From Promethearchaeota archaeon Loki_b31 (GTDB taxonomy: Archaea > Asgardarchaeota > Lokiarchaeia > Sigyniarchaeales > SOKP01): a stretch of DNA of 64,000 bases. The DNA lies in the NCBI GenBank assembly GCA_005222975.1, contig NJBI01000001.1:64001-128000 (forward strand). Reading direction: 5' to 3'. This document shows, piece by piece, positions 1 through 64,000 of this stretch. The notes beneath the pieces were generated by a model, which worked only from the letters and a program-made list of their open reading frames with translations, was not told the origin of the DNA and did no database searches. Made by a program: the position numbers and the translations under genes. Position 1 is the first letter of the stretch; each line of letters starts with the position of its first letter.

Positions 1-1657
1 ATAAGAGCAAATCTTTAATTTGAGCCATCATATTATCCGTTAAACGCTTTAATTCGGCGTAATCTGGCATTGGTTTGCCCCAATGTTTTTTATGTTCCAT
101 GAATGGGGGTCCTGCTTTTAATATAGACCCCCTATAGAAGTTCAACATCTTAGCGTGTTTTGGGTACGTATCTTCTGTACCCGTAATTCCTACTAATAAG
201 ATGGGTACTTGCTTTTCAATAGCTAATCGCATAGCACCTGTGTGACCCTCTAAGAGTTCACCACCGCCTGGATTGGTCGTTCCTTCGGGGTACATCATAA
301 CCAATTCTCCGTTATCAAGAAGATGTTTAGCGTAATTATACGAATCGACATCGTGTTGTCCCCTTTTTAAGGGAAACGCGTGGTGGGTTCTAACCCAAGC
401 GTTAACGATTGGGAATTTAAACAAACCCTGTTTCGCCATTTGGTAAAGAATTCGTTTTTTATGGTACGTCATACAAGTCGCGGTCATAATTACGTCCCAC
501 TCAGAATTGTGGTTGGTACAAAAAATTGCTGCCCCGGTATCAGGAATATATTTTTCAAAGTCAATTGCTTTATATGGCATCATTAAGTTGCCTAAATTAT
601 GGACTGCCCACCCATGCATAGCCTGAGATGCTGCTGCGTATTGTTTGCGTAGTCCGAATGCTTCTAACGATTTTATGAAGGAGTACCAGAGGTCGTCAAC
701 AAGTTGTAGAGCACCCATTCCTACATCTTTTAAATAACTCAAAGCTGAATTTGACTTTTTGGGTTTTTCAACATCTTCAGGGGAACCAATCGATAGCTCT
801 TCTTCCTTTTTCTTTTTCCTTGTGTCCACAATGACATATTCTCTTAAATCAAGAACAATCTGTCTTAATTCATTGGTTAGTCTCTTAATTTCTTCGTAAG
901 AAACATCGTCAATATTATACTTATCGTAGTAAATCGGATCACCTACACGTACTTTGACTTGAGTTGGTTTCATGACCAATTTACCTTTTGGTAACGCATT
1001 TCTAGACCCAATCACTGCCATTGGAACAATCGGCACACCCATTTCAATCGCGAGTCGAACTGCCCCCGTTTTAAACTCTCCTAGTTCCCACCCAGTTTCC
1101 TCCCTAGACCGGGTACTTTCAGGGAAAATGCCTACCCAGTCTCCGCTTCTGAGAATCTCTTTGGCAGTCTCCCAGCCTTGCTCAGGATTCTCTCGATCTA
1201 TTTTAAAGGCTCCTAAATTCGTAAAAAGCGTTTTAACTAAAGGAGTTTTAAAATTATCCAATTTACTCATGTAATGGATTCTTCTTTGACAAGCAGCACC
1301 GTAGAAGAATGGGTCCAAATGAGACTCGTGGCTTCCTGCAAGAATGCCTGGCCCGTATTCCGGAAATAAATTCCCTAAAGGATATTCTGCTTTAAAATTC
1401 CAGAACAATCGGGCAAAAAACTTTATATAAACATATGCCGTCCACCATTGGAGTTTTCCCTCTATTTCTCCAATGTTCAATCGGTCAATAGCTTGACGAT
1501 AGAGGTCGTTTAATGGATCGATTGGATTATATTTTAAAATTTTATACATCGAGTTTTGGTGTCGTTTACCGAACTCTAAATCTTCCTTTTCTTTATCTTC
1601 AGTAGTTTTTATAATACTCGTATCTACTGAAGTTTTATATTCTTCTTTAAGCACCAT
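1..1657 (-). CDS. Two-domain lysophospholipid/glycerol-phosphate acyltransferase (tandem PlsC-like domains); 3' end runs off the window
   Basis: Not in the ORF track because there is no stop in the window. Manual translation gives domain 1 GSHESHLDP...FPESTRS...FKTGAVRLA and domain 2 TNHNSEWD...YPEGTTN...HTGAMRLA in one open frame. GGAGG lies 9 nt upstream of ATG 1657 (alternative in-frame ATG at 1666). Confidence 0.88.
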   Translation of the reverse strand, partial: MVLKEEYKTSVDTSIIKTTEDKEKEDLEFGKRHQNSMYKILKYNPIDPLNDLYRQAIDRLNIGEIEGKLQWWTAYVYIKFFARLFWNFKAEYPLGNLFPEYGPGILAGSHESHLDPFFYGAACQRRIHYMSKLDNFKTPLVKTLFTNLGAFKIDRENPEQGWETAKEILRSGDWVGIFPESTRSREETGWELGEFKTGAVRLAIEMGVPIVPMAVIGSRNALPKGKLVMKPTQVKVRVGDPIYYDKYNIDDVSYEEIKRLTNELRQIVLDLREYVIVDTRKKKKEEELSIGSPEDVEKPKKSNSALSYLKDVGMGALQLVDDLWYSFIKSLEAFGLRKQYAAASQAMHGWAVHNLGNLMMPYKAIDFEKYIPDTGAAIFCTNHNSEWDVIMTATCMTYHKKRILYQMAKQGLFKFPIVNAWVRTHHAFPLKRGQHDVDSYNYAKHLLDNGELVMMYPEGTTNPGGGELLEGHTGAMRLAIEKQVPILLVGITGTEDTYPKHAKMLNFYRGSILKAGPPFMEHKKHWGKPMPDYAELKRLTDNMMAQIKDLLL

Positions 1658-1671
1658 TAATTTCATCCTCC

Positions 1672-2454
1672 CTAGGATTTTATCTCAATCCTATTTTGAG
1701 TATTTGAATTTGATAAATTTTTATTTTCAATTATTTTAATTAATTCATCTAACGAGTCAATCAATAAGCTTGGGTTAAATTTCGCCAACATCTCTCTTTT
1801 ACTTACTCCGCTCGCAACACCAATCGTCCAAACTCCAGCTTCTCTTCCTGCTTCAATATCTGAAGGCATATCTCCAATCATTACAAATTCCTTCAATTTG
1901 CAGGATTTATAACTTTCAAAAACAGGGTTTAACGCGTTTGGGTCGGGTTTAAGAGCGGGAAGTAGATCTGCTCCAAAAATTCCTTTAAAAAAGCTTTTTA
2001 CTTTTTTTTCTTCTAAATGAGGAATTATATTCTTAGTCAGGTTGTGAGAGACAATAAATAAATCGTAAGTTTTTTTATATTTATTAATAAATTCCGTTGC
2101 TTCTGGATAAAACGATGCGTCTTTCGCGTACTCTAGATAACGCGTGAAAATTTTCGTTGCTATTCGTAGTTTTTTTAAATATGTTAGCGGTTGGAGCGAT
2201 TCTATGTATTTAAACAAATTAAAAGACTCCAATACGATTCTTGGAAGCGGAAGCCCTTGAATTGTCTCCATTAAAGCCCCTATTTCTTGCATCGTGCTTT
2301 CAATGTCAGCTGAAATGTGTTTTTCCTCGTATATTTCTTCTATTGCGTCCTTAAGCGTTTTTCTGATATCGAGGATAGTTCCGTCAAAATCAAAGATAAT
2401 TCCTCGAATCGTTCCATTTTGAAGCCGTTTAATTAATTGATTGTCAGCAAGCAT
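1672..2454 (-). CDS. HAD-superfamily hydrolase (phosphoglycolate-phosphatase-like)
   Basis: Motifs DFDGT, KPDP, GDMPSDIEAG; ends just upstream of the acyltransferase start (likely operon). Confidence 0.88.
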   Translation of the reverse strand: MLADNQLIKRLQNGTIRGIIFDFDGTILDIRKTLKDAIEEIYEEKHISADIESTMQEIGALMETIQGLPLPRIVLESFNLFKYIESLQPLTYLKKLRIATKIFTRYLEYAKDASFYPEATEFINKYKKTYDLFIVSHNLTKNIIPHLEEKKVKSFFKGIFGADLLPALKPDPNALNPVFESYKSCKLKEFVMIGDMPSDIEAGREAGVWTIGVASGVSKREMLAKFNPSLLIDSLDELIKIIENKNLSNSNTQNRIEIKS

Positions 2455-2695
2455 TATTTATTAAAAAAGGGCAAAAATTTTAATAACTTTGTATTTATAT
2501 AGATGAATTAAGTTTACTTAAATGAATTTCTATATAAAAACCTAATCATACTGATCATACTGTATTATTATACCTCTTAGTTTTTATTTAATTGAATTTT
2601 ATGTAATTTCTAACATCTCTTTTTAATATTAATTCTTTAATATGTGAACTTTATATGTAAAACCACAAAAAATATATTATATAGAGGTTATTAGT

Positions 2696-2818
2696 ATGCA
2701 AACGCAGAATGAATTCCAAAACGATAGGTATCGTCACGCTGATTTTCTTCAAACTATTCCACAAACAAATAAGATATATAAAAAATTGTTTCTAAAAAGA
2801 AAGCCCAAACCCAAGTGA
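2696..2818 (+). CDS. Putative 40-aa basic small protein (MQTQNEFQNDRYRHADFLQ...KRKPKPK)
   Basis: ATG..TGA ORF preceded by GAGGT; more GC-rich than the flanking intergenic DNA; T-rich tract downstream. Confidence 0.4.
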   Translation: MQTQNEFQNDRYRHADFLQTIPQTNKIYKKLFLKRKPKPK

Positions 2819-2952
2819 TATAAAAACTAATATTCTTGCTTCTTTTTAATATGTAGTTAGTTTCTTTTTTTAAAACAATAAAACATTTATATTTCATGGA
2901 GTTGTAATAACTTTAAATATAAATTAATAATACAGAAAAAGAATTGACAAAT

Positions 2953-3363
2953 ATGTCAGAAAATAAACTTGGTAAGGTAAAAGAAGGAACTTATCCGGAG
3001 GGAGTTTTTAATCTTTATAACCCATTAAATTCAAATGATAAATTTAAAGAGAAATTCGCTAAAGAATCCTTTAAGATTTTATTAAATCCAAAAGATGGTG
3101 AATATGCCGCTTTAATAACTGTTGACAAAGGAACAGTTTCTGTACAGGGAATTGAAAACAAAGATAAGAAGGACTTAACAGATGAAAAACTTGGTTGGGA
3201 TGGCATGATGAAAACAACAATAGCACTATTTGATGAGATTGGTGAGGGAAAACTGTCGCAAAGCGATATCATAAAAAAAGTTGTAGCCCGCAAAATAAAA
3301 ATGAAAGCTCCAAAATTTTTAATGAAGTTAGACGAAATGGCGGCCTTTTTAAAAAGTGACTAA
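2953..3363 (+). CDS. SCP2 (sterol carrier protein 2)-like lipid-binding protein
   Basis: Size and pattern (ITVDKGTVSV...D.MMKTT...F..I..GKLS....V..RKIKMK) fit the SCP2 fold; ATG 2953 is preferred over TTG 2944. Confidence 0.6.
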   Translation: MSENKLGKVKEGTYPEGVFNLYNPLNSNDKFKEKFAKESFKILLNPKDGEYAALITVDKGTVSVQGIENKDKKDLTDEKLGWDGMMKTTIALFDEIGEGKLSQSDIIKKVVARKIKMKAPKFLMKLDEMAAFLKSD

Positions 3364-3590
3364 GTATTTAAATATAATTTTATTTTTCTTTTTATTTCAC
3401 GAATGTGTTAAATTCTTGATTTGAATTTGCGTTATTTTTTTCTATTTACTTTTAAAAACCGAATATCATTAACATTTTCTCTGAAACTTATATAAAAGTT
3501 ATAATCTTCTTCTTTTAGCTATTTTAATAAACTTTAAGTTCAAGATTTCGCTTTCCTTATTACCGTTAACAAATTCTTCTTATTAATATA

Positions 3591-4784
3591 ATGAAAGCAG
3601 ATAATTACAGAGTGTTTCCAATATTCCTTTTAGCATTTACGCGTGTTTCGACAGGAGTGGCGATTGGTTTAGCTATTCCACTTTATTTAATTGAGATAGG
3701 ATTAAATCCTGAAATAATTGGAATCATTACTTCTGGAACAGCCATGGCATACTTATTTTCGCCTTTAATCTTTAGAAATGTACAGAAAAAGCTTGGTGTA
3801 AAACCTACAATTATCATATCATCATTAGGTTTCTTACTTATTCAAGTAATCTTGCAGTTCTCAAAAGATCCATTGTTGATTTATTTCTTGTTAATTTTAG
3901 ATGGAACATTTTTAGGATTGTTTTGGCAAATTTTAATGGGCGCACTTTCGGCGATATCAAATTCAGAAGAATATCGTAAAAATAACTCATTAAAGGATAA
4001 ATTAATGAAAAAGTATAGTTTAGCTTGGAATTTTGGAGGAATTTTTAGCTACGCTTTAGGTTTCTTTATTTTGTTTTATATTGAAAATATTCAGATAATG
4101 TTTTTATTTGCGTTATTTTTTGCTATTATCGGCTTTAGTATAGCTTTAATTATTCAGGAACCCTCTCATAGTTTCGATAAAGAGATTATCGTTCCAATTG
4201 ACGAGGGAATAAAAGCAATTCCTCAAAGAGAACACATTTCTTTTCCTATAATTCTGCCGCTTTTTATGATTGGAATTTATGGGTTTTTAATTGGAGGTTT
4301 GGGATTAATTTATCCAATTAAATCTGAAATACTAAATTTCGCTCTCTTCACTAATTATCTATTTTTCTTTTTAAGAATGAGTACTCAAACGATTTCAATT
4401 TCAAAATCTATGGACTTTAAAATAAAAACAACCAAAAAAATGATTCCTATATCCAATCTACTTATCATGTTTTCCCTTTTCTTGATGGGAATAAATCAAA
4501 ACTTATTTATCTTTGCAATTCTCTTTTGTGCGTTTGGAATTTTTAATTCTTTTTATTATACCCTTGCTTTCAAACTAATAGTATTTCGGAATATAGCGAA
4601 TAACACTTCAAAATACAGCACTTATTTTGAAACTGCGATTGGAATTGGATTCTTTTTTGCGCCAATACTTTGTGGTTTTATCGCTGCGGTAGATGCAAAC
4701 TTAGCATTTTTCTTTTTATCCCTATTATCGTTGTTAAGCTTAGTTATATATCTACTTTCTAAAAACAAAATTGAAACTAATTAA
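3591..4784 (+). CDS. MFS transporter
   Basis: About 12 hydrophobic segments in two halves, 397 aa, MFS-like loop between TM2 and TM3. Confidence 0.85.
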   Translation: MKADNYRVFPIFLLAFTRVSTGVAIGLAIPLYLIEIGLNPEIIGIITSGTAMAYLFSPLIFRNVQKKLGVKPTIIISSLGFLLIQVILQFSKDPLLIYFLLILDGTFLGLFWQILMGALSAISNSEEYRKNNSLKDKLMKKYSLAWNFGGIFSYALGFFILFYIENIQIMFLFALFFAIIGFSIALIIQEPSHSFDKEIIVPIDEGIKAIPQREHISFPIILPLFMIGIYGFLIGGLGLIYPIKSEILNFALFTNYLFFFLRMSTQTISISKSMDFKIKTTKKMIPISNLLIMFSLFLMGINQNLFIFAILFCAFGIFNSFYYTLAFKLIVFRNIANNTSKYSTYFETAIGIGFFFAPILCGFIAAVDANLAFFFLSLLSLLSLVIYLLSKNKIETN

Positions 4785-4880
4785 CAAATTAAATTTCGGC
4801 TTTAATATTTCATTACATTAATATGAGAAAGCTCATTTTAGAATCCATATAAGGGATATTATTATTAGAGCTCAGTTCTT

Positions 4881-6332
4881 ATGGAAAATATCAATTCTAA
4901 TAATTCAGCAGATTCTATAAGCTACAATCGCATATTATGGCCTATTTATTTTCTTAATGGGTTCCAAAGTATTGCCTGGGGCGGGATTATCTTTCTTATC
5001 GTACCAATATCAAGAATTATGTGGCCAACTGAGCCAACTCACGCTTTAGAAATGGGAACATTAATTACAGTGCTATCATGGTCTGCTTCGATTTCAGGAT
5101 TAGTATTTGGACACTTAATTGATAAATACTCTCGTAAAAAGATAATCGTTATTATTTCAATATTTAGGGGGCTTGCGATAATAATGCTTGGATTTGCATT
5201 GGAGGGCGGCGGTTCGTCAGCTTGGATATATTTCTTAGTTTTCATAAGTATTTTTGGGATGTTTGCGGGATTAAGTTGGCCCGCCGTAATATCTTTGTCT
5301 AACGATATCGTTCCTAAAGCTTTTCGTTCGCGTTTTTTTGGCGTTTATGAGATAGTTCGCTCTCTTACTATGACCTTTGGGTTTTTAATTGGAGCTTTTT
5401 TAGTGCAGAACGGGCTGTGGAGACAGTATTTTTGAGGTACAGGATTAGGTATTTTAATTTGTGCCCTAATTTTTGCAATTCATAACGACGAGCCTAAAAG
5501 AGGAGCTCAACAAGAAGAGTTGTTACATATCCTTAAAAAGAAAGATGTCAATTACAACTTTAAAATCAATCGGGAGACTATGCTTAAAACAATGTTAAGT
5601 AAAACTAATAAAGTTGCCTTAATTGAAGGAATATTTACTCAGATTCTAATGGGCTCTATCAACTTTTTAATTCTTACCCTTATCCAAAATGAACCTCACA
5701 ATATTTCCGAATTTTCAACTAGTATTTTCATGATTACTTTTGGGTTAACGGGAGGAATTGTCGGACAGTTACTATTAGCAAGGTTAAGCGATAAATTAGC
5801 TAAAAAGCGGCCTATTATAAGAATACCAATTATTATTATAGCTATTATTGGGGGTCTATTCACTTTTATTCTTTTCTTTTTTATTCCCTGGCCCCATTTG
5901 ACTATTGAGCAAGGGAAAGATGTTGCTTTCTTAATGGCACTCCCAATAATTTGGTTAATGGGTATTATGTTCTTCTCATCAAGATCTATTTTTTCTCTAT
6001 ATATGGTTAACCAAAGTCCATTATTACAAGAAATAAATTTGCCAGAAGCACAAGGTCAAATAGTTTCATGGAATCAATTTTTAGAAAATTTCGGGAGAGG
6101 TATGGGCCCCTTATTAAGTGGGATTCTATTGGCTGTGACAAGCATGAATTATCAATCCACAATTTTAATAATTGCACTATGTATTCTTCCCGGAGTAATA
6201 TTATGGGGGTTTGCGATAAAATGGTTTCCTTCTGATGCTTATAACATAAGAGAGATATTAAAGGGAAGAGTTGACATTTTAGAATCAAATGAAGGGATGT
6301 CATCTCCCTCAGATCACCAAATAAAACCTTAA
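4881..6332 (+). pseudogene. Spinster-like MFS transporter interrupted by one in-frame TGA (5433-5435)
   Basis: ORFs 4881-5435 and 5520-6332 share a frame. Read-through gives WRQYF*GTGLGILICALIFAIHNDEPKRG, colinear with the downstream paralog. Motif A GHLIDKYSRK. Confidence 0.75.
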
Positions 6333-6429
6333 TGAAATAAAAAACTCTTATAGTTGTAATGTTTCATCAATTTAAAATTTGAATTCTCATTTTCCATTCC
6401 ATATACTTATGAATTTATAGAATTTAGAA

Positions 6430-7848
6430 TTGAAGTTAGAAATGGAATTAAACGATTCTCATCAATCTTATAATAAATTAATTTGGCCAGTATATTTACT
6501 CAACGGATTTAATAGTATAGCATTTGCGGGCATAATTATTCTAATGGTACCATTGTCTTCGCTTATTTGGCCAGGAGAAGATTATCACGCGCTAGAGATG
6601 GGAATTTTAATGACCACACTTTTATGGACTTCTTCTCTGTCAGGTTTATTCCTTGGTAGGCTTATTGATAAGTATTCACGAGTAAAAATCTTATTAATTA
6701 TATCCATTGCCAGAAGTTTTTGCATGATTATGCTCGGGTTCGCTATTGCCGGTCAAGGTATACTGACATGGTGGTATTTTTTTTTATTTGTTCTAATTTT
6801 TGCTCTCTTTGCTGGAGGAAGTTATCCTGCCATAGTTTCACTATCTAACGATATTGTTCCAATAAAACATCGCTCTAAATTCTTTGGATATTTTGGTATT
6901 TTTGGATCCGTCTTTATGATGCTTGGTTTTCTAATATCTGGTGCTCTAGTGCAGTTTGGGTATTGGAGATTATATTTTTTAAGTATAGGAATTGCGGTTC
7001 TTCTTTCGGGCTTAATATTTTTTTTTTATGTTAAGGAACCAAAAAGGGGTGTTCAAAGCATTTTATTACGAGATGTACTTAAAGATCGATCGATTGAATA
7101 TGATTTTAAGAGGGATAAAGAATTAATGCGTAGAACTATGCTATCTCGCACTAATATTGCAGCTTTAATTGAGGGAATATTTACCAATGTATTTATGGGA
7201 AGTTTGGATATGATTATTTTACCTTATTTACAAACCCCTCCACATAATCTCTCTCCACTAATAACAGGATTATTTGTCGTTATTTTTGGAGTTATTGGAC
7301 GCGTTATAGGGCAAATTTTACTCGCTCGAGTGTCAGATAAGTTAGCAGAGAAAAATGATGTAAGAAGGATTGTTTTTATAATATTTTCTTTAGTAGGAGG
7401 GTAAATTACTTTTGTTTTAATGTTTTTCGTACCATTGCCTTTTTTAACGCCTGAAGAAGGAGCAAACATCGTTCTATTCTTTTCACTTCCTTTAACATAT
7501 GTAATGGGTATTTTAATTTTAAGTTCTGACGCTATATCTTCTTTATACATGGTTAATCAACCACCGATCCTACAAGAAATAAATCTTCCAGAAGCTCAAG
7601 GCCAAATTGTTTCATGGAATCAATTCTTAGAGAATATCGGTTATGGTATGGGGCCTTTAATCGCAGGTATTTTCATATCCATTTTCGGACAGAATTATAA
7701 GATTAGTGCTGTGATAATAACTATTTTTGTAATTCCTGGTATAATTTTGTGGACATTGTCTTGTAATTGGTATACACAAGATAAAGAAAGAATTAGGACT
7801 ATACTAAGTGAACGAGCAACAATTTTGAAATCAAGAAATAAAAACTAA
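6430..7848 (+). pseudogene. Spinster-like MFS transporter paralog interrupted by one in-frame TAA (7402-7404)
   Basis: ORFs 6430-7404 and 7420-7848 share a frame. Read-through VGG*ITFVLMFFVP aligns with IGGLFTFILFFFIP in the upstream paralog; both share LQEINLPEAQGQIVSWNQFLEN. Confidence 0.75.
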
Positions 7849-8027
7849 ATAAATGCTGAAACTGTTTTTAATATTTAATATTTCTTAAGAAAAATCGTGT
7901 GTTTCATTATAGACTAAATAATAATAAATTTTTGTTTTGAAAAACATTCAAATAATCTTAATGATATATTTATTGTTGTTGGTCTTTTGTTTAATTTTAA
8001 AAAATAAAACAAATTAAATTAGATAAA

Positions 8028-8579
8028 ATGAAGGAACCAGGCTCTGAAACACACCCGCTAAAATTTAAGGTCCCAATCTTCGGAGACGGGGGCGTAGGAA
8101 AAACTACCTTGACTCATCGCTTTCTTAATGGGGTTTTTAAAGAATCCTATCAACTAACGATTGGAATGGACTTTTTTCTAAAAAAAATTAAAATTAATGG
8201 AAAAAGTATTTCTTTGCAAATTTGGGATTTTGCTGGAGAAAAGAAATTTAGGTTTCTCTTACCCGGTGCTGTGATGGGGGCCAATGGAACCATATTAATG
8301 TTTGATTTAACTCGATATGTCACATTTAAAAATCTAACCGATTGGTTAGCTGCTATTAACGAAGCTAACGAAATACACGATCAAAAATTTATACCTATAC
8401 TTCTAGTTGGAAGCAAGCTCGATCTTGATGGAATGAGAACAGTTCCAAAAGAAGAGGCCATTAAATTTGCTAAACAGAATAATTTTATTGATTATATTGA
8501 ATGTTCTTCAAAAAGCGGTGAAAATGTTGAGGAATTGTTTGCAATAATTAGTAGAAGTATAGTCAAAAAACTAAAATAA
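8028..8579 (+). CDS. Rab-like small GTPase
   Basis: G1 GDGGVGKT, G2 TIG, G3 WDFAGE, G4 SKLD, G5 CSSK. Confidence 0.93.
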   Translation: MKEPGSETHPLKFKVPIFGDGGVGKTTLTHRFLNGVFKESYQLTIGMDFFLKKIKINGKSISLQIWDFAGEKKFRFLLPGAVMGANGTILMFDLTRYVTFKNLTDWLAAINEANEIHDQKFIPILLVGSKLDLDGMRTVPKEEAIKFAKQNNFIDYIECSSKSGENVEELFAIISRSIVKKLK

Positions 8580-8743
8580 TCCAAAATCATTCTGAATTTC
8601 TTTCCGTTTTAAGAAAAAAGAAAAAAGAAAGTATATATTATAAAATTTTTATACCCTCTATTAATTATTAAGAAGTAATGTTGTACGATTTCTATTTTTA
8701 ACAATAAATTAATACTTCAAAACTAAATTCTGATGGCAAAATT

Positions 8744-10357
8744 ATGAAATCTATGTACGAATTAAATGTTCCAATTCCGTCTAAACGCGCTTTAATTGTA
8801 AGGAATATCAAAGAAGTTTCTAAAGAGCAGAGAGAAGTTGCTTTGAAAAAGACAGAATATAGTATGTTTTCTTTTCCAGCAGATATGCTTGTTTTAGATT
8901 TTCTTTCTGATAGTGGAAGTTCATCAATGACAGATTTACAGTGGGCTGCTCTTTTTCACGGAGATGAATCTTATGGGCGTAACAAAGGATATTATGTTCT
9001 TCTTGATGCTATTAGAGATACTTTTGAAAGGGGAAATGAGCCAAAAAACGCCATAAACTTAATTCTTTCTGGAGAAACCAATGTAAAAAAATTAATGGAC
9101 GAGTTATATCTTACATCGTTCGAAGGAGGTTTTGTTAACGGGGGAATTCATCAGCTGACTCGCCCTAACGCGTTTTTAGTACCCCAAGGTCGTTGTGCGG
9201 AACATTTGTTATTTTCCACTATTGCTCCAATTCTAAAAGAAAAGAGCCCAAATAAAGAATTCTTCATCTTTAACAACGGACACTTCGATACAACTGAAGC
9301 TAATATTGCCGCAAATGGACTCCATCCAATAAATCTATTCTCAGCAAACTTATTGGAAGATTTTCCTCCTGATCAAATGGATATTAAAAACCCTTTCAAG
9401 GGAAATATGGATAGTGAAAAACTGGAATCTTTTATCCAAAAAAAGGGAGCTGATAGCATCCCATTAATATATTTAACTATTACCAATAATACTGCCGCAG
9501 GTCAACCCGTTTCAATGAATAACATTAAAACAATTAACGAAATCGCACATCGCTCTGGAATTCCGCTTTTTTTAGATGCTTGCAGATTTGCTGAAAACGC
9601 TTTTTTCATTAAGGAATTCGAAGAAGGGTATAATAACATTAGCATTTTAAAAATAGTTCGAGAGATGTTTTCTTACGTTGATGGTTTTACTATAAGTTTT
9701 AAAAAAGATGGACTTGCTAACATAGGTGGGGGTTTATTTTTTAGAGATCAAGGAGTATTTTACAAAAAATTCTCGACTAACGGGAATATTGGGATTAAAT
9801 TAAAAGAAAAACAAATCCTTACATTTGGGAACGACTCGTATGGGGGATTATCAGGTCGGGACATTATGGCTTTAGCAGTAGGTTTATATGAAGTTGTTAA
9901 AGAACCATATCTGGCTGAGAGGATTCGCCAAGTTCGAGAATTTGCGCGAAAACTAACTGAAAATGGAGTACCTGTTGTGCTTCCTGCGGGCGGTCACGCT
10001 GTCTATATTAATATGGATAAATTCTTTAAGGGGACAGATATGAAGGTGGATGATTTTGGTGGCGTTGGATTCGGTATAGAACTCTTAAGACACTACGGAA
10101 TTAGAGCCTGTGAATTAGGACCTTTTGCGTTTGAGTGGGATAAGAAAACGCCAGAACAACGAAAAAGTATCTTAAATTTAGTTCGATTTGCGGTACCTAG
10201 AAACACCTATGGGCCTTCTCATATTAATTACGCAGTCGCAGCTGTAACCGAACTTTACCGCAATCGAGAAAAAATTCCGAAAGTAAGAGTTTCTCGTGGT
10301 GTTAACTTAAAATTGCGCCACTTTCAATCAGGACTACAACCTATTTACAACGATTAA
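8744..10357 (+). CDS. tnaA: Tryptophanase / tyrosine phenol-lyase family PLP-dependent beta-eliminating lyase
   Basis: DFLSDSG, GDESY, QGRCAE, HFDTT, TITNNTAAGQPVS, DACRFAENA, PLP lysine motif SFKKDG, YGGLSGRD, LRHF. Trp versus Tyr substrate cannot be resolved by eye. Confidence 0.78.
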   Translation: MKSMYELNVPIPSKRALIVRNIKEVSKEQREVALKKTEYSMFSFPADMLVLDFLSDSGSSSMTDLQWAALFHGDESYGRNKGYYVLLDAIRDTFERGNEPKNAINLILSGETNVKKLMDELYLTSFEGGFVNGGIHQLTRPNAFLVPQGRCAEHLLFSTIAPILKEKSPNKEFFIFNNGHFDTTEANIAANGLHPINLFSANLLEDFPPDQMDIKNPFKGNMDSEKLESFIQKKGADSIPLIYLTITNNTAAGQPVSMNNIKTINEIAHRSGIPLFLDACRFAENAFFIKEFEEGYNNISILKIVREMFSYVDGFTISFKKDGLANIGGGLFFRDQGVFYKKFSTNGNIGIKLKEKQILTFGNDSYGGLSGRDIMALAVGLYEVVKEPYLAERIRQVREFARKLTENGVPVVLPAGGHAVYINMDKFFKGTDMKVDDFGGVGFGIELLRHYGIRACELGPFAFEWDKKTPEQRKSILNLVRFAVPRNTYGPSHINYAVAAVTELYRNREKIPKVRVSRGVNLKLRHFQSGLQPIYND

Positions 10358-10457
10358 ATCTAAGAACATCTTACAAATATAATCTAACAATAAAATAGCT
10401 TAGAAACTCATCTCATTCCATTGAAAAAAGAATTGATGATAATTTGTATAAATCAAA

Positions 10458-10778
10458 TTAAATTTCTAGCGTTCTTAACCTTTGAGAAATGTTTTTTCTT
10501 CTTAGAATCTTCATAAAATCGTCTTCATTTTGTTTTAATCGGCTAAGGAACATATCTAACTTGTCAAAATTATTAAACCAATGTTCTTCTCCATTTGCTA
10601 TGATTTTTACGCCCTTCTTATCGTTGTTGTCGACAATTGCGTAAATTCCTCCTATTTCAGAGTCATGTTTTATAAAGATCTTTTTGCCTACTAAATTATT
10701 ACCTTTTTCATTACCCTTTTTAGCCCAGAATTGATTCTTAAGAAGATAACTTCTGTACATACTCAATTTTTCACACAC
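10458..10778 (-). CDS. Hypothetical protein
   Basis: 106-aa ORF with normal composition in an otherwise empty interval; AAGGT upstream of the GTG start. Confidence 0.6.
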   Translation of the reverse strand: MCEKLSMYRSYLLKNQFWAKKGNEKGNNLVGKKIFIKHDSEIGGIYAIVDNNDKKGVKIIANGEEHWFNNFDKLDMFLSRLKQNEDDFMKILRRKNISQRLRTLEI

Positions 10779-11188
10779 ACGACCTTAATTTTGATATATT
10801 TCTCACGAGTCATCGTGATATAGCTACTAATGACCCTTTAAGTAGTATCTAAATAATATAAGTTATATGCGATTAAAGATTGATGTGTTATCCGTATTAT
10901 ATCCACATATTACGCGAATTTTAATTCACGATTAAAAGATTTACTCATATTATTCAAATACACTATGATCAAAAATTCACCAAATTAGTATTTAAATAAC
11001 AAAGTAAACAGGGAAGCACCATTTACTGAAAAAAAAAAACCTTAGGTTATATAAGAAAAATTTCCATTGCAAGTTTGTAATATAGCAACGATATTCTTCT
11101 ATAAAAAAACCATTTAAAAATTCGCTTAAATTATTGTTACTTAAGAGTTGAAAAAGAAGATTAGGGATAAGAGAGGTATACATTAATA

Positions 11189-11488
11189 ATGGTAGTATGT
11201 GAATGTGATTTCTATATGAATATTTTTGACGATTTTCTACTAGCTAAAAACGACGAAAACCAAAAAATCATGTGGAAAATGCGCACAATAATCGATTTAA
11301 TGAAGATTACGAACGGACAAGACGATAACGGATTCATGGAAAACGCACTAAGAATGATTATGCTAATCTCCAATCATTATATTATGACTCCCTGTGAACT
11401 TGAGCGTAATTATTTTGTCAACGCACCATTTGATGAAAAAGAAGAATTGAAAACTGTTTTAAAAGAAGAATTTATTCGATCTCTATGA
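11189..11488 (+). CDS. Hypothetical helical protein
   Basis: 99-aa ORF with GAGGT upstream; converges on the PUA gene. Confidence 0.65.
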   Translation: MVVCECDFYMNIFDDFLLAKNDENQKIMWKMRTIIDLMKITNGQDDNGFMENALRMIMLISNHYIMTPCELERNYFVNAPFDEKEELKTVLKEEFIRSL

Positions 11489-11491
11489 AAT

Positions 11492-11998
11492 TTATTTAAA
11501 TTCCTTTTCAAATTTCCAAACACTGTCTTGTATCGTGTGAAGGTTGAATAAAACTTTCCCTGATTTCATTTTTTCCATGCTCTGGGCGTTGTATATGGCT
11601 TTACAAATTGCTAAAGCTCGATCATGAGTTTCATCTACAACTACAACAATCTCGTCTTTCTTTATAGAATGATCGATTTTTGTTATTCCAGGACGCATGA
11701 TATCTGCTCCATTCGCGACATAGCGAATAGCTCCCTTATCAACGGTAATTTTTTTCAAATCGACCTGTTTGTTAAGAAGTAGAGTTAAAACAGGAATATA
11801 TCCATCTTTAGATTTCCAGAGTTTTAAGACGCTATTTATGGCGTATAAGGTGTCTCCGGCATCCGTTTGGATAACCTCGACTCGAGCTTTTTTAGGAAAA
11901 ATTTGGTTCAGGAATTTCTCGTCGTAATGCTTCAAAACGTCTTCCTGTAGCTCTTTTATCTGCGATTTTTGAATAAAGTGCCTTTGTTTAATATTCAT
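11492..11998 (-). CDS. Pre-PUA + PUA domain RNA-binding protein (archaeal MCT-1/Tma20-like)
   Basis: VDKGAIRYVANGADIMRPGI, then GKVLFNLHTIQDSVW. Confidence 0.9.
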   Translation of the reverse strand: MNIKQRHFIQKSQIKELQEDVLKHYDEKFLNQIFPKKARVEVIQTDAGDTLYAINSVLKLWKSKDGYIPVLTLLLNKQVDLKKITVDKGAIRYVANGADIMRPGITKIDHSIKKDEIVVVVDETHDRALAICKAIYNAQSMEKMKSGKVLFNLHTIQDSVWKFEKEFK

Positions 11999-12069
11999 AG
12001 TTAATTAACTTAAAAAAGATTATCAAATAAAAACCTTTTATATCCCCGTGTTTATATTAACATTAATTT

Positions 12070-12609
12070 ATGACTAAAGTTAATTCATCGGCAGTAGTCA
12101 TCATCCCTCCAAAAAAAATTTGGGAGCCAATTCAAGAAATTCGAAGGATTTACGATAGACAAATTCGTAGATGGATGCCTCACATCACTTTACTATATCC
12201 CTTTCGACCTGAATCCGAATATAATACTTTAGAGAGTCTGTTCTCAACGATATGCAAAAAAATAAAATCGTTTGAGATTATATTTAGTAAGTTTAAATAT
12301 TTCAATCATGGAAAACAGACGTATACCCTTTGGTTGGCTCCCGAGCCTGAATCTTTAATTATTGACTTCCAGTATAAGCTTTTGGCAATTATTACAGACT
12401 GCAATAATGTAAATTTACACAAAAACGGTTTTACTCCTCATTTAAGCGTAGGACAAATTGAAGGGAAAAAAAGACTAATAGAGGTTATAGAAACTCTTCA
12501 AAGGAATTGGAGTCAATTAAAATTCACGATAAATTCAATTTATTTTATCGCAAGAGAGAAACAGAAACTATCGAAATTTGAAGTTAAAAAGACTTTTTTG
12601 TTAAACTAA
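12070..12609 (+). CDS. 2H phosphoesterase (2'-5' RNA ligase / 2',3'-cyclic phosphodiesterase family)
   Basis: Two HxT/S motifs: PHITL and PHLSV. Confidence 0.88.
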   Translation: MTKVNSSAVVIIPPKKIWEPIQEIRRIYDRQIRRWMPHITLLYPFRPESEYNTLESLFSTICKKIKSFEIIFSKFKYFNHGKQTYTLWLAPEPESLIIDFQYKLLAIITDCNNVNLHKNGFTPHLSVGQIEGKKRLIEVIETLQRNWSQLKFTINSIYFIAREKQKLSKFEVKKTFLLN

Positions 12610-12667
12610 GAATTAGTTTATCAAAATATATTTGAAAATGAGTTGAGATAAAAAAATTAATTCATTT

Positions 12668-13237
12668 TTAGTTCTCTTTGTACTTGAAAACTAATTCTGC
12701 TATTTTCTGAAACACTTCTTTTACGGTATCCCCCGTAAGAGCCGAGGTTTCGAAATAAGGCGCGTTGAGCTTTTCGCTTAGATGCTCTGCCATGGGCAAT
12801 ATGATTTTACGCTCGTCTTTCAAATCTACTTTATTTCCTATTAAGATTCGAGGGACGTTACTGAGCCCAAATTTTTCAGCTGAAGAGTACCAATTAGTAA
12901 TGTTGGAAAAAGTGCTAGACCGTGTCATGTCATATACCAGAATCATACCATCCGCCCCATTAAAGTAGGGGCGATGTAACATATAGAACTGTGGTTGTCC
13001 CGCTACCTCCCAGAACATCAAGTTAATTGTAGCGTTGTTCTCCTTCAATTCAATTGGTTCCTTTACAATATTAACACCGACTGTGGGCAAATAAACCTCC
13101 TCAAACTTATTGGTGGCAAATTTCGTAAGAAGGCTGGTTTTCCCAACAGAAGGGTCACCAATAACAATTACTTTATATATCGATTCAGTCCTCCCCTCAA
13201 AAAATAATCCTCCTTCTTCTCTCTTGTTATTACTCAT
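12668..13237 (-). CDS. Rab-like small GTPase, G3-variant copy (WEVAGQ)
   Basis: GDPSVGKT, PTVG, WEVAGQ, NKVD, ETSAL. Confidence 0.93.
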   Translation of the reverse strand: MSNNKREEGGLFFEGRTESIYKVIVIGDPSVGKTSLLTKFATNKFEEVYLPTVGVNIVKEPIELKENNATINLMFWEVAGQPQFYMLHRPYFNGADGMILVYDMTRSSTFSNITNWYSSAEKFGLSNVPRILIGNKVDLKDERKIILPMAEHLSEKLNAPYFETSALTGDTVKEVFQKIAELVFKYKEN

Positions 13238-13419
13238 TTGAATTCTGAACCTTTGTGATTTTAATTTTGAATAGTTATAATAAATATGAAGTACATCTAT
13301 ATAATTTTTAATAATTTACTTTAAAACTATTTAAGTTTAAGTTTGAAACACTCCAAAGGAATTTGATTTGCTTCTACGAAAAAGATTTGAAAAAGAGCAA
13401 CGATAAAAAAATAATTTTA

Positions 13420-13992
13420 TTAATAGTTCTCTTTGTACTTGAAAACTAATTCTCCTATTTTTTGAAACACTTCTTTTACGGTTTCCCCCGTAAGAGCTGA
13501 GGTTTCGAAATAAGGCGCGTTGAGTTTTTCGCTTAGATGCTCTGCCATGGGCAATATGATTTTACGCTCGTCTTTTAAATCTATTTTATTTCCTATTAAG
13601 ATTCGTGGGATGCCACTAAGCCCATATTTTACGGCAGAATTGTACCAATTATTGATGTTAGAAAAAGTACTAGACCGCGTTATGTCAAATACTAGAATCA
13701 TACCATCCGCTCCGTTAAAGTAAGGACGATGTAACATATAGAACTGCGGTTGTCCCGCTACGTCCCAAAACATCAAATTAATTATAGCATTAAGACCCTC
13801 CAATTCAATGGGCTCTTTAACAATGGACACACCGACTGTGGGCAAATATTTTTCCTCAAATTGGTTTTTAGCGAATTTTGTAAGAAGGCTCGTCTTCCCA
13901 ACAGCGGGATCGCCAATAACAATTACTTTAAAAATGGATTCTGTTCGCCCTTGAAAAACTAAATTTCCTTCTTTCCTCTCGTTATTACTCAT
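13420..13992 (-). CDS. Rab-like small GTPase (canonical copy)
   Basis: GDPAVGKT, PTVG, WDVAGQ, NKID, ETSAL. Confidence 0.95.
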   Translation of the reverse strand: MSNNERKEGNLVFQGRTESIFKVIVIGDPAVGKTSLLTKFAKNQFEEKYLPTVGVSIVKEPIELEGLNAIINLMFWDVAGQPQFYMLHRPYFNGADGMILVFDITRSSTFSNINNWYNSAVKYGLSGIPRILIGNKIDLKDERKIILPMAEHLSEKLNAPYFETSALTGETVKEVFQKIGELVFKYKENY

Positions 13993-14185
13993 TTGATTTC
14001 TAATCGTTTGTGATTTTAATTATAAATTGTTATTATAAATATGAAGTTCTTATTTATAATTTTTAACAATTTCCTTTTAAAATATTTAAGCTTAACGATT
14101 GAAAAAAGTAAGCATTAATAAGGAATTTATTGAGAAAGTTTAAGAGAATTATGAAAAATTTTTTTTTAAAGCTTTTTTTTAGATA

Positions 14186-14827
14186 TTAATTTTTTACCAT
14201 TAATTTGTTTATCCAAAATTCTATTTTTTCCTCTAAATATTTTTCAATACTCTCAGAGGATGAATTTTCTGCATCAAACAAATCTGATAACGATTTTGCA
14301 GAGTTTAAACGATTTGTGACTTGTGAGATTTCATAGAGTATTCTATGTCCGCCTGTGAATTCGAAGATTTCTTCTTTAATTTTCTCCAAAATTGATTTAA
14401 CGGCTTGAGGATCGTCGCTATCTTCTAAATCCGCTTTTAAATCGTTTAATTGGGATATTATAGATTCTTTCTTGTCTGTTGCAGATTCGTTTCTTTCTAT
14501 AACATCTTCTACGCCTTCTTTTTTAGAAGGACTTATGTTTATATTTATAATCAAGGATTTAATTAAGTCTAAATCTTTTTCTAAAATTTTCTGATTTTCA
14601 ATTACATTACTCAATTGAGGTATTAGACTTTTAATGTCAATAGTAGCCTTATCTAGCTCGTTAATTTTATCAGTTAGTTGTGTAATTTTCAAATTTGTCT
14701 GTCCCATTTTTGTTATAATATCTAAACCAAACTTTTCAAGTATTGAGGAGAAAGCGCCAATTTTCTCGTCGAACTCTTTAAAAGACTTAGACAAATCGTT
14801 TAATGTAAGGTCGTTAGGTTCTTCCAT
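14186..14827 (-). CDS. Coiled-coil protein with a C-terminal helical-bundle domain
   Basis: Heptad-rich N-terminal half; the last ~90 aa resemble the C-terminus of 56390-58603. Confidence 0.75.
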   Translation of the reverse strand: MEEPNDLTLNDLSKSFKEFDEKIGAFSSILEKFGLDIITKMGQTNLKITQLTDKINELDKATIDIKSLIPQLSNVIENQKILEKDLDLIKSLIININISPSKKEGVEDVIERNESATDKKESIISQLNDLKADLEDSDDPQAVKSILEKIKEEIFEFTGGHRILYEISQVTNRLNSAKSLSDLFDAENSSSESIEKYLEEKIEFWINKLMVKN

Positions 14828-15054
14828 GAGTTATCATCTTTTAAATTTTAATAAATTTGAAGAATAAGATTATTTTAATGTTTTTGATGAGAATGTTATA
14901 AAAAGATCAATTTTTTATAATAAATATAGTACATTAAAAATATAAATTCAAGTTTTTTCGATTATCAAGTTTTACAGCTTCAATTATGAGTCTTTATCAA
15001 GATAAATACAATAAGAGCGCATAAGCTCTTCACAACATAAACTATCGTGATTTT

Positions 15055-15939
15055 ATGATTCAATACATTAATATATTGACCCGAACTGGAAAATCTTTGC
15101 TATTCAGGAATTATGGTAGTTCTGATGTGGATAGAGACTTATTAGCGGGATTTTTAAGCGCTTTTTCGGGGTTTATGAAAGAAATAAGTCAAAGCGACAT
15201 AAAATCCACGGCTACAGACGAGTTTAAGTACTATTATACAATTATTGATGAGATTATAATTGTAGTATGCACGGATCTTGTGGATGATGACGCTGTAGTT
15301 AACTCGAAAATTACGACGATAAGAGCAAAGTTCATTGAAATGTATGGAGAACTTTTAGCGAGTGGTGATTGGACCGGAAATCGCGCTATTTTTACAAACT
15401 TTGAAAGAGAGATTGACGATACGATTCTTGGCTCTATAAAAGTATCTATTATAGGAATTGGAGGCGTTGGAAAATCTACGCTCCTACGCTTAATCTGTGG
15501 CAAAGAAGTCGATTTAGAATACGTTCCAACAATAAATGTTGACATAGCTTCTTTTAACGGAGAAGAACTTGATGTTCCTCGTTCAATTGTACTTTGGGAT
15601 TTTGCGGGGCAGAGCAATTATCGGTCTTTATGGAAAAGTTTATTGGATAATACTGACTTAGCTCTCCTAGTGCTTGATTCTAGTTTTGAGAATGTAAACT
15701 ATAGTAAAGATATTATTCGGGATATTTTAGATTTTTATTATAAGGATGTTTTAGTCATTGGAATCGCGAATAAACAAGATTTGCCAAATAGGTTAACACC
15801 TAAATTTTGTGAAAGGATATTGTCCGAAACGGAAAGGGACCCACCTATTAAAGTCCACGGAATGATTGCAATTAATCCCAATTATAGAGAGAAAATTCAC
15901 GCAATCTTAAGAGAAGCCATAAATAAAATTCTTAAATAA
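15055..15939 (+). CDS. Longin domain-small GTPase fusion
   Basis: N-terminal MIQYINILTRTGKSLLFRNY...LLAGFLSAFSGFMKEI (longin pattern); C-terminal GIGGVGKST, PTI, WDFAGQ, NKQD. Confidence 0.88.
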   Translation: MIQYINILTRTGKSLLFRNYGSSDVDRDLLAGFLSAFSGFMKEISQSDIKSTATDEFKYYYTIIDEIIIVVCTDLVDDDAVVNSKITTIRAKFIEMYGELLASGDWTGNRAIFTNFEREIDDTILGSIKVSIIGIGGVGKSTLLRLICGKEVDLEYVPTINVDIASFNGEELDVPRSIVLWDFAGQSNYRSLWKSLLDNTDLALLVLDSSFENVNYSKDIIRDILDFYYKDVLVIGIANKQDLPNRLTPKFCERILSETERDPPIKVHGMIAINPNYREKIHAILREAINKILK

Positions 15940-16032
15940 GTCCCAACTTAAACCAAAAATCTGAGTGAAAACATAAAAAATTTAAGAATTTTATAATTAT
16001 TGGTTATTATCTGACAAGTAATTATAATTATA

Positions 16033-17796
16033 GTGATCGATTTGATTGATTTTGATTTTGAATTAGAAGATATTCCCTTTATCGAAGATGGAGATTTTAG
16101 GACTCTAAAATTACCAGAATTAACCGAAGAAGAAAGATTTTTAGTTGATCCACTAGTAGCCCCAACTTCGGGGTTAAGAATTCAGATTCTTGAAAATATA
16201 GAAAAAGAAGGAAAGAAAAAATATTTATTACCCAATAGAAAGCTTTTTTTATTTCTCAGAGTCTTTAAAGCGATTAGTCAAAAATACAAAGAAATGAAAG
16301 AGGGGAAGAATCTTAAAATCTTGATTGTTACCGATAATCGACCAAGCAAACAGATTCTACTTCGATATTGCTCTCAAATTTTTGCTTATGAGGGATATAA
16401 AATATATCACCAAACAGATCATCCGGGAGAATCTAAAATATCTGCCCCTTATGGCGCCGCGTCTGTCGCGTTATTCGAAGATATAAACTTAAATATCGTA
16501 CTAACAGCGTCTCATAACGATCTATCGTGGAACGGAGTTAAATTTTATATTGATTATCCAATGCCAATGTCTGGAGATCTATTTAAAGAGATTGCAGATA
16601 AAGCACTAAAACTTGAAGAAATTAAGTTTGATCCAAATTACAAACCCTTTCTGATTGATGCTGAGCAGAAGAACAACGATTATGTGATCTCTCTTTTATC
16701 GAAAGTTTTAGAACTTAATAACCTAAGAGGAAAAAATATTGTTATTTGGCCTTACTTAGGGAAAGCTAGAGGAATTGTTAATTTATTTAATCGGTTAGGA
16801 GCGAATGTAATTTTAATAGAGGAAGAAATCAATCCCCCCAATCCGATAAAAATACTTCGAGAAGATAAATTGCGGCAAGTTATGGAATCAGAAGATTCAG
16901 ATATAGCTCTACTATTAGATGCCGATAGAGATAGAATTGCCTTATATGTGAAACAGAATGGTGAGTATTACTATTATATCCCGAATGAGATATATTCTGC
17001 TATGCACAATATATTAGCTAATGTTTATCATAAGAAAATTATCAATGTGAGAACGATTCCAAGCGATTTAAGAGGAGATCATACTAGTTTTATAAATATT
17101 TTTACGGGTGTGGGATATAAACACCTGGGAGTGATTTTATATTTTCTACTAGGGATCGAAGTAGACCAATCAAAAGTAGACTCAGCTATTCTTTATTATG
17201 AAGATAAAAAAAAAAATTTGATAAAAATTGATAACGCAGCGCCTTTAAAACAAAAATTACTCGAATTGATTAAAAAAACCAACTTACTTGAAGAAGAATT
17301 TTTAATTGTAATGTGGGAAGAGTCAGGAGGACACACTCTGAATATATTAAATGTTTCTAAAGACGAAATAACTGGGGAACTCCGATTTGAGACCAAATTT
17401 CCAATTATCGCAGATAAATATCCCGTGCCTGCTCTCGTTATAATCACAGAATTAATCTCACGAGGACATAAAATTTCCGAATCAATTGATTGGTCAATCA
17501 AAGGAATTAATAGAACTATCCGTGCAATTGACGAGGAAAAAGTTAAAATTATGAATAATTTTGGAAAAAACGACGGTAAAACAATTAAAATCAATAACAA
17601 AAAGTATAAAGTAAGTGCCTTATCTGATAATAATAACAAGGTGGACTTATACCAGTTGAAAAGTAACGATTCGATGTTATATTTTAGACCTAGCGGGACA
17701 GGTCCGGAAGTAAGGTTTTATATTTTTGGAAATCGTGATACTCATCTAAAAGAAATAAAGGCTGTACAAGATTACGTGAAAACAAATTATTCATAA
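16033..17796 (+). CDS. Alpha-D-phosphohexomutase (PMM/PGM family), divergent
   Basis: TSGLR, catalytic TASHND, metal loop DADRDR, EESGG, RPSGTGPEVRFY. Confidence 0.88.
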   Translation: MIDLIDFDFELEDIPFIEDGDFRTLKLPELTEEERFLVDPLVAPTSGLRIQILENIEKEGKKKYLLPNRKLFLFLRVFKAISQKYKEMKEGKNLKILIVTDNRPSKQILLRYCSQIFAYEGYKIYHQTDHPGESKISAPYGAASVALFEDINLNIVLTASHNDLSWNGVKFYIDYPMPMSGDLFKEIADKALKLEEIKFDPNYKPFLIDAEQKNNDYVISLLSKVLELNNLRGKNIVIWPYLGKARGIVNLFNRLGANVILIEEEINPPNPIKILREDKLRQVMESEDSDIALLLDADRDRIALYVKQNGEYYYYIPNEIYSAMHNILANVYHKKIINVRTIPSDLRGDHTSFINIFTGVGYKHLGVILYFLLGIEVDQSKVDSAILYYEDKKKNLIKIDNAAPLKQKLLELIKKTNLLEEEFLIVMWEESGGHTLNILNVSKDEITGELRFETKFPIIADKYPVPALVIITELISRGHKISESIDWSIKGINRTIRAIDEEKVKIMNNFGKNDGKTIKINNKKYKVSALSDNNNKVDLYQLKSNDSMLYFRPSGTGPEVRFYIFGNRDTHLKEIKAVQDYVKTNYS

Positions 17797-17835
17797 CTTT
17801 TAATATTAACTTAAGGAAATAGCTCCAGTTAATCT

Positions 17836-19530
17836 TTATATCTCCTGAACTATTCCAGGTATTATAATACTATTAGATTCTATCCTTAAAATTCCTTTTT
17901 CTTGAAGACTCTTCATTGTACTTAATACTTTTTCTTCGTCCCACTTTAAACCATTCAAGAAGTTAATTTTTTTCAATGGTTTTTTATTTGTTGCGAATTT
18001 AATGAACTTTTTTTCGACAGCGTTTAATTCTACATCTTTAAACAAATAATATATGACTTTACCAATCTTAAATGATTTAAAGATCAATTTCAATTCAAAA
18101 AGTTGGGCTAATACGGATAAAATTACTTCGTTAGCAACATCTGTGATTTCTTGATCTATAAATTGCTTTATTTTCTCGTATTGAGAGAACCCACCATTTA
18201 TTAAAAAGAACTTTTCGTGGTAGCTCAAGATTTTTTGAGAAATAGTTTCTTTTAATTGAAGTTCTTCTTTCTCAACATATTCTAAATCTAATGGCTTATT
18301 GAGCGTACTTTTATCTTTAACTGCTTCTTTTTCTCTGGTTTTTGGTAAGCTTTTCACAGCTGGTTTTGTAGCAAATTTAATTTGTGGTAATTCTTCAATT
18401 TCATCTAAACTTGTATCTTGTAGATCATCTTCAATCTTAGGTTGTTTTTTCTTAGGCGGTGTTTTTGGAATTTTCACGCTTTGTGTTTTTTTTAATCGTT
18501 CTTTTAATCTAGCCTTCAGCTCTAATTGGCGTTTAAGTTTTTCTTGTTCTTTAACTTTTTCTCTCTCTAAATGTTCTTCTATTTTTTCGTTCCATTTTTT
18601 GCGTTCCTCGAATTCGCTAAATTCTTCAATAACAATGTGATCCGCCTCCTCAATATGAATAATTTCCTTTTTCTTCAATGTTTCAATAATTTTATTTGCA
18701 TAAGTGTAATCCCAACTGGTTATATCTAATAATTTTTGAATAGTTAGATCTTCGTCTTCGTAAGCAAAACTTAAAACAACCTTTTCTGGATTCGATAGCT
18801 CGATTTTTTCGGCAGTAAACACCATTATATGAAAGGTTGGGTTGATTTCTATAATGTCACTTAGAAGCTGTGTTTTTTTCATCAGATTTAGAACGGGCAA
18901 AAAATCGTCGTTTTTTATACTCTTAATATTTGTAAATGCGTGGTATTTAAATTGTTGTATAGGAATTATTTTGAGTTTATCTAAATCGTAGTCTTTAATG
19001 ATGGAATTAAATTTGCGAGACATTTTTTCGTAAAACATTCCAACTCCGACGTTTGCTTTTTTCGCGTCAATGTTATCCAAAAACAAATCGAAAGATTCAA
19101 GCTTTTCAATTGCACCCTCAAGATTTTCAAAGTCTTGCTTTAATTCTTCTTCGGATTTTGGCAAAGCAGACTTATATCCTGCCGAAAAGACCCGATATTC
19201 CTTACCTGCTTTTTTGATAACTTGTATTTCTTTATCTTTAAGCTTAAATTGCTCCTCAGCAACTTTTATCTTCTTTTTAACTGTTATTTCTACTTGTTTT
19301 TCAGTTTTTGATATAATTTGAGATATTTTAGCTAATTTCTTCTTCACATCGTCTTTTTTTTCTTCGCTAATAAATTTCTCAATATGGATTTCTTTTTTTC
19401 TTAGTTCCGCTAGAACTTCCTTTTTTTCAAGATATTTTTTATAACGAAGAGTTAATACAATGTAAAAAATTAATAGTAGAACTGATACAAATAAAGCAGT
19501 AATAAAAACGAACATTGTTAGTGGACTCAA
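17836..19530 (-). CDS. N-terminally membrane-anchored protein with two EAP30/Vps22-Vps36-like (ESCRT-II) tandem winged-helix modules
   Basis: TM helix aa ~5-28, coiled coil, module 1 (VGVGMFYEKM...DDFLPVL...ELSNPEKVVL...SWDYTYANKIIETLKKKEII), P/K-rich linker, module 2 (NGGF...ELNAVEKKFI...LKWDEEKVLSTMKSLQEKGIL...IPG). Confidence 0.65.
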   Translation of the reverse strand: MSPLTMFVFITALFVSVLLLIFYIVLTLRYKKYLEKKEVLAELRKKEIHIEKFISEEKKDDVKKKLAKISQIISKTEKQVEITVKKKIKVAEEQFKLKDKEIQVIKKAGKEYRVFSAGYKSALPKSEEELKQDFENLEGAIEKLESFDLFLDNIDAKKANVGVGMFYEKMSRKFNSIIKDYDLDKLKIIPIQQFKYHAFTNIKSIKNDDFLPVLNLMKKTQLLSDIIEINPTFHIMVFTAEKIELSNPEKVVLSFAYEDEDLTIQKLLDITSWDYTYANKIIETLKKKEIIHIEEADHIVIEEFSEFEERKKWNEKIEEHLEREKVKEQEKLKRQLELKARLKERLKKTQSVKIPKTPPKKKQPKIEDDLQDTSLDEIEELPQIKFATKPAVKSLPKTREKEAVKDKSTLNKPLDLEYVEKEELQLKETISQKILSYHEKFFLINGGFSQYEKIKQFIDQEITDVANEVILSVLAQLFELKLIFKSFKIGKVIYYLFKDVELNAVEKKFIKFATNKKPLKKINFLNGLKWDEEKVLSTMKSLQEKGILRIESNSIIIPGIVQEI

Positions 19531-19697
19531 CTAAGTATTAATCGTTGTTAATTAGTTAAATAAAGAATCTTTTAATTAAAATAATTTTACTATCCTATTT
19601 TCAAATTTCATATTAAAACTTTAATTTGAATAAAAAATTTAATAATAATAATAATAATAATATAAAATCTTTCAATTTATAAGAAATACAATTAGAA

Positions 19698-20957
19698 TTG
19701 ACGAAAATTATGCAAGAGAAAATAATAAACGATAAAATCCTTGAAAAAATGACGTTGGATAATGTTTTCAAAATTTTTAACGATAATATATTTCCAATGT
19801 TAAATGATGAAGAGGTACAATATTGCCAAGAGTTAGAATCTTTTTGCTTAGAGCTTCACCCTAAAATCGATAAAAGTAAAGATGTATATGTGTTATTCCC
19901 AGAGCTAGGTAAACACGGATACATGCAAAGGATAAATAAATGGCGCGATTTTGAGCCATATGGTATGAAAAAAGAGATTTTATTGGCTACAATCATGTCT
20001 ATATGCGATCCTCAATTAGAATTAGCGAGATTAGCAAGCGGTATTTTATGTGGGAATCCAACGTTTCAACATGGTGAAACGAGCGAGATTCTTAAAGTCC
20101 AAGACGAATTGATGAGTGGAAAAGAAGCAGGCTGTATTGGAATAACTGAGCCAGAACGCGGGTCCGATGCCGTGAACCTGACAACAACTTGTACAAAGGT
20201 GGATGATGGTATTGTTTTTTCAGGTGAAAAGGTCTTTACGACAAATGGTCCTAAAGCAAAGTATTTTGTTTGTTATGGTGTTTACGATACCGAGCACCCC
20301 AGACAAACGATGGTTCAAGGAATGCTTTCTAGGGATTTCGGTGGAATAGAGACAAAAAGATTGAAGATTAATTCAGTTCCTCGAGTTCATATCGCTCATA
20401 CATTTTTAAATGATGTAAAAGTTCCAATGGAGTATATTTTAGGGGATAATGGAGGGGGTTATCATAATCTTTTTGATGGATTAGTTCCTGAGCGTTTAGG
20501 CATTATGGGCTCAGGTGTGGGTATATGTTGGGCAGGACTTATATACGCAATAATTTATACTAATCTCAGACAACAATTTGGAAAAAATGTAATTAACTAT
20601 CAAGGAGTCGGATACAGTTTAGGAGATTTATTATCGAAATGTAGTGCCGCTACAAGTTTGGCATTCCAAGCAGCGACTATCTATGACGATAAAATACTTT
20701 TTGCCGATAAACCAAGCAAAGAAGCAGAAAAATGGGTGGCGGGAGTCTCTTCTCAAGGCAAGTACTTACTTTCAAAGCTTACACACGAAGTTTGCTACGA
20801 AGTTCAACAGCAAATGGGTGGTGTATCTGTTACAGATAACACTCCAGTTGACGAGCTCATGGATGTAAGTAAAATTGAAGAAGTAATTGGTGGAGCCAGA
20901 AACATTCAATTGCTTATATTACACGGTGGGCTTCGAAGGTATTCAAAAATCTTATAA
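19698..20957 (+). CDS. Acyl-CoA dehydrogenase
   Basis: GITEPERGSDA, GEKVFTTNG, RQQFGK..INYQGV, QMGG, IGGARNIQ. Start may be the ATG at 19710. Confidence 0.92.
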   Translation: MTKIMQEKIINDKILEKMTLDNVFKIFNDNIFPMLNDEEVQYCQELESFCLELHPKIDKSKDVYVLFPELGKHGYMQRINKWRDFEPYGMKKEILLATIMSICDPQLELARLASGILCGNPTFQHGETSEILKVQDELMSGKEAGCIGITEPERGSDAVNLTTTCTKVDDGIVFSGEKVFTTNGPKAKYFVCYGVYDTEHPRQTMVQGMLSRDFGGIETKRLKINSVPRVHIAHTFLNDVKVPMEYILGDNGGGYHNLFDGLVPERLGIMGSGVGICWAGLIYAIIYTNLRQQFGKNVINYQGVGYSLGDLLSKCSAATSLAFQAATIYDDKILFADKPSKEAEKWVAGVSSQGKYLLSKLTHEVCYEVQQQMGGVSVTDNTPVDELMDVSKIEEVIGGARNIQLLILHGGLRRYSKIL

Positions 20958-21182
20958 TTTTTTCCTTTTTTACTTACAGAATATTTTATTATACTGTAGA
21001 AAAGAAAAAGAAAGAAACTTGACATTATTACTTTTTTAATAAATGATAGAAGTCTTTTCTTTTTTCTGAAAGTTTAATGTATTAAGCGTGTAAGGAAAAT
21101 TAATAAGTTCAAAATGGTATAATCACATTAGAAAAGAAGAAACTTAATATTATTTTAGTTTATATAACAGATTGTATCAACC

Positions 21183-21434
21183 ATGCAAGAAATTACAGAT
21201 GAAAATTATAGAAAAATCGTAAGAAACTTCAAAGGCAGAATGGAATTTATGAATAAAACGCCTACCATAGATGCGGTTAAAATTTTTTTCGAAATCTGTG
21301 ACCTTGGTATAAGTAGTTACATTAAAACTGAAAAAAAGAGGTTCCCCGATAAGTCAATTAAAGAAATTATTTTAGAAATGCATAAATTTCACGAAAAAAT
21401 GAAAGCAATGGGGAGAAAAAATAAATGGAAGTAA
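21183..21434 (+). CDS. Small helical protein, putative antitoxin partner of the downstream nucleotidyltransferase
   Basis: 83 aa; overlaps the next gene by 10 nt. Confidence 0.55.
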   Translation: MQEITDENYRKIVRNFKGRMEFMNKTPTIDAVKIFFEICDLGISSYIKTEKKRFPDKSIKEIILEMHKFHEKMKAMGRKNKWK

Positions 21435-22054
21435 TTTACAAAAATGCGTTCTTTCAATTAATAAATTTTCTCGAAAAAATGGAAAAAGATAAGGGTATTA
21501 AATATTATTTAGTCGGTGGAATTTTGACTAGTATTTATTCTGAAACAAGATCCACACACGATATTGATTTTGTAGTAGATTTATTTTCAGCAAATCTTTC
21601 TCTTAATAATTATATTTCGCTACTATCTGAATATGAATTTTTTCCTTTTCAAGATTGGATTACAACTATGAATCTAGCTAGACAAACTAAAATGCTTCAA
21701 TATTTAGATAAACAAGAAAGAATAAACCTCGATAATTATATTATTGATAAAGCCGATAAAAGCAAATATAAAAGGATTGGGCCTATAGCCCTAAAAAGGA
21801 GAGTCAAAGTCGAATTCGCTGATATCAAATGTTGGGCAACATCTAAAGAAGATTTTATTATATCCAAATTAGTTCTTGGAGGTTGGCAAGATTATACTGA
21901 CGCTTTAGGATGTTGGATGAGGTTTAATGATTTATTAGATATTCTCTATATGAATAAAATCAGCAAAGAGTTAGGGGTTCAAAAGGAATATGAGTTATTA
22001 AAATCTGGAATCGACGATCCAGACGATTATTTTAAACAAATTAATGGTTATTAA
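21425..22054 (+). CDS. Pol-beta-superfamily nucleotidyltransferase (DUF6036/AbiEii-like), putative toxin
   Basis: YYLVGG...ETRSTHDIDFVV and SKEDFIISKL...QDYTD. Confidence 0.7.
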   Translation: MEVIYKNAFFQLINFLEKMEKDKGIKYYLVGGILTSIYSETRSTHDIDFVVDLFSANLSLNNYISLLSEYEFFPFQDWITTMNLARQTKMLQYLDKQERINLDNYIIDKADKSKYKRIGPIALKRRVKVEFADIKCWATSKEDFIISKLVLGGWQDYTDALGCWMRFNDLLDILYMNKISKELGVQKEYELLKSGIDDPDDYFKQINGY

Positions 22055-22092
22055 AATAGTTTAAATCTCATCATTTCTTTTTTAAATGCTTT

Positions 22093-22854
22093 TTAACTAA
22101 TCAAACTCAAAATAGCCGAAACAATCGACTTAATGCTAATAACTAAGAGAAAACAAAAGACAAGAATCTGAAATTTGTTTACAGGAATTTTAGGGGTAAT
22201 CTTATGACCAAGTTTAGTCCCGAGGAATATAATTGGAAAAGCGAATAAAAATATTAATAGTAGTACGCTTGGGAATAATCCTTCAACTATATAGAATGGG
22301 ATTCTTGAAACGGAAAGTACTGTTCCAATAGCAGCAAAATTTCCGATAAAACTTTCTCTATAATGTCCTGTTTTTTCTAATAAAGCTACATTAATGGGTC
22401 CTGCCGCGCCAATTAAACCAGTTAACAAGCCATAAGAGAATCCCCCGAACAAAATTAGGGGAGATGTTGTGTTTATTTCCTTTTTTATTTCAATTTGAGA
22501 TTGACTCTTAATGTAATTAACGAGTTTTAAAGAAGAATATATCAGAATAAAAACGCCCAAAATTAACTCGATCCATTCCAATCGAATATTTATAATTAAG
22601 TACGTTCCTAGAATTGTGGCGGGAATGCCTAGCGATACAATTCGGAGAAAATAACCCCTATCTAAAAATTCTTTGTATTTAATATAATTGAGTAAAGCGG
22701 GAAAAGTGCCCCAGATATTTACTAGTATTATCGCATCCTTAATTCCTATTATTGGAGCTAAAATAGGGATTAATATCAACGCGTCGCCGAATCCTATAAT
22801 CCCGTAGACCGTACTCGAGAAGAAAATTACTATTAGTGTTATAAGTATAATCAT
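22093..22854 (-). CDS. Sulfite exporter TauE/SafE family membrane protein
   Basis: GIIGFGDALILIP and GLLTGLIGAAGP repeats; about 8 TM segments. Confidence 0.88.
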   Translation of the reverse strand: MIILITLIVIFFSSTVYGIIGFGDALILIPILAPIIGIKDAIILVNIWGTFPALLNYIKYKEFLDRGYFLRIVSLGIPATILGTYLIINIRLEWIELILGVFILIYSSLKLVNYIKSQSQIEIKKEINTTSPLILFGGFSYGLLTGLIGAAGPINVALLEKTGHYRESFIGNFAAIGTVLSVSRIPFYIVEGLFPSVLLLIFLFAFPIIFLGTKLGHKITPKIPVNKFQILVFCFLLVISIKSIVSAILSLIS

Positions 22855-22860
22855 AAATAT

Positions 22861-23598
22861 TTAATCTCTATTCATTAATTTTTTTTGAGGATCCTTTCTT
22901 TTTCCAAAAAGCATTTCTTTATTCTTTTCTACAAATTTCCATCCAAACCCAGAGAGTTCGCTTAAGGGGCCTGTAATTCCTTTTGGATTTCCTGTCCTAG
23001 TAAATGTAATTTCTGTTTGTTGAATTGCCTTAAACACGCGATAGGGCGTCTTGTAATTATCTATTAAAGATTTAGCCTTTTTCGGACCGATATCTACGAA
23101 TCCTTCCACAATAAATGTTCTTCTTTCTTCAACGCTCATACTTTTTGGTGCCTTTCTTGAAAGTAATGGCATTCCATCCTTAACTTGTTCACGGTTAGCT
23201 ATTCGCTCTATAACGATTGCTGTATCCGCGATATTTCTAGTCGGTATTACTGATATTCCCAATTTATAAGAAATAAATGCCAGGGCACCATAAATTGAGG
23301 AAATTTTCATTCCAGTATTTTCAAACACATTATCATTTAAACCCTCTAGAATTAATATAGGTGTGGTGTAGGTTTCTTTTAAGCGAAGACACTGCTCAAA
23401 TAAACGATTATCCATAATAGAAGCAACGAAATCAAACCCTTCTTTTCTTTCAATTGCTACATCTTCAGAAATTACTATATCTGCAATATCTAATTGTTTA
23501 GTTTCGAACTTGATATTAGGGTGCTTCTCTTCCAGTAATTTCATTAACTTCCTTTCTCTATTGTCAATAATGACCTTGAGGACATTGGTTTGGCTCAT
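22861..23598 (-). CDS. xpf: Short-form XPF/ERCC4 structure-specific endonuclease (nuclease + HhH)
   Basis: IIDNRE, ADIV, ERKEGFDFVASIMDNRLFEQ, HhH-like DIGPKKA; no helicase domain. Confidence 0.85.
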   Translation of the reverse strand: MSQTNVLKVIIDNRERKLMKLLEEKHPNIKFETKQLDIADIVISEDVAIERKEGFDFVASIMDNRLFEQCLRLKETYTTPILILEGLNDNVFENTGMKISSIYGALAFISYKLGISVIPTRNIADTAIVIERIANREQVKDGMPLLSRKAPKSMSVEERRTFIVEGFVDIGPKKAKSLIDNYKTPYRVFKAIQQTEITFTRTGNPKGITGPLSELSGFGWKFVEKNKEMLFGKRKDPQKKLMNRD

Positions 23599-23730
23599 TT
23601 TTATTTTTATTGGTAATCGAATTTGTAATTGTTATTTTAAAATCAATTATGTTAATTAAAATAATCTAAGCTATAAAAATAAAAAATAGTAGTATTACTT
23701 TTAAAAGTTAAATGATTTGTTTTTGTTCTA

Positions 23731-24255
23731 TTATTGAGGTTCTAGGTTAATATTACGCTTAAGATAATTTATAATTTCTTTTCTACTATATAATTTGTTA
23801 TTTATTAAAACAAAAATGAAAATTAGAATCCCTGTTATCTCCGTCAAATAAACGACGGGGTTGTTAAATAATGTATATAACCATACTCCGAGGGGATCGT
23901 CAATTATAATAAATTCATACATGATAAATGGATAAAAAAGTGGTACTTCTGGTAGATCTAAAATTAAGTGAACGACCATCCCCACTAAAAATGGGATTGA
24001 TATAGATTTTCTTCTTTTCGTAATAAAGTGCAAAATAACAAAACTGATTAAAATAAATAAAATTGTATGTGAGATTCCCCTCCCTGAACCTAAATTTAAA
24101 AAAAGTAGAAATTTATCAATAATATCTGGAAATAACGAGCCAACAATTAACGCAAATCTATTAAATTCAAATCTCTTCTTAACCAGTGGTAATTCAAAGA
24201 GAATTAACGGAATAGCAACGTGAAAAATCGGAAACATATTTATCGTCTCGTTCAA
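23731..24255 (-). CDS. Membrane-bound metal-dependent hydrolase (YdjM-like)
   Basis: N-terminal FH, GSLFPDIIDK, RGISHT, HLILD, LFYPF. Confidence 0.82.
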   Translation of the reverse strand: MNETINMFPIFHVAIPLILFELPLVKKRFEFNRFALIVGSLFPDIIDKFLLFLNLGSGRGISHTILFILISFVILHFITKRRKSISIPFLVGMVVHLILDLPEVPLFYPFIMYEFIIIDDPLGVWLYTLFNNPVVYLTEITGILIFIFVLINNKLYSRKEIINYLKRNINLEPQ

Positions 24256-24392
24256 AATCCATATAAAAACCGAAAAAAGTTAAGTATTTCAGGTAAGTAG
24301 AATATTAATATCAAGATTATTACAAATTCAATTGAGACCTTTATCGCCCTCTTTACCAAATAAGGGTAAGAAACCATTTTATCTTGTTTCAT
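24252..24392 (-). CDS. Putative 46-aa single-pass membrane protein (MKQDKMVSYPYLVKRAIKVSIEFVIILILIFYLPEILNFFRFLYGF)
   Basis: Fills the gap between aroA' and the hydrolase; its TGA overlaps the hydrolase TTG (TTGA); one hydrophobic helix. Confidence 0.5.
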   Translation of the reverse strand: MKQDKMVSYPYLVKRAIKVSIEFVIILILIFYLPEILNFFRFLYGF

Positions 24393-24409
24393 AATTTTCT
24401 TTAACTTGT

Positions 24410-25210
24410 CTATTTAATTTGGTATTCTTTTAGAACTTCTCTCACCGTATAATTATGATGTACAATTTTAGATAGAGCTTTAACAATTTTTACAGGATCC
24501 TCCGCTTGAAAAACATTTCTTCCAAACGCAACTCCTTTACCTCCTGCTTGGATAGAATCGTAAACTAGTTGGAATAAATCTTGAATCGTATCAGTTTTCG
24601 GACCACCAGCTATAATAACTGGAATATGTACACTTTTTACGATATATTTGAAAGAGTCAATATCTCCAGTGTAATTTGTTTTAACTATGTCTGCGCCTAA
24701 TTCAGCACCTGCTCTTACAGCAATATTAACTACTTCAGGAGCATTCTCATCTTTTATTTTTTTACCTCTAGGATACATCATAGCTATAAGCGGTAAGCCC
24801 CATTCTCTTGATGACTCAACGACGCTATGAGCGTCTTGAAGCATTTCTGGTTCCTCATCAGCTCCTATATTAATATGAATTGAAACTCCATCTGCACCCA
24901 TTTTCAAAGCTCGCTCTACAGAACACACCAATACTTTTCTATCAGGGTCTGGAGTTAAACTTGTTGCTCCCGAAAGGTGAATAATTAACCCTATATCTTG
25001 TCCGTACTGCCTATGCCCCGCTCCAACCATACCAGAATGCATTAAAACCGCGTTCGCGCCACCTATAGCGACCTTATCAACAATATTTGCCAAATTTTCT
25101 AATCCTTTAATCGTTCCTACAGTGAGGCCATGGTCCATTGGTACAATTATCGTTCTTTTGCTTTTTCGATCGAACAACCGTTCAATTCTAATACCCTTTC
25201 CAAGATTCAA
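24410..25210 (-). CDS. aroA': 2-amino-3,7-dideoxy-D-threo-hept-6-ulosonate synthase / DhnA-type class I aldolase
   Basis: [47 protein letters not shown]. Confidence 0.8.
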
Positions 25211-25346
25211 TCTTATTACACAATTTTTTAATTATAATCAAATTATTGGTAATAAATGAGAGTAGAAATATAAAATTATATTATTATGATTGAGTTTTTT
25301 CATAAGAAGTGTTGTAACTTAAAAGATTAGAATAAAAAAAATAATG

Positions 25347-27053
25347 TTACATTTCTTTTTCAATTGATTTAATATAGGTCTCAATTTTGTTCTGGATTAT
25401 TTCAGGTTTAATTGTGCTTTGATTGGCTAGTTTATGTCTGAGCTCTAATTTTTCTCTATGTAAAGTATTCATTGTGCAAAACGGTATTTGAAGAACCTTG
25501 TTGGGATCATCTGGATCAATCACTCCATAATGTACAATGCAGTTTTTAACTCGATCTAAATCAAAATTATAAGCATCTTGAAAATGCATGCATGATATTA
25601 ACAAGTTTTTTGAAAGTAAAAAGTTACTTGCTGAGTTTAAGTTAGGCGATAAAATAAGCTTAGTAAATGATTGAAAAATTTTGCTAGTTAAGATTTGTGA
25701 TGGATTTTTAATATATTTTAAAGCACCTGCGAAAAAATATGCTTTCATTATCTGTCTATACCCTAAATTAGTTATATCATCGATGAACTCACCAATCCTG
25801 CTTGCTACACCACCATAATTCTCTAAATTAATGTTCTTTAAAAGGCTTGTTGGCTTGGGGATTTCTCTATTACGGACCATGTCCCATACTTGATTTGCCC
25901 ATATAACTAACCCCTCGGCATCAAAATAATTCTCAAGGGCTTTCCATTCATTGTTATCATCAATTATTACAATAGTACCGAAACCACAGTCTGGATGGGT
26001 TGTCATTGAAAAAGAAGGTACGTCATCGAACCAAGCGAGTAATCTAGTGAATTTGGAAGATGTGGCAATTGGATAAAACTTTTTAATTGCGTTATTAATT
26101 ATTTTATTAATGGCTATCTTTAAATCAGATGTAGTATATCTCAATTCCATTAGTTCTTCGTAATTAATTCGACCACATAACGAAACGGGTTGAAAAACGA
26201 CGCCTGCAACTACATCATTATTTTGCTTAGCGAATTCTAAAATATTTTCAATTTGATTGTCATTTACGCCCTTAGCAATAGTTGGAACCAACATAATACC
26301 TTTTAACCCGACTGCACGGCAATTTTTAATGACTCTCTGTTTTATGGGCCATAAATTAACGCCTCTCATTTTTTTCCAAACCTCTGGAGCATTGGTAGCG
26401 TCAAATTGCAAATATATCGCATCTATTCCAGATTCCTTTAATTCTCTACAATATTCGACTGATTTACTCATTCTGATACCATTAGTTGATACCATAACTT
26501 CTATAAACCCTAATTCTTTTGCTTTACGGGTGATATCATGTAGATCATTTCTTAACGTTGGTTCCCCCCCTGCATATTGTAGCAAAATAGGAGGGACAGG
26601 CTTGAGTGATCTAAAATGTTTTAGAATTTGAACAATTTCATCGAAAGTAGGCTCTACAACATAACCTTTAGCACTAGCATTGGCGTAACATATTGGACAA
26701 GTTAAATTACATCGATTTGTAGGATCAATTACAGCAATACAAGGTGCCGATTGGTGATTTTCGCAAATTCCACAATCATATGGACAGCCATTAGTGATTT
26801 CTCTAATAATTGATGATTCTTCATAAGGTTTAGAAGAGTTATCTATGGTAGATCCAATCTCATTAGTGAAACTCTGGTTCCATTTGTATTCCTCTGGGTT
26901 AACCGAAATCTTGTCTTTAAAATCTCCATGTTCCTCACAATGCTTTCGCATCATAACCCAATCAGTATTTGCATCAACATAAATCTCAGCAGGAATTGGT
27001 TGTAGGCATTCTGGACAAATACTTGTTGTATTTCTAATTATTTCTTCAATCAT
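25347..27053 (-). CDS. tes: Tetraether lipid synthase (Tes / GDGT-MAS), radical SAM
   Basis: N-terminal CPEC...CEEH, CPYDCGICENH, radical SAM CNLTCPIC, GGEPT, HPDCG, MHFQDAYNFDLDRVKNCIVHY, IPFC. Confidence 0.88.
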   Translation of the reverse strand: MIEEIIRNTTSICPECLQPIPAEIYVDANTDWVMMRKHCEEHGDFKDKISVNPEEYKWNQSFTNEIGSTIDNSSKPYEESSIIREITNGCPYDCGICENHQSAPCIAVIDPTNRCNLTCPICYANASAKGYVVEPTFDEIVQILKHFRSLKPVPPILLQYAGGEPTLRNDLHDITRKAKELGFIEVMVSTNGIRMSKSVEYCRELKESGIDAIYLQFDATNAPEVWKKMRGVNLWPIKQRVIKNCRAVGLKGIMLVPTIAKGVNDNQIENILEFAKQNNDVVAGVVFQPVSLCGRINYEELMELRYTTSDLKIAINKIINNAIKKFYPIATSSKFTRLLAWFDDVPSFSMTTHPDCGFGTIVIIDDNNEWKALENYFDAEGLVIWANQVWDMVRNREIPKPTSLLKNINLENYGGVASRIGEFIDDITNLGYRQIMKAYFFAGALKYIKNPSQILTSKIFQSFTKLILSPNLNSASNFLLSKNLLISCMHFQDAYNFDLDRVKNCIVHYGVIDPDDPNKVLQIPFCTMNTLHREKLELRHKLANQSTIKPEIIQNKIETYIKSIEKEM

Positions 27054-27276
27054 GATTTTTAATTTCTAATTATATAGCTGTGTTTTCTTTCTTATACTTA
27101 TTTAATCTTAAAATATAAACATATTAAAACAGCTAATAAGATTATCGATATTAGATTAATGTAAAAGAAATTTAAAATTAAAGAGTAATTATCAAAAAAT
27201 AAGAAGTAAAGAAAATATCTTTTGTTTTCGAAAAAAATAACTATTAAAACATTTAATACTTATATTTGGATTCAAA

Positions 27277-28848
27277 TTACCAAGGTCTTCTTATTGTAGT
27301 AGCTCTACTCATTTCAGATTTGTTTGGATGATCTAAATTGTAATGGATTCCCCTGCTCTCTTTGCGAGAAATTGCACTTACTATTATTATTTTTGCGACA
27401 GTAGCCAAATTTCTAAGTTCAACAAGATTTTTTTCTATTTTAAAATCCCAATAATATTGATTGATTTCATCCAGAAGCATATTAATTCTTTTTTTAGCTC
27501 TTTGAAGACGCTTATCCGTTCGGACAATTCCAACGTAATTCCACATGAATCTTCTTATTTCATCCCAATTTTGTGTTATTATAACCGCTTCTGTAGAGGG
27601 TACGGCATGACCGGGTTCCCACTGCTTAAATTCTTTAACTTTTAAATCAGAAATTTGTTCAGCTAAAGAATTAGCACACTCATGGGCACCTACTAAACCT
27701 TCAAGTAAGGAATTACTTGCTAATCGATTCGCACCATGAAGTCCAGTACACGCAGATTCACCGATGACGTATAGATTCTTAACTTCAGTCTTCCCGTTAA
27801 TTCCTGCCAGAACCCCTCCACAACAATAATGGGCCGCGGGAACAACGGGTATAGGTTCATTAGTAATATCAATATTGAACTTTAAACATGATTCATAAAC
27901 TCCTGGAAAATGACTTTTTATAAATTTTGGAGATTTATAAGATGCTATATCTAAATGGATGTAATCGTCCCCAGTTTTTTTGAGTTCTGCATCAATAGCT
28001 CTCGAAACGACATCACGGGGGGCTAAACCTTTTGAGGAATGGTAATTATGCATAAACTCATTTCCTCTAACATCTTTTAAAACAGCACCCTCGCCTCGCA
28101 TTGCTTCTGTAATTAAGAAAGACTTCGCATACGGATGATATAAACAAGTAGGGTGGAATTGATAAAATTCCATGTTTGAAATTGTTGCACCAGCACGATA
28201 CGCCATTGCTATCCCATCGCCAGAAGCGATATCTGGGTTTGTTGTATACAAATATATTTTGCCAGCGCCACCAGTTGCTAATATTGTAGCTTTAGCAGCA
28301 ACATTATGAATCTTTTCGCTTTTTTGGTCTAAAATATAAGCCCCATAACATTGAAAATTTCTAGCAAATAAATTAATAGCGCACCAATGTTCCTTTATTT
28401 CTACATTTTCTATCTTTTTTATACTTTCAATAAGTTTTTGTTCAACATTCTGTCCCGTTTGGTCGTTTACATGCAGAATTCTTCTTTCTGAGTGTCCACC
28501 TTCTTTTCCAAGATCGTAATCTCCATTCTCATTTCTAGTAAATTCAACGCCCAACTCAATTAATTCCTTTATCCTTTCTGGTGCTTGCGTTAAGATATTC
28601 CTTACCACATTCTCGTTACAAAGACCATCTCCAGCAATTAAAGTGTCTTGAATATGTTTCTCAAAACTATCGTTATTATTCCAAACGCATGCAATGCCAC
28701 CTTGTGCGTAAAAAGTGCTGCATTCTGCTAAATACTCTTTAGTAATCAGTAATATCTTTTCGTCTGGGGTTAATTTTGCTAATTTTAATGCCAATGATAA
28801 TCCCGAGATACCCCCTCCGATAATAAGAAAATCTATTTTTCGGTTCAA
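27277..28848 (-). CDS. nadB: L-aspartate oxidase
   Basis: IIGGGISGL, AQGGIA, EGGHSERRILH, QFHPT, LITEAMRGEG, PAAHYCCGG, GLHGANRLASNSLLE, RKESRGIHY. Confidence 0.95.
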   Translation of the reverse strand: MNRKIDFLIIGGGISGLSLALKLAKLTPDEKILLITKEYLAECSTFYAQGGIACVWNNNDSFEKHIQDTLIAGDGLCNENVVRNILTQAPERIKELIELGVEFTRNENGDYDLGKEGGHSERRILHVNDQTGQNVEQKLIESIKKIENVEIKEHWCAINLFARNFQCYGAYILDQKSEKIHNVAAKATILATGGAGKIYLYTTNPDIASGDGIAMAYRAGATISNMEFYQFHPTCLYHPYAKSFLITEAMRGEGAVLKDVRGNEFMHNYHSSKGLAPRDVVSRAIDAELKKTGDDYIHLDIASYKSPKFIKSHFPGVYESCLKFNIDITNEPIPVVPAAHYCCGGVLAGINGKTEVKNLYVIGESACTGLHGANRLASNSLLEGLVGAHECANSLAEQISDLKVKEFKQWEPGHAVPSTEAVIITQNWDEIRRFMWNYVGIVRTDKRLQRAKKRINMLLDEINQYYWDFKIEKNLVELRNLATVAKIIIVSAISRKESRGIHYNLDHPNKSEMSRATTIRRPW

Positions 28849-29159
28849 AAGAATCTATCGTCTTTTTAAATTGTTTAATTTTTTTTTAAGAAACTAATAA
28901 TTAAAGTAAATTTTTAATCATTTTTAATTAATTGGAATGGTGTGTGAGAAGATTTATTGTTTTTAGAATTTATATTCCTAATTTTTTTATTATTTCATTG
29001 ATTTTTTCTTGAATAAGATTTGTGTTCTGTTTTGTTATATAATTAGATAATAACTTTTTTTTAATTGCTTACGTTTTTATATCTAATTACTCCGCCAATT
29101 TAGAACCGTTTAAATTGTTAATGGGTTTAAAGAAATTAATCTATTCATTATATGAAAAT

Positions 29160-29663
29160 ATGCCAAAAATAAAACATGTACTGTTCTTATGTAGTGGGAA
29201 CACCTGTAGAAGTCCATTTGCTGAATATTTTTCAAAATGGCTCCAAAAGAATGAGGATTCTAATGAATTAAAAGATATAGAATTTGATTCGGCAGGACTT
29301 TTCCACTATTATGAGCAACCTCAAGAAGGCACATTAAAATATCTTAATTCTAAAGGTGTTGAAATGGACGATTTTCAAGCCAAGGATCTCGATGAAGAAT
29401 TGATAATCAAACAAGACCTTATTCTATGTTTCGAAGAGAAATACCATGTTCGAAAATTAAAGAGAAAATTCAAGCATTTAAAGGATCTGGATGAAAAGGT
29501 TTTTTTACTATTAGAATTTGCAGGTGATACTGAAAATCTAGAAATAGAAGATCCTTTCTATTTAGAGGAAAATGAATATAATAAAGTTCTTAAAAGAATT
29601 GAAGATGGAATAATTAAATCTATTGAAAAGATTATCAAAATTAATAATTCTGAAGAATATTGA
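29160..29663 (+). CDS. Low-molecular-weight protein phosphatase (LMW-PTP family)
   Basis: P-loop CSGNTCRSP, DSAG, general acid EDPF. ATG 29160 is preferred because it matches the paralog starts. Confidence 0.9.
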   Translation: MPKIKHVLFLCSGNTCRSPFAEYFSKWLQKNEDSNELKDIEFDSAGLFHYYEQPQEGTLKYLNSKGVEMDDFQAKDLDEELIIKQDLILCFEEKYHVRKLKRKFKHLKDLDEKVFLLLEFAGDTENLEIEDPFYLEENEYNKVLKRIEDGIIKSIEKIIKINNSEEY

Positions 29664-29780
29664 AATCAAGAAAAAAAAAGAAAATAAAAAATAATTTTTC
29701 TTTAAGGAAATCAATTTATTATGTTTTAATATTCGCTCTCTATAACAGAATCCTTAAAATAATTAGATTTCAATTATAAA

Positions 29781-31427
29781 TTACTTAAAAAAAAATCCAT
29801 ATTTCTGACTGAAATATTTATCAATAAGATATTTTGTTGAATCAAAAGGACTAACATCTCCTAAAAAATTTTTAAGATATTTCCCGAATTTTATTTCAAA
29901 ATCTTTTGAAAACTCATCAAGTTTCTTTAATAACACTGGTAAATCCATGTTTGAAATTAAGCAGACAACATGGTATTTTCCAAAAGAAAATAGAAGATGG
30001 TAGCCCTCCTTGTCAATTTTTCTTAACTGTTTTTTGCTTTGAGTTATTTCAGAAATGATTGCTACGACACCTGTCAATGCTCCAGAAATAATATCTTCAT
30101 CCATCTCATTCTTCTTCTCTTTTTCTTCCCCTTGGGGCTTTTTCTCAAAATTATGATAGTAAAGCCCAACTCCATGAACACTAAAAATATAAAGATTTAT
30201 CATTGCTGATGACCAATTCTTTTCTTTAGATATTAAAAATTCTTTCATTGCCATCATCCAAACAAGAAGAATAACTATAACAAACCCATTTAAGAGATTT
30301 GGAAAATTGGGGATGAAATTATCTAATTCTGGATAAAGTGTATACAAACCATTTATCCATCTACTAAATGTAAATCCAATAGCAATTCCCAAAAACATTA
30401 AAGCTAAAAAAAGACCATTAATACGACCTCTATATTTTAAGTTTCCTCTTTCTGTTGAAAAATCTCCAGATATAGTTTGGATTGCTAGTATAAGGGGTAG
30501 TAATGAAAATCCATAATGAATTGAAAGAAAAATTTTTCTTGGCATTCCAAATATGATAGGAGCATCTATATAAGAACCATAAGATATAAGAAAAAACGAT
30601 AGAAGTAAAATACCTAATATTATTGAAGTTTTACGACCGATATTATCTAAAAAACAACCCGCTGCAATGAGATATATTGTAGATGCCAAAAAAAAAACAA
30701 AGAAGTCTACATCAAAACTATATCGAGCTAGTAAATCCCCTAAAATAAAGCCTAATATTGTGAAACTTGATGAATATCGAAAAAATTGCTTTTCAAAAAT
30801 AATCTTAAAAAATTTCTTATCAGATTTGAGCCTCTCTTCAGTTTCTATATATTTATATTTTCTAGAACACCAAAAAATTATTAATAAAAGTATTAATACT
30901 AAAATAAAAAAATAATTGTACAAAAATTCAAAAGATACAAAAATAAAACTAAACCAACCTAAAAGGGAACATGAAGCTAGAAGAAAAGCAGTTATCCTTC
31001 CCCTATTTAAAAGATTAGTTTCATGAACTAATGTTGTAAACCATAATGTTATTAATTGAGGAACTGTCATTAATACGATTAATAAACCTATATAATATAA
31101 AATAACTTCAGAAAAAGCACTAAAAAAAATTCCTATTATACAAAAAAGCAAAACTAAATTAAAATGTCTTGTTCTATTCTTTATTTTATCAACAAGTATA
31201 ACTGAGGTAAGGAAACTAATAGCAAGTATAAATAATATTACACCTATTTCAATATTTATAACTGAAACCATTTCCGTTAAAACAACATATTTGTATAAAA
31301 AAGCCTCAATAACTAAGAAAATTGCTAAAAGAGAGAAAAATAAATAAACTAATGAGTTTTTTGACAAGTCGATATCTCTAGCAAATACTCTTACAAACCA
31401 ATTTTTGAGGGATTCCTTTTTCATCAA
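29781..31427 (-). CDS. MFS-fold multi-pass membrane protein fused to a C-terminal longin domain
   Basis: About 12 TM segments with motif-A-like loops LVDKIKNR and FLDNIGRK; last ~140 aa INLYIFSVHGVGLYYHNF...DIISGALTGV...FLGDVSPF. Confidence 0.72.
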   Translation of the reverse strand: MMKKESLKNWFVRVFARDIDLSKNSLVYLFFSLLAIFLVIEAFLYKYVVLTEMVSVINIEIGVILFILAISFLTSVILVDKIKNRTRHFNLVLLFCIIGIFFSAFSEVILYYIGLLIVLMTVPQLITLWFTTLVHETNLLNRGRITAFLLASCSLLGWFSFIFVSFEFLYNYFFILVLILLLIIFWCSRKYKYIETEERLKSDKKFFKIIFEKQFFRYSSSFTILGFILGDLLARYSFDVDFFVFFLASTIYLIAAGCFLDNIGRKTSIILGILLLSFFLISYGSYIDAPIIFGMPRKIFLSIHYGFSLLPLILAIQTISGDFSTERGNLKYRGRINGLFLALMFLGIAIGFTFSRWINGLYTLYPELDNFIPNFPNLLNGFVIVILLVWMMAMKEFLISKEKNWSSAMINLYIFSVHGVGLYYHNFEKKPQGEEKEKKNEMDEDIISGALTGVVAIISEITQSKKQLRKIDKEGYHLLFSFGKYHVVCLISNMDLPVLLKKLDEFSKDFEIKFGKYLKNFLGDVSPFDSTKYLIDKYFSQKYGFFFK

Positions 31428-31693
31428 TATCTTTAAAATTCTTTTTGATTTAAAACTAATGTAAGTTACATTTTAATTTAATGTTTTAATGTAATGTTTT
31501 ATCTTAAAATTTCTCTATAATAATTTCACTCTCTTCAATATAATCTTTATTTATGATATTATAATATTTAAATTCTTTATATGCAATATTTTAAAAATTT
31601 TTTTTAATAGATTAGACACATACAGAGATCTTCATATAATTATTAATGAAGGTAAGTTTATTTTTTCCAATTTATTTAAATACTTGAACATTA

Positions 31694-32179
31694 ATGAGCA
31701 AAATCAAAAAAATTCTTCTCGTTTGTTTAGGAAACACAGCAAGAAGTCCCGCAGCGGAATACTTAGCTAAATTTTATGCAAAAAAATACAAATCTGATTT
31801 AAGGTTTGAGAGTGCTGGTTTTATAAATGCATTTTCATATATGCAACCTGAATCTCAAGAATATTTAAATTCAAAGGGCATTAAACATTCTGATTTTCGA
31901 CCGCAAATAATCAATCGTAAACTACTTGAAAGGCAAGACTTAATTATTACAATGGAAAAGTCACATGTTACCGATATTAGAGAAAATTATCAAGGGGTTA
32001 ACGACATCAGTAAAAAATTGTTTACTTTAAAAGAATTTAACGGAGAAACTGATGATTTAAATATAATAGATCCATATTACGCCAGTACTAAGACTTACCA
32101 GAAAGTTCTTAAAATAATTGATGAAAATATCGAAAAAATGATTAAAAAAATAATTCGGATAAATAAAACCGAACTCTAA
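31694..32179 (+). CDS. LMW-PTP family phosphatase
   Basis: CLGNTARSP, ESAG, IDPYY. Confidence 0.9.
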   Translation: MSKIKKILLVCLGNTARSPAAEYLAKFYAKKYKSDLRFESAGFINAFSYMQPESQEYLNSKGIKHSDFRPQIINRKLLERQDLIITMEKSHVTDIRENYQGVNDISKKLFTLKEFNGETDDLNIIDPYYASTKTYQKVLKIIDENIEKMIKKIIRINKTEL

Positions 32180-32198
32180 CTACTTAGTAAGAGCAAAA

Positions 32199-32684
32199 AT
32201 GACGAAAATAAAGCGAGTTCTGTTCATATGTTACGCAAACACATGTCGTTCGCCAGCAGCACAACATCTGGCGAACTTTTACGGTAAAAAATATGAGCTA
32301 AAAGGAGTTGTCTTCGATTCCGCGGGATGGCACAATGCTTTTGATTACGCTCAACCAGAAACAATAGATTATATACAATCAAAAGGTATTAAAATAAGTG
32401 ATTTTCAACCTAAAGTCATAACAAGAGAATTGATAGAAAAACAAGATCTTATAATAGGTATGGAACGATATCATTTAACAAAAGTTAAAAAAAGATTTAG
32501 AGATTTACAAGAACAATTAAAACAAAAATTATATACTTTGAAAGAATTTAATGGGGCAGATAAAAAGGATTTAAACGTTCCAGATCCTTATAAAACGGAG
32601 AAAAAACGATACGATGAAATATTAGAAATCGTCGAAAAAAACGTAAAGGCGCTCGTTAAGAAAGTTAAACGCATAAACCAATAA
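32199..32684 (+). CDS. LMW-PTP family phosphatase (tandem paralog)
   Basis: CYANTCRSP, DSAG, PDPYK; shares L(F/Y)TLKEFNG with the upstream copy. Confidence 0.9.
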   Translation: MTKIKRVLFICYANTCRSPAAQHLANFYGKKYELKGVVFDSAGWHNAFDYAQPETIDYIQSKGIKISDFQPKVITRELIEKQDLIIGMERYHLTKVKKRFRDLQEQLKQKLYTLKEFNGADKKDLNVPDPYKTEKKRYDEILEIVEKNVKALVKKVKRINQ

Positions 32685-32820
32685 GCTAAACTTGTTTAGA
32701 CTGTTTATAAATACTTACATTTTTGTAAAGTCTTTCGCAATCAACCTATATAAATTAAAGATAATATTAAAAATAACTTATACTATTAGAAAAATTATAT
32801 AAGAATATTAAAAAGTTTTA

Positions 32821-33372
32821 ATGAATCAATTAACGATCAATAACACGGTTATAGAAATTTTTGTCGGCGATATTATTAATGCTGACTACGATGCAATTGC
32901 CATTCCTACAAATAGTCGGCTTTTGCCTAGTGGTACCTTAAGATGTCGAGTATTAAAAGGGGCGGGTCATAAAGTACACGTAGAATGTAATCGTATTATT
33001 AGTAAGATATCAAATGTTCCAATTGGGGATGCTGTAATTACTTCTGGCGGCAAATTAAATGCTAAATTTATTTTCCATGTAAGAGCAGGTCACGATCAAA
33101 AAAAATTGATGTTAGCGATCTGGAATTCGCTGAGATTAGCCGATAAAGAAGGGATACATTCAATCGCTTATCCTCCAATATCGAAAGAAGTAATCGGATT
33201 CAACGCAAAGATCTGTGCGGGTATAATTATTCCAACGATTAAGAAATTCGTTTTAGAAAGAAACAACAATTTGAGAAATGTATCAGTTTGTCTTGAATCA
33301 TTACCTGATTATAAGGATTTTGAAAATACATTAAATAATATAGCTGAATTTCCCAATATTATAATATATTAG
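32821..33372 (+). CDS. Macro domain protein (divergent)
   Basis: VGDII, DAIAIPTNSRL, GDAVITSGGKLNAKFIFH, SIAYPPIS. Confidence 0.82.
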   Translation: MNQLTINNTVIEIFVGDIINADYDAIAIPTNSRLLPSGTLRCRVLKGAGHKVHVECNRIISKISNVPIGDAVITSGGKLNAKFIFHVRAGHDQKKLMLAIWNSLRLADKEGIHSIAYPPISKEVIGFNAKICAGIIIPTIKKFVLERNNNLRNVSVCLESLPDYKDFENTLNNIAEFPNIIIY

Positions 33373-33540
33373 TATTTTGTTCTTTAAATAAAACATTTAT
33401 TAGAAAAATGTAACTTTATAAAACCACACTTAATCTTATAATTGAAATTAAATCTTTATTTAGTTTCATGTTTAAATTATTAATTAAGATTATTAACGAA
33501 TAAAATTAATATCATAGATTTAGATTTAGGGGATTACCTT

Positions 33541-34101
33541 TTGGAAATAGATGAAATAAATGAAGATATTTTAAATGATATAAATAAAAATATTCAAAAT
33601 GATAGTTCTAACATTAAATCATTAAAAGGGTTTGAAATAATTTGTGAATCAATGGTTTATAAAATCCTTGATATTTTCGGTAAAAATAGTTTGCTTTCAA
33701 TGTTGTATCAGACAGGATCAGGACCGGGAGAAGTAATTGCTAAAAGGATAAAAGAAAAGCATAACAAGGAGGAATTTGGAATTTTTGAAGCTTTAGAAAT
33801 CTTAATGACCGAATTGAAAGATTTTTATTCAATACAAATTAGAGAAGTTCAATTAAATTCAGATCAAACTAGAATAATAATAGAAAATTTTTGCTTTTTA
33901 AGAGAGCCAAGTAAACGCAGAGAAAAACTGCAACCCGGGAAAGCGTTTTGCCGAGTCAATAAAGGTTATTTTGAAACGGCCTTTCGAAAATTATTAGGAA
34001 ATAAAGTTAAAAAAATAGAGATCAACTTTCTCCACGACGATCCTGAAAAAAATGTGTGTGTAGAAGAAATGATTTTTTATCATAACTCTGATAAAGTATG
34101 A
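33541..34101 (+). CDS. V4R-domain protein (V4R/Bet3-like fold)
   Basis: LYQTG...GE, IENFCFLRE, FCRVNKGYFETAF, terminal CVEE. Confidence 0.65.
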   Translation: MEIDEINEDILNDINKNIQNDSSNIKSLKGFEIICESMVYKILDIFGKNSLLSMLYQTGSGPGEVIAKRIKEKHNKEEFGIFEALEILMTELKDFYSIQIREVQLNSDQTRIIIENFCFLREPSKRREKLQPGKAFCRVNKGYFETAFRKLLGNKVKKIEINFLHDDPEKNVCVEEMIFYHNSDKV

Positions 34102-34120
34102 TGGAATTACAATTTCTCTT

Positions 34121-34225
34121 TCAACCTCTGATTGACAAATTCCTAGTTATGTCTCTACTTGTTTCGGGATCAATTACTCGCTGAATTATAATCTCATCAA
34201 TAGTTCTCTCTTCCTTCTCTTTCAT
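34121..34225 (-). CDS. Possible 34-aa small protein (MKEKEERTIDEIIIQRVIDPETSRDITRNLSIRG)
   Basis: ATG..TGA ORF with protein-like composition in a locally GC-richer intergenic patch. Confidence 0.3.
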   Translation of the reverse strand: MKEKEERTIDEIIIQRVIDPETSRDITRNLSIRG

Positions 34226-34408
34226 AAGATCATTAATTTTTTTTAAATTAAAGATTAATTATATTCTTATTGATCATTTATTTGTACTTTTTGAAAAACA
34301 AAATGTCAAAAGTTAAAAAAAAAATCGAATTAATTTACATATTACAATCTGTTTATGAAAAATATTAAAATAAGAATATAATTAAAAATATAAGGTTGAA
34401 AAACAAAA

Positions 34409-35584
34409 ATGGTTGATGTTAAAAACATTGTTATTATTGGTGCTGGTCTAATGGGCCATAATGCCGGTCAAATCTGTTTAATGGCTGGTTATAATGTAAC
34501 ATTAGTCGATATTAAAGATGAATTCGTTGATAATGGAGTTGCTAAAATAGATGAAGGGTTAAAAAAACTTGAAGCCAAAGGAAAGTTAGGTGAGGGTGTT
34601 TCTTCCGCTGATCTCATGGGAAAATTAAAAAAATCTACAGATACGGCAAGTGCAGTAAAAGACGCTGATTTTGTATTGGAAGCAGTTGTTGAATTAATGG
34701 ATGTCAAAAAACAAGTTTTTAAAACTTGCGACGAAAACGCACCGGCTCATTGTATCTTAGCCACAAATACTTCTACGATGAGCATTACTGAAATTGCTTC
34801 GGCAACAAACAGACCAGATAAAGTAATTGGTATGCACTTCTTTAATCCACCGATACTCATGAGATTAATTGAGATAATAGCAGGTGAAAAAAGTTCTGAT
34901 GAGGCAATGGATATAGGTGTTCAAATCGGTCAATCTTTACCTTGTTTAAGAGGGAAGAGATTTGTTCCTAAAGTATTGAAGGATAGACCTGGATTTATAG
35001 TTAACAGAATGAATGCACCAGTACAAATTTATATAAATTGGATATTCGATCAAGCAGCTGAGAAAGGAATTCCATGGGGTCAAATTGATGGTGATGCAGG
35101 ATCTTTGATGCCAATGGGACCGTGTGAACTATCGGATTACGTAGGAATCGATACTATGTTTCATGTGGGTAATTATTACACAGAAACATTATCTCCTAAT
35201 TTTAAGCCCGGAAAAGTTATTACCAAGATGGTTGAAGACAAGAAGCTTGGACGCAAAACAGCTCAAGGTTTTTATGATTGGTCTAAAGGAAGACCAAAAA
35301 TCGATAAATCTCAAAAAGCAGGTCTATTTAGCGTTGAAACTTCAATGGCAATTATGTTAAACGAAGGTTGCCGTCTATTAGAAGAGAAAGTCGTAACAGG
35401 CTTCAAGGTAATTGACGAAGCAAATATGGCAGGAATGAACACACCTGGACCCTTTGCTGCTGGTAAAAAGCAATTTGAGAAATGGGCTAAGATTTTAGAA
35501 GAGTTAGCAGATAAGACTGGTATGGAATATCTTAAACCTTGCGAACTGATGAAATCAGGCGGCTTTGTAAGCATGCGAAAATAA
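34409..35584 (+). CDS. 3-hydroxyacyl-CoA dehydrogenase
   Basis: GAGLMG, EAVVE, ATNTST, GMHFFNP, PGFIVNR, PMGP..L.DYVGID, LGRKT..GFYDW; duplicated C-terminal domain. Confidence 0.93.
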   Translation: MVDVKNIVIIGAGLMGHNAGQICLMAGYNVTLVDIKDEFVDNGVAKIDEGLKKLEAKGKLGEGVSSADLMGKLKKSTDTASAVKDADFVLEAVVELMDVKKQVFKTCDENAPAHCILATNTSTMSITEIASATNRPDKVIGMHFFNPPILMRLIEIIAGEKSSDEAMDIGVQIGQSLPCLRGKRFVPKVLKDRPGFIVNRMNAPVQIYINWIFDQAAEKGIPWGQIDGDAGSLMPMGPCELSDYVGIDTMFHVGNYYTETLSPNFKPGKVITKMVEDKKLGRKTAQGFYDWSKGRPKIDKSQKAGLFSVETSMAIMLNEGCRLLEEKVVTGFKVIDEANMAGMNTPGPFAAGKKQFEKWAKILEELADKTGMEYLKPCELMKSGGFVSMRK

Positions 35585-35590
35585 TTCTAA

Positions 35591-35614
35591 TCTTTTTTTT
35601 ATTTTTATTTTTTT
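35591..35614 (+). terminator. Oligo-T tract, putative archaeal terminator
   Basis: tcttttttttatttttattttttg directly after the stop codon. Confidence 0.45.
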
Positions 35615-35694
35615 GTAAAGATTTAAATTTTTTGTCGGTATAATAAGAAAGAATAATTTTAAGATATTAAAAAAAACCTAAATGAGGAATAAAA

Positions 35695-35913
35695 ATGATT
35701 TTTCAAGAAGAGACTATTTTAGAGCCTATTTTTACATTTTTATGGTTAAGTGTAATTATTATAATAGTCATTATTTATGTAATAGCAATAGCAATAGCTG
35801 TATGGGTTTACAACGATGCTAAGAAAAGAGATATGAATGCTGTAGTGTGGTTATTAATTGTGTTATTTACTAGTTGTATCGGATGTATTATATATTTGAT
35901 AGTTAGAGAATAG
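35695..35913 (+). CDS. Small membrane protein, PLDc N-terminal-like domain
   Basis: WVYNDAKKRDMNAVVWLLIVL..GCIIYLIVR; GAGGA upstream. Confidence 0.72.
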   Translation: MIFQEETILEPIFTFLWLSVIIIIVIIYVIAIAIAVWVYNDAKKRDMNAVVWLLIVLFTSCIGCIIYLIVRE

Positions 35914-36162
35914 TCATGAGAAGATTTTGGAAGTAAAAGTAGATTTATAATTTTTGTCGGTTTATTAGCTTTTGATTTTCTTTTTTTTCCATTGTATTGT
36001 TGGTTTGATAGATTGAATTACTTTTTATATACGTTAAAAATTAGAAAATGAAAAATTTGAAAGTTTTTAATTACTAAAAAAATTACTACTAAATATTCAT
36101 AAATCAAATTTTAAAAATAATTAAATTAATTGAAAATAGGTTATTAAAAGAGGTTATTAAAT

Positions 36163-37113
36163 ATGTCGGAAAATGTATTTGAACATATTAAAATTGAATG
36201 GCCCACAAAAACAGACGAACAAGGTCATATTATTCGAGAAGGGACAATTGATGGAAATTACGCGGTAATATCAATTAACAGACCAGATCGATTAAATGCT
36301 TTAACAAATCAAACAGTTTCAGAACTTGCTCAAGCTTTACGACTTATGGAAACTGATCCGAGCGTAAGAGCTGTAGTATTACGAGGTACAAAGAATGTAA
36401 CTAAAAAACCTTCCTTTTCGGTAGGAGCTGATTTAGGTGCTGGTTTCGGTAAAGATCTAAAACCAAATATCCCTTGGCATATGGCTTTAGCTATGAGATT
36501 ACGACATCGTGATTATGATGAATTAGAACAATTTAATAAACCCTTAATTGCTGCTGTTGATGGTTTTGCTTTAGGTGGGGGTATCGAATTAGTGCTTACA
36601 TGCGATATTGTTATTGCTTCTGATAGATCAATATTTGGGGTACCTGAAATCAATCGAGGAATTTTTCCTGCTAATGGCGGTATTACCCGCATGGCAGAGA
36701 GAGTAGGGCTTAATAGAGCACTCCGCATGGCTTATTTTGGTGAGCATTTCGAAGCTAAAACGATGCTCGACTGGGGACTTGTCACTTGGATTGCGCCTGC
36801 TGGAGAAGAATTTGAAAAACTTGTCCACGAAAAAGCCAAATGGCTTGGTGATGCTCCAACAACAGCATTATTTGTTATAAAGAAGGGTGTTAAATTTGGA
36901 ACGCGCTATCCGCAATTAGGCCTTATCATGGAACAGATGGGTTTTGGAATCAACCAAGTATCCTTTGATGCAAAGGAAGGAATAATGGCTTTTAACAGAA
37001 AAGTTAAATGTCCAAATTGCGGCGGAAAAGGTAAATTTGAAGACGGTACAAAGTGTGACATGTGCGGTGGCAGAAGAAAGATAAAGGATACACCTCATTT
37101 TAAAGGAATTTAA
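36163..37113 (+). CDS. Enoyl-CoA hydratase/isomerase with an inserted DnaJ-type zinc finger
   Basis: INRPDRLNAL, FSVGADL, KPLIAAVDGFALGGGIEL, FGVPEINRG; CPNCGGKG...CDMCGG near the C-terminus; GAGGT upstream. Confidence 0.92.
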   Translation: MSENVFEHIKIEWPTKTDEQGHIIREGTIDGNYAVISINRPDRLNALTNQTVSELAQALRLMETDPSVRAVVLRGTKNVTKKPSFSVGADLGAGFGKDLKPNIPWHMALAMRLRHRDYDELEQFNKPLIAAVDGFALGGGIELVLTCDIVIASDRSIFGVPEINRGIFPANGGITRMAERVGLNRALRMAYFGEHFEAKTMLDWGLVTWIAPAGEEFEKLVHEKAKWLGDAPTTALFVIKKGVKFGTRYPQLGLIMEQMGFGINQVSFDAKEGIMAFNRKVKCPNCGGKGKFEDGTKCDMCGGRRKIKDTPHFKGI

Positions 37114-37211
37114 ATAACATTTGAATTTTTTTTTCTTTTTTTCCTTAACAATATTTCTTTTTAATAATATTTTCTATAATTTTTTAAACAATTTTAGTTA
37201 TAAAATAACTA

Positions 37212-37760
37212 ATGGCAAATATCGAAATAATCGATGAAATTAACGAAGGAAATCTTTTTCTTAGGAAGGTTTCTAAAGATGACCTTTCTTTTTTTTATAA
37301 TAGTCTTAATAATAAAGAGATGACTAATTTTTTGTCGTTAGGACCGCTAAGATCTTTAGAACATTCAAGAAGATTAATCAAAAATTATCTAAAATCATGG
37401 GATAAATATCTTCAATTTAATTATGTTATAGAATTACGAGATGATAAAAGTAAAAGTAGGATTGGTTCAGCTAGTCTCTGGAATATAAGTTGGTTTCATA
37501 ATCGTTCTGGTGTTGGAATATGGATTCTTCCAGAATATTGGGAGAAAGGATTAGGTAAACGAGTAATAAAATTACTTAAAAATATTGCTTTTAACCATTT
37601 AAATCTAAATAGGATCGAAGCACATATCGCTGTTAAAAATGAAAGGTCCATCAAAATGTTTAAAAACTCTAACTTCGAAGAGGAAGGAATACTAAGAAAA
37701 TATCTTAATATTAACGGTAAATTTTATGATGCTTTGATACTTTCTTCTTTTAAAATTTAA
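37212..37760 (+). CDS. GNAT N-acetyltransferase, RimJ/RimL family
   Basis: GIWILPEYWEKGLG, LNLNRIEA...NERSIKM...FEEEGILR. Confidence 0.9.
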   Translation: MANIEIIDEINEGNLFLRKVSKDDLSFFYNSLNNKEMTNFLSLGPLRSLEHSRRLIKNYLKSWDKYLQFNYVIELRDDKSKSRIGSASLWNISWFHNRSGVGIWILPEYWEKGLGKRVIKLLKNIAFNHLNLNRIEAHIAVKNERSIKMFKNSNFEEEGILRKYLNINGKFYDALILSSFKI

Positions 37761-38203
37761 AAAACTCCAGGACTTATTACAAAATTTCTCAAAAGTCCTT
37801 TAGGTTTTATCATATCATTAATATCCTTAGAGAAACTTTTAAAAGGAGCAACATTTCCGTTAAAATTCATCAATTCGCTTTTAAATTTAACAAAGAAATT
37901 ATCAAAGATTTTAACAGCAATATTGTCGATTGACTTTTTTTTCAGCTTTTTATTATCGACTTTACTATCACATTTTAAAATCAGATGAAAATTAGTTCTA
38001 GGATGCGTTTTAAAATAAAATACGCTTCTTTTCATTTTTAAAGTGGTTAAACTCTCTTTGAACCCGTATTTGGTAAATCGGCAAATCTGGTCGAAATAGC
38101 TACCAATTAATTGATAATTATTATCCTCATTTGAACTACCGCTAAAGTTATGGTAAAATATGGGAATGCCCGTGTTATTAAGAATAATAATCTCTTGGAT
38201 CAA
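37757..38203 (-). CDS. Stand-alone longin-domain protein
   Basis: MIQEIIILNNTGIPIFYHNF...LIGSYFDQICRF...FNGNVAPF; matches the longin parts of 15055 and 29781. Confidence 0.75.
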   Translation of the reverse strand: MIQEIIILNNTGIPIFYHNFSGSSNEDNNYQLIGSYFDQICRFTKYGFKESLTTLKMKRSVFYFKTHPRTNFHLILKCDSKVDNKKLKKKSIDNIAVKIFDNFFVKFKSELMNFNGNVAPFKSFSKDINDMIKPKGLLRNFVISPGVF

Positions 38204-38308
38204 TATTAATCCAAAAATTAAATTGATTTTATACTATTTAATACCTTCGTTAAAAAATTATAAACCGTTTGATATTAATTAAACTGGTTATTAAGAAGAG
38301 AATAAAAA

Positions 38309-39277
38309 CTATTTTTTTTTAAAAACAGCTTTTAATTGGCTCAATATTTCTTTAAATATTTCAAGAGCTCCAGAATAATCGTCATATTTCAAGGCTTCGA
38401 TACCTTGGATGTTTAAATTGTTAACCTTAGTTTTTAATTCTTCGCTTTTGGAAACTTCCCTTATCTTATTTTCAATAATATCAATATATTCAGTATATTT
38501 CTCTAAATAATGATTTTTACCAATAAATCTTGAAATTTTAATAATTTTCTTAATATTGTTTATTGCTTGCTCAAATTGATTTTGAGAAACATTTTGTTTA
38601 ATTTCGCTTTCTAAATCTTTTAAATCTTCTTCTAATTTAAGATATTTATCCTCAGCATCAATTAAACTTTTCATTTTTATTTTTAATTTCTGTTGATAAT
38701 CTAAGAAATCTCCTTTTTGCAAAAATTCTATCTTAGAGTTAAGTATTTGTTTTGCCTTATCAAATTCGTAATTATCTATTAATCTTGAAACTTCTGCCAA
38801 TGAATGTTCAATGTCTTCATTGATATCAATTTTTTTTTTTAATTCTAAAAATATTGCTTCGGAAGTTTCCCACATTTTCAGCGTTTCGGTATCTTTAAGC
38901 TTTTTCAGAAGAGTTTTTGCTTGTTCTAATGTTTCTTCTGCTAATGTGATATTATTAGTACTGATATAGCTATTAAACTGGATTTCTAATGGTTCAAGTT
39001 GTTTTTTTAGAGTATTTTGTTGTTTTTCAATTTCAATAATTTTATTATTTTCTTTAACTTTTTTATAAAGGTCTGCAATGAACTCTCCTTCCTCCCTTAC
39101 AATAGAATATAATTTAGCATCTTCAGCTATTTCCATTATTTCTTCTGCTATTTTTATTGCGTCATCAAATTTACCCATTAAATAGTGGTTATTCGCTATT
39201 ACTTTTAACTCATCAATTTTAGATAAAACTACTATTTTTTTCTTATTATTAGTTTCTTTGTCTGAGTTTAAATCCAA
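38309..39277 (-). CDS. TPR-like helical-repeat/coiled-coil protein
   Basis: About 5 helical repeats (GKFDDAIKI, YEFDKAKQI, NQFEQAINN, DDYSGALEI); paralogous to the C-terminal part of 39280-40341. Confidence 0.7.
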   Translation of the reverse strand: MDLNSDKETNNKKKIVVLSKIDELKVIANNHYLMGKFDDAIKIAEEIMEIAEDAKLYSIVREEGEFIADLYKKVKENNKIIEIEKQQNTLKKQLEPLEIQFNSYISTNNITLAEETLEQAKTLLKKLKDTETLKMWETSEAIFLELKKKIDINEDIEHSLAEVSRLIDNYEFDKAKQILNSKIEFLQKGDFLDYQQKLKIKMKSLIDAEDKYLKLEEDLKDLESEIKQNVSQNQFEQAINNIKKIIKISRFIGKNHYLEKYTEYIDIIENKIREVSKSEELKTKVNNLNIQGIEALKYDDYSGALEIFKEILSQLKAVFKKK

Positions 39278-39279
39278 TA

Positions 39280-40341
39280 CTATGCACCCGTCAAAGTTTT
39301 ATTCTTAAATTCTAATTTTTTGATAATTTTTTCAAAGATTTCTATAGCTTTAGATTTTTCACCTTTTTCCAAATTATTAAGGGCTTCCATACTTACTTGA
39401 GCTATTTCACTAACTGTTTCTTTTTTTGCTTCATTATATTGGGTTTCAAATTGTTTCAAACTATTTAAAACATCATCATCAAATAAATTCTTAATCTCAG
39501 CTTTAATTTTTCCAAAAAATTCTTTTGCTTGCTTTAAATTACCTTTATTGGGACCTGTTTTAAACGAATTATAGAATTCATCAATTTCCTTTTTTATTTT
39601 TTCTTGTTCGATTTTCAAACTATATATCATGTTTTCATCTTTTAATATTAGTTGCTGGGCTAAGGGAATTGAAGAAATGTTGTATTCATCTTCGTATTTT
39701 TTTTTGAAATCATCTACTAGGCTATGTGCCTCTCGATAATTCTCTACCTCCACTAACTGGTTAAAATTTTTAATTCCTTCCCTACTTTGATGTTCTATTT
39801 GGTGAAGAATTTCACTAGCGCTCTCTCTCGATTGAGCTTCGTTGATAAAGTTGATTTGATCTTGCTCAAGAGAAACATCGTCTATATCCTTGGCAAGGTT
39901 AACAATTTTCTGAGCAGCATTAATTGCCATATCGTAATTTTCTGAAATGAAATACTTATCTACCTTTTCTTTTAACCTGTTTATTTCAGAAAGAATTGGT
40001 AACAAATTAGTCTCTAGCTTTTTAATTCTAACTTTCAGGACCTCTTCTGTAATCCCAATAACATTTAAAAATTCCGCAGGTTCTAATCCTGATTCGATTG
40101 TAATGTTTCTTAAAATCTTTAATTCCGGATACTCACTTGAAATAGCTCCCCGTATTTGTGGGATAAGTTTTTTCAAGCTTTGCGAGACTTTTTTCCCAAT
40201 CCAAATATACACTAATCTTTGATTTGGCACGTAAAATGTTAAGATATCAAACAGAGTAAAGCTAAGGAGTATTTTCTCTTCTGAAATTTCCTTAAAGGTT
40301 CCAGAATAATTTAACTTAAAAATTTTAATATTAGAACTCAT
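39280..40341 (-). CDS. Single gelsolin-like domain fused to TPR-like helical repeats
   Basis: DILTF...VYIWIGKK.S...IESGLEPAEFL gelsolin-repeat pattern, then helical repeats. Confidence 0.75.
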   Translation of the reverse strand: MSSNIKIFKLNYSGTFKEISEEKILLSFTLFDILTFYVPNQRLVYIWIGKKVSQSLKKLIPQIRGAISSEYPELKILRNITIESGLEPAEFLNVIGITEEVLKVRIKKLETNLLPILSEINRLKEKVDKYFISENYDMAINAAQKIVNLAKDIDDVSLEQDQINFINEAQSRESASEILHQIEHQSREGIKNFNQLVEVENYREAHSLVDDFKKKYEDEYNISSIPLAQQLILKDENMIYSLKIEQEKIKKEIDEFYNSFKTGPNKGNLKQAKEFFGKIKAEIKNLFDDDVLNSLKQFETQYNEAKKETVSEIAQVSMEALNNLEKGEKSKAIEIFEKIIKKLEFKNKTLTGA

Positions 40342-40472
40342 CTATACAATCATTAAGTTATGATAATATTTCAATTTTCTTTAGTATAAATTAAAATTAT
40401 AATGTCCAATAAATATTTTAAGTTATCATAAGTGAAAAAAAAAAAAATGAAAAATAAAAAATTGATTAACTT

Positions 40473-43400
40473 TTAATTCTTAGAACTTTCAACGGGTTTC
40501 TTTATAATCTGTTTTGGTTTAGTAATTTGTTCTACGGGTCTTCCTTTCAATAATTTGGATGTCTTATTTAATTCACTTTGGTATTCAACACTGAAAGCTT
40601 TTTCTCTCTCCGTTATATCAATTCTTGGATTTTTTGTTTTTCCAAGTGTTTTAGAAAATTTTCTAACTTTTCTAACTGGTTTGGGATATTTCAAATATTT
40701 TTGGTAAGCGTAAATGTAACCTCCAATTATTATAGCCGCTGAAGTTATAGCAATTATCATGATTAAAATCAGTAATGCTTCTTCTGCGGGTGTAATAGCA
40801 CTCACCGTTATCTCAAAGTTTTCAAATTCATAATTATCTCCGTAATAGGCGGTAATAGTAATTTTAATAGTACCTTCAGGTATATTTTCAAAAACTATCT
40901 CATATATTCCATCATTGTCTGGATCCACAAGAAAACCATGTCCAAGAGCACCACTATATGACACAATTGCGCCTTTTATTGTTCCTCCAAAATCTAAATC
41001 ATATAATACGACTTTTATTGTTACTGCATCTCCGGGATGAACCGATATTTTTGAGATTCCATCCTCCGTGGTAATATTCGTATAAATTCGTCTGATGTCG
41101 ATTCTGAGATCGTTAGTCTGAAGTATGTAATTTTCTTTTTCTGCAGAAACTGCTATGATTCTTATCCCAATATCTAAAATGCTTGAATTGAATGTATAAG
41201 AATATTGTTTTAATGTTTTATCTTCAGTTAAACTATTTGATATCGCTCCAAATAAAGTAACTGTGGCATTTTCAATGTGATTACCACCTAAGTCAGTATA
41301 TCTTACAGTTATGTTTAAGAGTTTACCGATAGCAATATCAGTAGATGGATCAATAGTCATATTTATGCCATTTAGGTAAATTTCTAATAGCGTTCTCCTT
41401 TCAGTCACCTCCGTAATAAAGCGAATCGATTTAGGGTTATAATTAGTCAAATTAGCAAAAATTGATAAATAATCAATCCCTAAACCTAATTCAGAAGCAT
41501 TCAACAAAAAACTATATTGACCAAGGATGGGTTTTTCTACGAACGACTCGGAAAGTCCCCCTCCAGCTAACTTTATTGTCGCTCCACCTAAATGATTAGA
41601 AGAGGCATCTTTATAAGTGACTGTAATATTTAATTTTTGCCAAAATTCAATTGAAACTACATCGTCTTCATATTTTTCAGTGCCATTTATAAATAATTCT
41701 AAAAATGACGCTTTTTCAGTTATAAAAATCCTAATTGGAATAGATTGTGGTTGGTACATGTTAGCTTTAACTGTAATTATCATTGAATATAGCTTATCTG
41801 GCTGGTATCCTGGACCAGAAGCATTACAAGTGAGCGTATACACACCTTGAGTAACCATAACAAAGTGCTGTTCACCTGCCCAATTTGTCGAAAGATTATT
41901 TGTTTCAATTCCAATACCACTATATATTTCAGTATAATTAAATTGAATTGTAAAATTCTGCTCGAAAGGAACGCCAGTAAAATAGTCATTATCAACTGTA
42001 AGAATTGTATTTTTGATGATGCTAATTGTAATGTTTGCTTCACTACTTACAAAAGCAGGCGAATTTGCATAGATCGTCAATGTATTATTGCCCGCATTTG
42101 GAGCTCCAGTAACATTAAATTCAAGAAAGTAATAACCTGGACTTATTTCATTAAAATATTGGATTATTGAAGGGTGAGTAAAATTATAAGTATAAATAAT
42201 CGCATTTTCGATCGCATCAAAGTTTTCTAAATCGTTGAATGATACTCTTAAATTTAATACTGAACCATCAATTATATCCTCATAAAAGCTGATGTCTGGT
42301 ATAAGCTCAGAATCGTGCCTAACGCTAAATTTTTTATAAATAATCCCTGTTTCGTTCAAACCATAAATTGAGTAAGAATTATTCCACGTTATAATTGCTT
42401 CATATTCTCCAACTTCATAATTAGGTGGTACCGAGGGAATTTGAAACGCATTGAAATGAACATAACCATTAGAGTCAACTGAAGCAAATTGACTTTGACC
42501 AGACCATAAAGTGCCATTCGGAAACCTAATTTGGAGAAATGCTTTTGTATTTTGAATGTAGCTTGAAACCTCTAGAGAATTTGTAATTTTTGCTGTAATA
42601 TTAATATAATCGCCGCTTAAGAAGTTGTCATTTCGAACCCAGGTTCCCGTCGCGTTATTAAAGATCGTTAAATCTTCGCAATAGTTAGGTGAAATCGCTT
42701 CAAACTTCCAAAATCCGTCTGGATTAGTAGAAATTATATCTACTGGTATCACTAATCTTCCGGGTAAAGAATTATCGCATAAGATTAATATATTGGAAGA
42801 AGGATTTTCAGGTTCAAAAACAGCGGTAATAACAACATCAGTAGGGAATTCAAGCAGCATTTCTGATTCTGAATATCCCGTTGGAATAGCAATAAATCCA
42901 TAACTCTCCCAATTCACAGAACTTACATTATTTACAGAAAAGATAGTTCCTAAAGAATCAGCATAAGTTTCGTAATTTGTTTCGGGCGCATTCTTTATCC
43001 CGTATAGATTTAAATTACTCCTCAAGTTGATGTCGTAATTTCCTAATTCTCCTACATCAGTACTGCTGAAATTTGCAAAAACTTTAGTAGATTCCCAATC
43101 TCCTTCAATTTCAACAGTTCCGCGACCCCAGTCAATATCTTGTACAATTGTCTGGTTCATATTTAACTCAATATAGGATGGAAGAACTTTAGCTTCAACA
43201 ATTAGTTCTACATTATCAACATATATCCTTTGATAATCGTCGTTAGCAAAACCAGAAAAGTTTCCCCCTCCTACACATTCTAAAACAAGATTTATATCAA
43301 GTATAGAATTGTTTAAAGGCTCATTTGGAAAAATATTAGATGAATTAGTCCAAATATTTTGAGGAATAGTAAAACTGTGCCATGTATTTACTCCATACTG

Positions 43401-44174
43401 TAATAGTGTGTAAGTACCTATAGAATAAACTCTTTTAGCATTTAAATATATAGAAAATGCCCATGAATTAAATTGAGCCAAATGATTTGGATAGAGATCA
43501 AATTTTAGATTACTATCTATCATTTTTCCACGTGGTATTTGTAAAGAACTGCTCCACCAACATTTATCATCAGGATCATATGTGCTCCATGGAGGTACAA
43601 CCGTTTCGTCGTCATCCATTCTTAATTCTAAACAATCGTGTCCTCCAATATTCGATAAATAATTACCGCTCATAGGATTAGTACCGAGACCTGTATCATT
43701 ATATTCAAAAGTCCAGTTTTGATAATTATTATGAATCCATGTAGTGTCGTTTTCACCAGCATTAGCCGTACCGTTATCAGCACCATAGTTGAAAGTAGCA
43801 TTATTCCAATTTCGCTCGTCAACCAATCCCTCTATTTCTGCGCTCATTTTATACCCTTTCCAACCACTACCTAAAGGTATATCAACCATGCCATAATCCC
43901 CTTCAGTAAAGCTTACCAGTAGGTCGTAATCCGTTCTGTTTGCCAAGTGAGTTAAGTTCCAAGGTGCACCAATCCCACTATGTATATTATCAAAAGATAG
44001 ATCTTGCCCATTTAACATGTTTTCAAGATTAAAATCGTCTTTTTGAATATTTTTAGCATCAGTATGAATCAGCGAATCAAAGGAAAGTTTAGAAAAGTCA
44101 AGAATTAAAAGTAGAATTAATATTGACCCAATTATAACCAAGCGATGATATTTTTTCTGAGTTTTTATCCTCAT
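40473..44174 (-). CDS. Large surface glycoprotein, class A (signal/TM - beta-rich ectodomain with Ig-like repeats - TM - conserved basic tail)
   Basis: Hydrophobic N-terminus, many NxS/T sequons, repeated NITVxY..GA.V..Y units, C-terminal TM then KYPKPVRKVRK. Confidence 0.85.
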   Translation of the reverse strand: MRIKTQKKYHRLVIIGSILILLLILDFSKLSFDSLIHTDAKNIQKDDFNLENMLNGQDLSFDNIHSGIGAPWNLTHLANRTDYDLLVSFTEGDYGMVDIPLGSGWKGYKMSAEIEGLVDERNWNNATFNYGADNGTANAGENDTTWIHNNYQNWTFEYNDTGLGTNPMSGNYLSNIGGHDCLELRMDDDETVVPPWSTYDPDDKCWWSSSLQIPRGKMIDSNLKFDLYPNHLAQFNSWAFSIYLNAKRVYSIGTYTLLQYGVNTWHSFTIPQNIWTNSSNIFPNEPLNNSILDINLVLECVGGGNFSGFANDDYQRIYVDNVELIVEAKVLPSYIELNMNQTIVQDIDWGRGTVEIEGDWESTKVFANFSSTDVGELGNYDINLRSNLNLYGIKNAPETNYETYADSLGTIFSVNNVSSVNWESYGFIAIPTGYSESEMLLEFPTDVVITAVFEPENPSSNILILCDNSLPGRLVIPVDIISTNPDGFWKFEAISPNYCEDLTIFNNATGTWVRNDNFLSGDYINITAKITNSLEVSSYIQNTKAFLQIRFPNGTLWSGQSQFASVDSNGYVHFNAFQIPSVPPNYEVGEYEAIITWNNSYSIYGLNETGIIYKKFSVRHDSELIPDISFYEDIIDGSVLNLRVSFNDLENFDAIENAIIYTYNFTHPSIIQYFNEISPGYYFLEFNVTGAPNAGNNTLTIYANSPAFVSSEANITISIIKNTILTVDNDYFTGVPFEQNFTIQFNYTEIYSGIGIETNNLSTNWAGEQHFVMVTQGVYTLTCNASGPGYQPDKLYSMIITVKANMYQPQSIPIRIFITEKASFLELFINGTEKYEDDVVSIEFWQKLNITVTYKDASSNHLGGATIKLAGGGLSESFVEKPILGQYSFLLNASELGLGIDYLSIFANLTNYNPKSIRFITEVTERRTLLEIYLNGINMTIDPSTDIAIGKLLNITVRYTDLGGNHIENATVTLFGAISNSLTEDKTLKQYSYTFNSSILDIGIRIIAVSAEKENYILQTNDLRIDIRRIYTNITTEDGISKISVHPGDAVTIKVVLYDLDFGGTIKGAIVSYSGALGHGFLVDPDNDGIYEIVFENIPEGTIKITITAYYGDNYEFENFEITVSAITPAEEALLILIMIIAITSAAIIIGGYIYAYQKYLKYPKPVRKVRKFSKTLGKTKNPRIDITEREKAFSVEYQSELNKTSKLLKGRPVEQITKPKQIIKKPVESSKN

Positions 44175-44176
44175 CT

Positions 44177-47100
44177 TTATGTATTACCTCCTTCTGTAGG
44201 TGTTTTATCAGATTCAATAAATAATTTTTTCTTGGTAAATTTATCCGTTTGAATGATGCTTTCTGAGGGCTTCCCTTTTAAAAATTTAGAACTTTTACCA
44301 ATCTCATCTTTAAACCGATTATCGAAAGCTTTTTTGCGAGGAATGACGCTTATATTTGGCGATTTCGTTTTTCTTAAAGTTCTCCGATATTTTCTAACCT
44401 TTCTTATTGGTTTTGGGTATTGTAATACTCTTTTATATAATATCAGATAACTAACTAATGAAATTACTGTAGTGATAGCTGCGATTAATAGAATTAGAAA
44501 GAGTAAAAATTCAAATGGAGGATTTATTACCGTAATTGTCACTTCATACCTCTCAAACTCATAATCATCACCCTTAGTGGCAGTGATAGTAATTACATAT
44601 GATCCAACAGGTACATTCGTTAAATCTATCTCATATATTCCATCTGAATTAAGATCAATAAGCTCTCCCTCTCCAAATTGCCATCTATATATTACATTTG
44701 CATATTTAATAGTTCCTCCAAAAACCTCATCAGTCAAAACTACTCGAAGAGGAATGATACTTCCAAATTGAGCCGTTATAATTGATTCACCAGTGACAGT
44801 TGAAATATTTGTCTTAATTCTTTGAATATTTAATCTTAGATTGTCAGTTTGAAGCTGAAAGTTTGCTCTTGTCGCTTCAAGAGTGATTAGTCTAACTCCT
44901 ATATCTAATTGAGCTGTATTTAAAACATACGAATATTGTTCAAATAATAGGTTTTCACTTAATATTCCACTAAAATCGCCAGATAGTTGTAATAAAGCCC
45001 CTTGCACATGTTTGTTATCGGCGTCCATATATTTTACAGTGACATTTAATATTTGACCAATAGTAAGACCCTGTGTTGGATCGTCAGTTACATTTATTCC
45101 ATTAAATAGAATTTGAATGTTAGTCGGTTTTTCTATAATCTCTGCTATAAATGGTATAGATTGTGGTTCATAATTGACCAATTCAGCAAAAATAATAAGA
45201 TTATCTATTCCTTGTCCTAAATCAGTAGCGTCTAAAATAATATCATATTGATTAAAAGAAGGATTTTCGTTTAATTGGTATGAGATAGACTCACCTGTTA
45301 TATTAATATTTGCTCCACTCAAAGGATTTCCAAGAATATCTTTATAAAAAACTGTAATATTAAGTTTTTCCCATACATCAACTGTATATATATCATTAGG
45401 TTGTATTGCAGTATTATTAATAAATAATTCCAAAGACGATTTAAGCTCAGTAATAAAAACTTTTATCGCTATAGATTTAGCTTCGTATTCGTAATCATCT
45501 ACATAAAGATTTAGAGTGTAAAGCTGACCTGCAATATATCCGATAGTGCTACAAGTTAAGTTATATCTCCCTTGGGCAATTGTGACGAAAGAATAATTTC
45601 CTAACCAATCCGTCGAGAGAGAATCAGCATCTATTCCTATACTAGATGATTTTTCAGTATAATTGAATTGTATAGTAAAATTCTGTTCAAAGGGAACATT
45701 ATTTAAAAAATCGTTATCAACTGTAAGCTCTGTCTCTCTGATAATTCCAATTTTAATAATTACTAGTTTATTCACATAATTAGATGAATTAGCGTATATA
45801 GTTAAGGAATTATTACCTAATACCCCCCCACCTACGTTAAATTCGAGAAAATAATAACCAGGACTTATTTCGCTAAAATATTGTACTACCGAAGGATGAG
45901 TAAAATTAAACACATATACATGAGCATTTATTATTGGTTCGCCATTTATTATATCGTAGAAGGATACTTTTAAATTAAAGTTAGAATCCTCTATTATATC
46001 CCCATAAAAAAATTCGTCTGGTATAAGCTCGGAATCGTGAATAATGCTAAATTCTTTATAAATAATTCCTGTTTCGTTCAAACCATAAAAAGAATAAGAG
46101 TTATTCCATGTTATAATTGCTTCATATTCTCCAACTTCATAATTCGGTGGAATTGAGGGTATTTGAAAAGGGTTGAAATAAACATTGCCACTAGAATCAA
46201 CTGAAGCAAATTGACTATGGTCAGCCCATAAAGTACCATTAGGAAACCTAATTTGGAGAAAAGCTTTTGTATTTTGAATGTAACTAGATACTTCTGGAGA
46301 ATTTGTAATTTTCGCTGTAATGTTAATATAATCGCCGCTTAAAAAGTATTTACTTTGAATCCAAGCTCCCGTTGCATTGTTATAGATTGCTAAATCTTCG
46401 CAATAATTAGGTGAAATAGCTTCAAACTTCCAAAACCCATCTGGAGTAATGGAGATATCTTTTACAGGTAGGAATAAAACACCTGGAGTCGAGTTATCAC
46501 ACTGGCTAAGAATGTTCAAAGAAGGGTTTTGAGGATCAAAAACGCCAGTAATAACAACATCAGAGGGAAAATTAATTTTCATATCAGTTTCCTCATACTT
46601 CGTAGGTACCTTAACTCGACCATAACATAACCAATTAACTGAACTTTCATTATTTACCGAAAACTGAGTTCCAAGAGACCCTTCATTAGTTTCATAATTA
46701 CTTTCAGGCGTATGTTTTATCGCATAAAGGTTTAAATTCGTTAAAAGATCGATAGAAAAAGCTCCCAATTGGCCAACATCATCGCTACTAAAATTAGTAT
46801 ATACCTTCCCATCAGCACTCTGCCAATTACCATTAATTTCTATTTTTCCTTTCCCCCAACTAATATCTTCCACAATTGTATTATTAATTTTTAATTTTAT
46901 GTCTGAAGGTTGAGCTTCAGCTTTAGTTATTAATTCTACATTATCAATAATGACTTGCTGATAATCTATATTTTCACCATCTTCAAACCCATAACTTGCG
47001 CTGGTTGCGGTATACTCTAAAGCGATTTCAATATTAATCATTGAATCGTTTAAGAATGTTGTTGAATATACATCAGATGTGTTTATCCAAAGACCCTGAG

Positions 47101-47920
47101 GAACTGTAAAGTTATGCCACGTATTTTGGCCTCGCTGTTTTAATGTAAATAAACCTTCAGAAAAAACTTGAATACCATTTAAAAATACTCTGAACTCCCA
47201 AGAGTTAAAACTTATAATGTGAATTGGATTTACTTGAAACTTTAACCAACTATCAATGACCCTCCCTCTTGGAACATGAAAAGAACTAGACCATGAACAC
47301 TTATCTCCAGTATCATATCTATAACGATCACCACCTGAACCAGAATGCCATGACCCACCCATTCTTAATTCTAAACTATCATGGTTTTGAGTATTAATTG
47401 GTGTAATAACATTTTCATCTAAATAATTACCAGACATAACATTTGGGTAACCAATAGCATCATTTACCTGAAATGTCCAATTTTGGTAACTATTTGCGAT
47501 ATATAACGAATCATTTGCTCCAGTAGCATATGTATTATTATCACCAAAATGAAAAGTACCATTGTTCCAATTTCTTGAATCAAATAAATCATTTATCGAA
47601 GCATTTAGACTATATCCAACCCAATCGCTTTCTAATGGTACGTCTACTATATCATGTGAATCGTTGCCAAATTTTACGGGAAGATTATAATCCGTACGAT
47701 TTGCCCAATGAGTAATATTCCATGCATCTCCTATACCATCATACTTATTATCAGAAGTAAGATCGTTATTTTTAGGAATATCTATAATGTTTTCAACTAT
47801 TTTTCCATTTAAATTATTTGGGATGTAGTTAACATTTATTATAGCTGTGTTTACTACGAAAATACTTAACAGAGTCAATAACGCGTACAACTTCTTCTTT
47901 CTATTTGTTGCTAAATTCAT
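44177..47920 (-). CDS. Large surface glycoprotein, class A paralog
   Basis: Colinear with 40473-44174; tail QYPKPIRKVRK; its 3' end contains the GGAGG for the next gene. Confidence 0.85.
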   Translation of the reverse strand: MNLATNRKKKLYALLTLLSIFVVNTAIINVNYIPNNLNGKIVENIIDIPKNNDLTSDNKYDGIGDAWNITHWANRTDYNLPVKFGNDSHDIVDVPLESDWVGYSLNASINDLFDSRNWNNGTFHFGDNNTYATGANDSLYIANSYQNWTFQVNDAIGYPNVMSGNYLDENVITPINTQNHDSLELRMGGSWHSGSGGDRYRYDTGDKCSWSSSFHVPRGRVIDSWLKFQVNPIHIISFNSWEFRVFLNGIQVFSEGLFTLKQRGQNTWHNFTVPQGLWINTSDVYSTTFLNDSMINIEIALEYTATSASYGFEDGENIDYQQVIIDNVELITKAEAQPSDIKLKINNTIVEDISWGKGKIEINGNWQSADGKVYTNFSSDDVGQLGAFSIDLLTNLNLYAIKHTPESNYETNEGSLGTQFSVNNESSVNWLCYGRVKVPTKYEETDMKINFPSDVVITGVFDPQNPSLNILSQCDNSTPGVLFLPVKDISITPDGFWKFEAISPNYCEDLAIYNNATGAWIQSKYFLSGDYINITAKITNSPEVSSYIQNTKAFLQIRFPNGTLWADHSQFASVDSSGNVYFNPFQIPSIPPNYEVGEYEAIITWNNSYSFYGLNETGIIYKEFSIIHDSELIPDEFFYGDIIEDSNFNLKVSFYDIINGEPIINAHVYVFNFTHPSVVQYFSEISPGYYFLEFNVGGGVLGNNSLTIYANSSNYVNKLVIIKIGIIRETELTVDNDFLNNVPFEQNFTIQFNYTEKSSSIGIDADSLSTDWLGNYSFVTIAQGRYNLTCSTIGYIAGQLYTLNLYVDDYEYEAKSIAIKVFITELKSSLELFINNTAIQPNDIYTVDVWEKLNITVFYKDILGNPLSGANINITGESISYQLNENPSFNQYDIILDATDLGQGIDNLIIFAELVNYEPQSIPFIAEIIEKPTNIQILFNGINVTDDPTQGLTIGQILNVTVKYMDADNKHVQGALLQLSGDFSGILSENLLFEQYSYVLNTAQLDIGVRLITLEATRANFQLQTDNLRLNIQRIKTNISTVTGESIITAQFGSIIPLRVVLTDEVFGGTIKYANVIYRWQFGEGELIDLNSDGIYEIDLTNVPVGSYVITITATKGDDYEFERYEVTITVINPPFEFLLFLILLIAAITTVISLVSYLILYKRVLQYPKPIRKVRKYRRTLRKTKSPNISVIPRKKAFDNRFKDEIGKSSKFLKGKPSESIIQTDKFTKKKLFIESDKTPTEGGNT

Positions 47921-48074
47921 ATTCTTTATACCTTTTTTTAATTTTAAAAATGATTAATAAAAGATGTCAATATTAATAATTAGTAAAATTATTCTTTTAA
48001 ATTAATTTACTAATGTTTAGTCGAAATAATAAATAATGCAAAAAATAGTTAAAATAAAATATTCTAGAAATTTA

Positions 48075-49715
48075 TTATTTTGGTAATACTCCTTCTTTTT
48101 TGTCGAGTAATTTATCTCTCAGTATTTTTCCATTCATCTGGGTGCCTTTTAGAATTTTGTCCGTTTTCTTTAGCTCATCGTGATAATTCATATTGAAAGC
48201 CGTCTTGCGCGTAACAATTTTCAAATCAGGACCTTTTTCTTTTGTTAAAGTCTTATTATATTTACGGATCTTTCGAACAGGAACGGGATATCTCCATACT
48301 TTAATGTAAGCTATTAAAAACCCCGTTAATGCTACTGCCGCTACGAGAGCAATTATAAATATTCCACTAAAAAACCAGGGTGCTTCTTCAGTGTCAGGAA
48401 TGAACTCCGTATAAGAAATCTCTAAATATACATCTGTTATCGAAATAGTGATGTTTTGATTTAACGCAAAAGTGTCTGCTAAAAATACTTGAATTGAAAC
48501 TGAGATATTAACGTCTTTTAAAATTAAACTTGTTACGTCAAAACCTCCTGTTTTTGCTTCTTGAAAAATGGTGTCTGCTGAGCTTAACTTAATTGTTTCT
48601 AACAAAGAATTATCATTTATAAAAAAGCGTATTTCCGAATTTGGAGATGAATCGACTGGCCATAGCTGGTCAATTTTATATTGAAATTTGAGATTTCCTT
48701 CAGTAATTTCGATATTTTCTCCACTGAGAGTGTTTCCAATTTGGTTCCAAGATGCTGTGGTAAAGCGATCAATCTTTTTTTCGTAAGTAAATGTGAGATT
48801 ACAAGATTTTATCAGTAACGAATCCCATCTATCCCTATCATTCAACCAATTGTCCTCACACCATATTCGCATCCCTATTGTTACAGTGAAATTTCGATTA
48901 TCACTTGTTAAGACGGAAGTAAGATAAAAAATCAAATCTTCTTCTGAGACTGTTGTCATAAATGTATCTGTCATATAATCATATGCTCCAGCTGAATCTT
49001 TTCCAAGATCAACAGTTTGATTGTAAGCAACTTCATAGATTTTACTTTTTGTCAAATCTGATAATAGGATATAGAACCTAACATAGTCCCATGTATAATT
49101 CTGAGTGTTTCCTGAACCCGTAGCATCACCAGGAGCTTCTATTCCCCCACCACCTGATGCTCCTGGGGAAGCTGTAACTGTAGCATTAACTAATGCTGAA
49201 AGCGATGCAGATGTAATTATATAATCGGACATATCAATTGGCATTGTAACATTTCTATCCCAATGTACGCTTGGAAATTGATCAGCTTGTTCATTATACT
49301 CATGAAAAACTTCACAACCATAGGGTTCTATTGTGCCTGTATCTGGATATAAGGGGAATTCAGGATTATGAACCTTTGTCCATTCTGAACTTAAAGGTGT
49401 ACCAGATATATTTGAATAACTTCTTTGTTCGCCTATTATTTCATAACTCGCTTGGCCAAAGCTAGAAATGGGATTCACATCAGAAGCGTCTCCTTGAACT
49501 TGACTTTCCCATGGATCAACTGGTATTGAAAAATTAGAATTTTTCAACCATTGTTCTTCGTATTCGTATATCGTTGAAAGGTTAAGTGAATTGTATCCGT
49601 AATTTTTCTTTAAATTCTGGTTTTGAATATTTAAAGAACTTAAGAATATCATACCTGAAATTAAAAATAACGTTATAAAATATACTGATTTCTTTTTTAT
49701 TCGCAATTTATTCAT
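48075..49715 (-). CDS. Surface glycoprotein, class B (~550-aa unit) with conserved basic tail
   Basis: Signal/TM; ectodomain motifs DMSDYIITSAS, LIFYL, WCED, SPNSE; TM then RYPVPVRKIRK. Confidence 0.85.
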   Translation of the reverse strand: MNKLRIKKKSVYFITLFLISGMIFLSSLNIQNQNLKKNYGYNSLNLSTIYEYEEQWLKNSNFSIPVDPWESQVQGDASDVNPISSFGQASYEIIGEQRSYSNISGTPLSSEWTKVHNPEFPLYPDTGTIEPYGCEVFHEYNEQADQFPSVHWDRNVTMPIDMSDYIITSASLSALVNATVTASPGASGGGGIEAPGDATGSGNTQNYTWDYVRFYILLSDLTKSKIYEVAYNQTVDLGKDSAGAYDYMTDTFMTTVSEEDLIFYLTSVLTSDNRNFTVTIGMRIWCEDNWLNDRDRWDSLLIKSCNLTFTYEKKIDRFTTASWNQIGNTLSGENIEITEGNLKFQYKIDQLWPVDSSPNSEIRFFINDNSLLETIKLSSADTIFQEAKTGGFDVTSLILKDVNISVSIQVFLADTFALNQNITISITDVYLEISYTEFIPDTEEAPWFFSGIFIIALVAAVALTGFLIAYIKVWRYPVPVRKIRKYNKTLTKEKGPDLKIVTRKTAFNMNYHDELKKTDKILKGTQMNGKILRDKLLDKKEGVLPK

Positions 49716-51388
49716 TTCTGATCTAACCCTCCTGTATTATTAATGTTGGTTGATTTTTTCGTATCTAAACTTTTATGTATTTTATCAGATTGTTTAGAAA
49801 TTCCAATTGTTTGTGATGCTGGTTTAGTTTTAGTATATTTTGCTGATTTACTTAATTCCTTTTTATACAACTTATTAAAAGCATCCTTGTTACTTGTTAT
49901 GTGTTTTTTTGGAGGATTAGCCGTTCTCAGAGTCTTTTTGTATTTTCGCACTTTTCTTACAGGTAAAGGATATTTAAATATTCTTTGATACAACACGAAA
50001 TATGTAGCCACAATTCCTCCAGCAATTACAGCAATAATAGCTAGAAGACGGAATATCTCTGGTTCACCAAATATATCTGAGCGAATTTCTATGTATGAAA
50101 TTACAAGAGATACATCGTCAATCGATATAACAATTGAACGATTTAACGAAAATTCATCTGCTAGATATACTTTAATAGAAAGTCCAATGTTAACATTTTT
50201 TAGAATCAGCTTAGTAACGTTAAAACCGCCTTGCTTTGCTTCTTGAAAGCTAGTTGGTACTAGATTCAGTTTAAGAGTCTCTTCGTGGGAGTTATTGTTT
50301 AACAGAATTTGTAATTCTGAGTTTGGAGATAAATCAGTAGGCCATTTTTGGTCGATTTTATACGTAAATTTAAGTTTAGCCCCTGTAATTTGTTTATTTT
50401 CACCACTAATATCGTTTCCAATTTGGTTCCAAGAAACACTTGTGAATTGATTAATTTTTTTCACGTAACTAAAAGATAAATTGCACGATTTAATTCTTAA
50501 AGAATCCCATCGATCACGATCGAAATTGAAATTATCGACACATTTGATTCTAATTCCAAGTGTAACTTTAAAGTGATGATTATCACGCTCAAAAAGAGAG
50601 GTTAAATAAAATATTAGTGCTTCTTCTACCACAGTATTCATAAAACTATCTAAGATATTACTAATTTCAGGATCACTATCTTGTCCTAAATCTATACTTT
50701 GATACCACGCTACTTCATATTTTTCGTTATCTTCCAAATCTGAGATAAGTACATAAAATCTTGCACTATCATAATCACCAGGATTAGTTACGGTATCATT
50801 AGGCGCATCCACTCCAAAAGCGAAATTAGCGGATGTTGTTGTTACTGTGGCATTAAATACAGCTGAAATCGATGCAGAAGTAATAACATAATCTGACATA
50901 TCTACTGGCATTGTAATATTTCTTTCCCAATGAATACTTGGAGATTGAATGGGGTCATCTGGATCAATCCAAGTATGATTCACTTCGCAACCATATTCAT
51001 CAATTCCGTGAAAATCGGGTAAAGCGGGGAAAGCAGGGTTAGTAACATTTAACCAATAGTCAGAAGTTGGCGTTCCCGAAATTTCCGAAAAGTATCCTTG
51101 ATCTCCAGTGATTCCTAAATTGGCTTGACCTGGGCTGAAAGTAGCAGTAACATCGGAAGAGTCACCTTCTATGCTATAAAACCAAGGATCAATTGATTCA
51201 TCGAATCCCGTATTTACAAGCCATTCATCTGTATGAGGAATTACGGTTGAGGTTTTAATCATTGTTTGTTGTTCTGCAATATTTAGATTTTGATTCAATA
51301 TAACTAAATTTAAAGACGCGATGAAGAGAACAATAACAAAATAAAGATAGAATTTTTTCTTGATAAATTTAATAACCATTAGATTCAC
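49712..51388 (-). CDS. Surface glycoprotein, class B paralog
   Basis: Same motifs; tail KYPLPVRKVRK; ATGA overlap with the downstream gene. Confidence 0.85.
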   Translation of the reverse strand: MNLMVIKFIKKKFYLYFVIVLFIASLNLVILNQNLNIAEQQTMIKTSTVIPHTDEWLVNTGFDESIDPWFYSIEGDSSDVTATFSPGQANLGITGDQGYFSEISGTPTSDYWLNVTNPAFPALPDFHGIDEYGCEVNHTWIDPDDPIQSPSIHWERNITMPVDMSDYVITSASISAVFNATVTTTSANFAFGVDAPNDTVTNPGDYDSARFYVLISDLEDNEKYEVAWYQSIDLGQDSDPEISNILDSFMNTVVEEALIFYLTSLFERDNHHFKVTLGIRIKCVDNFNFDRDRWDSLRIKSCNLSFSYVKKINQFTSVSWNQIGNDISGENKQITGAKLKFTYKIDQKWPTDLSPNSELQILLNNNSHEETLKLNLVPTSFQEAKQGGFNVTKLILKNVNIGLSIKVYLADEFSLNRSIVISIDDVSLVISYIEIRSDIFGEPEIFRLLAIIAVIAGGIVATYFVLYQRIFKYPLPVRKVRKYKKTLRTANPPKKHITSNKDAFNKLYKKELSKSAKYTKTKPASQTIGISKQSDKIHKSLDTKKSTNINNTGGLDQK

Positions 51389-51553
51389 ATTTAATATAAT
51401 TAAAATTTAAGAATTGAAAATTGTAGAATATATTAGGATATAACTAGCCACACTTATAATATTTAATAATTTTAAATTATAATTACATAATATTTTAATT
51501 TATTTCTTTTTTTTAAAAAAAGAAGTTAAAAAGGAATGTGATTTATTCATTTC

Positions 51554-54500
51554 TCATTTTTGAATATGTATTTCTTGTTGTTTTCCAAGCAATTTATCCC
51601 GCACATTTTTACCATCTAGAGGGGAGCCTTTTAAAAACCTAGTAGTTTTGTTTATTTCTTCTTGAAAAATCTTGTTGAACGCGTACTTGCGATTAATAAT
51701 ACGCACATCTGGTTCTTTTTTGCTTGTTAAAGTCTTTCTATATTTTCTAACTTTTCTCACTTCAACAGGATATTTCAATATCAGTTGATATAGAATTATG
51801 TAAGTAGCTATAATAGCAGCTCCAATTGAAGCTAAGATAAAAAAAGTCAAGAACATGAAGTTTGGTTCTAGAGGAACGATCACATCGTAGGTTATTAAAA
51901 GAATTACATTATCAATTGATATCATTAGATCTCTATCTAGAATAAACTCATCAGCAATATATACTTGAAGAGAAACGTTAATTTTATCATCATTTGGTAT
52001 TAAGTTTGTAACGATAAATCCGTCTTCTCTAGCTTCTTTAAATGTCGTCTCTAATTCGTTTAATCTAATAGTCTCATTATACTCAACATTGTTTATAAAT
52101 ATTTTAAACCTAGAATTAGGAGATAAAGAACTCACCCATGTTTGGTTGATTTTATAATCAAAAAACAATTTTGCGTCTGTAACTTCAATAGTATAGTTGT
52201 TTTCTTCAATTTTTTCTCCATAATTATTCCATGTTAAGAAAGAGAACTGATTTATTTTTTTTTCATATGAAATTGACATATTAAAATTTTTTATCAATAA
52301 CATCTGCCAATTATCACTATCTCCTGGATGTCCACTATCTTCACACCAAATATATGTACCTAAAGTAATTGCAAAATTTTGATGATCGTATTGTAACGCC
52401 TGTTCGAGATAAAATATCAGAGTTTCTTCGTTAACTGGACCAATAAGAGTATCATTTAATTGTGTTATTGGGACTGGATCATCCTTGCCTAAGTCGTCTG
52501 TCTGATATTGAGTTGCTAGGAATTCTCTATTTTTATTTAAATCAGATATTATTAAAAAGAATCTCGCAAAATCCCCTGTTGCAATTTGAACTGTCGTCCC
52601 TCCACTAAGTGTATCCCCAGGACGATCAATCCCTCCTCCATTAACTGGAGATGCTTGTACTGTGCCATTTATCCAACAATTTAAAGAGGCTGAAGTGATG
52701 ACATAGTCAGACATATTCACATCCATAGTAAAGTTTTTCTGCCATTGCACTCTAAGCGACTGTGGGGCGTTATCTGGCCAGAAATGACTTGTATACCACC
52801 CACTTTCGTCCATTCCATAACTATCAGGAAGTGGTAATCCATCTTGATCCTCAATTTGAATCCAACCACTACTGGTCCCATTTTCGATGAAAGTTTTAGA
52901 TCCAACATCACCATTTATTATATAATTAGCACTACCATTGTTAATTTCTGCATGTATATCTGATAAATCACCTTCTAATAAAGAAGTCCAATTCTCAATT
53001 GAATCAAAATTTGTATTATCTATCCACTGCTGAGTCACTGATTTTCTTATAAAAGTATTTGTTGGACTTTCTTGAGAAAGCTTTAACAAGTTTCTAGAGT
53101 AAATCGAATCATTAGGAATATAAATAACTATTATGGGCAGAATTATTAATCCGATTAGAAGAAATATTAAAAACACAAGTTTTTTAGTGGATTTTAGTTT
53201 GTTAACTTTCTTTTTTAGATTACTCTTAACTTTTTTTGCTTTACTTGAGCTGGATGCATGTGTTTTTGTCGAAGTTCTTTTTAGCATCTTGCTATACTTC
53301 TTATTAAATAAATTTTTTCGAGTTGTTATTGTAACATTTGGAGTTTTCTCCTTTCTCAAAGATTTACTATATTTTCTTACTTTTCTTACTGGCTTTGGAA
53401 ATCTTAAAACTCTCCTGTAGTAAATAAAATAAACCAATAATAATGCTGATGCGATTAACGCACTTATTAATAGGATAAGAAAAGTTGTGTCTCGTTGGGC
53501 AGGGAAAAATAAATCGTAATAAACATGTAAGGACACATTATCTATCGTGATCGTATAGTTTTCAATTAAATTAAATTCATCTGCGAGAAATATTTGGATT
53601 GTAAGATTTATATCATAATTTTCTGGAGTAATACTAGTTAAATCGAATCCTCCTACTTTAGCTGGATTCAAATTCGTATCTGCTTCGCTTAATTTGATAT
53701 TCTCGCTATATTCCTGGTCATTAATTAAAATTCTAAATTCTGAATTAGGAGATAAAGAAACTGGCCACAATTTATCAATTTTATAATCAAAGAATAATTT
53801 TGATTGAGTAATATCTATAATTCCACCTTTATTATTAATTCGCTCCGTAGGATATTTCCATGACAATGAAGTTAATTGGTTAATTTTTTTAACATAAGAT
53901 ATGGTTAAGTTACAAGCTTTAATATAGACTTCATTAAATTCGTCTAGATCCGTAATACAATTATCTTCACAATTGAATTCCATTCCTAGAATAATAATAA
54001 AATTTTGAAAATCGCCGTTTTCTAAAACTTGATTGAGAAAAAATATCAAATCATCCATATTTTCCGCTACAAAAATAGTATCATTTAAATAATCATAACT
54101 GTCAGCAACTTGTGCACCATCCTGACCTAGAGTAGATGTTTGATAATGTGTAATTTTATATTTCACATCCTTGTCGAAATTAGCAAGTCTCACATAATAT
54201 TTAATGTAATCTCCTTCAACAAAAGTAGACATACCAGCATCCCCTGCTACTTCAACACCTTCCCAATGCCAGACATCCCCATCCCCACAACCTACATAAG
54301 CTTTTGCAGTAGCATTAATCAAAACATTTAATGATGCTGAAGTTATAGTATAATCTGACATGTTAAGTGGTGTTGTGATCATTTTCTCCCATTGAATACT
54401 CGTTTTTTGGTAAGCGTTTACGGTTGTTCCTTCATGTTCAGCCCATAGGTGAGAAGCAAAAACTCCTGACTCATCACTTCCATGTCCTTGAGTTGGATAG

Positions 54501-54898
54501 ACGGGAATTTCAGGATTAGTCGAATTATACCAATCTTGCGAAGTTGTTGAATTAAGGATGCCTGAAATTAACGTTGAAGTATAAGTCTCCCCGATAACTT
54601 TAAAACTTGCTTCTCCACCAACGATGCTTGTATCCACATCGCTTATATCACCAGCATACTCGCTAATCCAACCAATATCATTATCAAAATCACTATTAAT
54701 AACCAACTGTGTTTCATGTGATTCCTTAAACCACTCTTCTGTAAAGTCCTCTTGGCTTAAGTTTATACTGAGACCATGATTTGACTCATTTTGTAAACTA
54801 TTATTTTGATTAAAGAAAAAGAATGATGTTACGATAGATATGTTTAATATAACAATAATATAGAGAATTTTATTTTTACTTGATAAATATTTTTTCAT
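51554..54898 (-). CDS. Surface glycoprotein built from two complete class B units in tandem (4 TM segments)
   Basis: NMSDY.ITSASL, SPNS and the TM+PxxVRKVRK tail each occur twice. Confidence 0.85.
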   Translation of the reverse strand: MKKYLSSKNKILYIIVILNISIVTSFFFFNQNNSLQNESNHGLSINLSQEDFTEEWFKESHETQLVINSDFDNDIGWISEYAGDISDVDTSIVGGEASFKVIGETYTSTLISGILNSTTSQDWYNSTNPEIPVYPTQGHGSDESGVFASHLWAEHEGTTVNAYQKTSIQWEKMITTPLNMSDYTITSASLNVLINATAKAYVGCGDGDVWHWEGVEVAGDAGMSTFVEGDYIKYYVRLANFDKDVKYKITHYQTSTLGQDGAQVADSYDYLNDTIFVAENMDDLIFFLNQVLENGDFQNFIIILGMEFNCEDNCITDLDEFNEVYIKACNLTISYVKKINQLTSLSWKYPTERINNKGGIIDITQSKLFFDYKIDKLWPVSLSPNSEFRILINDQEYSENIKLSEADTNLNPAKVGGFDLTSITPENYDINLTIQIFLADEFNLIENYTITIDNVSLHVYYDLFFPAQRDTTFLILLISALIASALLLVYFIYYRRVLRFPKPVRKVRKYSKSLRKEKTPNVTITTRKNLFNKKYSKMLKRTSTKTHASSSSKAKKVKSNLKKKVNKLKSTKKLVFLIFLLIGLIILPIIVIYIPNDSIYSRNLLKLSQESPTNTFIRKSVTQQWIDNTNFDSIENWTSLLEGDLSDIHAEINNGSANYIINGDVGSKTFIENGTSSGWIQIEDQDGLPLPDSYGMDESGWYTSHFWPDNAPQSLRVQWQKNFTMDVNMSDYVITSASLNCWINGTVQASPVNGGGIDRPGDTLSGGTTVQIATGDFARFFLIISDLNKNREFLATQYQTDDLGKDDPVPITQLNDTLIGPVNEETLIFYLEQALQYDHQNFAITLGTYIWCEDSGHPGDSDNWQMLLIKNFNMSISYEKKINQFSFLTWNNYGEKIEENNYTIEVTDAKLFFDYKINQTWVSSLSPNSRFKIFINNVEYNETIRLNELETTFKEAREDGFIVTNLIPNDDKINVSLQVYIADEFILDRDLMISIDNVILLITYDVIVPLEPNFMFLTFFILASIGAAIIATYIILYQLILKYPVEVRKVRKYRKTLTSKKEPDVRIINRKYAFNKIFQEEINKTTRFLKGSPLDGKNVRDKLLGKQQEIHIQK

Positions 54899-55098
54899 AT
54901 TAATCTCAAACCCAAGATTCCTATAATTGATATATAGTAAAAAATTTTAGCATAAATAAATTACAGTTTTAAAATTAGAGCAACATCAAATTCATTTTTA
55001 AATTATTGATTAAATTTAAGTTAATAAATTACTTAAGACATAATTATATATATTTTAATATAATTAATTTACTTATAAAAAATTAGAGGCAAATCAAA

Positions 55099-56355
55099 TT
55101 GATACAATCGATTTGTACATTTCAATTTAAATTGAATCAGAATGAAACTACAGGAGAGATAGATCCCGAATTTAGCCCAATTCAATTAGTGTTTAAGAAT
55201 GAGAAATTTAAAGAAGACGATTTTTCAGAGCTAATCATAGAGAACGATATCTTTGCTACGTTCTATCAACATACCACAGGTATTTTTGGTGTTAAATATG
55301 GATTCAGTAATTTTTATACTGGCCGCTTAAAAGAAACGCCATATAAAGTTTTGTCGTATTTCAAGCAGTTAGCCGATGGAACTCAATATCTTGCGATGTC
55401 TATATTTGAATTAGACGACGAAATAGAATTGTTTGAGGATTTAATTAAAGATATGGCAAAAAGATTAGACACTATTTTTGAGAAATTAACTAAAGCTGTA
55501 AATACGAGGCAATTGGATTTAGTTTCCAACGTAAATATCCGTTTAATGAACGAATTAAAATATACCATATTTCAAATTGAGCGTTTAAGTCAATTAGACA
55601 AACTTCAAAAAGTAGCTCTAATCTATAATAACGACGAACGGTTAAAAATCTTAGAAATTTTAAGAGACCAACCTATTTCAAAAAGCGAAATGAAAAAAAT
55701 TGTTGAAAAAATGAAACCTACTGCTAATATTGATATTTTACTTAGACCCTTTATAGAATTGAACTTAGTAAGGCGTGATTGGGTAAAAGGTGAGAAAGAT
55801 AAAAAGACTGGAGTGATAACAAATCAAGGAGAGTATCTATTTTTAGTCAAAGATTTAATTTTAGCCCGCATTCCCAACGAAGGTCTCTTAAAGCATTTTA
55901 AAGACACAAACAACGAGTTATTACCTTTGTTTAGGCAAAAATCTACAGACTATTTCACAAATTACGATCCCTATGCAGAACCTTTTGAAAATACCAAAAA
56001 ACTGGCTTCAATATTACTTAACCCTGATGTTTATGATTTCTTCGTCTTAATGCGTTCGAACCATTATCCACTAGATAAAATACCAAAAATCTTTTCAGAG
56101 TTCGCCGTCACAGAAATTTTGCTTGACAATTTAAAGAAATTAAACGTGATTACTGAAATTAAAGACGAAAATAAAAGAAGTTGGATTTGTTTGCTTACGG
56201 ACATCAAACCACTAACAATTTTTCCAGAATATTTGCTACCAAAAATCAGAGAAGCTTATAGAAAGGAAGAAACGGATGGAAAAATTACTTACGAAATCGC
56301 TAAAAAAGCCTTAAACTTATTGGAAATATCCTTTCCAGAAAAAGTTACTTTTTAA
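55099..56355 (+). CDS. Hypothetical protein: possible longin-like N-terminus plus two winged-helix domains
   Basis: wHTH-like ERLKILEILRDQPISKSEM...LLRPFIELNLV and DVYDFFVLMR...LLDNLKKLNVI; alpha/beta N-terminal region. Confidence 0.55.
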   Translation: MIQSICTFQFKLNQNETTGEIDPEFSPIQLVFKNEKFKEDDFSELIIENDIFATFYQHTTGIFGVKYGFSNFYTGRLKETPYKVLSYFKQLADGTQYLAMSIFELDDEIELFEDLIKDMAKRLDTIFEKLTKAVNTRQLDLVSNVNIRLMNELKYTIFQIERLSQLDKLQKVALIYNNDERLKILEILRDQPISKSEMKKIVEKMKPTANIDILLRPFIELNLVRRDWVKGEKDKKTGVITNQGEYLFLVKDLILARIPNEGLLKHFKDTNNELLPLFRQKSTDYFTNYDPYAEPFENTKKLASILLNPDVYDFFVLMRSNHYPLDKIPKIFSEFAVTEILLDNLKKLNVITEIKDENKRSWICLLTDIKPLTIFPEYLLPKIREAYRKEETDGKITYEIAKKALNLLEISFPEKVTF

Positions 56356-56389
56356 ATCACCAATTAACTAGCACGAGAGGAGTAAAGAA

Positions 56390-58603
56390 TTGTATTTATT
56401 TAAAGATAAGGAAGAAGTAGAGATACCATATACCTGTAAATTATGTTTGAAAGAAATATCTTTTAAAATAACTAAGAAGGAATACAAAGATGTTTCTAAA
56501 TTTCCGATTAAAAAAGAATTTTTACACGGACCTCCTGAACATAATTTAATTGTTTATTTTAATCAATATTTAGAAGTCGAGAATTTTGAAATAAAGGAAA
56601 TGCTCAAAAAAGAAGAAGTTTCCTATTCAAAAGAACTTACAAAACAAGTTTTGAGCGAAATTGATCTCTCTGACGACGAGATTGAATTGTATTTCAGAAT
56701 CACGGGTCGTGAAGCCGTTAGCATCGGCGAAATGGCAATTTTAACCGGAAAACCTAAAGCTGAATGCCAAGAGATGGCGACTAAATTTGTTAAAAAAGGA
56801 CTATTTAAGGAAATCATTGGAGCAAAACCGCATTATAGCGCTCTACCTCCATACGCAGCCTTAGTTAGCCAGTTGCAAAAATTTCATAAATATATCTCAG
56901 ATATTAAAGTCAACATACCTACTCAACTAGAAAAATCATTTGCACAGTTAGAATCAGAGTCTGGAAAGGTTGAAGTTAAAGTTGAAAGAAAGCCCATACC
57001 TACGGAGTTAATGAAAGAATTAAAAGATAATATGCTAACACAGATTAAATCACAGAAGAAAGAATTTGACGACACATTAGTAGTAATGGATCAAATTAGA
57101 GGGATCTCAGATGAGATTTCAAGCCTTGAAGGATATACTGATTCGGTTATGGAATCGCCTCAAATCGCCGATCTTAAAAAAAGATTTGATGATGTTAACA
57201 CAAAGACATCTCAAATCATTAAAGGACAGGTTAGCGATTTGAAGAACGAATTTGAGAACATTAAATCAACTGTCTCTCAAAATCTGCAGAAGTTACGTCT
57301 TGGAGTAATTTCCCAAACTGTTGAACAAGTGATTGATAAGGTTGTAAACGCAAAATTAAAAGATATCTCTGATAATATCAATGTGCAACTATCCGTAAGC
57401 CAAGTCGCATTCTCTGACGAGCTTAAAAAAGCGACTCAAGGCGTTGATTCTGAATTAATATCAAAATTGAAAGAATCATTAAAAAGTACCCTTGAAAATA
57501 TTGATGGTATTACCTCAAAGGTAGAAGAAGATAAAGAAAAAGTATACGCTGATATTACTGAAAATTTTAATAGAGCAATAAAAATGGCTGAAGAAAAAAT
57601 AGAAGGAATCTCTGGTACGACATTTCAATCGCTTGGCAATTTAAAAGATGTTTTTTACGATCAAATTGTCGCGACTTTAGATAATACGCTTGAAGATATA
57701 TTGAATAAACTCGAGAGATCCGAAAAAGTCACAAGTGAATTCTGGGAGCAAGCGAAAACCGGGAGATCAATTACAATGAAAGATATTTGGTTCATTCGCT
57801 CACCTGAAGCCGCTAAGGCACACATTAGCGACGAAATTTCAAAAGCAAAAATGAGAATATTACTCGTTGCCCCTCAAATCAGCGATATCGATCTTAACGC
57901 AATAATGGAGCGACCTTCAAGGATAAATTTCAGAATAGCCGCAAATATTGATTTCAATAATCCCGAACACGCAGCTGTAATCCAACAGTTGGATAAAATG
58001 GATAATGTTGATTATAGACATCGCTCTTTGCAAAATTTATGGGGTATAAATCGAGATTACGAAGAAGTAATCGTATGCGTGCTTTCAAAAGCAGAAGTAA
58101 GAGGGGAGTCTATAACTGAGATTGCCGGAATAGGAAGTATTATAGAAGAACATATCAAAATTTTTGTCCCCATTCTTGAGGAATCCTGGATGGGCGCAAG
58201 AAAGGAAGTTATGCATGCTATTAAGTCATCAATTGTACAAGAAACTCCACCACAAAAAGAACATGTAAAATTAAAACCAATAGTTCAGATACCAAAAGTA
58301 ATTGCTCCACCTGAAAAAGAGGTTCCTGTTCCAACAACAACGCCATCCGGGGAAAAATCTTTGTTGACAAAACAATTTGACTTAATCTTTGATAATGTTG
58401 ACTCTTTGATGGGTATTGAACTCTCTTCGGCTCTTGAAAAGTTTCAGAGCGAATACATAAAAGAAACTGGATATAACAGCGTGTTAAAGAACATTCATAA
58501 TACTAGCACAACTCTAAAGAATAAGACATATGTTCTTAGTCAACCAGAGAAAGAAGACCTTAGAATGAAAATGAATTTTTGGCGCCAAAAATTAGATCTT
58601 TAA
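56390..58603 (+). CDS. TrmB-like regulator with N-terminal Zn-binding module, long coiled-coil insert and C-terminal helical domain
   Basis: CKLC...H....H; TrmB wHTH LSDDEIELY...KKGL...YSALPP; about 300 aa of coiled coil; IWFIRS..A...I...ISKAKMRILLVAP (TrmB effector/PLD-like domain); GAGGAG upstream. Confidence 0.7.
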   Translation: MYLFKDKEEVEIPYTCKLCLKEISFKITKKEYKDVSKFPIKKEFLHGPPEHNLIVYFNQYLEVENFEIKEMLKKEEVSYSKELTKQVLSEIDLSDDEIELYFRITGREAVSIGEMAILTGKPKAECQEMATKFVKKGLFKEIIGAKPHYSALPPYAALVSQLQKFHKYISDIKVNIPTQLEKSFAQLESESGKVEVKVERKPIPTELMKELKDNMLTQIKSQKKEFDDTLVVMDQIRGISDEISSLEGYTDSVMESPQIADLKKRFDDVNTKTSQIIKGQVSDLKNEFENIKSTVSQNLQKLRLGVISQTVEQVIDKVVNAKLKDISDNINVQLSVSQVAFSDELKKATQGVDSELISKLKESLKSTLENIDGITSKVEEDKEKVYADITENFNRAIKMAEEKIEGISGTTFQSLGNLKDVFYDQIVATLDNTLEDILNKLERSEKVTSEFWEQAKTGRSITMKDIWFIRSPEAAKAHISDEISKAKMRILLVAPQISDIDLNAIMERPSRINFRIAANIDFNNPEHAAVIQQLDKMDNVDYRHRSLQNLWGINRDYEEVIVCVLSKAEVRGESITEIAGIGSIIEEHIKIFVPILEESWMGARKEVMHAIKSSIVQETPPQKEHVKLKPIVQIPKVIAPPEKEVPVPTTTPSGEKSLLTKQFDLIFDNVDSLMGIELSSALEKFQSEYIKETGYNSVLKNIHNTSTTLKNKTYVLSQPEKEDLRMKMNFWRQKLDL

Positions 58604-58722
58604 TCAATTTTTTAAAACCTTTTTAAATTATTTTATTTCAAATAAAATATTTCAATAGCATTTTTTGATTTAAAGTCTGAAAACACGAACATTATTAAGA
58701 TTTCAAGTAATTTATTTTATTT

Positions 58723-59691
58723 ATGAATCTAGATCTCAAAAAATTTGATATAATTTATGTAATTGGTTTAGTTGCAACTACTATTTTCATGATTCTTGAA
58801 TTGATCTTTGGATTTGTTGCGTTAAATATTACTTTCTTAATTTTCTTTTGGACAATGAAGCTTCTTGCCGGTTTTGGTTTGATATTAACTGTTGCAAATG
58901 GTATTTTGTGGATTCTAAATCGTTTTACTGAAAAATTTAGTAAAAAACATGTTCAGGTCCTTATAATTATTCAGGTGATAGTTCCAGGAATTTTCGTAGG
59001 ATATGCTATTTATAGCATAATTTCAAGCTTACCTCCCGCAATACCTCCAACAGGTATACAATATTGGTTTGATCTTCTAATATTTCTTTATGGTATTATC
59101 TCTTTAATGCTATCATTATATATAATTCCATTAATTAGAGAAGAATTTCAGGAAGCTGTAGACATGGGAATAATTAAGCGTATGAAGAAAGGAACAAAAA
59201 AAATAGGAAGAAAAATGAAGAAAGGATACTTTAGCTGGAGAGGAAAGTATGCGAAAGTTCAAATTCAAGATCAGATGACATTAGGAGAAGTCCTAGATAT
59301 CTGGAGAAATCAATTTGCAGTGTATTTGCTTATCCCGATTGCCATAGGTTCCCTTATCTTTACACCTATAGCATTTATTTGCATAGTCTTTTGGCTAAAA
59401 ATAATTGTTTTTAATAAAGGCGAGCCTAAGTTTTATGAAAGAATAACTTTACTTATCTCCACTATTTGGATCACAACAATCGCATGTTTGTCTTACACCT
59501 TCAAAATTGGATTCTTTACATCTATCGAGCCATTTTTCTGGACTATTCAAGTGTTTTACCTCGTTGGAATTATTATCTCCACCGGTATATTCATTCATCA
59601 ATTCATTAAACTTAAAGGAATAACAATAAAAAAGATTAAGGAAGAAATTCATGAAAGAAGAGCGGCAGAGGATATTGAGGAAACAGATTAG
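58723..59691 (+). CDS. Hypothetical multi-pass membrane protein
   Basis: About 7 hydrophobic segments with a central Lys-rich loop. Confidence 0.75.
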   Translation: MNLDLKKFDIIYVIGLVATTIFMILELIFGFVALNITFLIFFWTMKLLAGFGLILTVANGILWILNRFTEKFSKKHVQVLIIIQVIVPGIFVGYAIYSIISSLPPAIPPTGIQYWFDLLIFLYGIISLMLSLYIIPLIREEFQEAVDMGIIKRMKKGTKKIGRKMKKGYFSWRGKYAKVQIQDQMTLGEVLDIWRNQFAVYLLIPIAIGSLIFTPIAFICIVFWLKIIVFNKGEPKFYERITLLISTIWITTIACLSYTFKIGFFTSIEPFFWTIQVFYLVGIIISTGIFIHQFIKLKGITIKKIKEEIHERRAAEDIEETD

Positions 59692-59811
59692 GTTGAATAA
59701 ATCTTTAAAAAAAAATTAGTTAATTCTTTTTTTTTTAAGTCGTAATATCATTAAGATAAATTACAAACGAGAAATAAAATACTTATTATTCGATTTTTTC
59801 TTATTATTTTT

Positions 59812-60807
59812 ATGGTACAAGACTTAATCACCATCGAAACTGGGAAGATTAACGAGTATTTATATCATATAGATGTAAAAGCTTACGGAACGCCTCGAAT
59901 GCTTTCTATTTTCGTCGGACAATTTGACAATTGTTCTGTTTTAATCGATTGCGGCTCGTCATTAGATACGAAGAAATTAATTAGATTTTTAAAAAAGCTG
60001 AAAATCGACTTATCTTCGTTTAAATACCTCATCACAACTCATCACCATTTCGATCATAACGGTGGGCTATGGCAACTTTACGAGATTTTAAAGGATTACA
60101 ACCCCGAAGTTAAAATCCTTACAAACCAAAAAACTAAAGAATTACTTAACAATTACGAAGAGCATTTGGCTCGTGGAAAGCGAACTTATGGAAATTTAAT
60201 AGGTTCGATGAAACCTATTGAGGAAAGTGCATTTCAAATAGTAGATCCTAGCATAAACTTCAATTCAGAAGCAAACAAACTCGATTTTATCGATTCTTTT
60301 ACGATTAATGGTTCAGAAGTTAAATTAGGTATTTTAAAAACTCCAGGACACACTCCAGACCACCAATGTCCTATATTTGTTAAGGATAATTTAATTGACT
60401 TTATACAACTTGGAGAAAGCGTGGGTACAATTTACCACTCTTCAGAATTAATAACTATGCCAACATCTATGCCAACTTATTATAATCACGAAGAATATAT
60501 GCCAACTTTAAGAAACCTTAAGAATTTATTTCCCACCAAAGCTGGCTTCGGCCATTTTGGAGTTATTAATGGAAAAGAAAACTTTCGGAAAATACTATTA
60601 GAGCACGAAGCTTTTATGAAAGAATTTAGAGAAGCGATAATTAAATTTTACAGTAAAAAACCAGAAACGAGATATGTACTCGAGCAAATCATGCCAATGT
60701 TAATCTCAAGAACCGATTTATCAATTGTGGATAATCCCGTTTTTAACGGTATTGCATTAGGCATAGTATACGGCATGATGATGGATCTAGGATATCGCAA
60801 TGAATGA
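59812..60807 (+). CDS. MBL-fold metallo-hydrolase
   Basis: LIDCG, THHHFDHNGG, TPGHTPDH, FGHFG. Confidence 0.9.
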   Translation: MVQDLITIETGKINEYLYHIDVKAYGTPRMLSIFVGQFDNCSVLIDCGSSLDTKKLIRFLKKLKIDLSSFKYLITTHHHFDHNGGLWQLYEILKDYNPEVKILTNQKTKELLNNYEEHLARGKRTYGNLIGSMKPIEESAFQIVDPSINFNSEANKLDFIDSFTINGSEVKLGILKTPGHTPDHQCPIFVKDNLIDFIQLGESVGTIYHSSELITMPTSMPTYYNHEEYMPTLRNLKNLFPTKAGFGHFGVINGKENFRKILLEHEAFMKEFREAIIKFYSKKPETRYVLEQIMPMLISRTDLSIVDNPVFNGIALGIVYGMMMDLGYRNE

Positions 60808-60858
60808 TTTTATAATTTTTCAAAAAATTCTAATTTATAATAAACATAACATCTTATA

Positions 60859-62067
60859 ATGGAAGAAAGAAATTTCGAAAATTTTGATTTATGCGTTGTT
60901 GGTGCAAGTATTGCAGGAAATTATTTAGCTTATTTATTGTCTAAATCAAACATGCAAATTGTTGTTATCGAGGAACACAAAGATATTGGCTTACCGTTTC
61001 AATGTGCTGGAATTATTTCTCAAAAATTAAGTCAATTAATAAAGCTTCCTGAAGAGATCGTACTAAATCGAGTTAAGACGGCAAAAATTCATAATCCCTC
61101 GGGAAATTTCATTAAACTTTCTGGTAACGAACACCCTTATGTAATCGATAGAATTGCTCTAGATCGCTTATATTACGGTAAAAATAAAAACGCTACAAAT
61201 ATCACTTACTATCTTGGCGAAAGATTTAAATCTTTTAAATACAGCGTAGAAAATAGCCAGAAATGTGTGCTAATTGATACATCTAAACGATTGATAAAAG
61301 CTAAGATGCTTATCGGGTGTGACGGGCCGTTAACTTCGGTAGGAAAACACTTAAAAGTGAAGAATAAGGTTCTTTTTGCCGCTCAAATTAGAGTTAAAGG
61401 CAATTTTGACGAAAACGAAGCAGTTATGTACTTCCACCCTCTATGGAAACAATTATTTGGGTGGATTGTACCCGAGGGTAATAATGTTTACCGAATCGGC
61501 ATAGCATCTTCTAAAAGAGTAAAAGATTGTTTTCATATTTATTTAAAGAAACTAGGCATAGATATCAACAATAAGATAGATCAGCAAGGAGGGATTATTC
61601 CGTACGGAATTATGAATAAAAGTGCTTTTAAGAACGTTTTATTGTTAGGGGACGCAGCAGGGCAAGTTAAAGCTACAACAGGAGGAGGTATTGTCATGTT
61701 ATTGACTGCTGCGAAGCACGCTTCAAATTGCGTTAAACTTAGTTTCAAACAGAATAATTTTTCAAAAAGGTTTATTAAAAAGCATTATGAAAAGCCTTGT
61801 ATGAGAACAATCGGTAAAGAATTAAAGCTTCATTACATTATACGGCTTATTTTAGAAAGACTAACAAACAAAGATTTCGAAGTTTTCTTTAAAATAGTAA
61901 AAGAAAATAAAATTGAGCATATTATTACGCTCTATGGCGATATGGATTTCCCAAAAGATTTAATTTTCAAGTTATTAAAAAACCCCTTAGTTTTTACTTT
62001 TTTAATCAAATTTTCATTAAAAAACCCTTATATTTTTATCAAATTATTAAAGAAATTCATACTTTAA
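60859..62067 (+). CDS. Geranylgeranyl reductase family flavoprotein
   Basis: VVGASIAG, P.QCAG, IDR..LDR, GCDG, FGWIVP, GDAAGQVKATTGGGI. Confidence 0.88.
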   Translation: MEERNFENFDLCVVGASIAGNYLAYLLSKSNMQIVVIEEHKDIGLPFQCAGIISQKLSQLIKLPEEIVLNRVKTAKIHNPSGNFIKLSGNEHPYVIDRIALDRLYYGKNKNATNITYYLGERFKSFKYSVENSQKCVLIDTSKRLIKAKMLIGCDGPLTSVGKHLKVKNKVLFAAQIRVKGNFDENEAVMYFHPLWKQLFGWIVPEGNNVYRIGIASSKRVKDCFHIYLKKLGIDINNKIDQQGGIIPYGIMNKSAFKNVLLLGDAAGQVKATTGGGIVMLLTAAKHASNCVKLSFKQNNFSKRFIKKHYEKPCMRTIGKELKLHYIIRLILERLTNKDFEVFFKIVKENKIEHIITLYGDMDFPKDLIFKLLKNPLVFTFLIKFSLKNPYIFIKLLKKFIL

Positions 62068-62234
62068 AAATTATTAAAGTTTTTCTATGAATGTTGCGAG
62101 GAGAATAGTCTTGATATTAAGTAGTGATTAATAAAAATCCTCCTTGTTAAAAATATCAGATTTTATAATAGCTCTCTCAAGAAAGCTTTATACATCATAG
62201 TTAATTCTTAAATCGTATTTTAAGAGTAAAATTA

Positions 62235-63074
62235 TTATTCTATAGAGGGAGGTCCTTGTTTAACTCGATTAAGTAATTGATTAAGATCTGGTGATGACCA
62301 AATCGATTCAATCCACCATGTTGCTCCTGCTTCAGTGTAGGGTCTAACAATAGAACTGGCTAGCTCTGAGTCATTTCCGGGAGTCTCACCTTCTATTATT
62401 ATGTCAAATGGGGATTTTAACGAGCGTTGTTCTTCAATGAAGTTTTTAATTTCATAAATATGTTCTGGTGTTACTTTTTCAAATTTACCTTGCTTAGTCT
62501 TTATTGTTGGAATTATCCCATCATATTTTAATACTCTCTGCATGGATTTTTTCCATGGCCATGCACCTACAACCCATATTGGAATTCTTGGATACTGAAT
62601 TAATTCTGGTTGAGGATGTCTTTTGAAAAAAGCACATTCTTTAAGGTTCTTTATTCGATAGTGCTGACCTTTATAATTTGACAGCTCTCTATTCCACAAT
62701 CCATTTATAATATCTAATCCTTCATCCAGTAACTGTGCGCGAGTTTTTCGATCAATTTCTTCCCCAAATACTTCAAAACCAGTATCTACAGCACCTAAGC
62801 CAACACAAAGATTTATTCGACCATTTGATAAAATATCAAGAGTAATTGCTTCACTAGCTAATTTCCAAGGGCGCATTCTTGATACTGGACTGAGTAAGGT
62901 TCCAAGACGTATTCTTTCTGTTTGCACAGCTATAGCTGCCAATGTGACCCAAGCATCAATACCATAAGTCGGTTCCCAAACAAAAAAAGCGTCCCACCCT
63001 ACTTCTTCAGCGACCTTAGCAAATTCGATAGCTTTAAGAACATCAGCATGAGGAAAAACAAATCCATATTTCAT
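62235..63074 (-). CDS. LLM-class (luciferase-like) flavin-dependent oxidoreductase
   Basis: AEEVGWD, DAWVTLAAIAVQTERIRLGT, LDILSNGR...GLG, P.IPIWV. Confidence 0.9.
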   Translation of the reverse strand: MKYGFVFPHADVLKAIEFAKVAEEVGWDAFFVWEPTYGIDAWVTLAAIAVQTERIRLGTLLSPVSRMRPWKLASEAITLDILSNGRINLCVGLGAVDTGFEVFGEEIDRKTRAQLLDEGLDIINGLWNRELSNYKGQHYRIKNLKECAFFKRHPQPELIQYPRIPIWVVGAWPWKKSMQRVLKYDGIIPTIKTKQGKFEKVTPEHIYEIKNFIEEQRSLKSPFDIIIEGETPGNDSELASSIVRPYTEAGATWWIESIWSSPDLNQLLNRVKQGPPSIE

Positions 63075-63323
63075 TAGAATCCTCTAAATGGGCTCTAGTT
63101 TTATTGTATAGAAAAATATTATAAAGCGTAACAATTTTAAAGAATAATAAAATTAAAATCTTTTTCTATAACAATTTATTTCCATAATTTTATTACTAAA
63201 AAATAAATTTTTATCTATTTCCATTCTGATTCCTCATTGTCCAAATATGGTTAAGAATAAAGATTAGAAGATGAGTTGGTAAATACTTATATATGACTTA
63301 AACCTTGTGGTATTTAATTAAAT

Positions 63324-63480
63324 TTTATTAAAAAGCATTAAGAAAAGCCTTGCTCGAAAGCAATTATTACCTATTATATGACATTCATACGATAACTTTC
63401 ATATTTTAAGGATCATTTTTTTTTATATCTTTATTAAAAAACCCTAATATTTTTATCAAATTATTGAAGATATTAACTAA
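63324..63480 (+). pseudogene. Decayed remnant of the 3' end of the geranylgeranyl reductase gene
   Basis: 63324-63352 matches 61771-61799 (28/29 nt) and 63433-63474 matches 62016-62057 (39/42 nt), in the same order and strand. Confidence 0.75.
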
Positions 63481-63517
63481 GTGAAATTTAAGCGGTTAAA
63501 TTTAAAGGAGAATTATT

Positions 63518-64000
63518 ATGAATAGTAGAGAAAGAATACTTTCGGTTTTAAATTTTGAAGAACCGGATAAAGTACCCTCTTTTGAGATGTCAATCGATAA
63601 TTTCAAAATATGTGAACACTTTAACGAGGATTATGTATTTCAAGGAATGGCAAAAAGTTATAATGACACATACGATTTATGTCAAGGAGATACAGACGCT
63701 TTAACTAAAACTATTCTAATGGCTACGGAAACGAGATCGTATATGAAAACTACTATGAATAAGCATGTGAATTTGTATAATAAGCTTGGAATCGACCTAG
63801 CAATTGTTCCACTTACAGGCTATGTTCTTTTCCCTATAAGCTGTGATAGAACGAGTTTTACTGACGAACATGGAAGAGTTTTCGATGTAAGAAAAAACCC
63901 TTCAGATGGTATGGATATGGCATATTATAGGGGTGGCGCATTTAAAAGTTTTGAAGAATTTGAATCGTTTCCGCCCTTAGAAGTTAACACTCCCCGAAGA
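63518..64000 (+). CDS. Uroporphyrinogen decarboxylase / MtaA-CmuA methyltransferase family protein (5' part; runs off the window)
   Basis: MNSRERILSVLNFEEPDKVP start, LGID, FTDEHGRV; AAGGAG upstream; not in the ORF track. Confidence 0.8.
   Translation, partial: MNSRERILSVLNFEEPDKVPSFEMSIDNFKICEHFNEDYVFQGMAKSYNDTYDLCQGDTDALTKTILMATETRSYMKTTMNKHVNLYNKLGIDLAIVPLTGYVLFPISCDRTSFTDEHGRVFDVRKNPSDGMDMAYYRGGAFKSFEEFESFPPLEVNTPRR

Follow-up and report, generated by a model that had tools for sequence, protein, structure and literature searches.

The locus

The window, a stretch of 64,000 nucleotides from a Loki-type Asgard archaeon, carries on its reverse strand an open reading frame of 564 amino acids (positions 17836 to 19530) that, according to the open reading frame listing and its translation, begins with the TTG codon at 19530. 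All features described below lie on this strand, and their residues are numbered from that codon. Because the homologs and the Atlas record open at residue 6 (MFVF...), the ATG at 19515 is probably the true start, which would yield a coding sequence of 17836 to 19515 (including the stop codon at 17836 to 17838) and a protein of 559 amino acids. There are 58 full-length homologs that start with MFVF... (E ≤ 1e-96; 39-94% identity), and clustering at the 50% level gives 88 representatives. A transmembrane helix, a stalk, a first module, a linker, and a second module follow each other in an order that almost every full-length member retains, even at identities as low as ~26%. Since the architecture is conserved across about 100 full-length sequences, a chance open reading frame or some other artefact has been ruled out. 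The gene is real, conserved, and under selection.

The gene is monocistronic and resides on contig C61. It is flanked by an acyl-CoA dehydrogenase gene in divergent and a phosphoglucomutase-like gene in convergent orientation, an arrangement that is kept in the orthologous loci examined. No ESCRT gene adjoins it in the window, as the initial annotation had remarked, and the same is true of the orthologous loci examined. The canonical Snf7-Vps4-Vps25-Vps22 cluster of the genome, which includes a Vps22 of 238 amino acids, is located on a separate contig (C14).

Membrane anchor and stalk

Residues ~6-28 (19447 to 19515) form a transmembrane signal-anchor helix with a Kyte-Doolittle maximum of 2.98. 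This is the sole hydrophobic segment of the protein, with nothing else exceeding a value of 1.6. An uncharged N-terminal span (median 23 amino acids) is present in 88 of the 100 full-length family members, and this conservation, together with the hydropathy value, confirms the anchor that had been proposed when the sequence was first inspected. Among these 88 members, no lysine or arginine precedes the span, whereas a median of five are found within the 15 residues after it. By the positive-inside rule, this distribution of charge predicts that the N-terminus is outside and that the remainder of the protein, modules included, is cytoplasmic.

The anchor leads into a helical stalk, conserved and rich in K and E (residues 29-153; 19072 to 19446), for which AlphaFold models helices at residues 3-53, 56-116, and 127-153. 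Near-invariant positions of the stalk in alignment A1 are K65, L66, I73, T76, K87, K89, E101, I105, Y112, P124, D133, L137, and L144. This region had been described as a coiled-coil stalk, and the long, conserved helices spanning residues 3-153 agree with that description as far as helicity is concerned. The helices may form either a coiled coil or single alpha-helices.

Two related modules

The remainder of the protein is dominated by two modules. Module 1 comprises residues 161-300 (18631 to 19050; AlphaFold, Foldseek, VIA, and hhalign) and module 2 comprises residues 416-556 (17863 to 18285; AlphaFold, VIA, hhalign, and HMM searches). In the AlphaFold model of the full protein, each is built of a helix followed by two winged helices. 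These boundaries are in agreement with the positions at which two similar units had been placed by eye, namely 19050 to 18640 (residues 161-297) and 18255 to 17850 (residues 426-561). Module 1 is followed by a helix rich in K, E, and R (residues 307-351; 18478 to 18612), which is seen in the AlphaFold model and which carries a tryptophan, W313, that is invariant in alignment A1. Next is a K/P/E-rich linker of variable length (residues 352-415; 18286 to 18477), which the model leaves disordered at residues 353-415, with pLDDT values below 50 at 353-419. A short conserved motif, P.IKF..KP.VK.LP, lies within the linker at residues 382-396 and includes the near-invariant F386, as seen in alignment A1 only. 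Across the family, the distance from the end of module 1 to the start of module 2, which includes the helix after module 1, ranges from ~80 to ~335 residues. The protein ends in a conserved tail (residues 557-564; 17839 to 17862) with the motif [IV]PG[IV].Q. In alignment A1, I557, P558, G559, and I560 of this tail are near-invariant and Q562 is invariant, and 66 of the 100 full-length family members carry the motif.

The similarity between the modules can be detected by BLASTP (E 6e-4 over 99 residues) and far more clearly by hhalign (probability 98%, E 2.1e-13, 131 columns), and the HMMs made from module 1 and module 2 cross-match throughout the family. The internal similarity that had been noticed in the single sequence is therefore a repeat far beyond chance, and the modules are very probably the products of an internal duplication of a Vps22-like unit. 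The motifs on which the initial annotation was based are all present, namely VGVGMFYEKM (residues 161-170), DDFLPVL (208-214), NGGF (445-448), ELNAVE (499-504), and LKWDEEKVLSTMKSLQEKGI (528-547). These had been compared with strings of human SNF8. Of those strings, NGGL..., ELNMDH..., and LKWETERARQVLEHLLKEGL can be read in the HMMER alignment to PDB 3cuq_A, whereas no tool displayed LGVGDFYYEL.

Kinship with Vps22

Two matches to the EAP30 family (PF04157) had been expected, but none was obtained for the protein itself at E ≤ 10, and a scan of the genome at E ≤ 1 misses the gene. Two of 31 family members do reach Pfam EAP30 (E 3.4e-6). When the single protein is searched, Pfam returns only a NirdL-like HTH (E 0.028), and phmmer finds no match among PDB sequences. 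Nor does Pfam detect any GLUE, PH, or zinc-finger domain in the protein. The homology emerged only through family profiles and structure models.

With an Asgard Vps22 profile built from 31 sequences, hhalign aligns 131 columns of both module 1 (probability 95.7%, E 1e-8) and module 2 (probability 95.8%, E 6.7e-9), whereas a Vps25 winged-helix profile, used as a negative control, reaches a probability of only 0.4-0.5% against the modules. In a six-frame genome search, the module 2 HMM matches the genome's own canonical Vps22 (E 4e-6), and it also matches canonical Vps22 in three other genomes (frames of 238-242 amino acids; E 3e-7 to 2.6e-4). The family profile gives a weak match to human SNF8 that is collinear over both winged helices (E 0.018-0.36). 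Membership in the PF04157 superfamily is thus established as profile-level homology that is specific to Vps22 against Vps25 and that falls short of the Pfam gathering score.

Structure comparison gives the same answer. Module 1 modeled alone has a pLDDT of 83.6, and its best Foldseek match is SNF8 (3cuq_A, E 1.6e-5). Superposition with VIA yields a Z score of 12.7 for module 1 against 2zme_A (rmsd 3.0 Å, 144 residues). For module 2, the corresponding values are 13.6 against yeast Vps22 1u5t_A (rmsd 2.7 Å, 150 residues) and 13.5-14.4 against human SNF8. An unbiased search with module 1 across 48,161 chains ranks two Vps22 chains at the top (3cuq_A, Z 12.0; 1w7p_A, Z 11.6). Overall, human and yeast Vps22 rank first for both modules (Z 12-14, rmsd 2.7-3.1 Å, 143-150 residues), and Vps22 chains are the sole matches that span the helix and both winged helices at ~3 Å rmsd. 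Other tandem winged-helix proteins (SelB, RPC34, Nse1, and ScpB) superpose with an rmsd of 9-15 Å, and MarR-type regulators reach Z 9-10 over ~60 residues, which corresponds to one winged helix. The concern that generic winged helix-turn-helix domains might fit the modules better than EAP30 can be set aside, because both modules fit Vps22 better than they fit generic regulators of this type or Vps25. Identity to the solved Vps22 structures is just 12-17%, so the surfaces that bind partners may have diverged. The winged helix is a versatile domain, and a common fold is no proof of a common function.

The initial annotation had suggested a fused pseudo-heterodimer resembling Vps22 and Vps36. A single anchored chain with two EAP30-type modules is indeed what is found, but it is not a pairing of Vps22 with Vps36. 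Both modules are nearer to Vps22, as judged from their Foldseek matches to 3cuq_A (E 1.6e-5 and 3.7e-6) compared with those to 3cuq_B (E 8.6e-3 and 2.1e-2), and their resemblance to one another exceeds that of either to canonical Vps22, which points to internal duplication of a Vps22-like unit. It is highly probable, then, that the gene encodes a single-pass membrane protein with an N-terminal anchor, whose helical stalk and two Vps22/EAP30-type modules are cytoplasmic, and that the duplication took place before the family spread through one Loki-type order.

Distribution

A phylum-wide scan with module 1 as the query, which had been proposed as a check on how far the protein extends across Asgard classes, found the family only in the window's own order, where it is present in 36 of 61 genomes. 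A scan with the full-length profile undercounted the family (13 of 28 in the window's own taxonomic family), and the counts reported here come from module 1 alone. No member was found in the other 25 genomes of the order. Among these are 10 of the 16 genomes belonging to the genus of the window. A second genus, with 11 genomes, yielded no match in 10 of them and, in the eleventh, only a weak one to its canonical Vps22. Absences were verified with three different queries in five near-complete genomes, and the syntenic site in two family-lacking genomes that were inspected is occupied by unrelated genes. By comparison, nearly all genomes of this order (54 of 61) have Vps25. The family is therefore dispensable and patchy. 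Some genomes carry tandem paralogs.

Comparison with known ESCRT components

Each module shares the layout of Vps22/SNF8/EAP30 (PF04157; 3cuq_A, 2zme_A, 1u5t_A, and 1w7p_A), with an N-terminal helix preceding two winged helices. The motifs in common include an NGG at the opening of the first winged helix and, in the second, the conserved Trp helix. Vps22, however, has one module per chain rather than two, and it is soluble, whereas the present protein adds a transmembrane anchor and a stalk of ~125 residues. Unlike canonical Asgard Vps22, the protein has no Vps25, Vps4, or ESCRT-III gene as its neighbor. It also evolves much faster, with orthologs ~40-50% identical as opposed to 82-100% among the best 120 Vps22 relatives listed, and its family is patchy, restricted to one order, and below the Pfam threshold.

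Two EAP30-type units are likewise present in the Vps22-Vps36 heterodimer of eukaryotes and in the Vps22 homodimer of Asgard archaea, but in the present protein they are joined covalently. Asgard Vps22 of both Heimdall and Loki types homodimerizes and thereby stands in for Vps36, and a single Vps22/36-like gene per Asgard genome has been reported (Hatano et al. 2022, PMC9192718). The duplication described here is independent of the eukaryotic split, with both of its modules being Vps22-like, and the protein is without the GLUE/PH, zinc-finger, and OB domains.

Among archaeal proteins, the ESCRT adaptors arCOG09748 and arCOG11741 (Makarova et al. 2024, PMC11188069) combine a coiled coil with a Vps22-like winged helix at the C-terminus. 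These adaptors and CdvA share with the present protein the concept of a helical or coiled-coil scaffold whose winged helix is presumed to link the membrane with ESCRT-III. They are, however, encoded within ESCRT loci and have one winged helix each instead of two complete EAP30 modules, and no N-terminal transmembrane anchor has been described for them. Soluble multidomain variants of Asgard Vps22 have also been reported (PMC11188069; bioRxiv 10.1101/2025.11.01.685982), and an OB-fold 'VPS36' is known from Promethearchaeum (bioRxiv 10.1101/2025.11.01.685982). In this 'VPS36', in cog.002441 (winged helices with a steadiness box and Zn ribbons), and in the Vps22-like proteins paired with SPFH genes, the EAP30 module appears as a mobile building block, as it does here, but each of them has a single C-terminal module and another gene neighborhood. 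A membrane-anchored, internally duplicated Vps22 protein is not mentioned in PMC9192718, PMC11188069, or bioRxiv 10.1101/2025.11.01.685982, nor was this architecture encountered in any paper found. Of the five long forms checked that match the Vps22 profile, none is anchored at the N-terminus, and one contains a hydrophobic stretch further in, at residues 48-71.

Possible functions

The stalk of ESCRT-II is a pair of EAP30 subunits joined by their N-terminal helices and first winged helices, and one Vps25 docks on the C-terminal winged helix of each subunit. The complex is soluble, and lipid, ubiquitin, or ESCRT-I recruits it peripherally to membranes. By analogy, the two covalently joined modules might pair within one chain, or between chains, to create a membrane-resident ESCRT-II-like platform. 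Such a platform could recruit winged-helix partners, for example Vps25, and through them ESCRT-III directly at the cell membrane, with the transmembrane helix substituting for the lipid- and ubiquitin-dependent recruitment of soluble ESCRT-II. Candidate partners would be available, because the genome encodes a canonical Snf7-Vps4-Vps25-Vps22 cluster. The lack of any gene-order link to ESCRT and the patchy distribution count against a mechanism of this kind. Co-folding of residues 122-564 with the genome's Vps25, both supplied as alignments, scored 0.01 where the tool's answer mark is 0.32, and this outcome weighs neither way. Taken as a whole, the identity of the protein combined with a role as an ESCRT-II-like membrane platform is the best explanation at hand and has a little less than an even chance of being correct. 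The mechanism considered by itself is put forward more tentatively.

The alternative that survives best is a membrane-tethered adaptor whose fold is ESCRT-II-like but whose job is different, with the Vps22-type winged helices contacting proteins outside the ESCRT-III pathway. Its partners might be the product of a nearby gene for a longin-small-GTPase fusion and the coiled-coil protein that accompanies it, or ubiquitin-like or SPFH-type membrane modules. In the window's own taxonomic family, the gene is linked to a conserved block encoding the coiled-coil protein, the longin-small-GTPase fusion, the phosphoglucomutase-like protein, and the acyl-CoA dehydrogenase, and this linkage recurs at three loci of a second family, even though the protein there is only ~26% identical and the block has been rearranged. 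The absence of ESCRT linkage and the patchy spread, which is unlike that of core ESCRT genes, also fit an adaptor. Furthermore, Asgard archaea use Vps22-like modules elsewhere, since this genome encodes a third Vps22-like protein that adjoins an SPFH gene, and other Asgard families have proteins of 601-849 amino acids with one C-terminal Vps22 module each. The linked genes include some that are plainly metabolic, however, so the linkage may reflect inherited synteny rather than function, and it is missing at two further loci (L092 and L093). At distant loci, the genes between this one and its conserved neighbors encode inositol-1-phosphate synthase-like, CBS, and prenyltransferase proteins, along with proteins without a known family. 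A role as such an adaptor is unlikely on balance, though more probable than the other alternatives.

The protein might instead be a membrane-bound mimic of Vps22 that holds Vps25 or ESCRT-I-type proteins, thus limiting or localizing canonical ESCRT-II and not nucleating ESCRT-III. It has the same fold as the canonical subunit, tandem paralogs occur in some genomes, and the accessory, patchy nature of the family is what one would expect of a modulator as opposed to a core part, but short of binding and activity assays such a decoy would look the same as the platform. We consider it improbable. More improbable still is a membrane-tethered nucleic-acid binder, either an anchored transcription regulator or a chromosome-membrane tether, with four winged helices acting as wHTH domains, because the sub-threshold Pfam matches of single winged helices (E 1e-4 to 3e-2 overall, and 1e-4 to 1e-2 for the HTH families MarR, TrmB, Crp, DnaD_N, and Phage_rep_O), like the superposition on MarR-type regulators, span one winged helix while the entire module fits only Vps22 at low rmsd, profile comparison singles out a family that uses its winged helices for protein contacts, and a regulator-type operon context is not seen here or at the orthologous loci examined.

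The strongest form of the membrane platform reading is a second, Loki-type-evolved ESCRT-II, in which a linked Vps22-like pair fixed in the membrane would recruit Vps25 and ESCRT-III independently of ESCRT-I, ubiquitin, and lipid signals. Such a system is speculative and rather unlikely. If true, it would represent an archaeal parallel to the eukaryotic Vps22/Vps36 duplication that arose independently, and it would provide the organism with a built-in membrane nucleator for remodeling events such as protrusion, vesicle formation, or membrane repair.

Implications

ESCRT-II is a eukaryotic signature system whose origins have been traced to Asgard archaea. If the protein engages Vps25 and ESCRT-III, it would reveal how ESCRT assembly is tied to the cell membrane in an archaeon that has no endomembranes, and it would be a second, independent case of EAP30 duplication. 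It would also offer a simple two-component handle, an anchor and a platform, for reconstitution. Should its role lie outside the ESCRT pathway, the EAP30 module would have a wider range of uses than is now known.

The target gene and its product

The target open reading frame occupies window positions 17836-19530 on the reverse strand and comprises 564 codons when read from a TTG at 19530. Close homologues are 558 aa long and begin at the equivalent of target residue 6 (MFVF...), as does the ESM Atlas entry for the target protein. For this reason, the ATG at 19515, five codons after the TTG, is preferred and is probably the true start, giving an annotated length of 559 aa. A very AT-rich spacer of 170 bases separates the 5' end from a divergent acyl-CoA dehydrogenase gene, and a convergent phosphoglucomutase-like gene lies on the 3' side, so the target is a lone transcription unit.

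A word-indexed search returned 58 proteins that share 39-94% identity with the target (E ≤ 1e-96). None of these 58 carries a function name, and their organism labels, where given, are Promethearchaeota, Lokiarchaeota or Thorarchaeota. When 1.8 billion cluster representatives were searched exhaustively with HMMER, 88 of them matched the family (74 below 1e-10), with identities down to about 23-30% and lengths of 520-770 aa. When 31 family sequences are aligned, mean column identity is 51% and conserved positions extend along the whole length, the linker excepted. The number of homologues and this full-length conservation rule out a chance open reading frame.

The sole hydrophobic segment of the target spans residues about 6-28 (Kyte-Doolittle maximum 2.98). 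Of 100 full-length members of the family, 88 have an uncharged N-terminal span with a median of 23 residues; in these 88, no lysine or arginine precedes the span and a median of five follow it within 15 residues. By the positive-inside rule, the N-terminal helix would be a signal anchor that leaves the N-terminus outside and the remainder of the protein in the cytoplasm. The AlphaFold model of the full-length protein, built on the 31-sequence alignment (mean pLDDT 73.9), consists of long helices (residues 3-153), a module formed by a helix and two winged helices (module 1, residues 161-300), a K/E/R-rich helix (307-351), a disordered stretch (353-415), and a second helix with two winged helices (module 2, 416-556). 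The module boundaries proposed in the initial annotation are those of this model, and the motifs quoted there were all recovered in the translation at the expected places.

Two conserved motifs outside the folded modules may be candidate docking motifs. The first, P.IKF..KP.VK.LP (window 18343-18387, residues 382-396), lies in the disordered linker and includes a nearly invariant F386, and the second, [IV]PG[IV].Q (window 17839-17862), is found at the C-terminus in 66 of 100 family members. Homologues with longer linkers carry a DDLIGAMEALD helix before module 2, mirroring the L..AI..LES.D before module 1, and the helix preceding module 2 has been lost in the target's lineage.

Two Vps22/EAP30-type modules in one chain

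Structural comparisons place both modules with Vps22. The best three Foldseek matches of the full-length model were human SNF8 (3cuq_A, 3.7e-6; 2zme_A) followed by yeast Vps22 (1u5t_A), at rmsd 2.8-3.8 Å over about 140-150 columns, and the next matches, SelB, RPC34, Nse1 and ScpB, superposed at 9-12 Å. VIA-align fitted module 2 (residues 412-564) onto residues 45-231 of 1u5t_A with Z 13.6 and rmsd 2.7 Å over 150 residues. Module 1 modelled alone (pLDDT 83.6) also had SNF8 as its top Foldseek match (E 1.6e-5) and aligned to it with Z 12.7 and rmsd 3.0 Å over 144 residues. A Foldseek-independent search of 48,161 representative chains gave human and yeast Vps22 as the best two matches of module 1 (Z 12.0 over 143 residues and Z 11.6 over 141), followed by MarR-type regulators that covered about 60 residues, or one winged helix. 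Both modules are nearer to Vps22 than to Vps36 (3cuq_B, at 8.6e-3 and 2.1e-2). The proposal that the protein carries two Vps22 modules would have been undermined if generic winged helices had matched better than EAP30; it stands, because Vps22 heads the structural matches and the MarR-type regulators account for a single winged helix.

Sequence similarity is weaker at the level of single proteins. The target alone reaches no EAP30 model, and 2 of the 31 aligned family members match Pfam EAP30 at E 3.4e-6. Family and single-module profiles align human SNF8 collinearly over both winged helices, weakly (E 0.018-0.36). With a profile of 31 diverse Asgard Vps22 sequences, both modules aligned over 131 columns, module 1 at a probability of 95.7% (E 1e-8) and module 2 at 95.8% (E 6.7e-9); a control comparison of both modules with a Vps25 winged-helix profile gave 0.4-0.5%. 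Searched in six frames with the module-2 HMM, the window's own genome yielded a single match, its canonical Vps22 (E 4e-6); in four other genomes the matches of this HMM were weak, three being canonical Vps22 (238-242-aa frames) and one a 485-aa frame.

The two modules are also related to each other. In BLASTP the pair aligns over 99 residues with 23% identity (E 6e-4), and profile-profile comparison relates them with 98% probability (E 2.1e-13, 131 columns). Since the HMM of each module matches the position of the other in nearly every full-length family member, and since the order of transmembrane segment (1 to about 30), module 1 (about 120-305), linker of variable length and C-terminal module 2 is kept throughout, the duplication must be older than the radiation of the family. 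The target is therefore very likely a membrane-anchored protein with two Vps22/EAP30-type modules, and the original interpretation is partly supported, in that its fold and homology assignments hold.

Asgard genomes have been described as carrying a single Vps22/Vps36-like gene (Hatano et al. 2022; PMC9192718). Makarova et al. (2024; PMC11188069) listed a fusion of Vps22 with a steadiness box and a protein combining winged helices with Zn ribbons, but an EAP30 protein that is double or has a transmembrane anchor does not appear in their main text. For Promethearchaeum, a 2025 preprint on ESCRT-II (bioRxiv 10.1101/2025.11.01.685982) covers only VPS22, VPS25 and an OB-fold 'VPS36', and a 2026 structural-clustering preprint names two Vps22 clusters whose architecture is not described. 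In the main texts of the literature searched, the family is undescribed.

Distribution

Within the order of the window's genome (Sigyniarchaeales), the module-1 profile matched 36 of 61 genomes and 17 of 19 genera. By family, matches were found in 20 of 41 genomes of the window's own family (21 of 42 with the window's genome), 11 of 14 of family f22, and 4 of 4 of family f29. The window's own genus has matches in 6 of 16 genomes, one of them weak and on a 208-aa frame, and a second genus has one match in 11 genomes, on a canonical Vps22. Five near-complete genomes (91-100%) searched again with module 2 gave canonical Vps22-type matches only. At two syntenic sites lacking the target, an AMP-binding enzyme gene is present in one, and TetR and FtsX-type genes in the other. 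This patchiness, set against canonical Vps25 in 54 of the 61 genomes, indicates that the family is accessory.

Tandem copies exist in some genomes, as at locus L007 (6198-7946 and 8001-9674; 582 and 557 aa), where the target shares 47% identity with the first copy. The family is also present in two closed single-contig genomes of the order, L090 (6,035,313 bases) and L089 (4,361,485 bases). Across 130 genomes of 25 other Asgard families, the full-length profile gave no strong match; its only matches were weak and fell on short frames of 250 and 256 aa, and a canonical Vps22 accounts for one of these.

Genomic context and possible roles

The canonical ESCRT genes of this genome are clustered on contig C14 (L102:5563-9280), in the order Snf7-family (-), Vps4 (+), Vps25 (+) and Vps22/EAP30 (-). 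The Vps4 has MIT, AAA and Vps4_C domains, and Pfam identifies the Vps25 (PF05871, E 6e-12) and the Vps22 (PF04157, E 2.4e-9). Elsewhere on this contig (G000:C14:35145-35375), a 77-codon fragment that matches Vps25 residues 86-162 with 91% identity and contains two TAA stops looks like a decayed partial duplicate. A third Vps22-like protein (459 aa; contig C96, L101:4057-5436) is matched by the Asgard Vps22 HMM at its C-terminus (E 2e-7), and its gene is flanked by a WD40 gene on one side and an SPFH/Band-7 gene on the other.

In eukaryotes, ESCRT-II consists of a Vps22-Vps36 stalk bearing two Vps25, and it is Vps25 that brings in the first ESCRT-III subunit. Asgard Vps22 has been shown to form homodimers that stand in for Vps36 in Heimdall- and Loki-type lineages (PMC9192718). 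Taken together, these precedents make an ESCRT-II-like stalk the most economical reading. The two linked modules would pair, in cis or between chains, to form such a stalk, which the anchor would fix to the membrane and the helical stalk would hold away from it, and the membrane-fixed assembly could then dock Vps25 and ESCRT-III. By analogy, this mechanism is a tentative proposal, at somewhat less than even odds. Against a core role stand the absence of linkage to ESCRT genes, the patchiness of the family and its low identity to canonical Vps22.

Another possibility, somewhat less likely, is that the protein is an adaptor for other partners, for example a neighbouring GTPase fusion and the coiled-coil protein paired with it. 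The target shares a conserved block with a longin-small-GTPase fusion (window 15055-15939, forward strand; Roc/Arf/Ras matches at about 1e-14) and a divergent coiled-coil protein of 213 aa (14186-14827, reverse strand). The full order of acyl-CoA dehydrogenase, target, phosphoglucomutase-like, longin-small-GTPase fusion, coiled-coil protein (about 205 aa) and small GTPase is kept at loci where the target orthologue shows 43-47% identity. At three loci of family f22 (L089-L091), where the target is about 26% identical, the block is rearranged and all of its genes except the small GTPase lie within 10 kb; the linkage is not present at two further loci. Persistent association with the fusion and the coiled-coil protein, in the window's own family and at L089-L091, favors an adaptor, but metabolic genes share the same linkage, which makes this weak evidence only. 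A decoy or regulator is improbable, and a nucleic-acid binder slightly more so.

The original observation is confirmed: the target combines a membrane anchor with an internally duplicated EAP30 module, an architecture restricted to one Asgard order. Other Asgard families (L094-L099) encode proteins of 386-849 aa, among them long forms of 601-849 aa, in which a single Vps22 module lies at the C-terminus and the N-terminus has no anchor. Among the genomes searched, the anchored double form was thus seen in this order alone. A hydrophobic segment occurs inside one of these single-module proteins, at residues 48-71. As a group, they indicate that the EAP30 module has been widely reused in Asgards.

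Follow-up and report, generated by a model that had tools for sequence, protein, structure and literature searches.

The window, meaning the whole 64,000-nt stretch of DNA analysed here, carries a gene for a polytopic MFS carrier that ends in a cytoplasmic longin domain, flanked by low-molecular-weight (LMW) phosphatase genes and accompanied at greater distance by two further longin genes (Table 1). G+C content of the window is about 30 %, and its genes have their close named homologues in metagenome bins of Lokiarchaeia/Promethearchaeota. The reading frame of the carrier opens with TTG-ATG (TTG at 31427, ATG at 31424). The true start is probably the ATG, giving a protein of 547 aa, because this second codon is where the orthologues and the Atlas record start; the orthologue N-termini read MKKxSIK in an alignment of 41 sequences. 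Residue numbers given here count from the TTG. The MFS-longin fusion is confirmed as genuine and conserved, and it is not annotated as such. More than 120 clusters at the 90 % identity level retain the full length, at 46-94 % identity, and this, together with the many representatives in which at least nine TM segments are joined to a longin, rules out an accident of assembly. The protein is a new domain architecture built from known folds.

Table 1. Position of the MFS-longin gene, its parts, and the neighbouring and related genes in the window (aa, amino acids; residues of MFS-longin counted from the TTG).
Feature	Position	Strand	Details
MFS-longin ORF	29781-31427	-	uninterrupted, 548 codons; ORF list and translation
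12-TM MFS-fold body	30219-31361	-	residues 23-403; AlphaFold2 helices and Foldseek
Degenerate motif-A-like loop TM2/TM3 (V-D80-K-I-K-N-R-T)	31170-31193	-	turn between helices 57-81 and 85-103
R-G-R after TM4	30996-31004	-	residues 142-144; R142 and R144 invariant; N-half twin of the TM10-11 loop
Canonical motif-A-like loop TM8/TM9 (L-D261-N-I-G-R-K)	30630-30650	-	turn between helices 242-263 and 265-285
R-G-R after TM10	30423-30431	-	residues 333-335; R333 and N337 invariant
Junction of TM12 and longin b1	30204-30230	-	residues 400-408; S400 and W405 invariant (41 homologues)
Cytoplasmic longin-fold domain	29808-30203	-	residues 409-540; domain model, VIA-align, Foldseek
LMW phosphatase paralogue a	29115-29663	+	convergent with MFS-longin; 118 bp between ORF ends, stop codons included
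LMW phosphatase paralogue b	31694-32179	+	divergent from MFS-longin
LMW phosphatase paralogue c	32199-32684	+	divergent from MFS-longin
Longin-GTPase fusion	15055-15939	+	longin at about residues 1-118; Pfam Roc/Arf/Ras at residues 127-260
Stand-alone longin	37757-38203	-	148 aa; hhalign probability 80 %, E 1.4e-5; local HMM E 6.5e-8

The membrane body is a divergent branch of the MFS. An AlphaFold2 model obtained with the alignment of 41 homologues (pLDDT 72) displays an amphipathic helix at the N-terminus, 12 TM helices with a central loop of 22 residues, and then a C-terminal a/b domain. In a Foldseek comparison with the PDB, MFS carriers fill the entire top 50 (E about 1e-6, target TM-score up to 0.73), with NorA, VMAT1/2, LmrP, YajR and MdfA among the named matches. 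The Pfam MFS_1 match is sub-threshold (24 bits, E 2e-5, against a gathering score of 33.4 bits), and a precomputed PF07690 match is present in about a third of the MFS-longin homologues. Searches of NCBIfam and of PDB sequences returned no match for the MFS part, so that neither an MFS subfamily nor a substrate class can be assigned. Motif A was taken as G-x-x-x-D-R/K-x-G-R-R/K in the TM2-3 loop, with a frequent counterpart in TM8-9. Among the 41 homologues, the degenerate TM2/TM3 loop retains the Asp and a basic residue, D80 being invariant and T86 95 % conserved, and the TM8/TM9 loop keeps D261, G264, R265 and K266 without exception. Moreover, the buried Glu41 of TM1 and His304/Tyr305 of TM10 are conserved. 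Mean pairwise identity amounts to 46 % in the MFS N-half, 61 % in the C-half, 69 % in the central loop and 57.5 % in the longin. Judged from these alignments, the MFS and longin halves are under similar constraint, and the pattern of conservation would be that of a carrier which still cycles.

The transition from the membrane to the tail is abrupt. TM12 ends at about residue 403 and the first longin strand begins at 409, leaving a tether of about five residues that includes an invariant Trp; across the membrane-tethered members of the family this Trp is at least 90 % conserved (34-sequence alignment). Residues 400-548 were folded alone with the 34-sequence alignment of diverse family members, and the resulting model (pLDDT 86.6) has the order b1 b2 a1 b3 b4 b5 a2 a3 as assigned by DSSP. 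It can be observed that this is the longin arrangement, that is, a five-stranded antiparallel sheet with no N-terminal helix and with two C-terminal helices. When the model was compared by VIA-align with 48,161 PDB representatives, longins came out on top, with Z of 10-12.4 over 116-137 residues: Fuzzy (12.4, 128 residues), Sec22 and VAMP7 (11.2 each), TRAPP Bet5 (10.8) and Synbindin (10.5) within a range of 10.3-10.8 for the TRAPP longins overall, Mon1/Ccz1 (10-11), and the sigma/mu adaptins (about 10). Foldseek likewise matched the tail with TRAPPC1, sigma-adaptin and MON1. As an alternative, a roadblock fold for the tail was rejected, both on topology and because the aligned length is only 91-106 residues for roadblocks. 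The sequence matches are weak and fall in longin families only: Pfam Sybindin at 20.1 bits against a cut-off of 25 (E 7e-4), Trs23 in a PDB profile search of the tail family (E 0.025), and sub-threshold Fuz_longin_1 and Intu_longin_1 in six and four of the 34 family members, respectively. The first-pass annotation, made from the sequence alone, had described a 12-TM body with two motif-A-like loops followed by a soluble longin domain, and had suggested AlphaFold and Foldseek as a check. Both folds were found when these were run, and the two loops lie at the TM2/TM3 and TM8/TM9 turns, where motif A of the MFS belongs.

The kind of longin can be narrowed further. The GAP longins FLCN, NPRL2 and SMCR8 bear in the b1-b2 region a conserved arginine finger together with a GP motif (PMC12290439). 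In the 41- and 34-sequence alignments, the longin part contains no invariant or near-invariant Arg, and of the hairpin only a Gly is kept. Because the domain has no conserved Arg, the tail is not a longin of the FLCN/NPRL2/SMCR8 type; it is one of the TRAPP/Mon1/Fuzzy kind rather than of the arginine-finger GAP kind.

Two other proteins in the window are kin to the tail. The profile of the tail family aligns with the N-terminus of the longin-GTPase at a probability of 95.7 % (hhalign, E 9.8e-9, 109 columns) and with the stand-alone longin at the values listed in Table 1; furthermore, pairwise BLAST of the shared F..KF...L.NF.G.V.PF motif, which reflects the kinship of the window longins, gives E 4e-4. 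The relationship of the tail to these two longins had been claimed beforehand and stands. The protein at 55099-56355, grouped with them at that time as a candidate partner, has no similarity to the tail longin family and is dismissed as a member of it.

The subfamily extends well beyond the window. A search of 1.84 billion representatives at 50 % identity returned 425 clusters. Among the best 150 of these, 63 combine at least nine TM segments with the longin, 24 combine five to eight, 37 are short proteins with one to four, and eight have a large N-terminal region, one to four TM segments and then the longin; in the same 150, the last TM segment is separated from the longin by a median of nine residues. 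The short conserved junction is common to all anchor types. In the genome to which the window belongs, 26 ORFs are matched by the subfamily profile, about 16 of them with the longin C-terminal to TM segments (MFS, 6-7 TM, or receptor-like single-pass). These copies include, besides MFS-longin, another protein with 11 TM segments (742 aa), about six proteins of 403-444 aa with 6-7 TM segments, and four receptor-like proteins of 757-2253 aa that begin with a signal-like helix, continue with a large N-terminal region and have a membrane helix just ahead of the longin. The remainder comprises several soluble longins and the longin-GTPase, in which the same subfamily stands N-terminal to a small GTPase. 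A search among longer proteins added soluble PAS-PAS-HisKA-HATPase_c kinases with the same longin at the C-terminus. All named members are from Asgard archaea and are annotated as "hypothetical" or "MFS family permease". The subfamily is a large Lokiarchaeial set, a common C-terminal "plug" on membrane proteins and on soluble PAS histidine kinases, and would seem to be a cytoplasmic docking module that these proteins share.

The carrier and phosphatases b and c diverge across a 266-bp spacer. Paralogue a is recognised by sub-threshold NCBIfam Wzb/PTP and ArsC-family matches, by a P-loop C-x-G-N-T-C-R-S and by D-P-F-Y. A reading of the flanking genes as ArsC arsenate reductases, with the carrier as an arsenic exporter, was rejected because the acid loop of all three has the LMW phosphatase form D-P-(Y/F)-x; by eye, moreover, the second and third Cys found in thioredoxin-type ArsC are absent from their sequences. 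A survey of 400 genomes of the phylum showed that the close orthologues (group 1) are confined to one family. They are present in 17 of the 41 genomes of the window's genus, where the gene is thus accessory; genus g12 has them in many of its genomes, frequently as tandem pairs that share about 50 % identity. In all eight group 1 loci (genera g1 and g12), MFS-longin lies between LMW phosphatase genes. Paralogues of about 33 % identity (group 2) occur in other genera and in some group 1 genomes, and more distant longin fusions of MFS size are found in other orders and classes. The phosphatase array itself is present in 121 of the 135 genomes of the family. In genomes without the carrier (for example G233, G189 and G183) the phosphatase genes directly adjoin, and since the array is kept and its genes are then adjacent, MFS-longin is an insertion/deletion polymorphism within it. 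The value of the phosphatase linkage as proof of function is weakened accordingly, the array being a conserved backbone and the carrier an indel in it.

These observations bear on a first alternative, that of a regulated carrier operating without any GTPase, in which the longin would be a cis-regulatory or oligomerising domain, perhaps under phospho-control by the flanking phosphatases, comparable to the YAM domain of E. coli YajR or the STAS domain of SulP carriers. YajR (PDB 3WDO) is likewise an MFS protein with a soluble cytoplasmic domain directly after TM12, and Foldseek aligns it over 519 columns. The YAM domain has a ferredoxin-like fold, however, not that of a longin, and is without a link to GTPase platforms. 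The position of the gene inside the array, with two phosphatases sharing its divergent spacer, also points in this direction, as does the fact that the MFS C-half, the cytoplasmic loops and the longin are the best-conserved parts. However, an array that persists so widely and closes up without the carrier may be linked by position only, and in genus g2 a 61 %-identical orthologue sits elsewhere, without phosphatases. Moreover, kinases, receptors and a GTPase bear the same longin, which argues for a partner acting in trans. On balance this alternative is considered somewhat unlikely.

No GTPase is linked to MFS-longin at its own locus, where the conserved neighbours are the LMW phosphatases. 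Around group 2 genes and the g2 orthologue the order comprises a Ras-family GTPase, a HAD hydrolase, a CTP_transf_1-like membrane protein, MFS-longin and Roadblock/LC7, continuing with Rpo7, DUF359, S24e, Kae1 and a RIO-type kinase, Bud32-like as judged from its position. The roadblock gene of group 2 directly adjoins the carrier, in either orientation, and the Ras-family GTPase is 3-4 kb away; in genus g2 three genes stand between the roadblock and the orthologue. The roadblock is present in 10 of the 12 group 2/g2 loci. It should be noted that contig C96 of the window's genome has the same backbone without any MFS-longin, so that this linkage too may be positional, and its weight as proof of function is reduced. 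The slot of group 2 is filled there by an ORF of 187 aa, which has no relationship with the V4R-like gene.

About 12 other paralogue contexts mostly contain no GTPase or roadblock within 8 kb. The exceptions are a soluble longin of 129 aa adjoining the carrier in genus g11, a roadblock adjoining a 6-TM-longin gene, and a Ras-like GTPase 3.3 kb from the carrier in another class. In its 3.5 Mb, the window's genome has 57 GTPases and no fewer than 14 roadblocks. By our own estimate, an adjacent roadblock or longin would be expected by chance at about 1 % of loci; two to three independent cases in about 14 contexts are modestly above that, which is not proof. The linked genomes all belong to one family, so that the shared synteny may reflect inheritance rather than selection. 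Absence of GTPase linkage is equally uninformative, because Asgard GTPases are rarely operonic with their regulators (PMC10933270).

Considering the whole of this evidence, it is tentatively proposed that the tail is a docking module which pairs with a longin or roadblock and thereby links the carrier, at the membrane, to a switch of the GTPase type, a reading with a reasonable, though less than even, chance of being right. The tail longin would pair, through its strongly conserved central helix and an edge strand, with a second longin or a roadblock; its own copy, the tandem paralogue where two exist, a soluble longin, or the longin of the longin-GTPase are candidate partners. Such a longin pair would build a two-domain platform at the membrane, on which small GTPases could dock. 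Because the tether is so short, a change between the inward and outward states of the carrier could be coupled with one in the platform, in the direction either from solute to GTPase, as in a sensor, or from GTPase to carrier, as in regulated transport. The proposal is supported by what longin/roadblock dimers do in every studied system, namely serve as GTPase platforms with the central helix as the dimerisation element (PMC10933270). The strong conservation of that helix in the tail, the short conserved junction, and the company that the subfamily keeps in its fusions (GTPase, kinases and receptors) support it further. Counted against it are the phosphatase neighbours, the accessory presence of the gene, the backbone that persists without a carrier, the paralogue contexts poor in GTPases, and the fact that MFS carriers are monomers as a rule.

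A stronger form of the idea is that of a nutrient transceptor, in which the binding of solute within the MFS cavity would be passed on via the longin to a Rag/Arf-like GTPase module and transport would be secondary or lost, as an archaeal analogue of SLC38A9-Ragulator. In eukaryotes, SLC38A9 with Rag-Ragulator and PQLC2 with C9orf72-SMCR8-WDR41 are solute carriers coupled to a longin/roadblock GTPase platform; SLC38A9 has the APC fold and PQLC2 the PQ-loop fold, and the platform is bound non-covalently by tails or loops. Here, by comparison, the carrier is of the MFS and the longin is in the same chain; the analogy is functional and implies no homology. The short rigid junction would suit a transceptor, and so would the presence of the same longin on histidine kinases and ectodomain receptors, which are sensor-type proteins, the occurrence 14 kb away of a longin-GTPase from this family, and group 2 paralogues that adjoin a roadblock and lie near a Ras-like GTPase. 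Against this, the gating motifs and the buried acidic residue show the full conservation of working carriers, no GTPase accompanies the MFS-longin gene, the gene is accessory within its genus, the longin is without a catalytic Arg, and the partner proposed at 55099 is unrelated. The transceptor is judged improbable. Quite improbable, finally, is that the longin is a sorting or scaffold tag, an address label to one membrane region, protrusion or cytoskeletal structure without a role in signalling, likened to the longin domains of SNAREs and adaptor subunits: the subfamily is indeed attached, within a single genome, to at least five membrane anchors that are unrelated, and its best structural matches include the Sec22/VAMP7 and sigma/mu adaptin longins, but the same longin is also carried by soluble histidine kinases and a GTPase, and cultured Lokiarchaeia have no reported internal membranes (PMC12290439).

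The proposed docking module can be compared with known longin systems, the longin fold being a docking platform for small GTPases in eukaryotes. The TRAPP subunits Bet5/TRAPPC1 and Trs23/TRAPPC4 (Pfam Sybindin PF04099; PDB 3CUE, 2J3T, 7B6D) resemble the tail in fold and topology, provide its best sequence-level matches, and act paired, as a Rab-binding platform. They are soluble subunits of a multi-protein GEF, whereas the tail is covalently tethered to a polytopic carrier, falls below the Pfam threshold, and is without a demonstrated Bet3 partner, although a V4R/TRAPPC3-like gene is situated at a distance of 2 kb. Mon1-Ccz1 and Fuzzy-Inturned (CPLANE) are tri-longin RabGEFs, and Fuzzy is the top structural match of the tail. 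Both are heterodimeric longin pairs, which recalls the tandem MFS-longin paralogues of many relatives; however, they have three longins, are soluble and possess proven GEF activity, whereas MFS-longin has one longin and is tethered to the membrane.

Longin, roadblock and small-GTPase genes number dozens in Asgard archaea; they are rarely operonic, and partner pairs are not established. A longin attached to a transporter offers a defined, membrane-located entry point to these GTPase switches, and the entry point is widened by the same subfamily on 7-TM proteins, surface receptors and histidine kinases. The tandem paralogues and the adjacent soluble longin or adjacent roadblock of relatives are named candidate partners. 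Should the tail recruit a GTPase platform, coupling of a carrier to longin/roadblock and GTPase would predate eukaryotes; if it recruits none, the family would still be an undescribed cytoplasmic module of archaeal membrane proteins. The broadest generalisation, to which only a small chance is given, is that the membrane-tethered longin would be the output module of a signalling logic peculiar to Asgard archaea, in which carriers, 7-TM proteins, single-pass receptors and histidine kinases all report through the longin plug to longin/roadblock-small GTPase switches, MFS-longin being a prokaryotic transceptor and a pre-eukaryotic forerunner of lysosomal nutrient sensors.

In the literature searchable here, in which Klinger 2016 is represented through a citing paper only, there is no mention of a longin fused to an MFS protein or to any polytopic transporter. 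Lokiarchaeum is reported to have 41 longins, of which five occur as fusions with Arf-like GTPases (Klinger 2016, cited through PMC4917890). A preprint (Liu et al., 10.1101/2020.10.19.343400) describes Asgard longins joined to two-component domains, and structural work on Asgard roadblock and longin proteins is also available (Tran 2024, PMC10933270). These known fusions belong to the same lineage and the same longin expansion: the longin-GTPase of the window is itself a member of the tail family, and fusions of histidine kinase and longin were found as well.

The MFS-longin gene is embedded in an array of low-molecular-weight (LMW) phosphatase genes, which is kept in 121 of the 135 genomes of the family. 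The three paralogues in the window share 40-50 % mutual identity, and the genome carries no further close copies beyond them. It can be observed from their sequences that the P-loop C-x-x-N-T-(C/A)-R-S and the acid loop D-P-(Y/F)-x are present in all three, the P-loop threonine being the signature of YwlE-type phospho-arginine phosphatases. The macro-domain gene downstream holds the same position in most of the examined loci with close MFS-longin orthologues.

The neighbouring 186-aa protein returned no match in Pfam or NCBIfam; V4R and TRAPP-component clusters are found among its language-model neighbours, which is treated as a lead only. A homologue lies at most about 2-3.5 kb from the MFS-longin gene in the phosphatase context (genera g1 and g12) and also in the different context of genus g2. 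As a lead, the product may be considered a candidate Bet3-like partner for the sybindin-like longin. The protein encoded at 55099, which the first-pass annotation had put forward as a possible partner, is unrelated to the longin family of MFS-longin, and its sole Pfam match is faint and of wHTH type. A candidate heterodimer pair is seen in genus g11, where the gene for a 550-aa MFS-longin has, within about 0.8 kb, one for a soluble longin of 129 aa that belongs to the same family.

Features discussed, with window coordinates unless a locus or contig is named
Feature	Location	Strand	Description
LMW phosphatase	29115-29663	+	
LMW phosphatase	31694-32179	+	
LMW phosphatase	32199-32684	+	
Macro-domain protein	32821-33372	+	ADP-ribose binding/hydrolase; immediately follows the LMW phosphatases
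186-aa protein	33541-34101	+	
418-aa protein	55099-56355	+	
Histidine kinases with longin end	P0280-P0283		metagenome proteins; 627-639 aa; soluble
Four longin proteins of receptor-like layout	contigs C13, C28, C35, C50 of the window's genome (L079-L082)		757-2253 aa
MFS-longin and soluble longin, genus g11	L098 7751-10551; L100 7490-10423		
Conserved backbone	L069 3875-14842; contig C96 of the window's genome 76275-82935		

The longin subfamily is also carried by other proteins. In the histidine kinases, the order PAS-PAS-HisKA-HATPase_c is followed by a C-terminal longin of this subfamily (domain E about 1e-33), standing where hybrid kinases have a receiver. The four longin proteins listed from the window's own genome share a receptor-like layout: each carries a signal-like helix at the N-terminus and a large region with no Pfam matches, with a membrane helix just ahead of the C-terminal longin; the 2253-aa member displays two additional hydrophobic peaks.

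Elsewhere, an MFS-longin gene occupies an optional slot in a conserved backbone, ordered as Ras-family GTPase, HAD hydrolase, CTP_transf_1-like membrane protein, the MFS-longin where present, Roadblock/LC7, Rpo7, DUF359, S24e, Kae1 and RIO-type kinase. On contig C96, that slot is occupied by an unrelated 187-aa ORF.

Follow-up and report, generated by a model that had tools for sequence, protein, structure and literature searches.

What does a cytoplasmic tail bind when it is shared by surface proteins whose ectodomains do not align? This question is raised by a locus in the window, the whole 64,000-nucleotide stretch of Lokiarchaeial DNA that we analyzed. The original prediction described eight consecutive minus-strand genes at 37757-54898, five of them encoding glycoproteins whose common tail would be connected to actin by the products of co-oriented gelsolin, TPR-like and longin genes. 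All eight minus-strand open reading frames (ORFs) of this block were found exactly where they had been placed, and their translations bore out five sequon-rich single-pass membrane proteins. Ectodomain class A comprises P0004 (40473..44174, minus strand) and P0005 (44177..47920, minus strand), which are 54% identical; P0005 is built of an A head, a middle region, an Ig-like stalk, a transmembrane (TM) helix and the tail. Class B comprises P0006 (48075..49715, minus strand) and P0007 (49712..51388, minus strand), single-pass glycoproteins with 50% identity, together with P0008 (51554..54898, minus strand), in which two class-B units are fused in one ORF. The order in P0008 is ectodomain, TM helix, tail, signal anchor, ectodomain, TM helix and tail, with hydrophobic segments near residues 9, 469, 568 and 991-1012; a fusion of this type was seen again in at least eight related genomes.

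Each receptor unit has an N-terminal hydrophobic segment, N-x-S/T sequons, a TM helix and a basic tail. The sequons number 10-36 per unit, or 1.8-2.9 per 100 aa, compared with 0.2-1.4 in the cytoplasmic neighbors. As had been claimed, the ectodomains of the two classes show no similarity by BLASTP (best E 0.36). In relatives, however, B heads are found on the same Ig-like stalk that class A carries, so that the two classes, although not alignable with each other, belong to one modular family. Ectodomain modules of integrins or cadherins are absent from the array proteins; Pfam gave only sub-threshold matches to Big_1, PKD and CarboxypepD_reg, and the ectodomains have no sequence match in the PDB. 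NCBIfam returned no PGF-CTERM sorting signal for these proteins, whose C-termini are long basic tails in place of a PGF motif and the few residues behind it.

The five genes carry six copies of one basic tail of ~60 aa. Gapless alignment and a tail HMM placed the tail core of P0004 at 40533..40718 and the other five copies at 44264-44449, 48135-48320, 49820-50002, 51620-51802 and 53249-53431, all on the minus strand and in agreement with the approximate positions proposed earlier. The alignment spans 62 columns without a gap, of which Y5, P12, R16, K17, R19, K20, L25, P31 and F42 are invariant in the six copies; the core reads YP-x-P-V-R-K-V-R-K-Y, followed by L25, P31, I35, R38 and F42. The last 80 residues of each unit have a net charge of +13 to +17. 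When the ORFs of the 3.5-Mb assembly were searched in all six frames with the tail HMM, the five array genes were retrieved (E 1e-27 to 1e-55), with no other match at E<10. The tail is thus not a genome-wide positive-inside pattern, an alternative that had been raised for it. Among the 25-aa windows of class B, conservation is highest in the proximal tail (0.62); the ectodomain mean is 0.46 and the best ectodomain windows reach 0.61, so the lead over the latter is slight. The shared tail resembles a site on which one intracellular protein could dock for all receptors. The general logic of the original prediction, variable ectodomains combined with a common adaptor, has therefore stood up; the partners that it named and the actin link have not.

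The named partners are the three genes that follow the array. P0003 (39280..40341, minus strand) encodes a gelsolin-fold domain (residues ~4-96) and ~250 aa of long helical hairpins; P0002 (38309..39277, minus strand) is a helical paralogue of its C-terminal part; and P0001 (37757..38203, minus strand) is a stand-alone longin-fold protein of 148 aa. The gelsolin assignment is upheld by structure. In the AF2 model (pLDDT 85) one long and one short helix flank a central sheet, as in the gelsolin fold, and the top Foldseek match is 7c2f_B (E 1.1e-4, TM 0.79). Residues 4-96 superpose on Thor ProGel with a VIA Z of 12.5 (rmsd 2.0 A, 88 aligned residues, 23% identity) and match Loki 2DGel (7whg) with a VIA Z of 10.0. 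The closest structural match is an actin-bound Asgard gelsolin. A Pfam search of P0003 gave no gelsolin family at E<=0.1, and no gelsolin match was precomputed among 120 homologues. The longin assignment of P0001 also holds: the order of its secondary structure elements (beta-beta-alpha-beta-beta-beta-alpha-alpha) is the longin topology, and its model, of moderate confidence (pLDDT 72), matched AP sigma, TRAPP Bet5/Tca17, Sec22b and 8yqg in Foldseek (E 1e-4 to 1e-3, TM 0.5-0.7). Neither Pfam nor NCBIfam gave a longin-type profile for it at E<=0.1. The TPR label given to P0003 and P0002 is weak. TPR profiles stay below the Pfam cut-off (best 23.6 bits versus 27 for P0002, and less for P0003), helices of 33-43 aa alternate with shorter ones of 15-17 aa in the P0003 model, and MIT- and TPR-like VIA matches have a Z of about 10, under the stated noise level for helical proteins.

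Does the tail dock onto this trio, tying the receptors to Lokiactin as an adhesion-to-actin system? The genuine gelsolin fold of P0003, with its actin-bound nearest match, and the longin nature of P0001 speak for such a reading, as does gene order: the trio lies directly after the array and on the same strand in 19/19 loci of the genus, irrespective of the type of tail gene that ends the array (A, B-stalk, BB or B), and also in one sister genus, g16. Yet the sister genera g12 and g13 have the flanks seen in the genus and lack the trio at the locus, with orthologues of the gelsolin-helical and longin genes on other contigs or not found. One genome, 100% complete (G177), has tail genes and the two genes upstream of the array, up418 and up737, and gave no P0003-family match. 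A closed genome from family f2 carries a longin fusion and the gelsolin-helical gene at 0.56 Mb, 2 Mb away from its tail locus at 2.63 Mb, and secondary tail loci are devoid of the trio. Within the genus, moreover, unrelated flanking genes for a GNAT and an enoyl-CoA hydratase are as syntenic as the trio. P0004 and P0003 are separated by terminator- and promoter-like signals, a run of 13 T behind the stop codon of the former and TATA-like boxes ahead of the latter, which makes their co-transcription doubtful. The position of the trio next to the array is lineage-specific: the gelsolin genes adjoin the array in two genera and do not qualify as a conserved partner, and the non-conservation of the gelsolin linkage is the outcome that the original prediction had itself named as contradicting it. 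We therefore regard the tail-to-actin link as unsupported and the docking of the tail onto the trio as unlikely. P0003, P0002 and P0001 probably form a separate cytoplasmic module, acting on actin or membranes.

A different candidate lies just outside the region of the original prediction. The gene up418 (P0399; 55099..56355, plus strand), transcribed divergently from the array, encodes a cytoplasmic 418-aa protein that has no TM segment, no match in Pfam and no sequence match in the PDB; we predict it to be the tail-binding adaptor. It appears to contain wH-like segments, and, by eye, its layout might recall that of NPRL2/NPRL3-like longin plus winged-helix proteins. It is followed by up737 (P0400; 56390..58603, plus strand), and the 200-bp AT-rich region between the array and this pair (54899..55098) is a candidate shared control region. 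Within the genus, up418 is 79-97% identical, compared with 36-92% for P0003. An up418-family gene is found beside every examined tail locus whose contig allows, including 19 primary loci of the genus and 10 sister-genus loci, and most loci in other families of the order also combine an up418 gene with tail genes. The divergent upstream pair always accompanies tail genes, up737 always being paired with up418 in the order up418, then up737. At secondary loci, a 35%-identical up418 paralogue occurs with a more divergent tail, and a third locus of the same genome (C17:60182-67004) has 28%-identical paralogues and a barely recognizable tail. Adaptor and tail have thus diverged together.

We modeled the complex of up418 with the tail of P0006 (residues 466-546). 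The model reached ipSAE values of 0.82, 0.82 and 0.78, while the best of three controls was 0.00; runs had at least 82% of contacts in common, and partner pLDDT was at least 66. Of 80 solved complexes, 58 reach the pass mark, as do 2 of 110 mismatched pairs; these counts apply approximately here, since the complex was run on our own alignments. As up418 resembles no sequence in the PDB, the score is unlikely to reflect a structure on which the predictor was trained. In the modeled interface, tail residues 12-57 run along the C-terminal half of up418 (252-292, 370-412), taking in the invariant tail residues P12, K17, R19, L25 and F42 and 9/41 invariant up418 columns (odds ratio 3.4, Fisher p=0.007). 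Mean conservation of up418 is not higher at the interface (0.51) than elsewhere (0.46-0.49, p=0.3-0.46). A salt bridge is predicted between tail R19 and up418 E409, in contact with an expected error of 0.9 A, and these residues are paired throughout the order and at the C17 locus. In f15, a distant Asgard family whose sequences were absent from the input alignments of the model, the charges are reversed, with D19 in the tail and K409 in 5/5 up418 homologues, the five sequences representing one evolutionary event. One f5 locus pairs L19 with L409. In f5, f23 and f17, tail position 19 is R or M and up418 position 409 is Q or G, so the pairing is not universal. Binding of the tail by up418, its conserved partner at these loci, is thus predicted from one structure model and from covariation at essentially one contact pair.

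The content of up737 suggests another role for the pair. This protein has a CxxC...H...H motif, a TrmB-like wHTH, a coiled coil of ~280 aa and a conserved C-terminal domain. The window protein scores 18.3 bits against PF01978 (TrmB wHTH; cut-off 25.6), 9/11 orthologues match this profile (best E 1.3e-7), and the TrmB structure 3qph matches up737 at E 1.8e-4; PF11495, the TrmB effector domain, was matched neither by up737 nor by 11 orthologues. Transcription regulators are often encoded beside their targets. Thus up418, with its apparent wH-like segments, and up737 might be no more than regulators of the adjacent surface-protein genes, with which they share the 200-bp divergent intergenic region, and the strongly basic tail might have no dedicated protein partner and owe its conservation to topology, to contact with lipids or to membrane insertion. 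This would not account for the tail/up418 model, which passes with all controls at 0.00, or for the charge reversal at a predicted contact in sequences that the model had not been given. The invariant tail positions also include P, Y, L and F besides charged residues, the HMM search found no further basic juxtamembrane segment in the genome, and a ~280-aa coiled coil is atypical of a TrmB regulator. We consider pure regulation unlikely.

The up418 homologues of families f5, f15, f17 and f23 adjoin single-pass proteins of 600-2000 aa with a recognizable juxtamembrane motif, which was detected at 10/29 loci by regex, or at 12/29 when an f17 variant is included. The up418 family is present in 100/151 genomes of the phylum, compared with 26/151 for a recognizable tail, and its neighbors in families f9 and f14 are unrelated housekeeping genes. 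Tail binding can therefore not be the sole role of up418. Directly after the up418 homologue, families f10 and f21 have a gene in which a P0001-like longin is fused to an Arf-like GTPase. This ties the adaptor family indirectly to the longin type of P0001 and counts in favor of docking onto the trio; profile-profile comparison of up418 with the P0001 longin family itself was negative (probability 1.8%). Longin and Arf modules serve the sorting of cargo in eukaryotic cells. The tail could accordingly be a sorting or assembly signal, and up418 a targeting or chaperone factor in receptor biogenesis (e.g., delivery to protrusions, or clustering) instead of a signaling adaptor. The complex model and the charge reversal apply equally to this reading, and the present data do not separate sorting from signaling; however, we know of no demonstrated vesicle trafficking in these archaea, and we consider a sorting role unlikely.

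We favor, as probable, an arrangement of two modules that are neighbors by chance in this genus, the tail being the docking peptide of up418. The first would be a surface-receptor system of one to six single-pass N-glycosylated proteins per locus, with interchangeable heads (A or B), an optional Ig-like stalk and a common juxtamembrane tail, together with the divergently transcribed up418 and up737. All tails would dock on up418, so that one adaptor serves all receptors of a locus. Through up418, the receptors may be coupled to up737, a protein that would bind DNA or act as a scaffold and whose activity would depend on receptor abundance or occupancy, e.g., through its retention at the membrane; elsewhere among the Asgard lineages, longin-Arf-like GTPases may be the coupled partners. 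The second, separate and cytoplasmic, would consist of the gelsolin-helical P0003, the helical P0002 and the longin P0001. Tail and up418 are, as judged from model and sequence, an undescribed receptor-tail/adaptor pair. A broader version is tentative: the juxtamembrane docking motif of single-pass glycoproteins might be ancient and Asgard-wide, read by the up418 family and coupled to longin-Arf-like GTPases and a TrmB-like coiled-coil protein. If true, a prokaryotic receptor-adaptor-small-GTPase or cargo-sorting pathway would be older than eukaryotes.

Cultured Lokiarchaeia crawl and adhere by means of actin-filled protrusions, and their membrane has been described as protein-decorated (PMC13716822, PMC9834061). 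For the molecules that connect this surface to the interior, the tail peptide and up418 are a concrete candidate pair, for which natural covariation suggests a charge-swap mutant. The gene neighborhood provides a phylum-wide rule for finding more receptors, and the attractive but unsupported idea of gelsolin genes as the partner of the array is corrected. Should the connections to longin-Arf-like GTPases and the TrmB-like protein hold, they would bear on the pre-eukaryotic origin of receptor signaling and cargo recognition.

How do these proteins compare with known systems? Asgard gelsolins, such as Thor ProGel/2DGel and Loki 2DGel (PDB 7c2f, 7whg; PMC7444086), have the same fold as residues 4-96 of P0003, in which, however, a single G domain without a Pfam gelsolin match is fused to ~250 aa of helical hairpins; actin binding by P0003 is putative. 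The longin proteins used for comparison (AP sigma subunits, TRAPP Bet5/Tca17, Sec22b and the Lokiarchaeal roadblock-longin 8yqg; PMC10933270) have the beta2-alpha-beta3-alpha2 topology in common with P0001, which differs in being a stand-alone protein of 148 aa without a Pfam match. TrmB regulators (Pyrococcus TrmB, 3qph) are matched by up737 over its wHTH and the next helix. It differs from them by three additions, a Cys/His motif at the N-terminus, ~280 aa of coiled coil behind the wHTH and a further domain at the C-terminus, and gave no match to the TrmB sugar-binding domain. In Escherichia coli, Mlc is held at the membrane by PtsG. Our proposal follows this logic, in that a membrane protein would use its cytoplasmic part to retain or free a DNA-binding complex of the cytoplasm, although the array proteins are unrelated and the link would run through a separate adaptor. 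Integrin-talin/kindlin and cadherin-catenin systems have no sequence or domain homology to the array. Their adaptors link actin, whereas the predicted adaptor up418 is not an actin binder, and they are adhesion receptors, whereas the adhesive role of the array ectodomains is putative. They resemble the array in being single-pass glycoproteins with varied ectodomains and a conserved tail, which in the array is predicted to dock one cytoplasmic protein.

The 3.5-Mb assembly to which the window belongs (contig C61, positions 64001-128000) has 99 contigs and is 92% complete, and public homologues of the window's proteins carry Lokiarchaeota or Promethearchaeota labels. Between 37757 and 54898 lie eight consecutive ORFs, all on the minus strand, five of which encode membrane proteins. 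P0004 and P0005 (class A, about 1240 aa) are 54% identical to each other and P0006 and P0007 (class B, about 550 aa) 50% identical; P0008 (51554-54898, minus strand) consists of two complete class-B units in one frame, joined by an internal signal anchor. Every receptor unit has an N-terminal hydrophobic segment, many N-x-S/T sequons, a single TM helix and, at the C-terminus, a strongly basic segment. Since the basic segment follows the TM helix, the positive-inside rule places this tail in the cytoplasm. The topology of P0008 comprises three TM segments, with the helix near residue 568 acting as the signal anchor of the second unit. Tandem fusions of this type were found again in at least eight related genomes, and one of them joins two B-stalk units (1831 aa).

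An ungapped alignment of the six tails spans 62 columns, nine of them invariant. Among all six-frame ORFs of the genome, matches to a tail HMM were confined to the five array genes. Against 1.84 billion representative proteins, the tail profile retrieved just 186 clusters at E<=0.001. Among 41 class-B units, the proximal tail was the 25-aa window with the highest conservation, the best ectodomain windows being barely behind it. The ectodomains of classes A and B show no similarity to each other by BLASTP. Because the tail aligns without gaps, is rare in searches and follows ectodomains that are unalike, the sharing of one tail across the array is confirmed as real and far beyond chance. Thus, the ORFs and the alignment bear out the original prediction of eight co-oriented genes, five of them encoding glycoproteins with a common tail. 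In a subset of metagenomic tail proteins (P0251, P0252, P0253, P0255, P0292, P0309, P0312, P0319 and P0332), the tail core is followed some 30-50 residues on by a further conserved motif, acidic and helical, which is absent from the window's tails.

The claim that two distinct ectodomain classes bear this tail holds for the array as far as BLASTP is concerned, but in relatives the classes share stalk modules. There, proteins of 1200-2400 aa carry the B head on the class-A Ig-like stalk as well, with up to about 14 repeats of it. Instead of being unrelated proteins that gained one tail, the classes are therefore modules of a single family. Single-linkage clustering merged all ectodomains because of the common stalk, and per-domain annotation was used instead. 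Neither class had a match in the PDB by sequence search, and no surface-protein family was assigned to the array proteins by Pfam or NCBIfam.

The tail had been proposed as an adaptor site linking the receptors to downstream gelsolin, TPR and longin genes and to actin. Neither a gelsolin nor a longin family was assigned to these genes by Pfam or NCBIfam profiles; both fold calls of the original prediction are nevertheless correct, as structural matches show. The model of P0003 (39280-40341; pLDDT 85) has a gelsolin fold at residues 4-96, followed by long helical hairpins, and the structure nearest to it is that of Thorarchaeota ProGel bound to actin (Foldseek TM 0.79; VIA Z 12.5, rmsd 2.0 A, 88 residues). 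The TPR assignment of the helical part was sub-threshold. P0002 (38309-39277) is a weak but collinear paralogue of this helical part. The structural matches of the P0001 model (37757-38203), which has a longin topology, are to AP sigma and TRAPP subunits, Sec22b and a longin from Lokiarchaea.

At 19/19 loci of the genus, the gelsolin-helical gene comes after the last tail gene. However, a GNAT acetyltransferase, an enoyl-CoA hydratase and the upstream genes up418 and up737 are just as syntenic with the tail genes, and since these unrelated flanks are equally syntenic, adjacency of the trio (P0003, P0002 and P0001) within the genus says little. Decisive here are the sister genera within the family. 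In six loci of g12 and g13 the order is up737, up418, tail genes, GNAT and hydratase, without the trio; orthologues of the gelsolin-helical and longin genes were located to different contigs in these genera or were not found. The trio is absent from the locus in g14, and present in g16 in a different order and with larger proteins. Tail genes are present in G177, a genome 100% complete in 10 contigs, where a genome search for the P0003 family gave no match. In family f2, a closed genome (G032, 4.36 Mb) encodes a 914-aa gelsolin-helical protein and, 76 bp further on, a 693-aa protein that ends in a P0001-type longin of ~120 residues. This pair (L047:6100-11001) is located at 0.56 Mb, and the tail locus is 2 Mb away. 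The longin fusion supports a joint function of the helical and longin parts. Given its absence from the g12, g13 and g14 loci and its remoteness in f2, the trio is a module of its own and not a conserved partner of the tail. Hence gelsolin and actin are unsupported as the tail's partners, and linkage to gelsolin genes, when checked by synteny, was not conserved outside the genus and g16 among the sister genera examined.

In the intergenic region 40342-40472, the P0004 stop codon is immediately followed by 13 consecutive T, and TATA-like boxes stand 40-60 bp upstream of the P0003 start. This suggests a candidate terminator and a separate promoter, and so separate transcription of P0004 and P0003, although such signals carry less weight in a genome of only 30% G+C. 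In another genome, a class-A gene is followed by a gelsolin-domain remnant of 96 aa (G010:C84:49581-49841), which shares 52% identity with P0003 residues 7-93 and has one in-frame TGA; the array order there is rotated, and the remnant is an apparent trace of rearrangement. The enoyl-CoA hydratase (36163-37113) has a sub-threshold C-terminal match to a DnaJ-type CXXCXGXG motif (E 7e-4).

Upstream of the array lie two divergent genes, up418 (55099-56355) and up737 (56390-58603). In the other families of the order and at secondary loci in the genus, tail genes adjoin homologues of this pair, which are usually co-directional with them at gaps of a few bases. An up418 gene was found in 41/41 genomes of the order, with 79-97% identity within the genus, and nearly every tail match lies within a few kb of an up418-family gene; those that do not are at contig ends or are weak matches. 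The two diverge in parallel over three tiers of loci: primary loci combine a close up418 orthologue with a strong tail, secondary loci a 35%-identical paralogue with a weaker tail, and a third locus in the window's own genome (C17:60182-67004) 28%-identical paralogues with a barely recognisable motif. At this third locus, two up418 paralogues (367 aa, 84% identical to each other) flank a 1410-aa single-pass protein whose juxtamembrane segment is a diverged tail motif. No relation between up418 and the P0001 longin family emerged from a profile-profile comparison. The ESM Atlas held no model of up418 or up737, and only unnamed Promethearchaeota clusters matched.

A complex of the tail and up418 was modelled from alignments of 45 and 15 rows, respectively. 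The ipSAE was 0.82, 0.82 and 0.78, and the best of three controls gave 0.00; the ipSAE mark used is reached by 58/80 solved complexes vs 2/110 mismatched pairs, counts that are rough because custom alignments were fed in. Across runs, at least 82% of contacts agree, with a partner pLDDT of 66 or more. As no sequence in the PDB resembles up418, recall of a known complex is unlikely. The predicted contacts join tail residues 12-57 to up418 residues 252-292 and 370-412, leaving tail residues 1-11 free, as expected beside the membrane. The modelled interface holds 9/41 invariant up418 columns (p=0.007); enrichment is confined to these columns, mean conservation at the interface showing none.

In the model, E409 of up418 contacts tail residues 18 and 19. 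Across the phylum, the up418 family occurs in 100/151 sampled genomes vs 26/151 with a recognisable tail. In families f5, f15, f17 and f23, whose sequences were absent from the predictor's input alignments, an up418 homologue adjoins a 600-2000-aa single-pass protein with a diverged juxtamembrane motif: P12, hydrophobic residues at 15 and 18, basic ones at 16-17, then K, L/I, G, P and an R-x-R-acid stretch. This motif was found beside the up418 homologue at 10/29 loci by regex, or 12/29 including the f17 variant. Within the order and at the C17 locus, every tail with R19 is paired with E at position 409. In f15, D19 is paired with K409 in 5/5 pairs; at one f5 locus both positions are L; and in f5, f23 and f17, R or M at tail 19 occurs with Q or G at 409. 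The two-sided charge reversal at a predicted contact fits a real tail/up418 interface and supports binding without proving it, since it represents a single evolutionary event and the residues in f5, f23 and f17 depart from the pairing.

By model and sequence, up418, which is encoded outside the region of the original prediction, is the better-supported tail partner. Our preferred reading is that up418 would be an adaptor that reads the receptor tail. The logic first proposed is thus supported as regards a common intracellular adaptor, through the model, the covariation and the co-location, and unsupported in its choice of gelsolin and actin. A sorting role for the tail and up418 may be an alternative explanation of the same pairing. 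As for up737, its Cys/His motif precedes a TrmB-type wHTH (TrmB match in 9/11 orthologues, best E 1.3e-7; TrmB structure 3qph at E 1.8e-4), after which come a coiled coil of about 280 aa and a conserved domain at the C-terminus. With such a wHTH beside it, up418 may also, together with up737, be a plain transcriptional regulator. Under the preferred adaptor reading, up418 would relay tail information to up737 by sequestration or scaffolding. The gene at 58723-59691, which separates up737 from a metallo-beta-lactamase-fold gene, encodes 322 aa with about seven TM helices and has no Pfam match; directly after up737 in sister genera comes an ORF of ~330 aa, which agrees with the lactamase-fold gene in size.

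In f10 and f21, 13-36 bp separate the up418 homologue from the gene after it, which fuses a P0001-like longin to an Arf-like GTPase (~280 aa; L064:7566-8411, L084:9132-9983 and L083:9925-10764; Arf/Roc/Ras-type), and in such lineages the adaptor might relay to small GTPases instead. A similar longin-GTPase fusion lies at 15055-15939 in the window. The neighbours of up418 in f9 and f14 are housekeeping genes. A literature search turned up no account of this tail or the up418 family. Without naming such molecules, work on Lokiarchaeum motility has described a membrane decorated with proteins, possibly for contacts and adhesion (PMC13716822).
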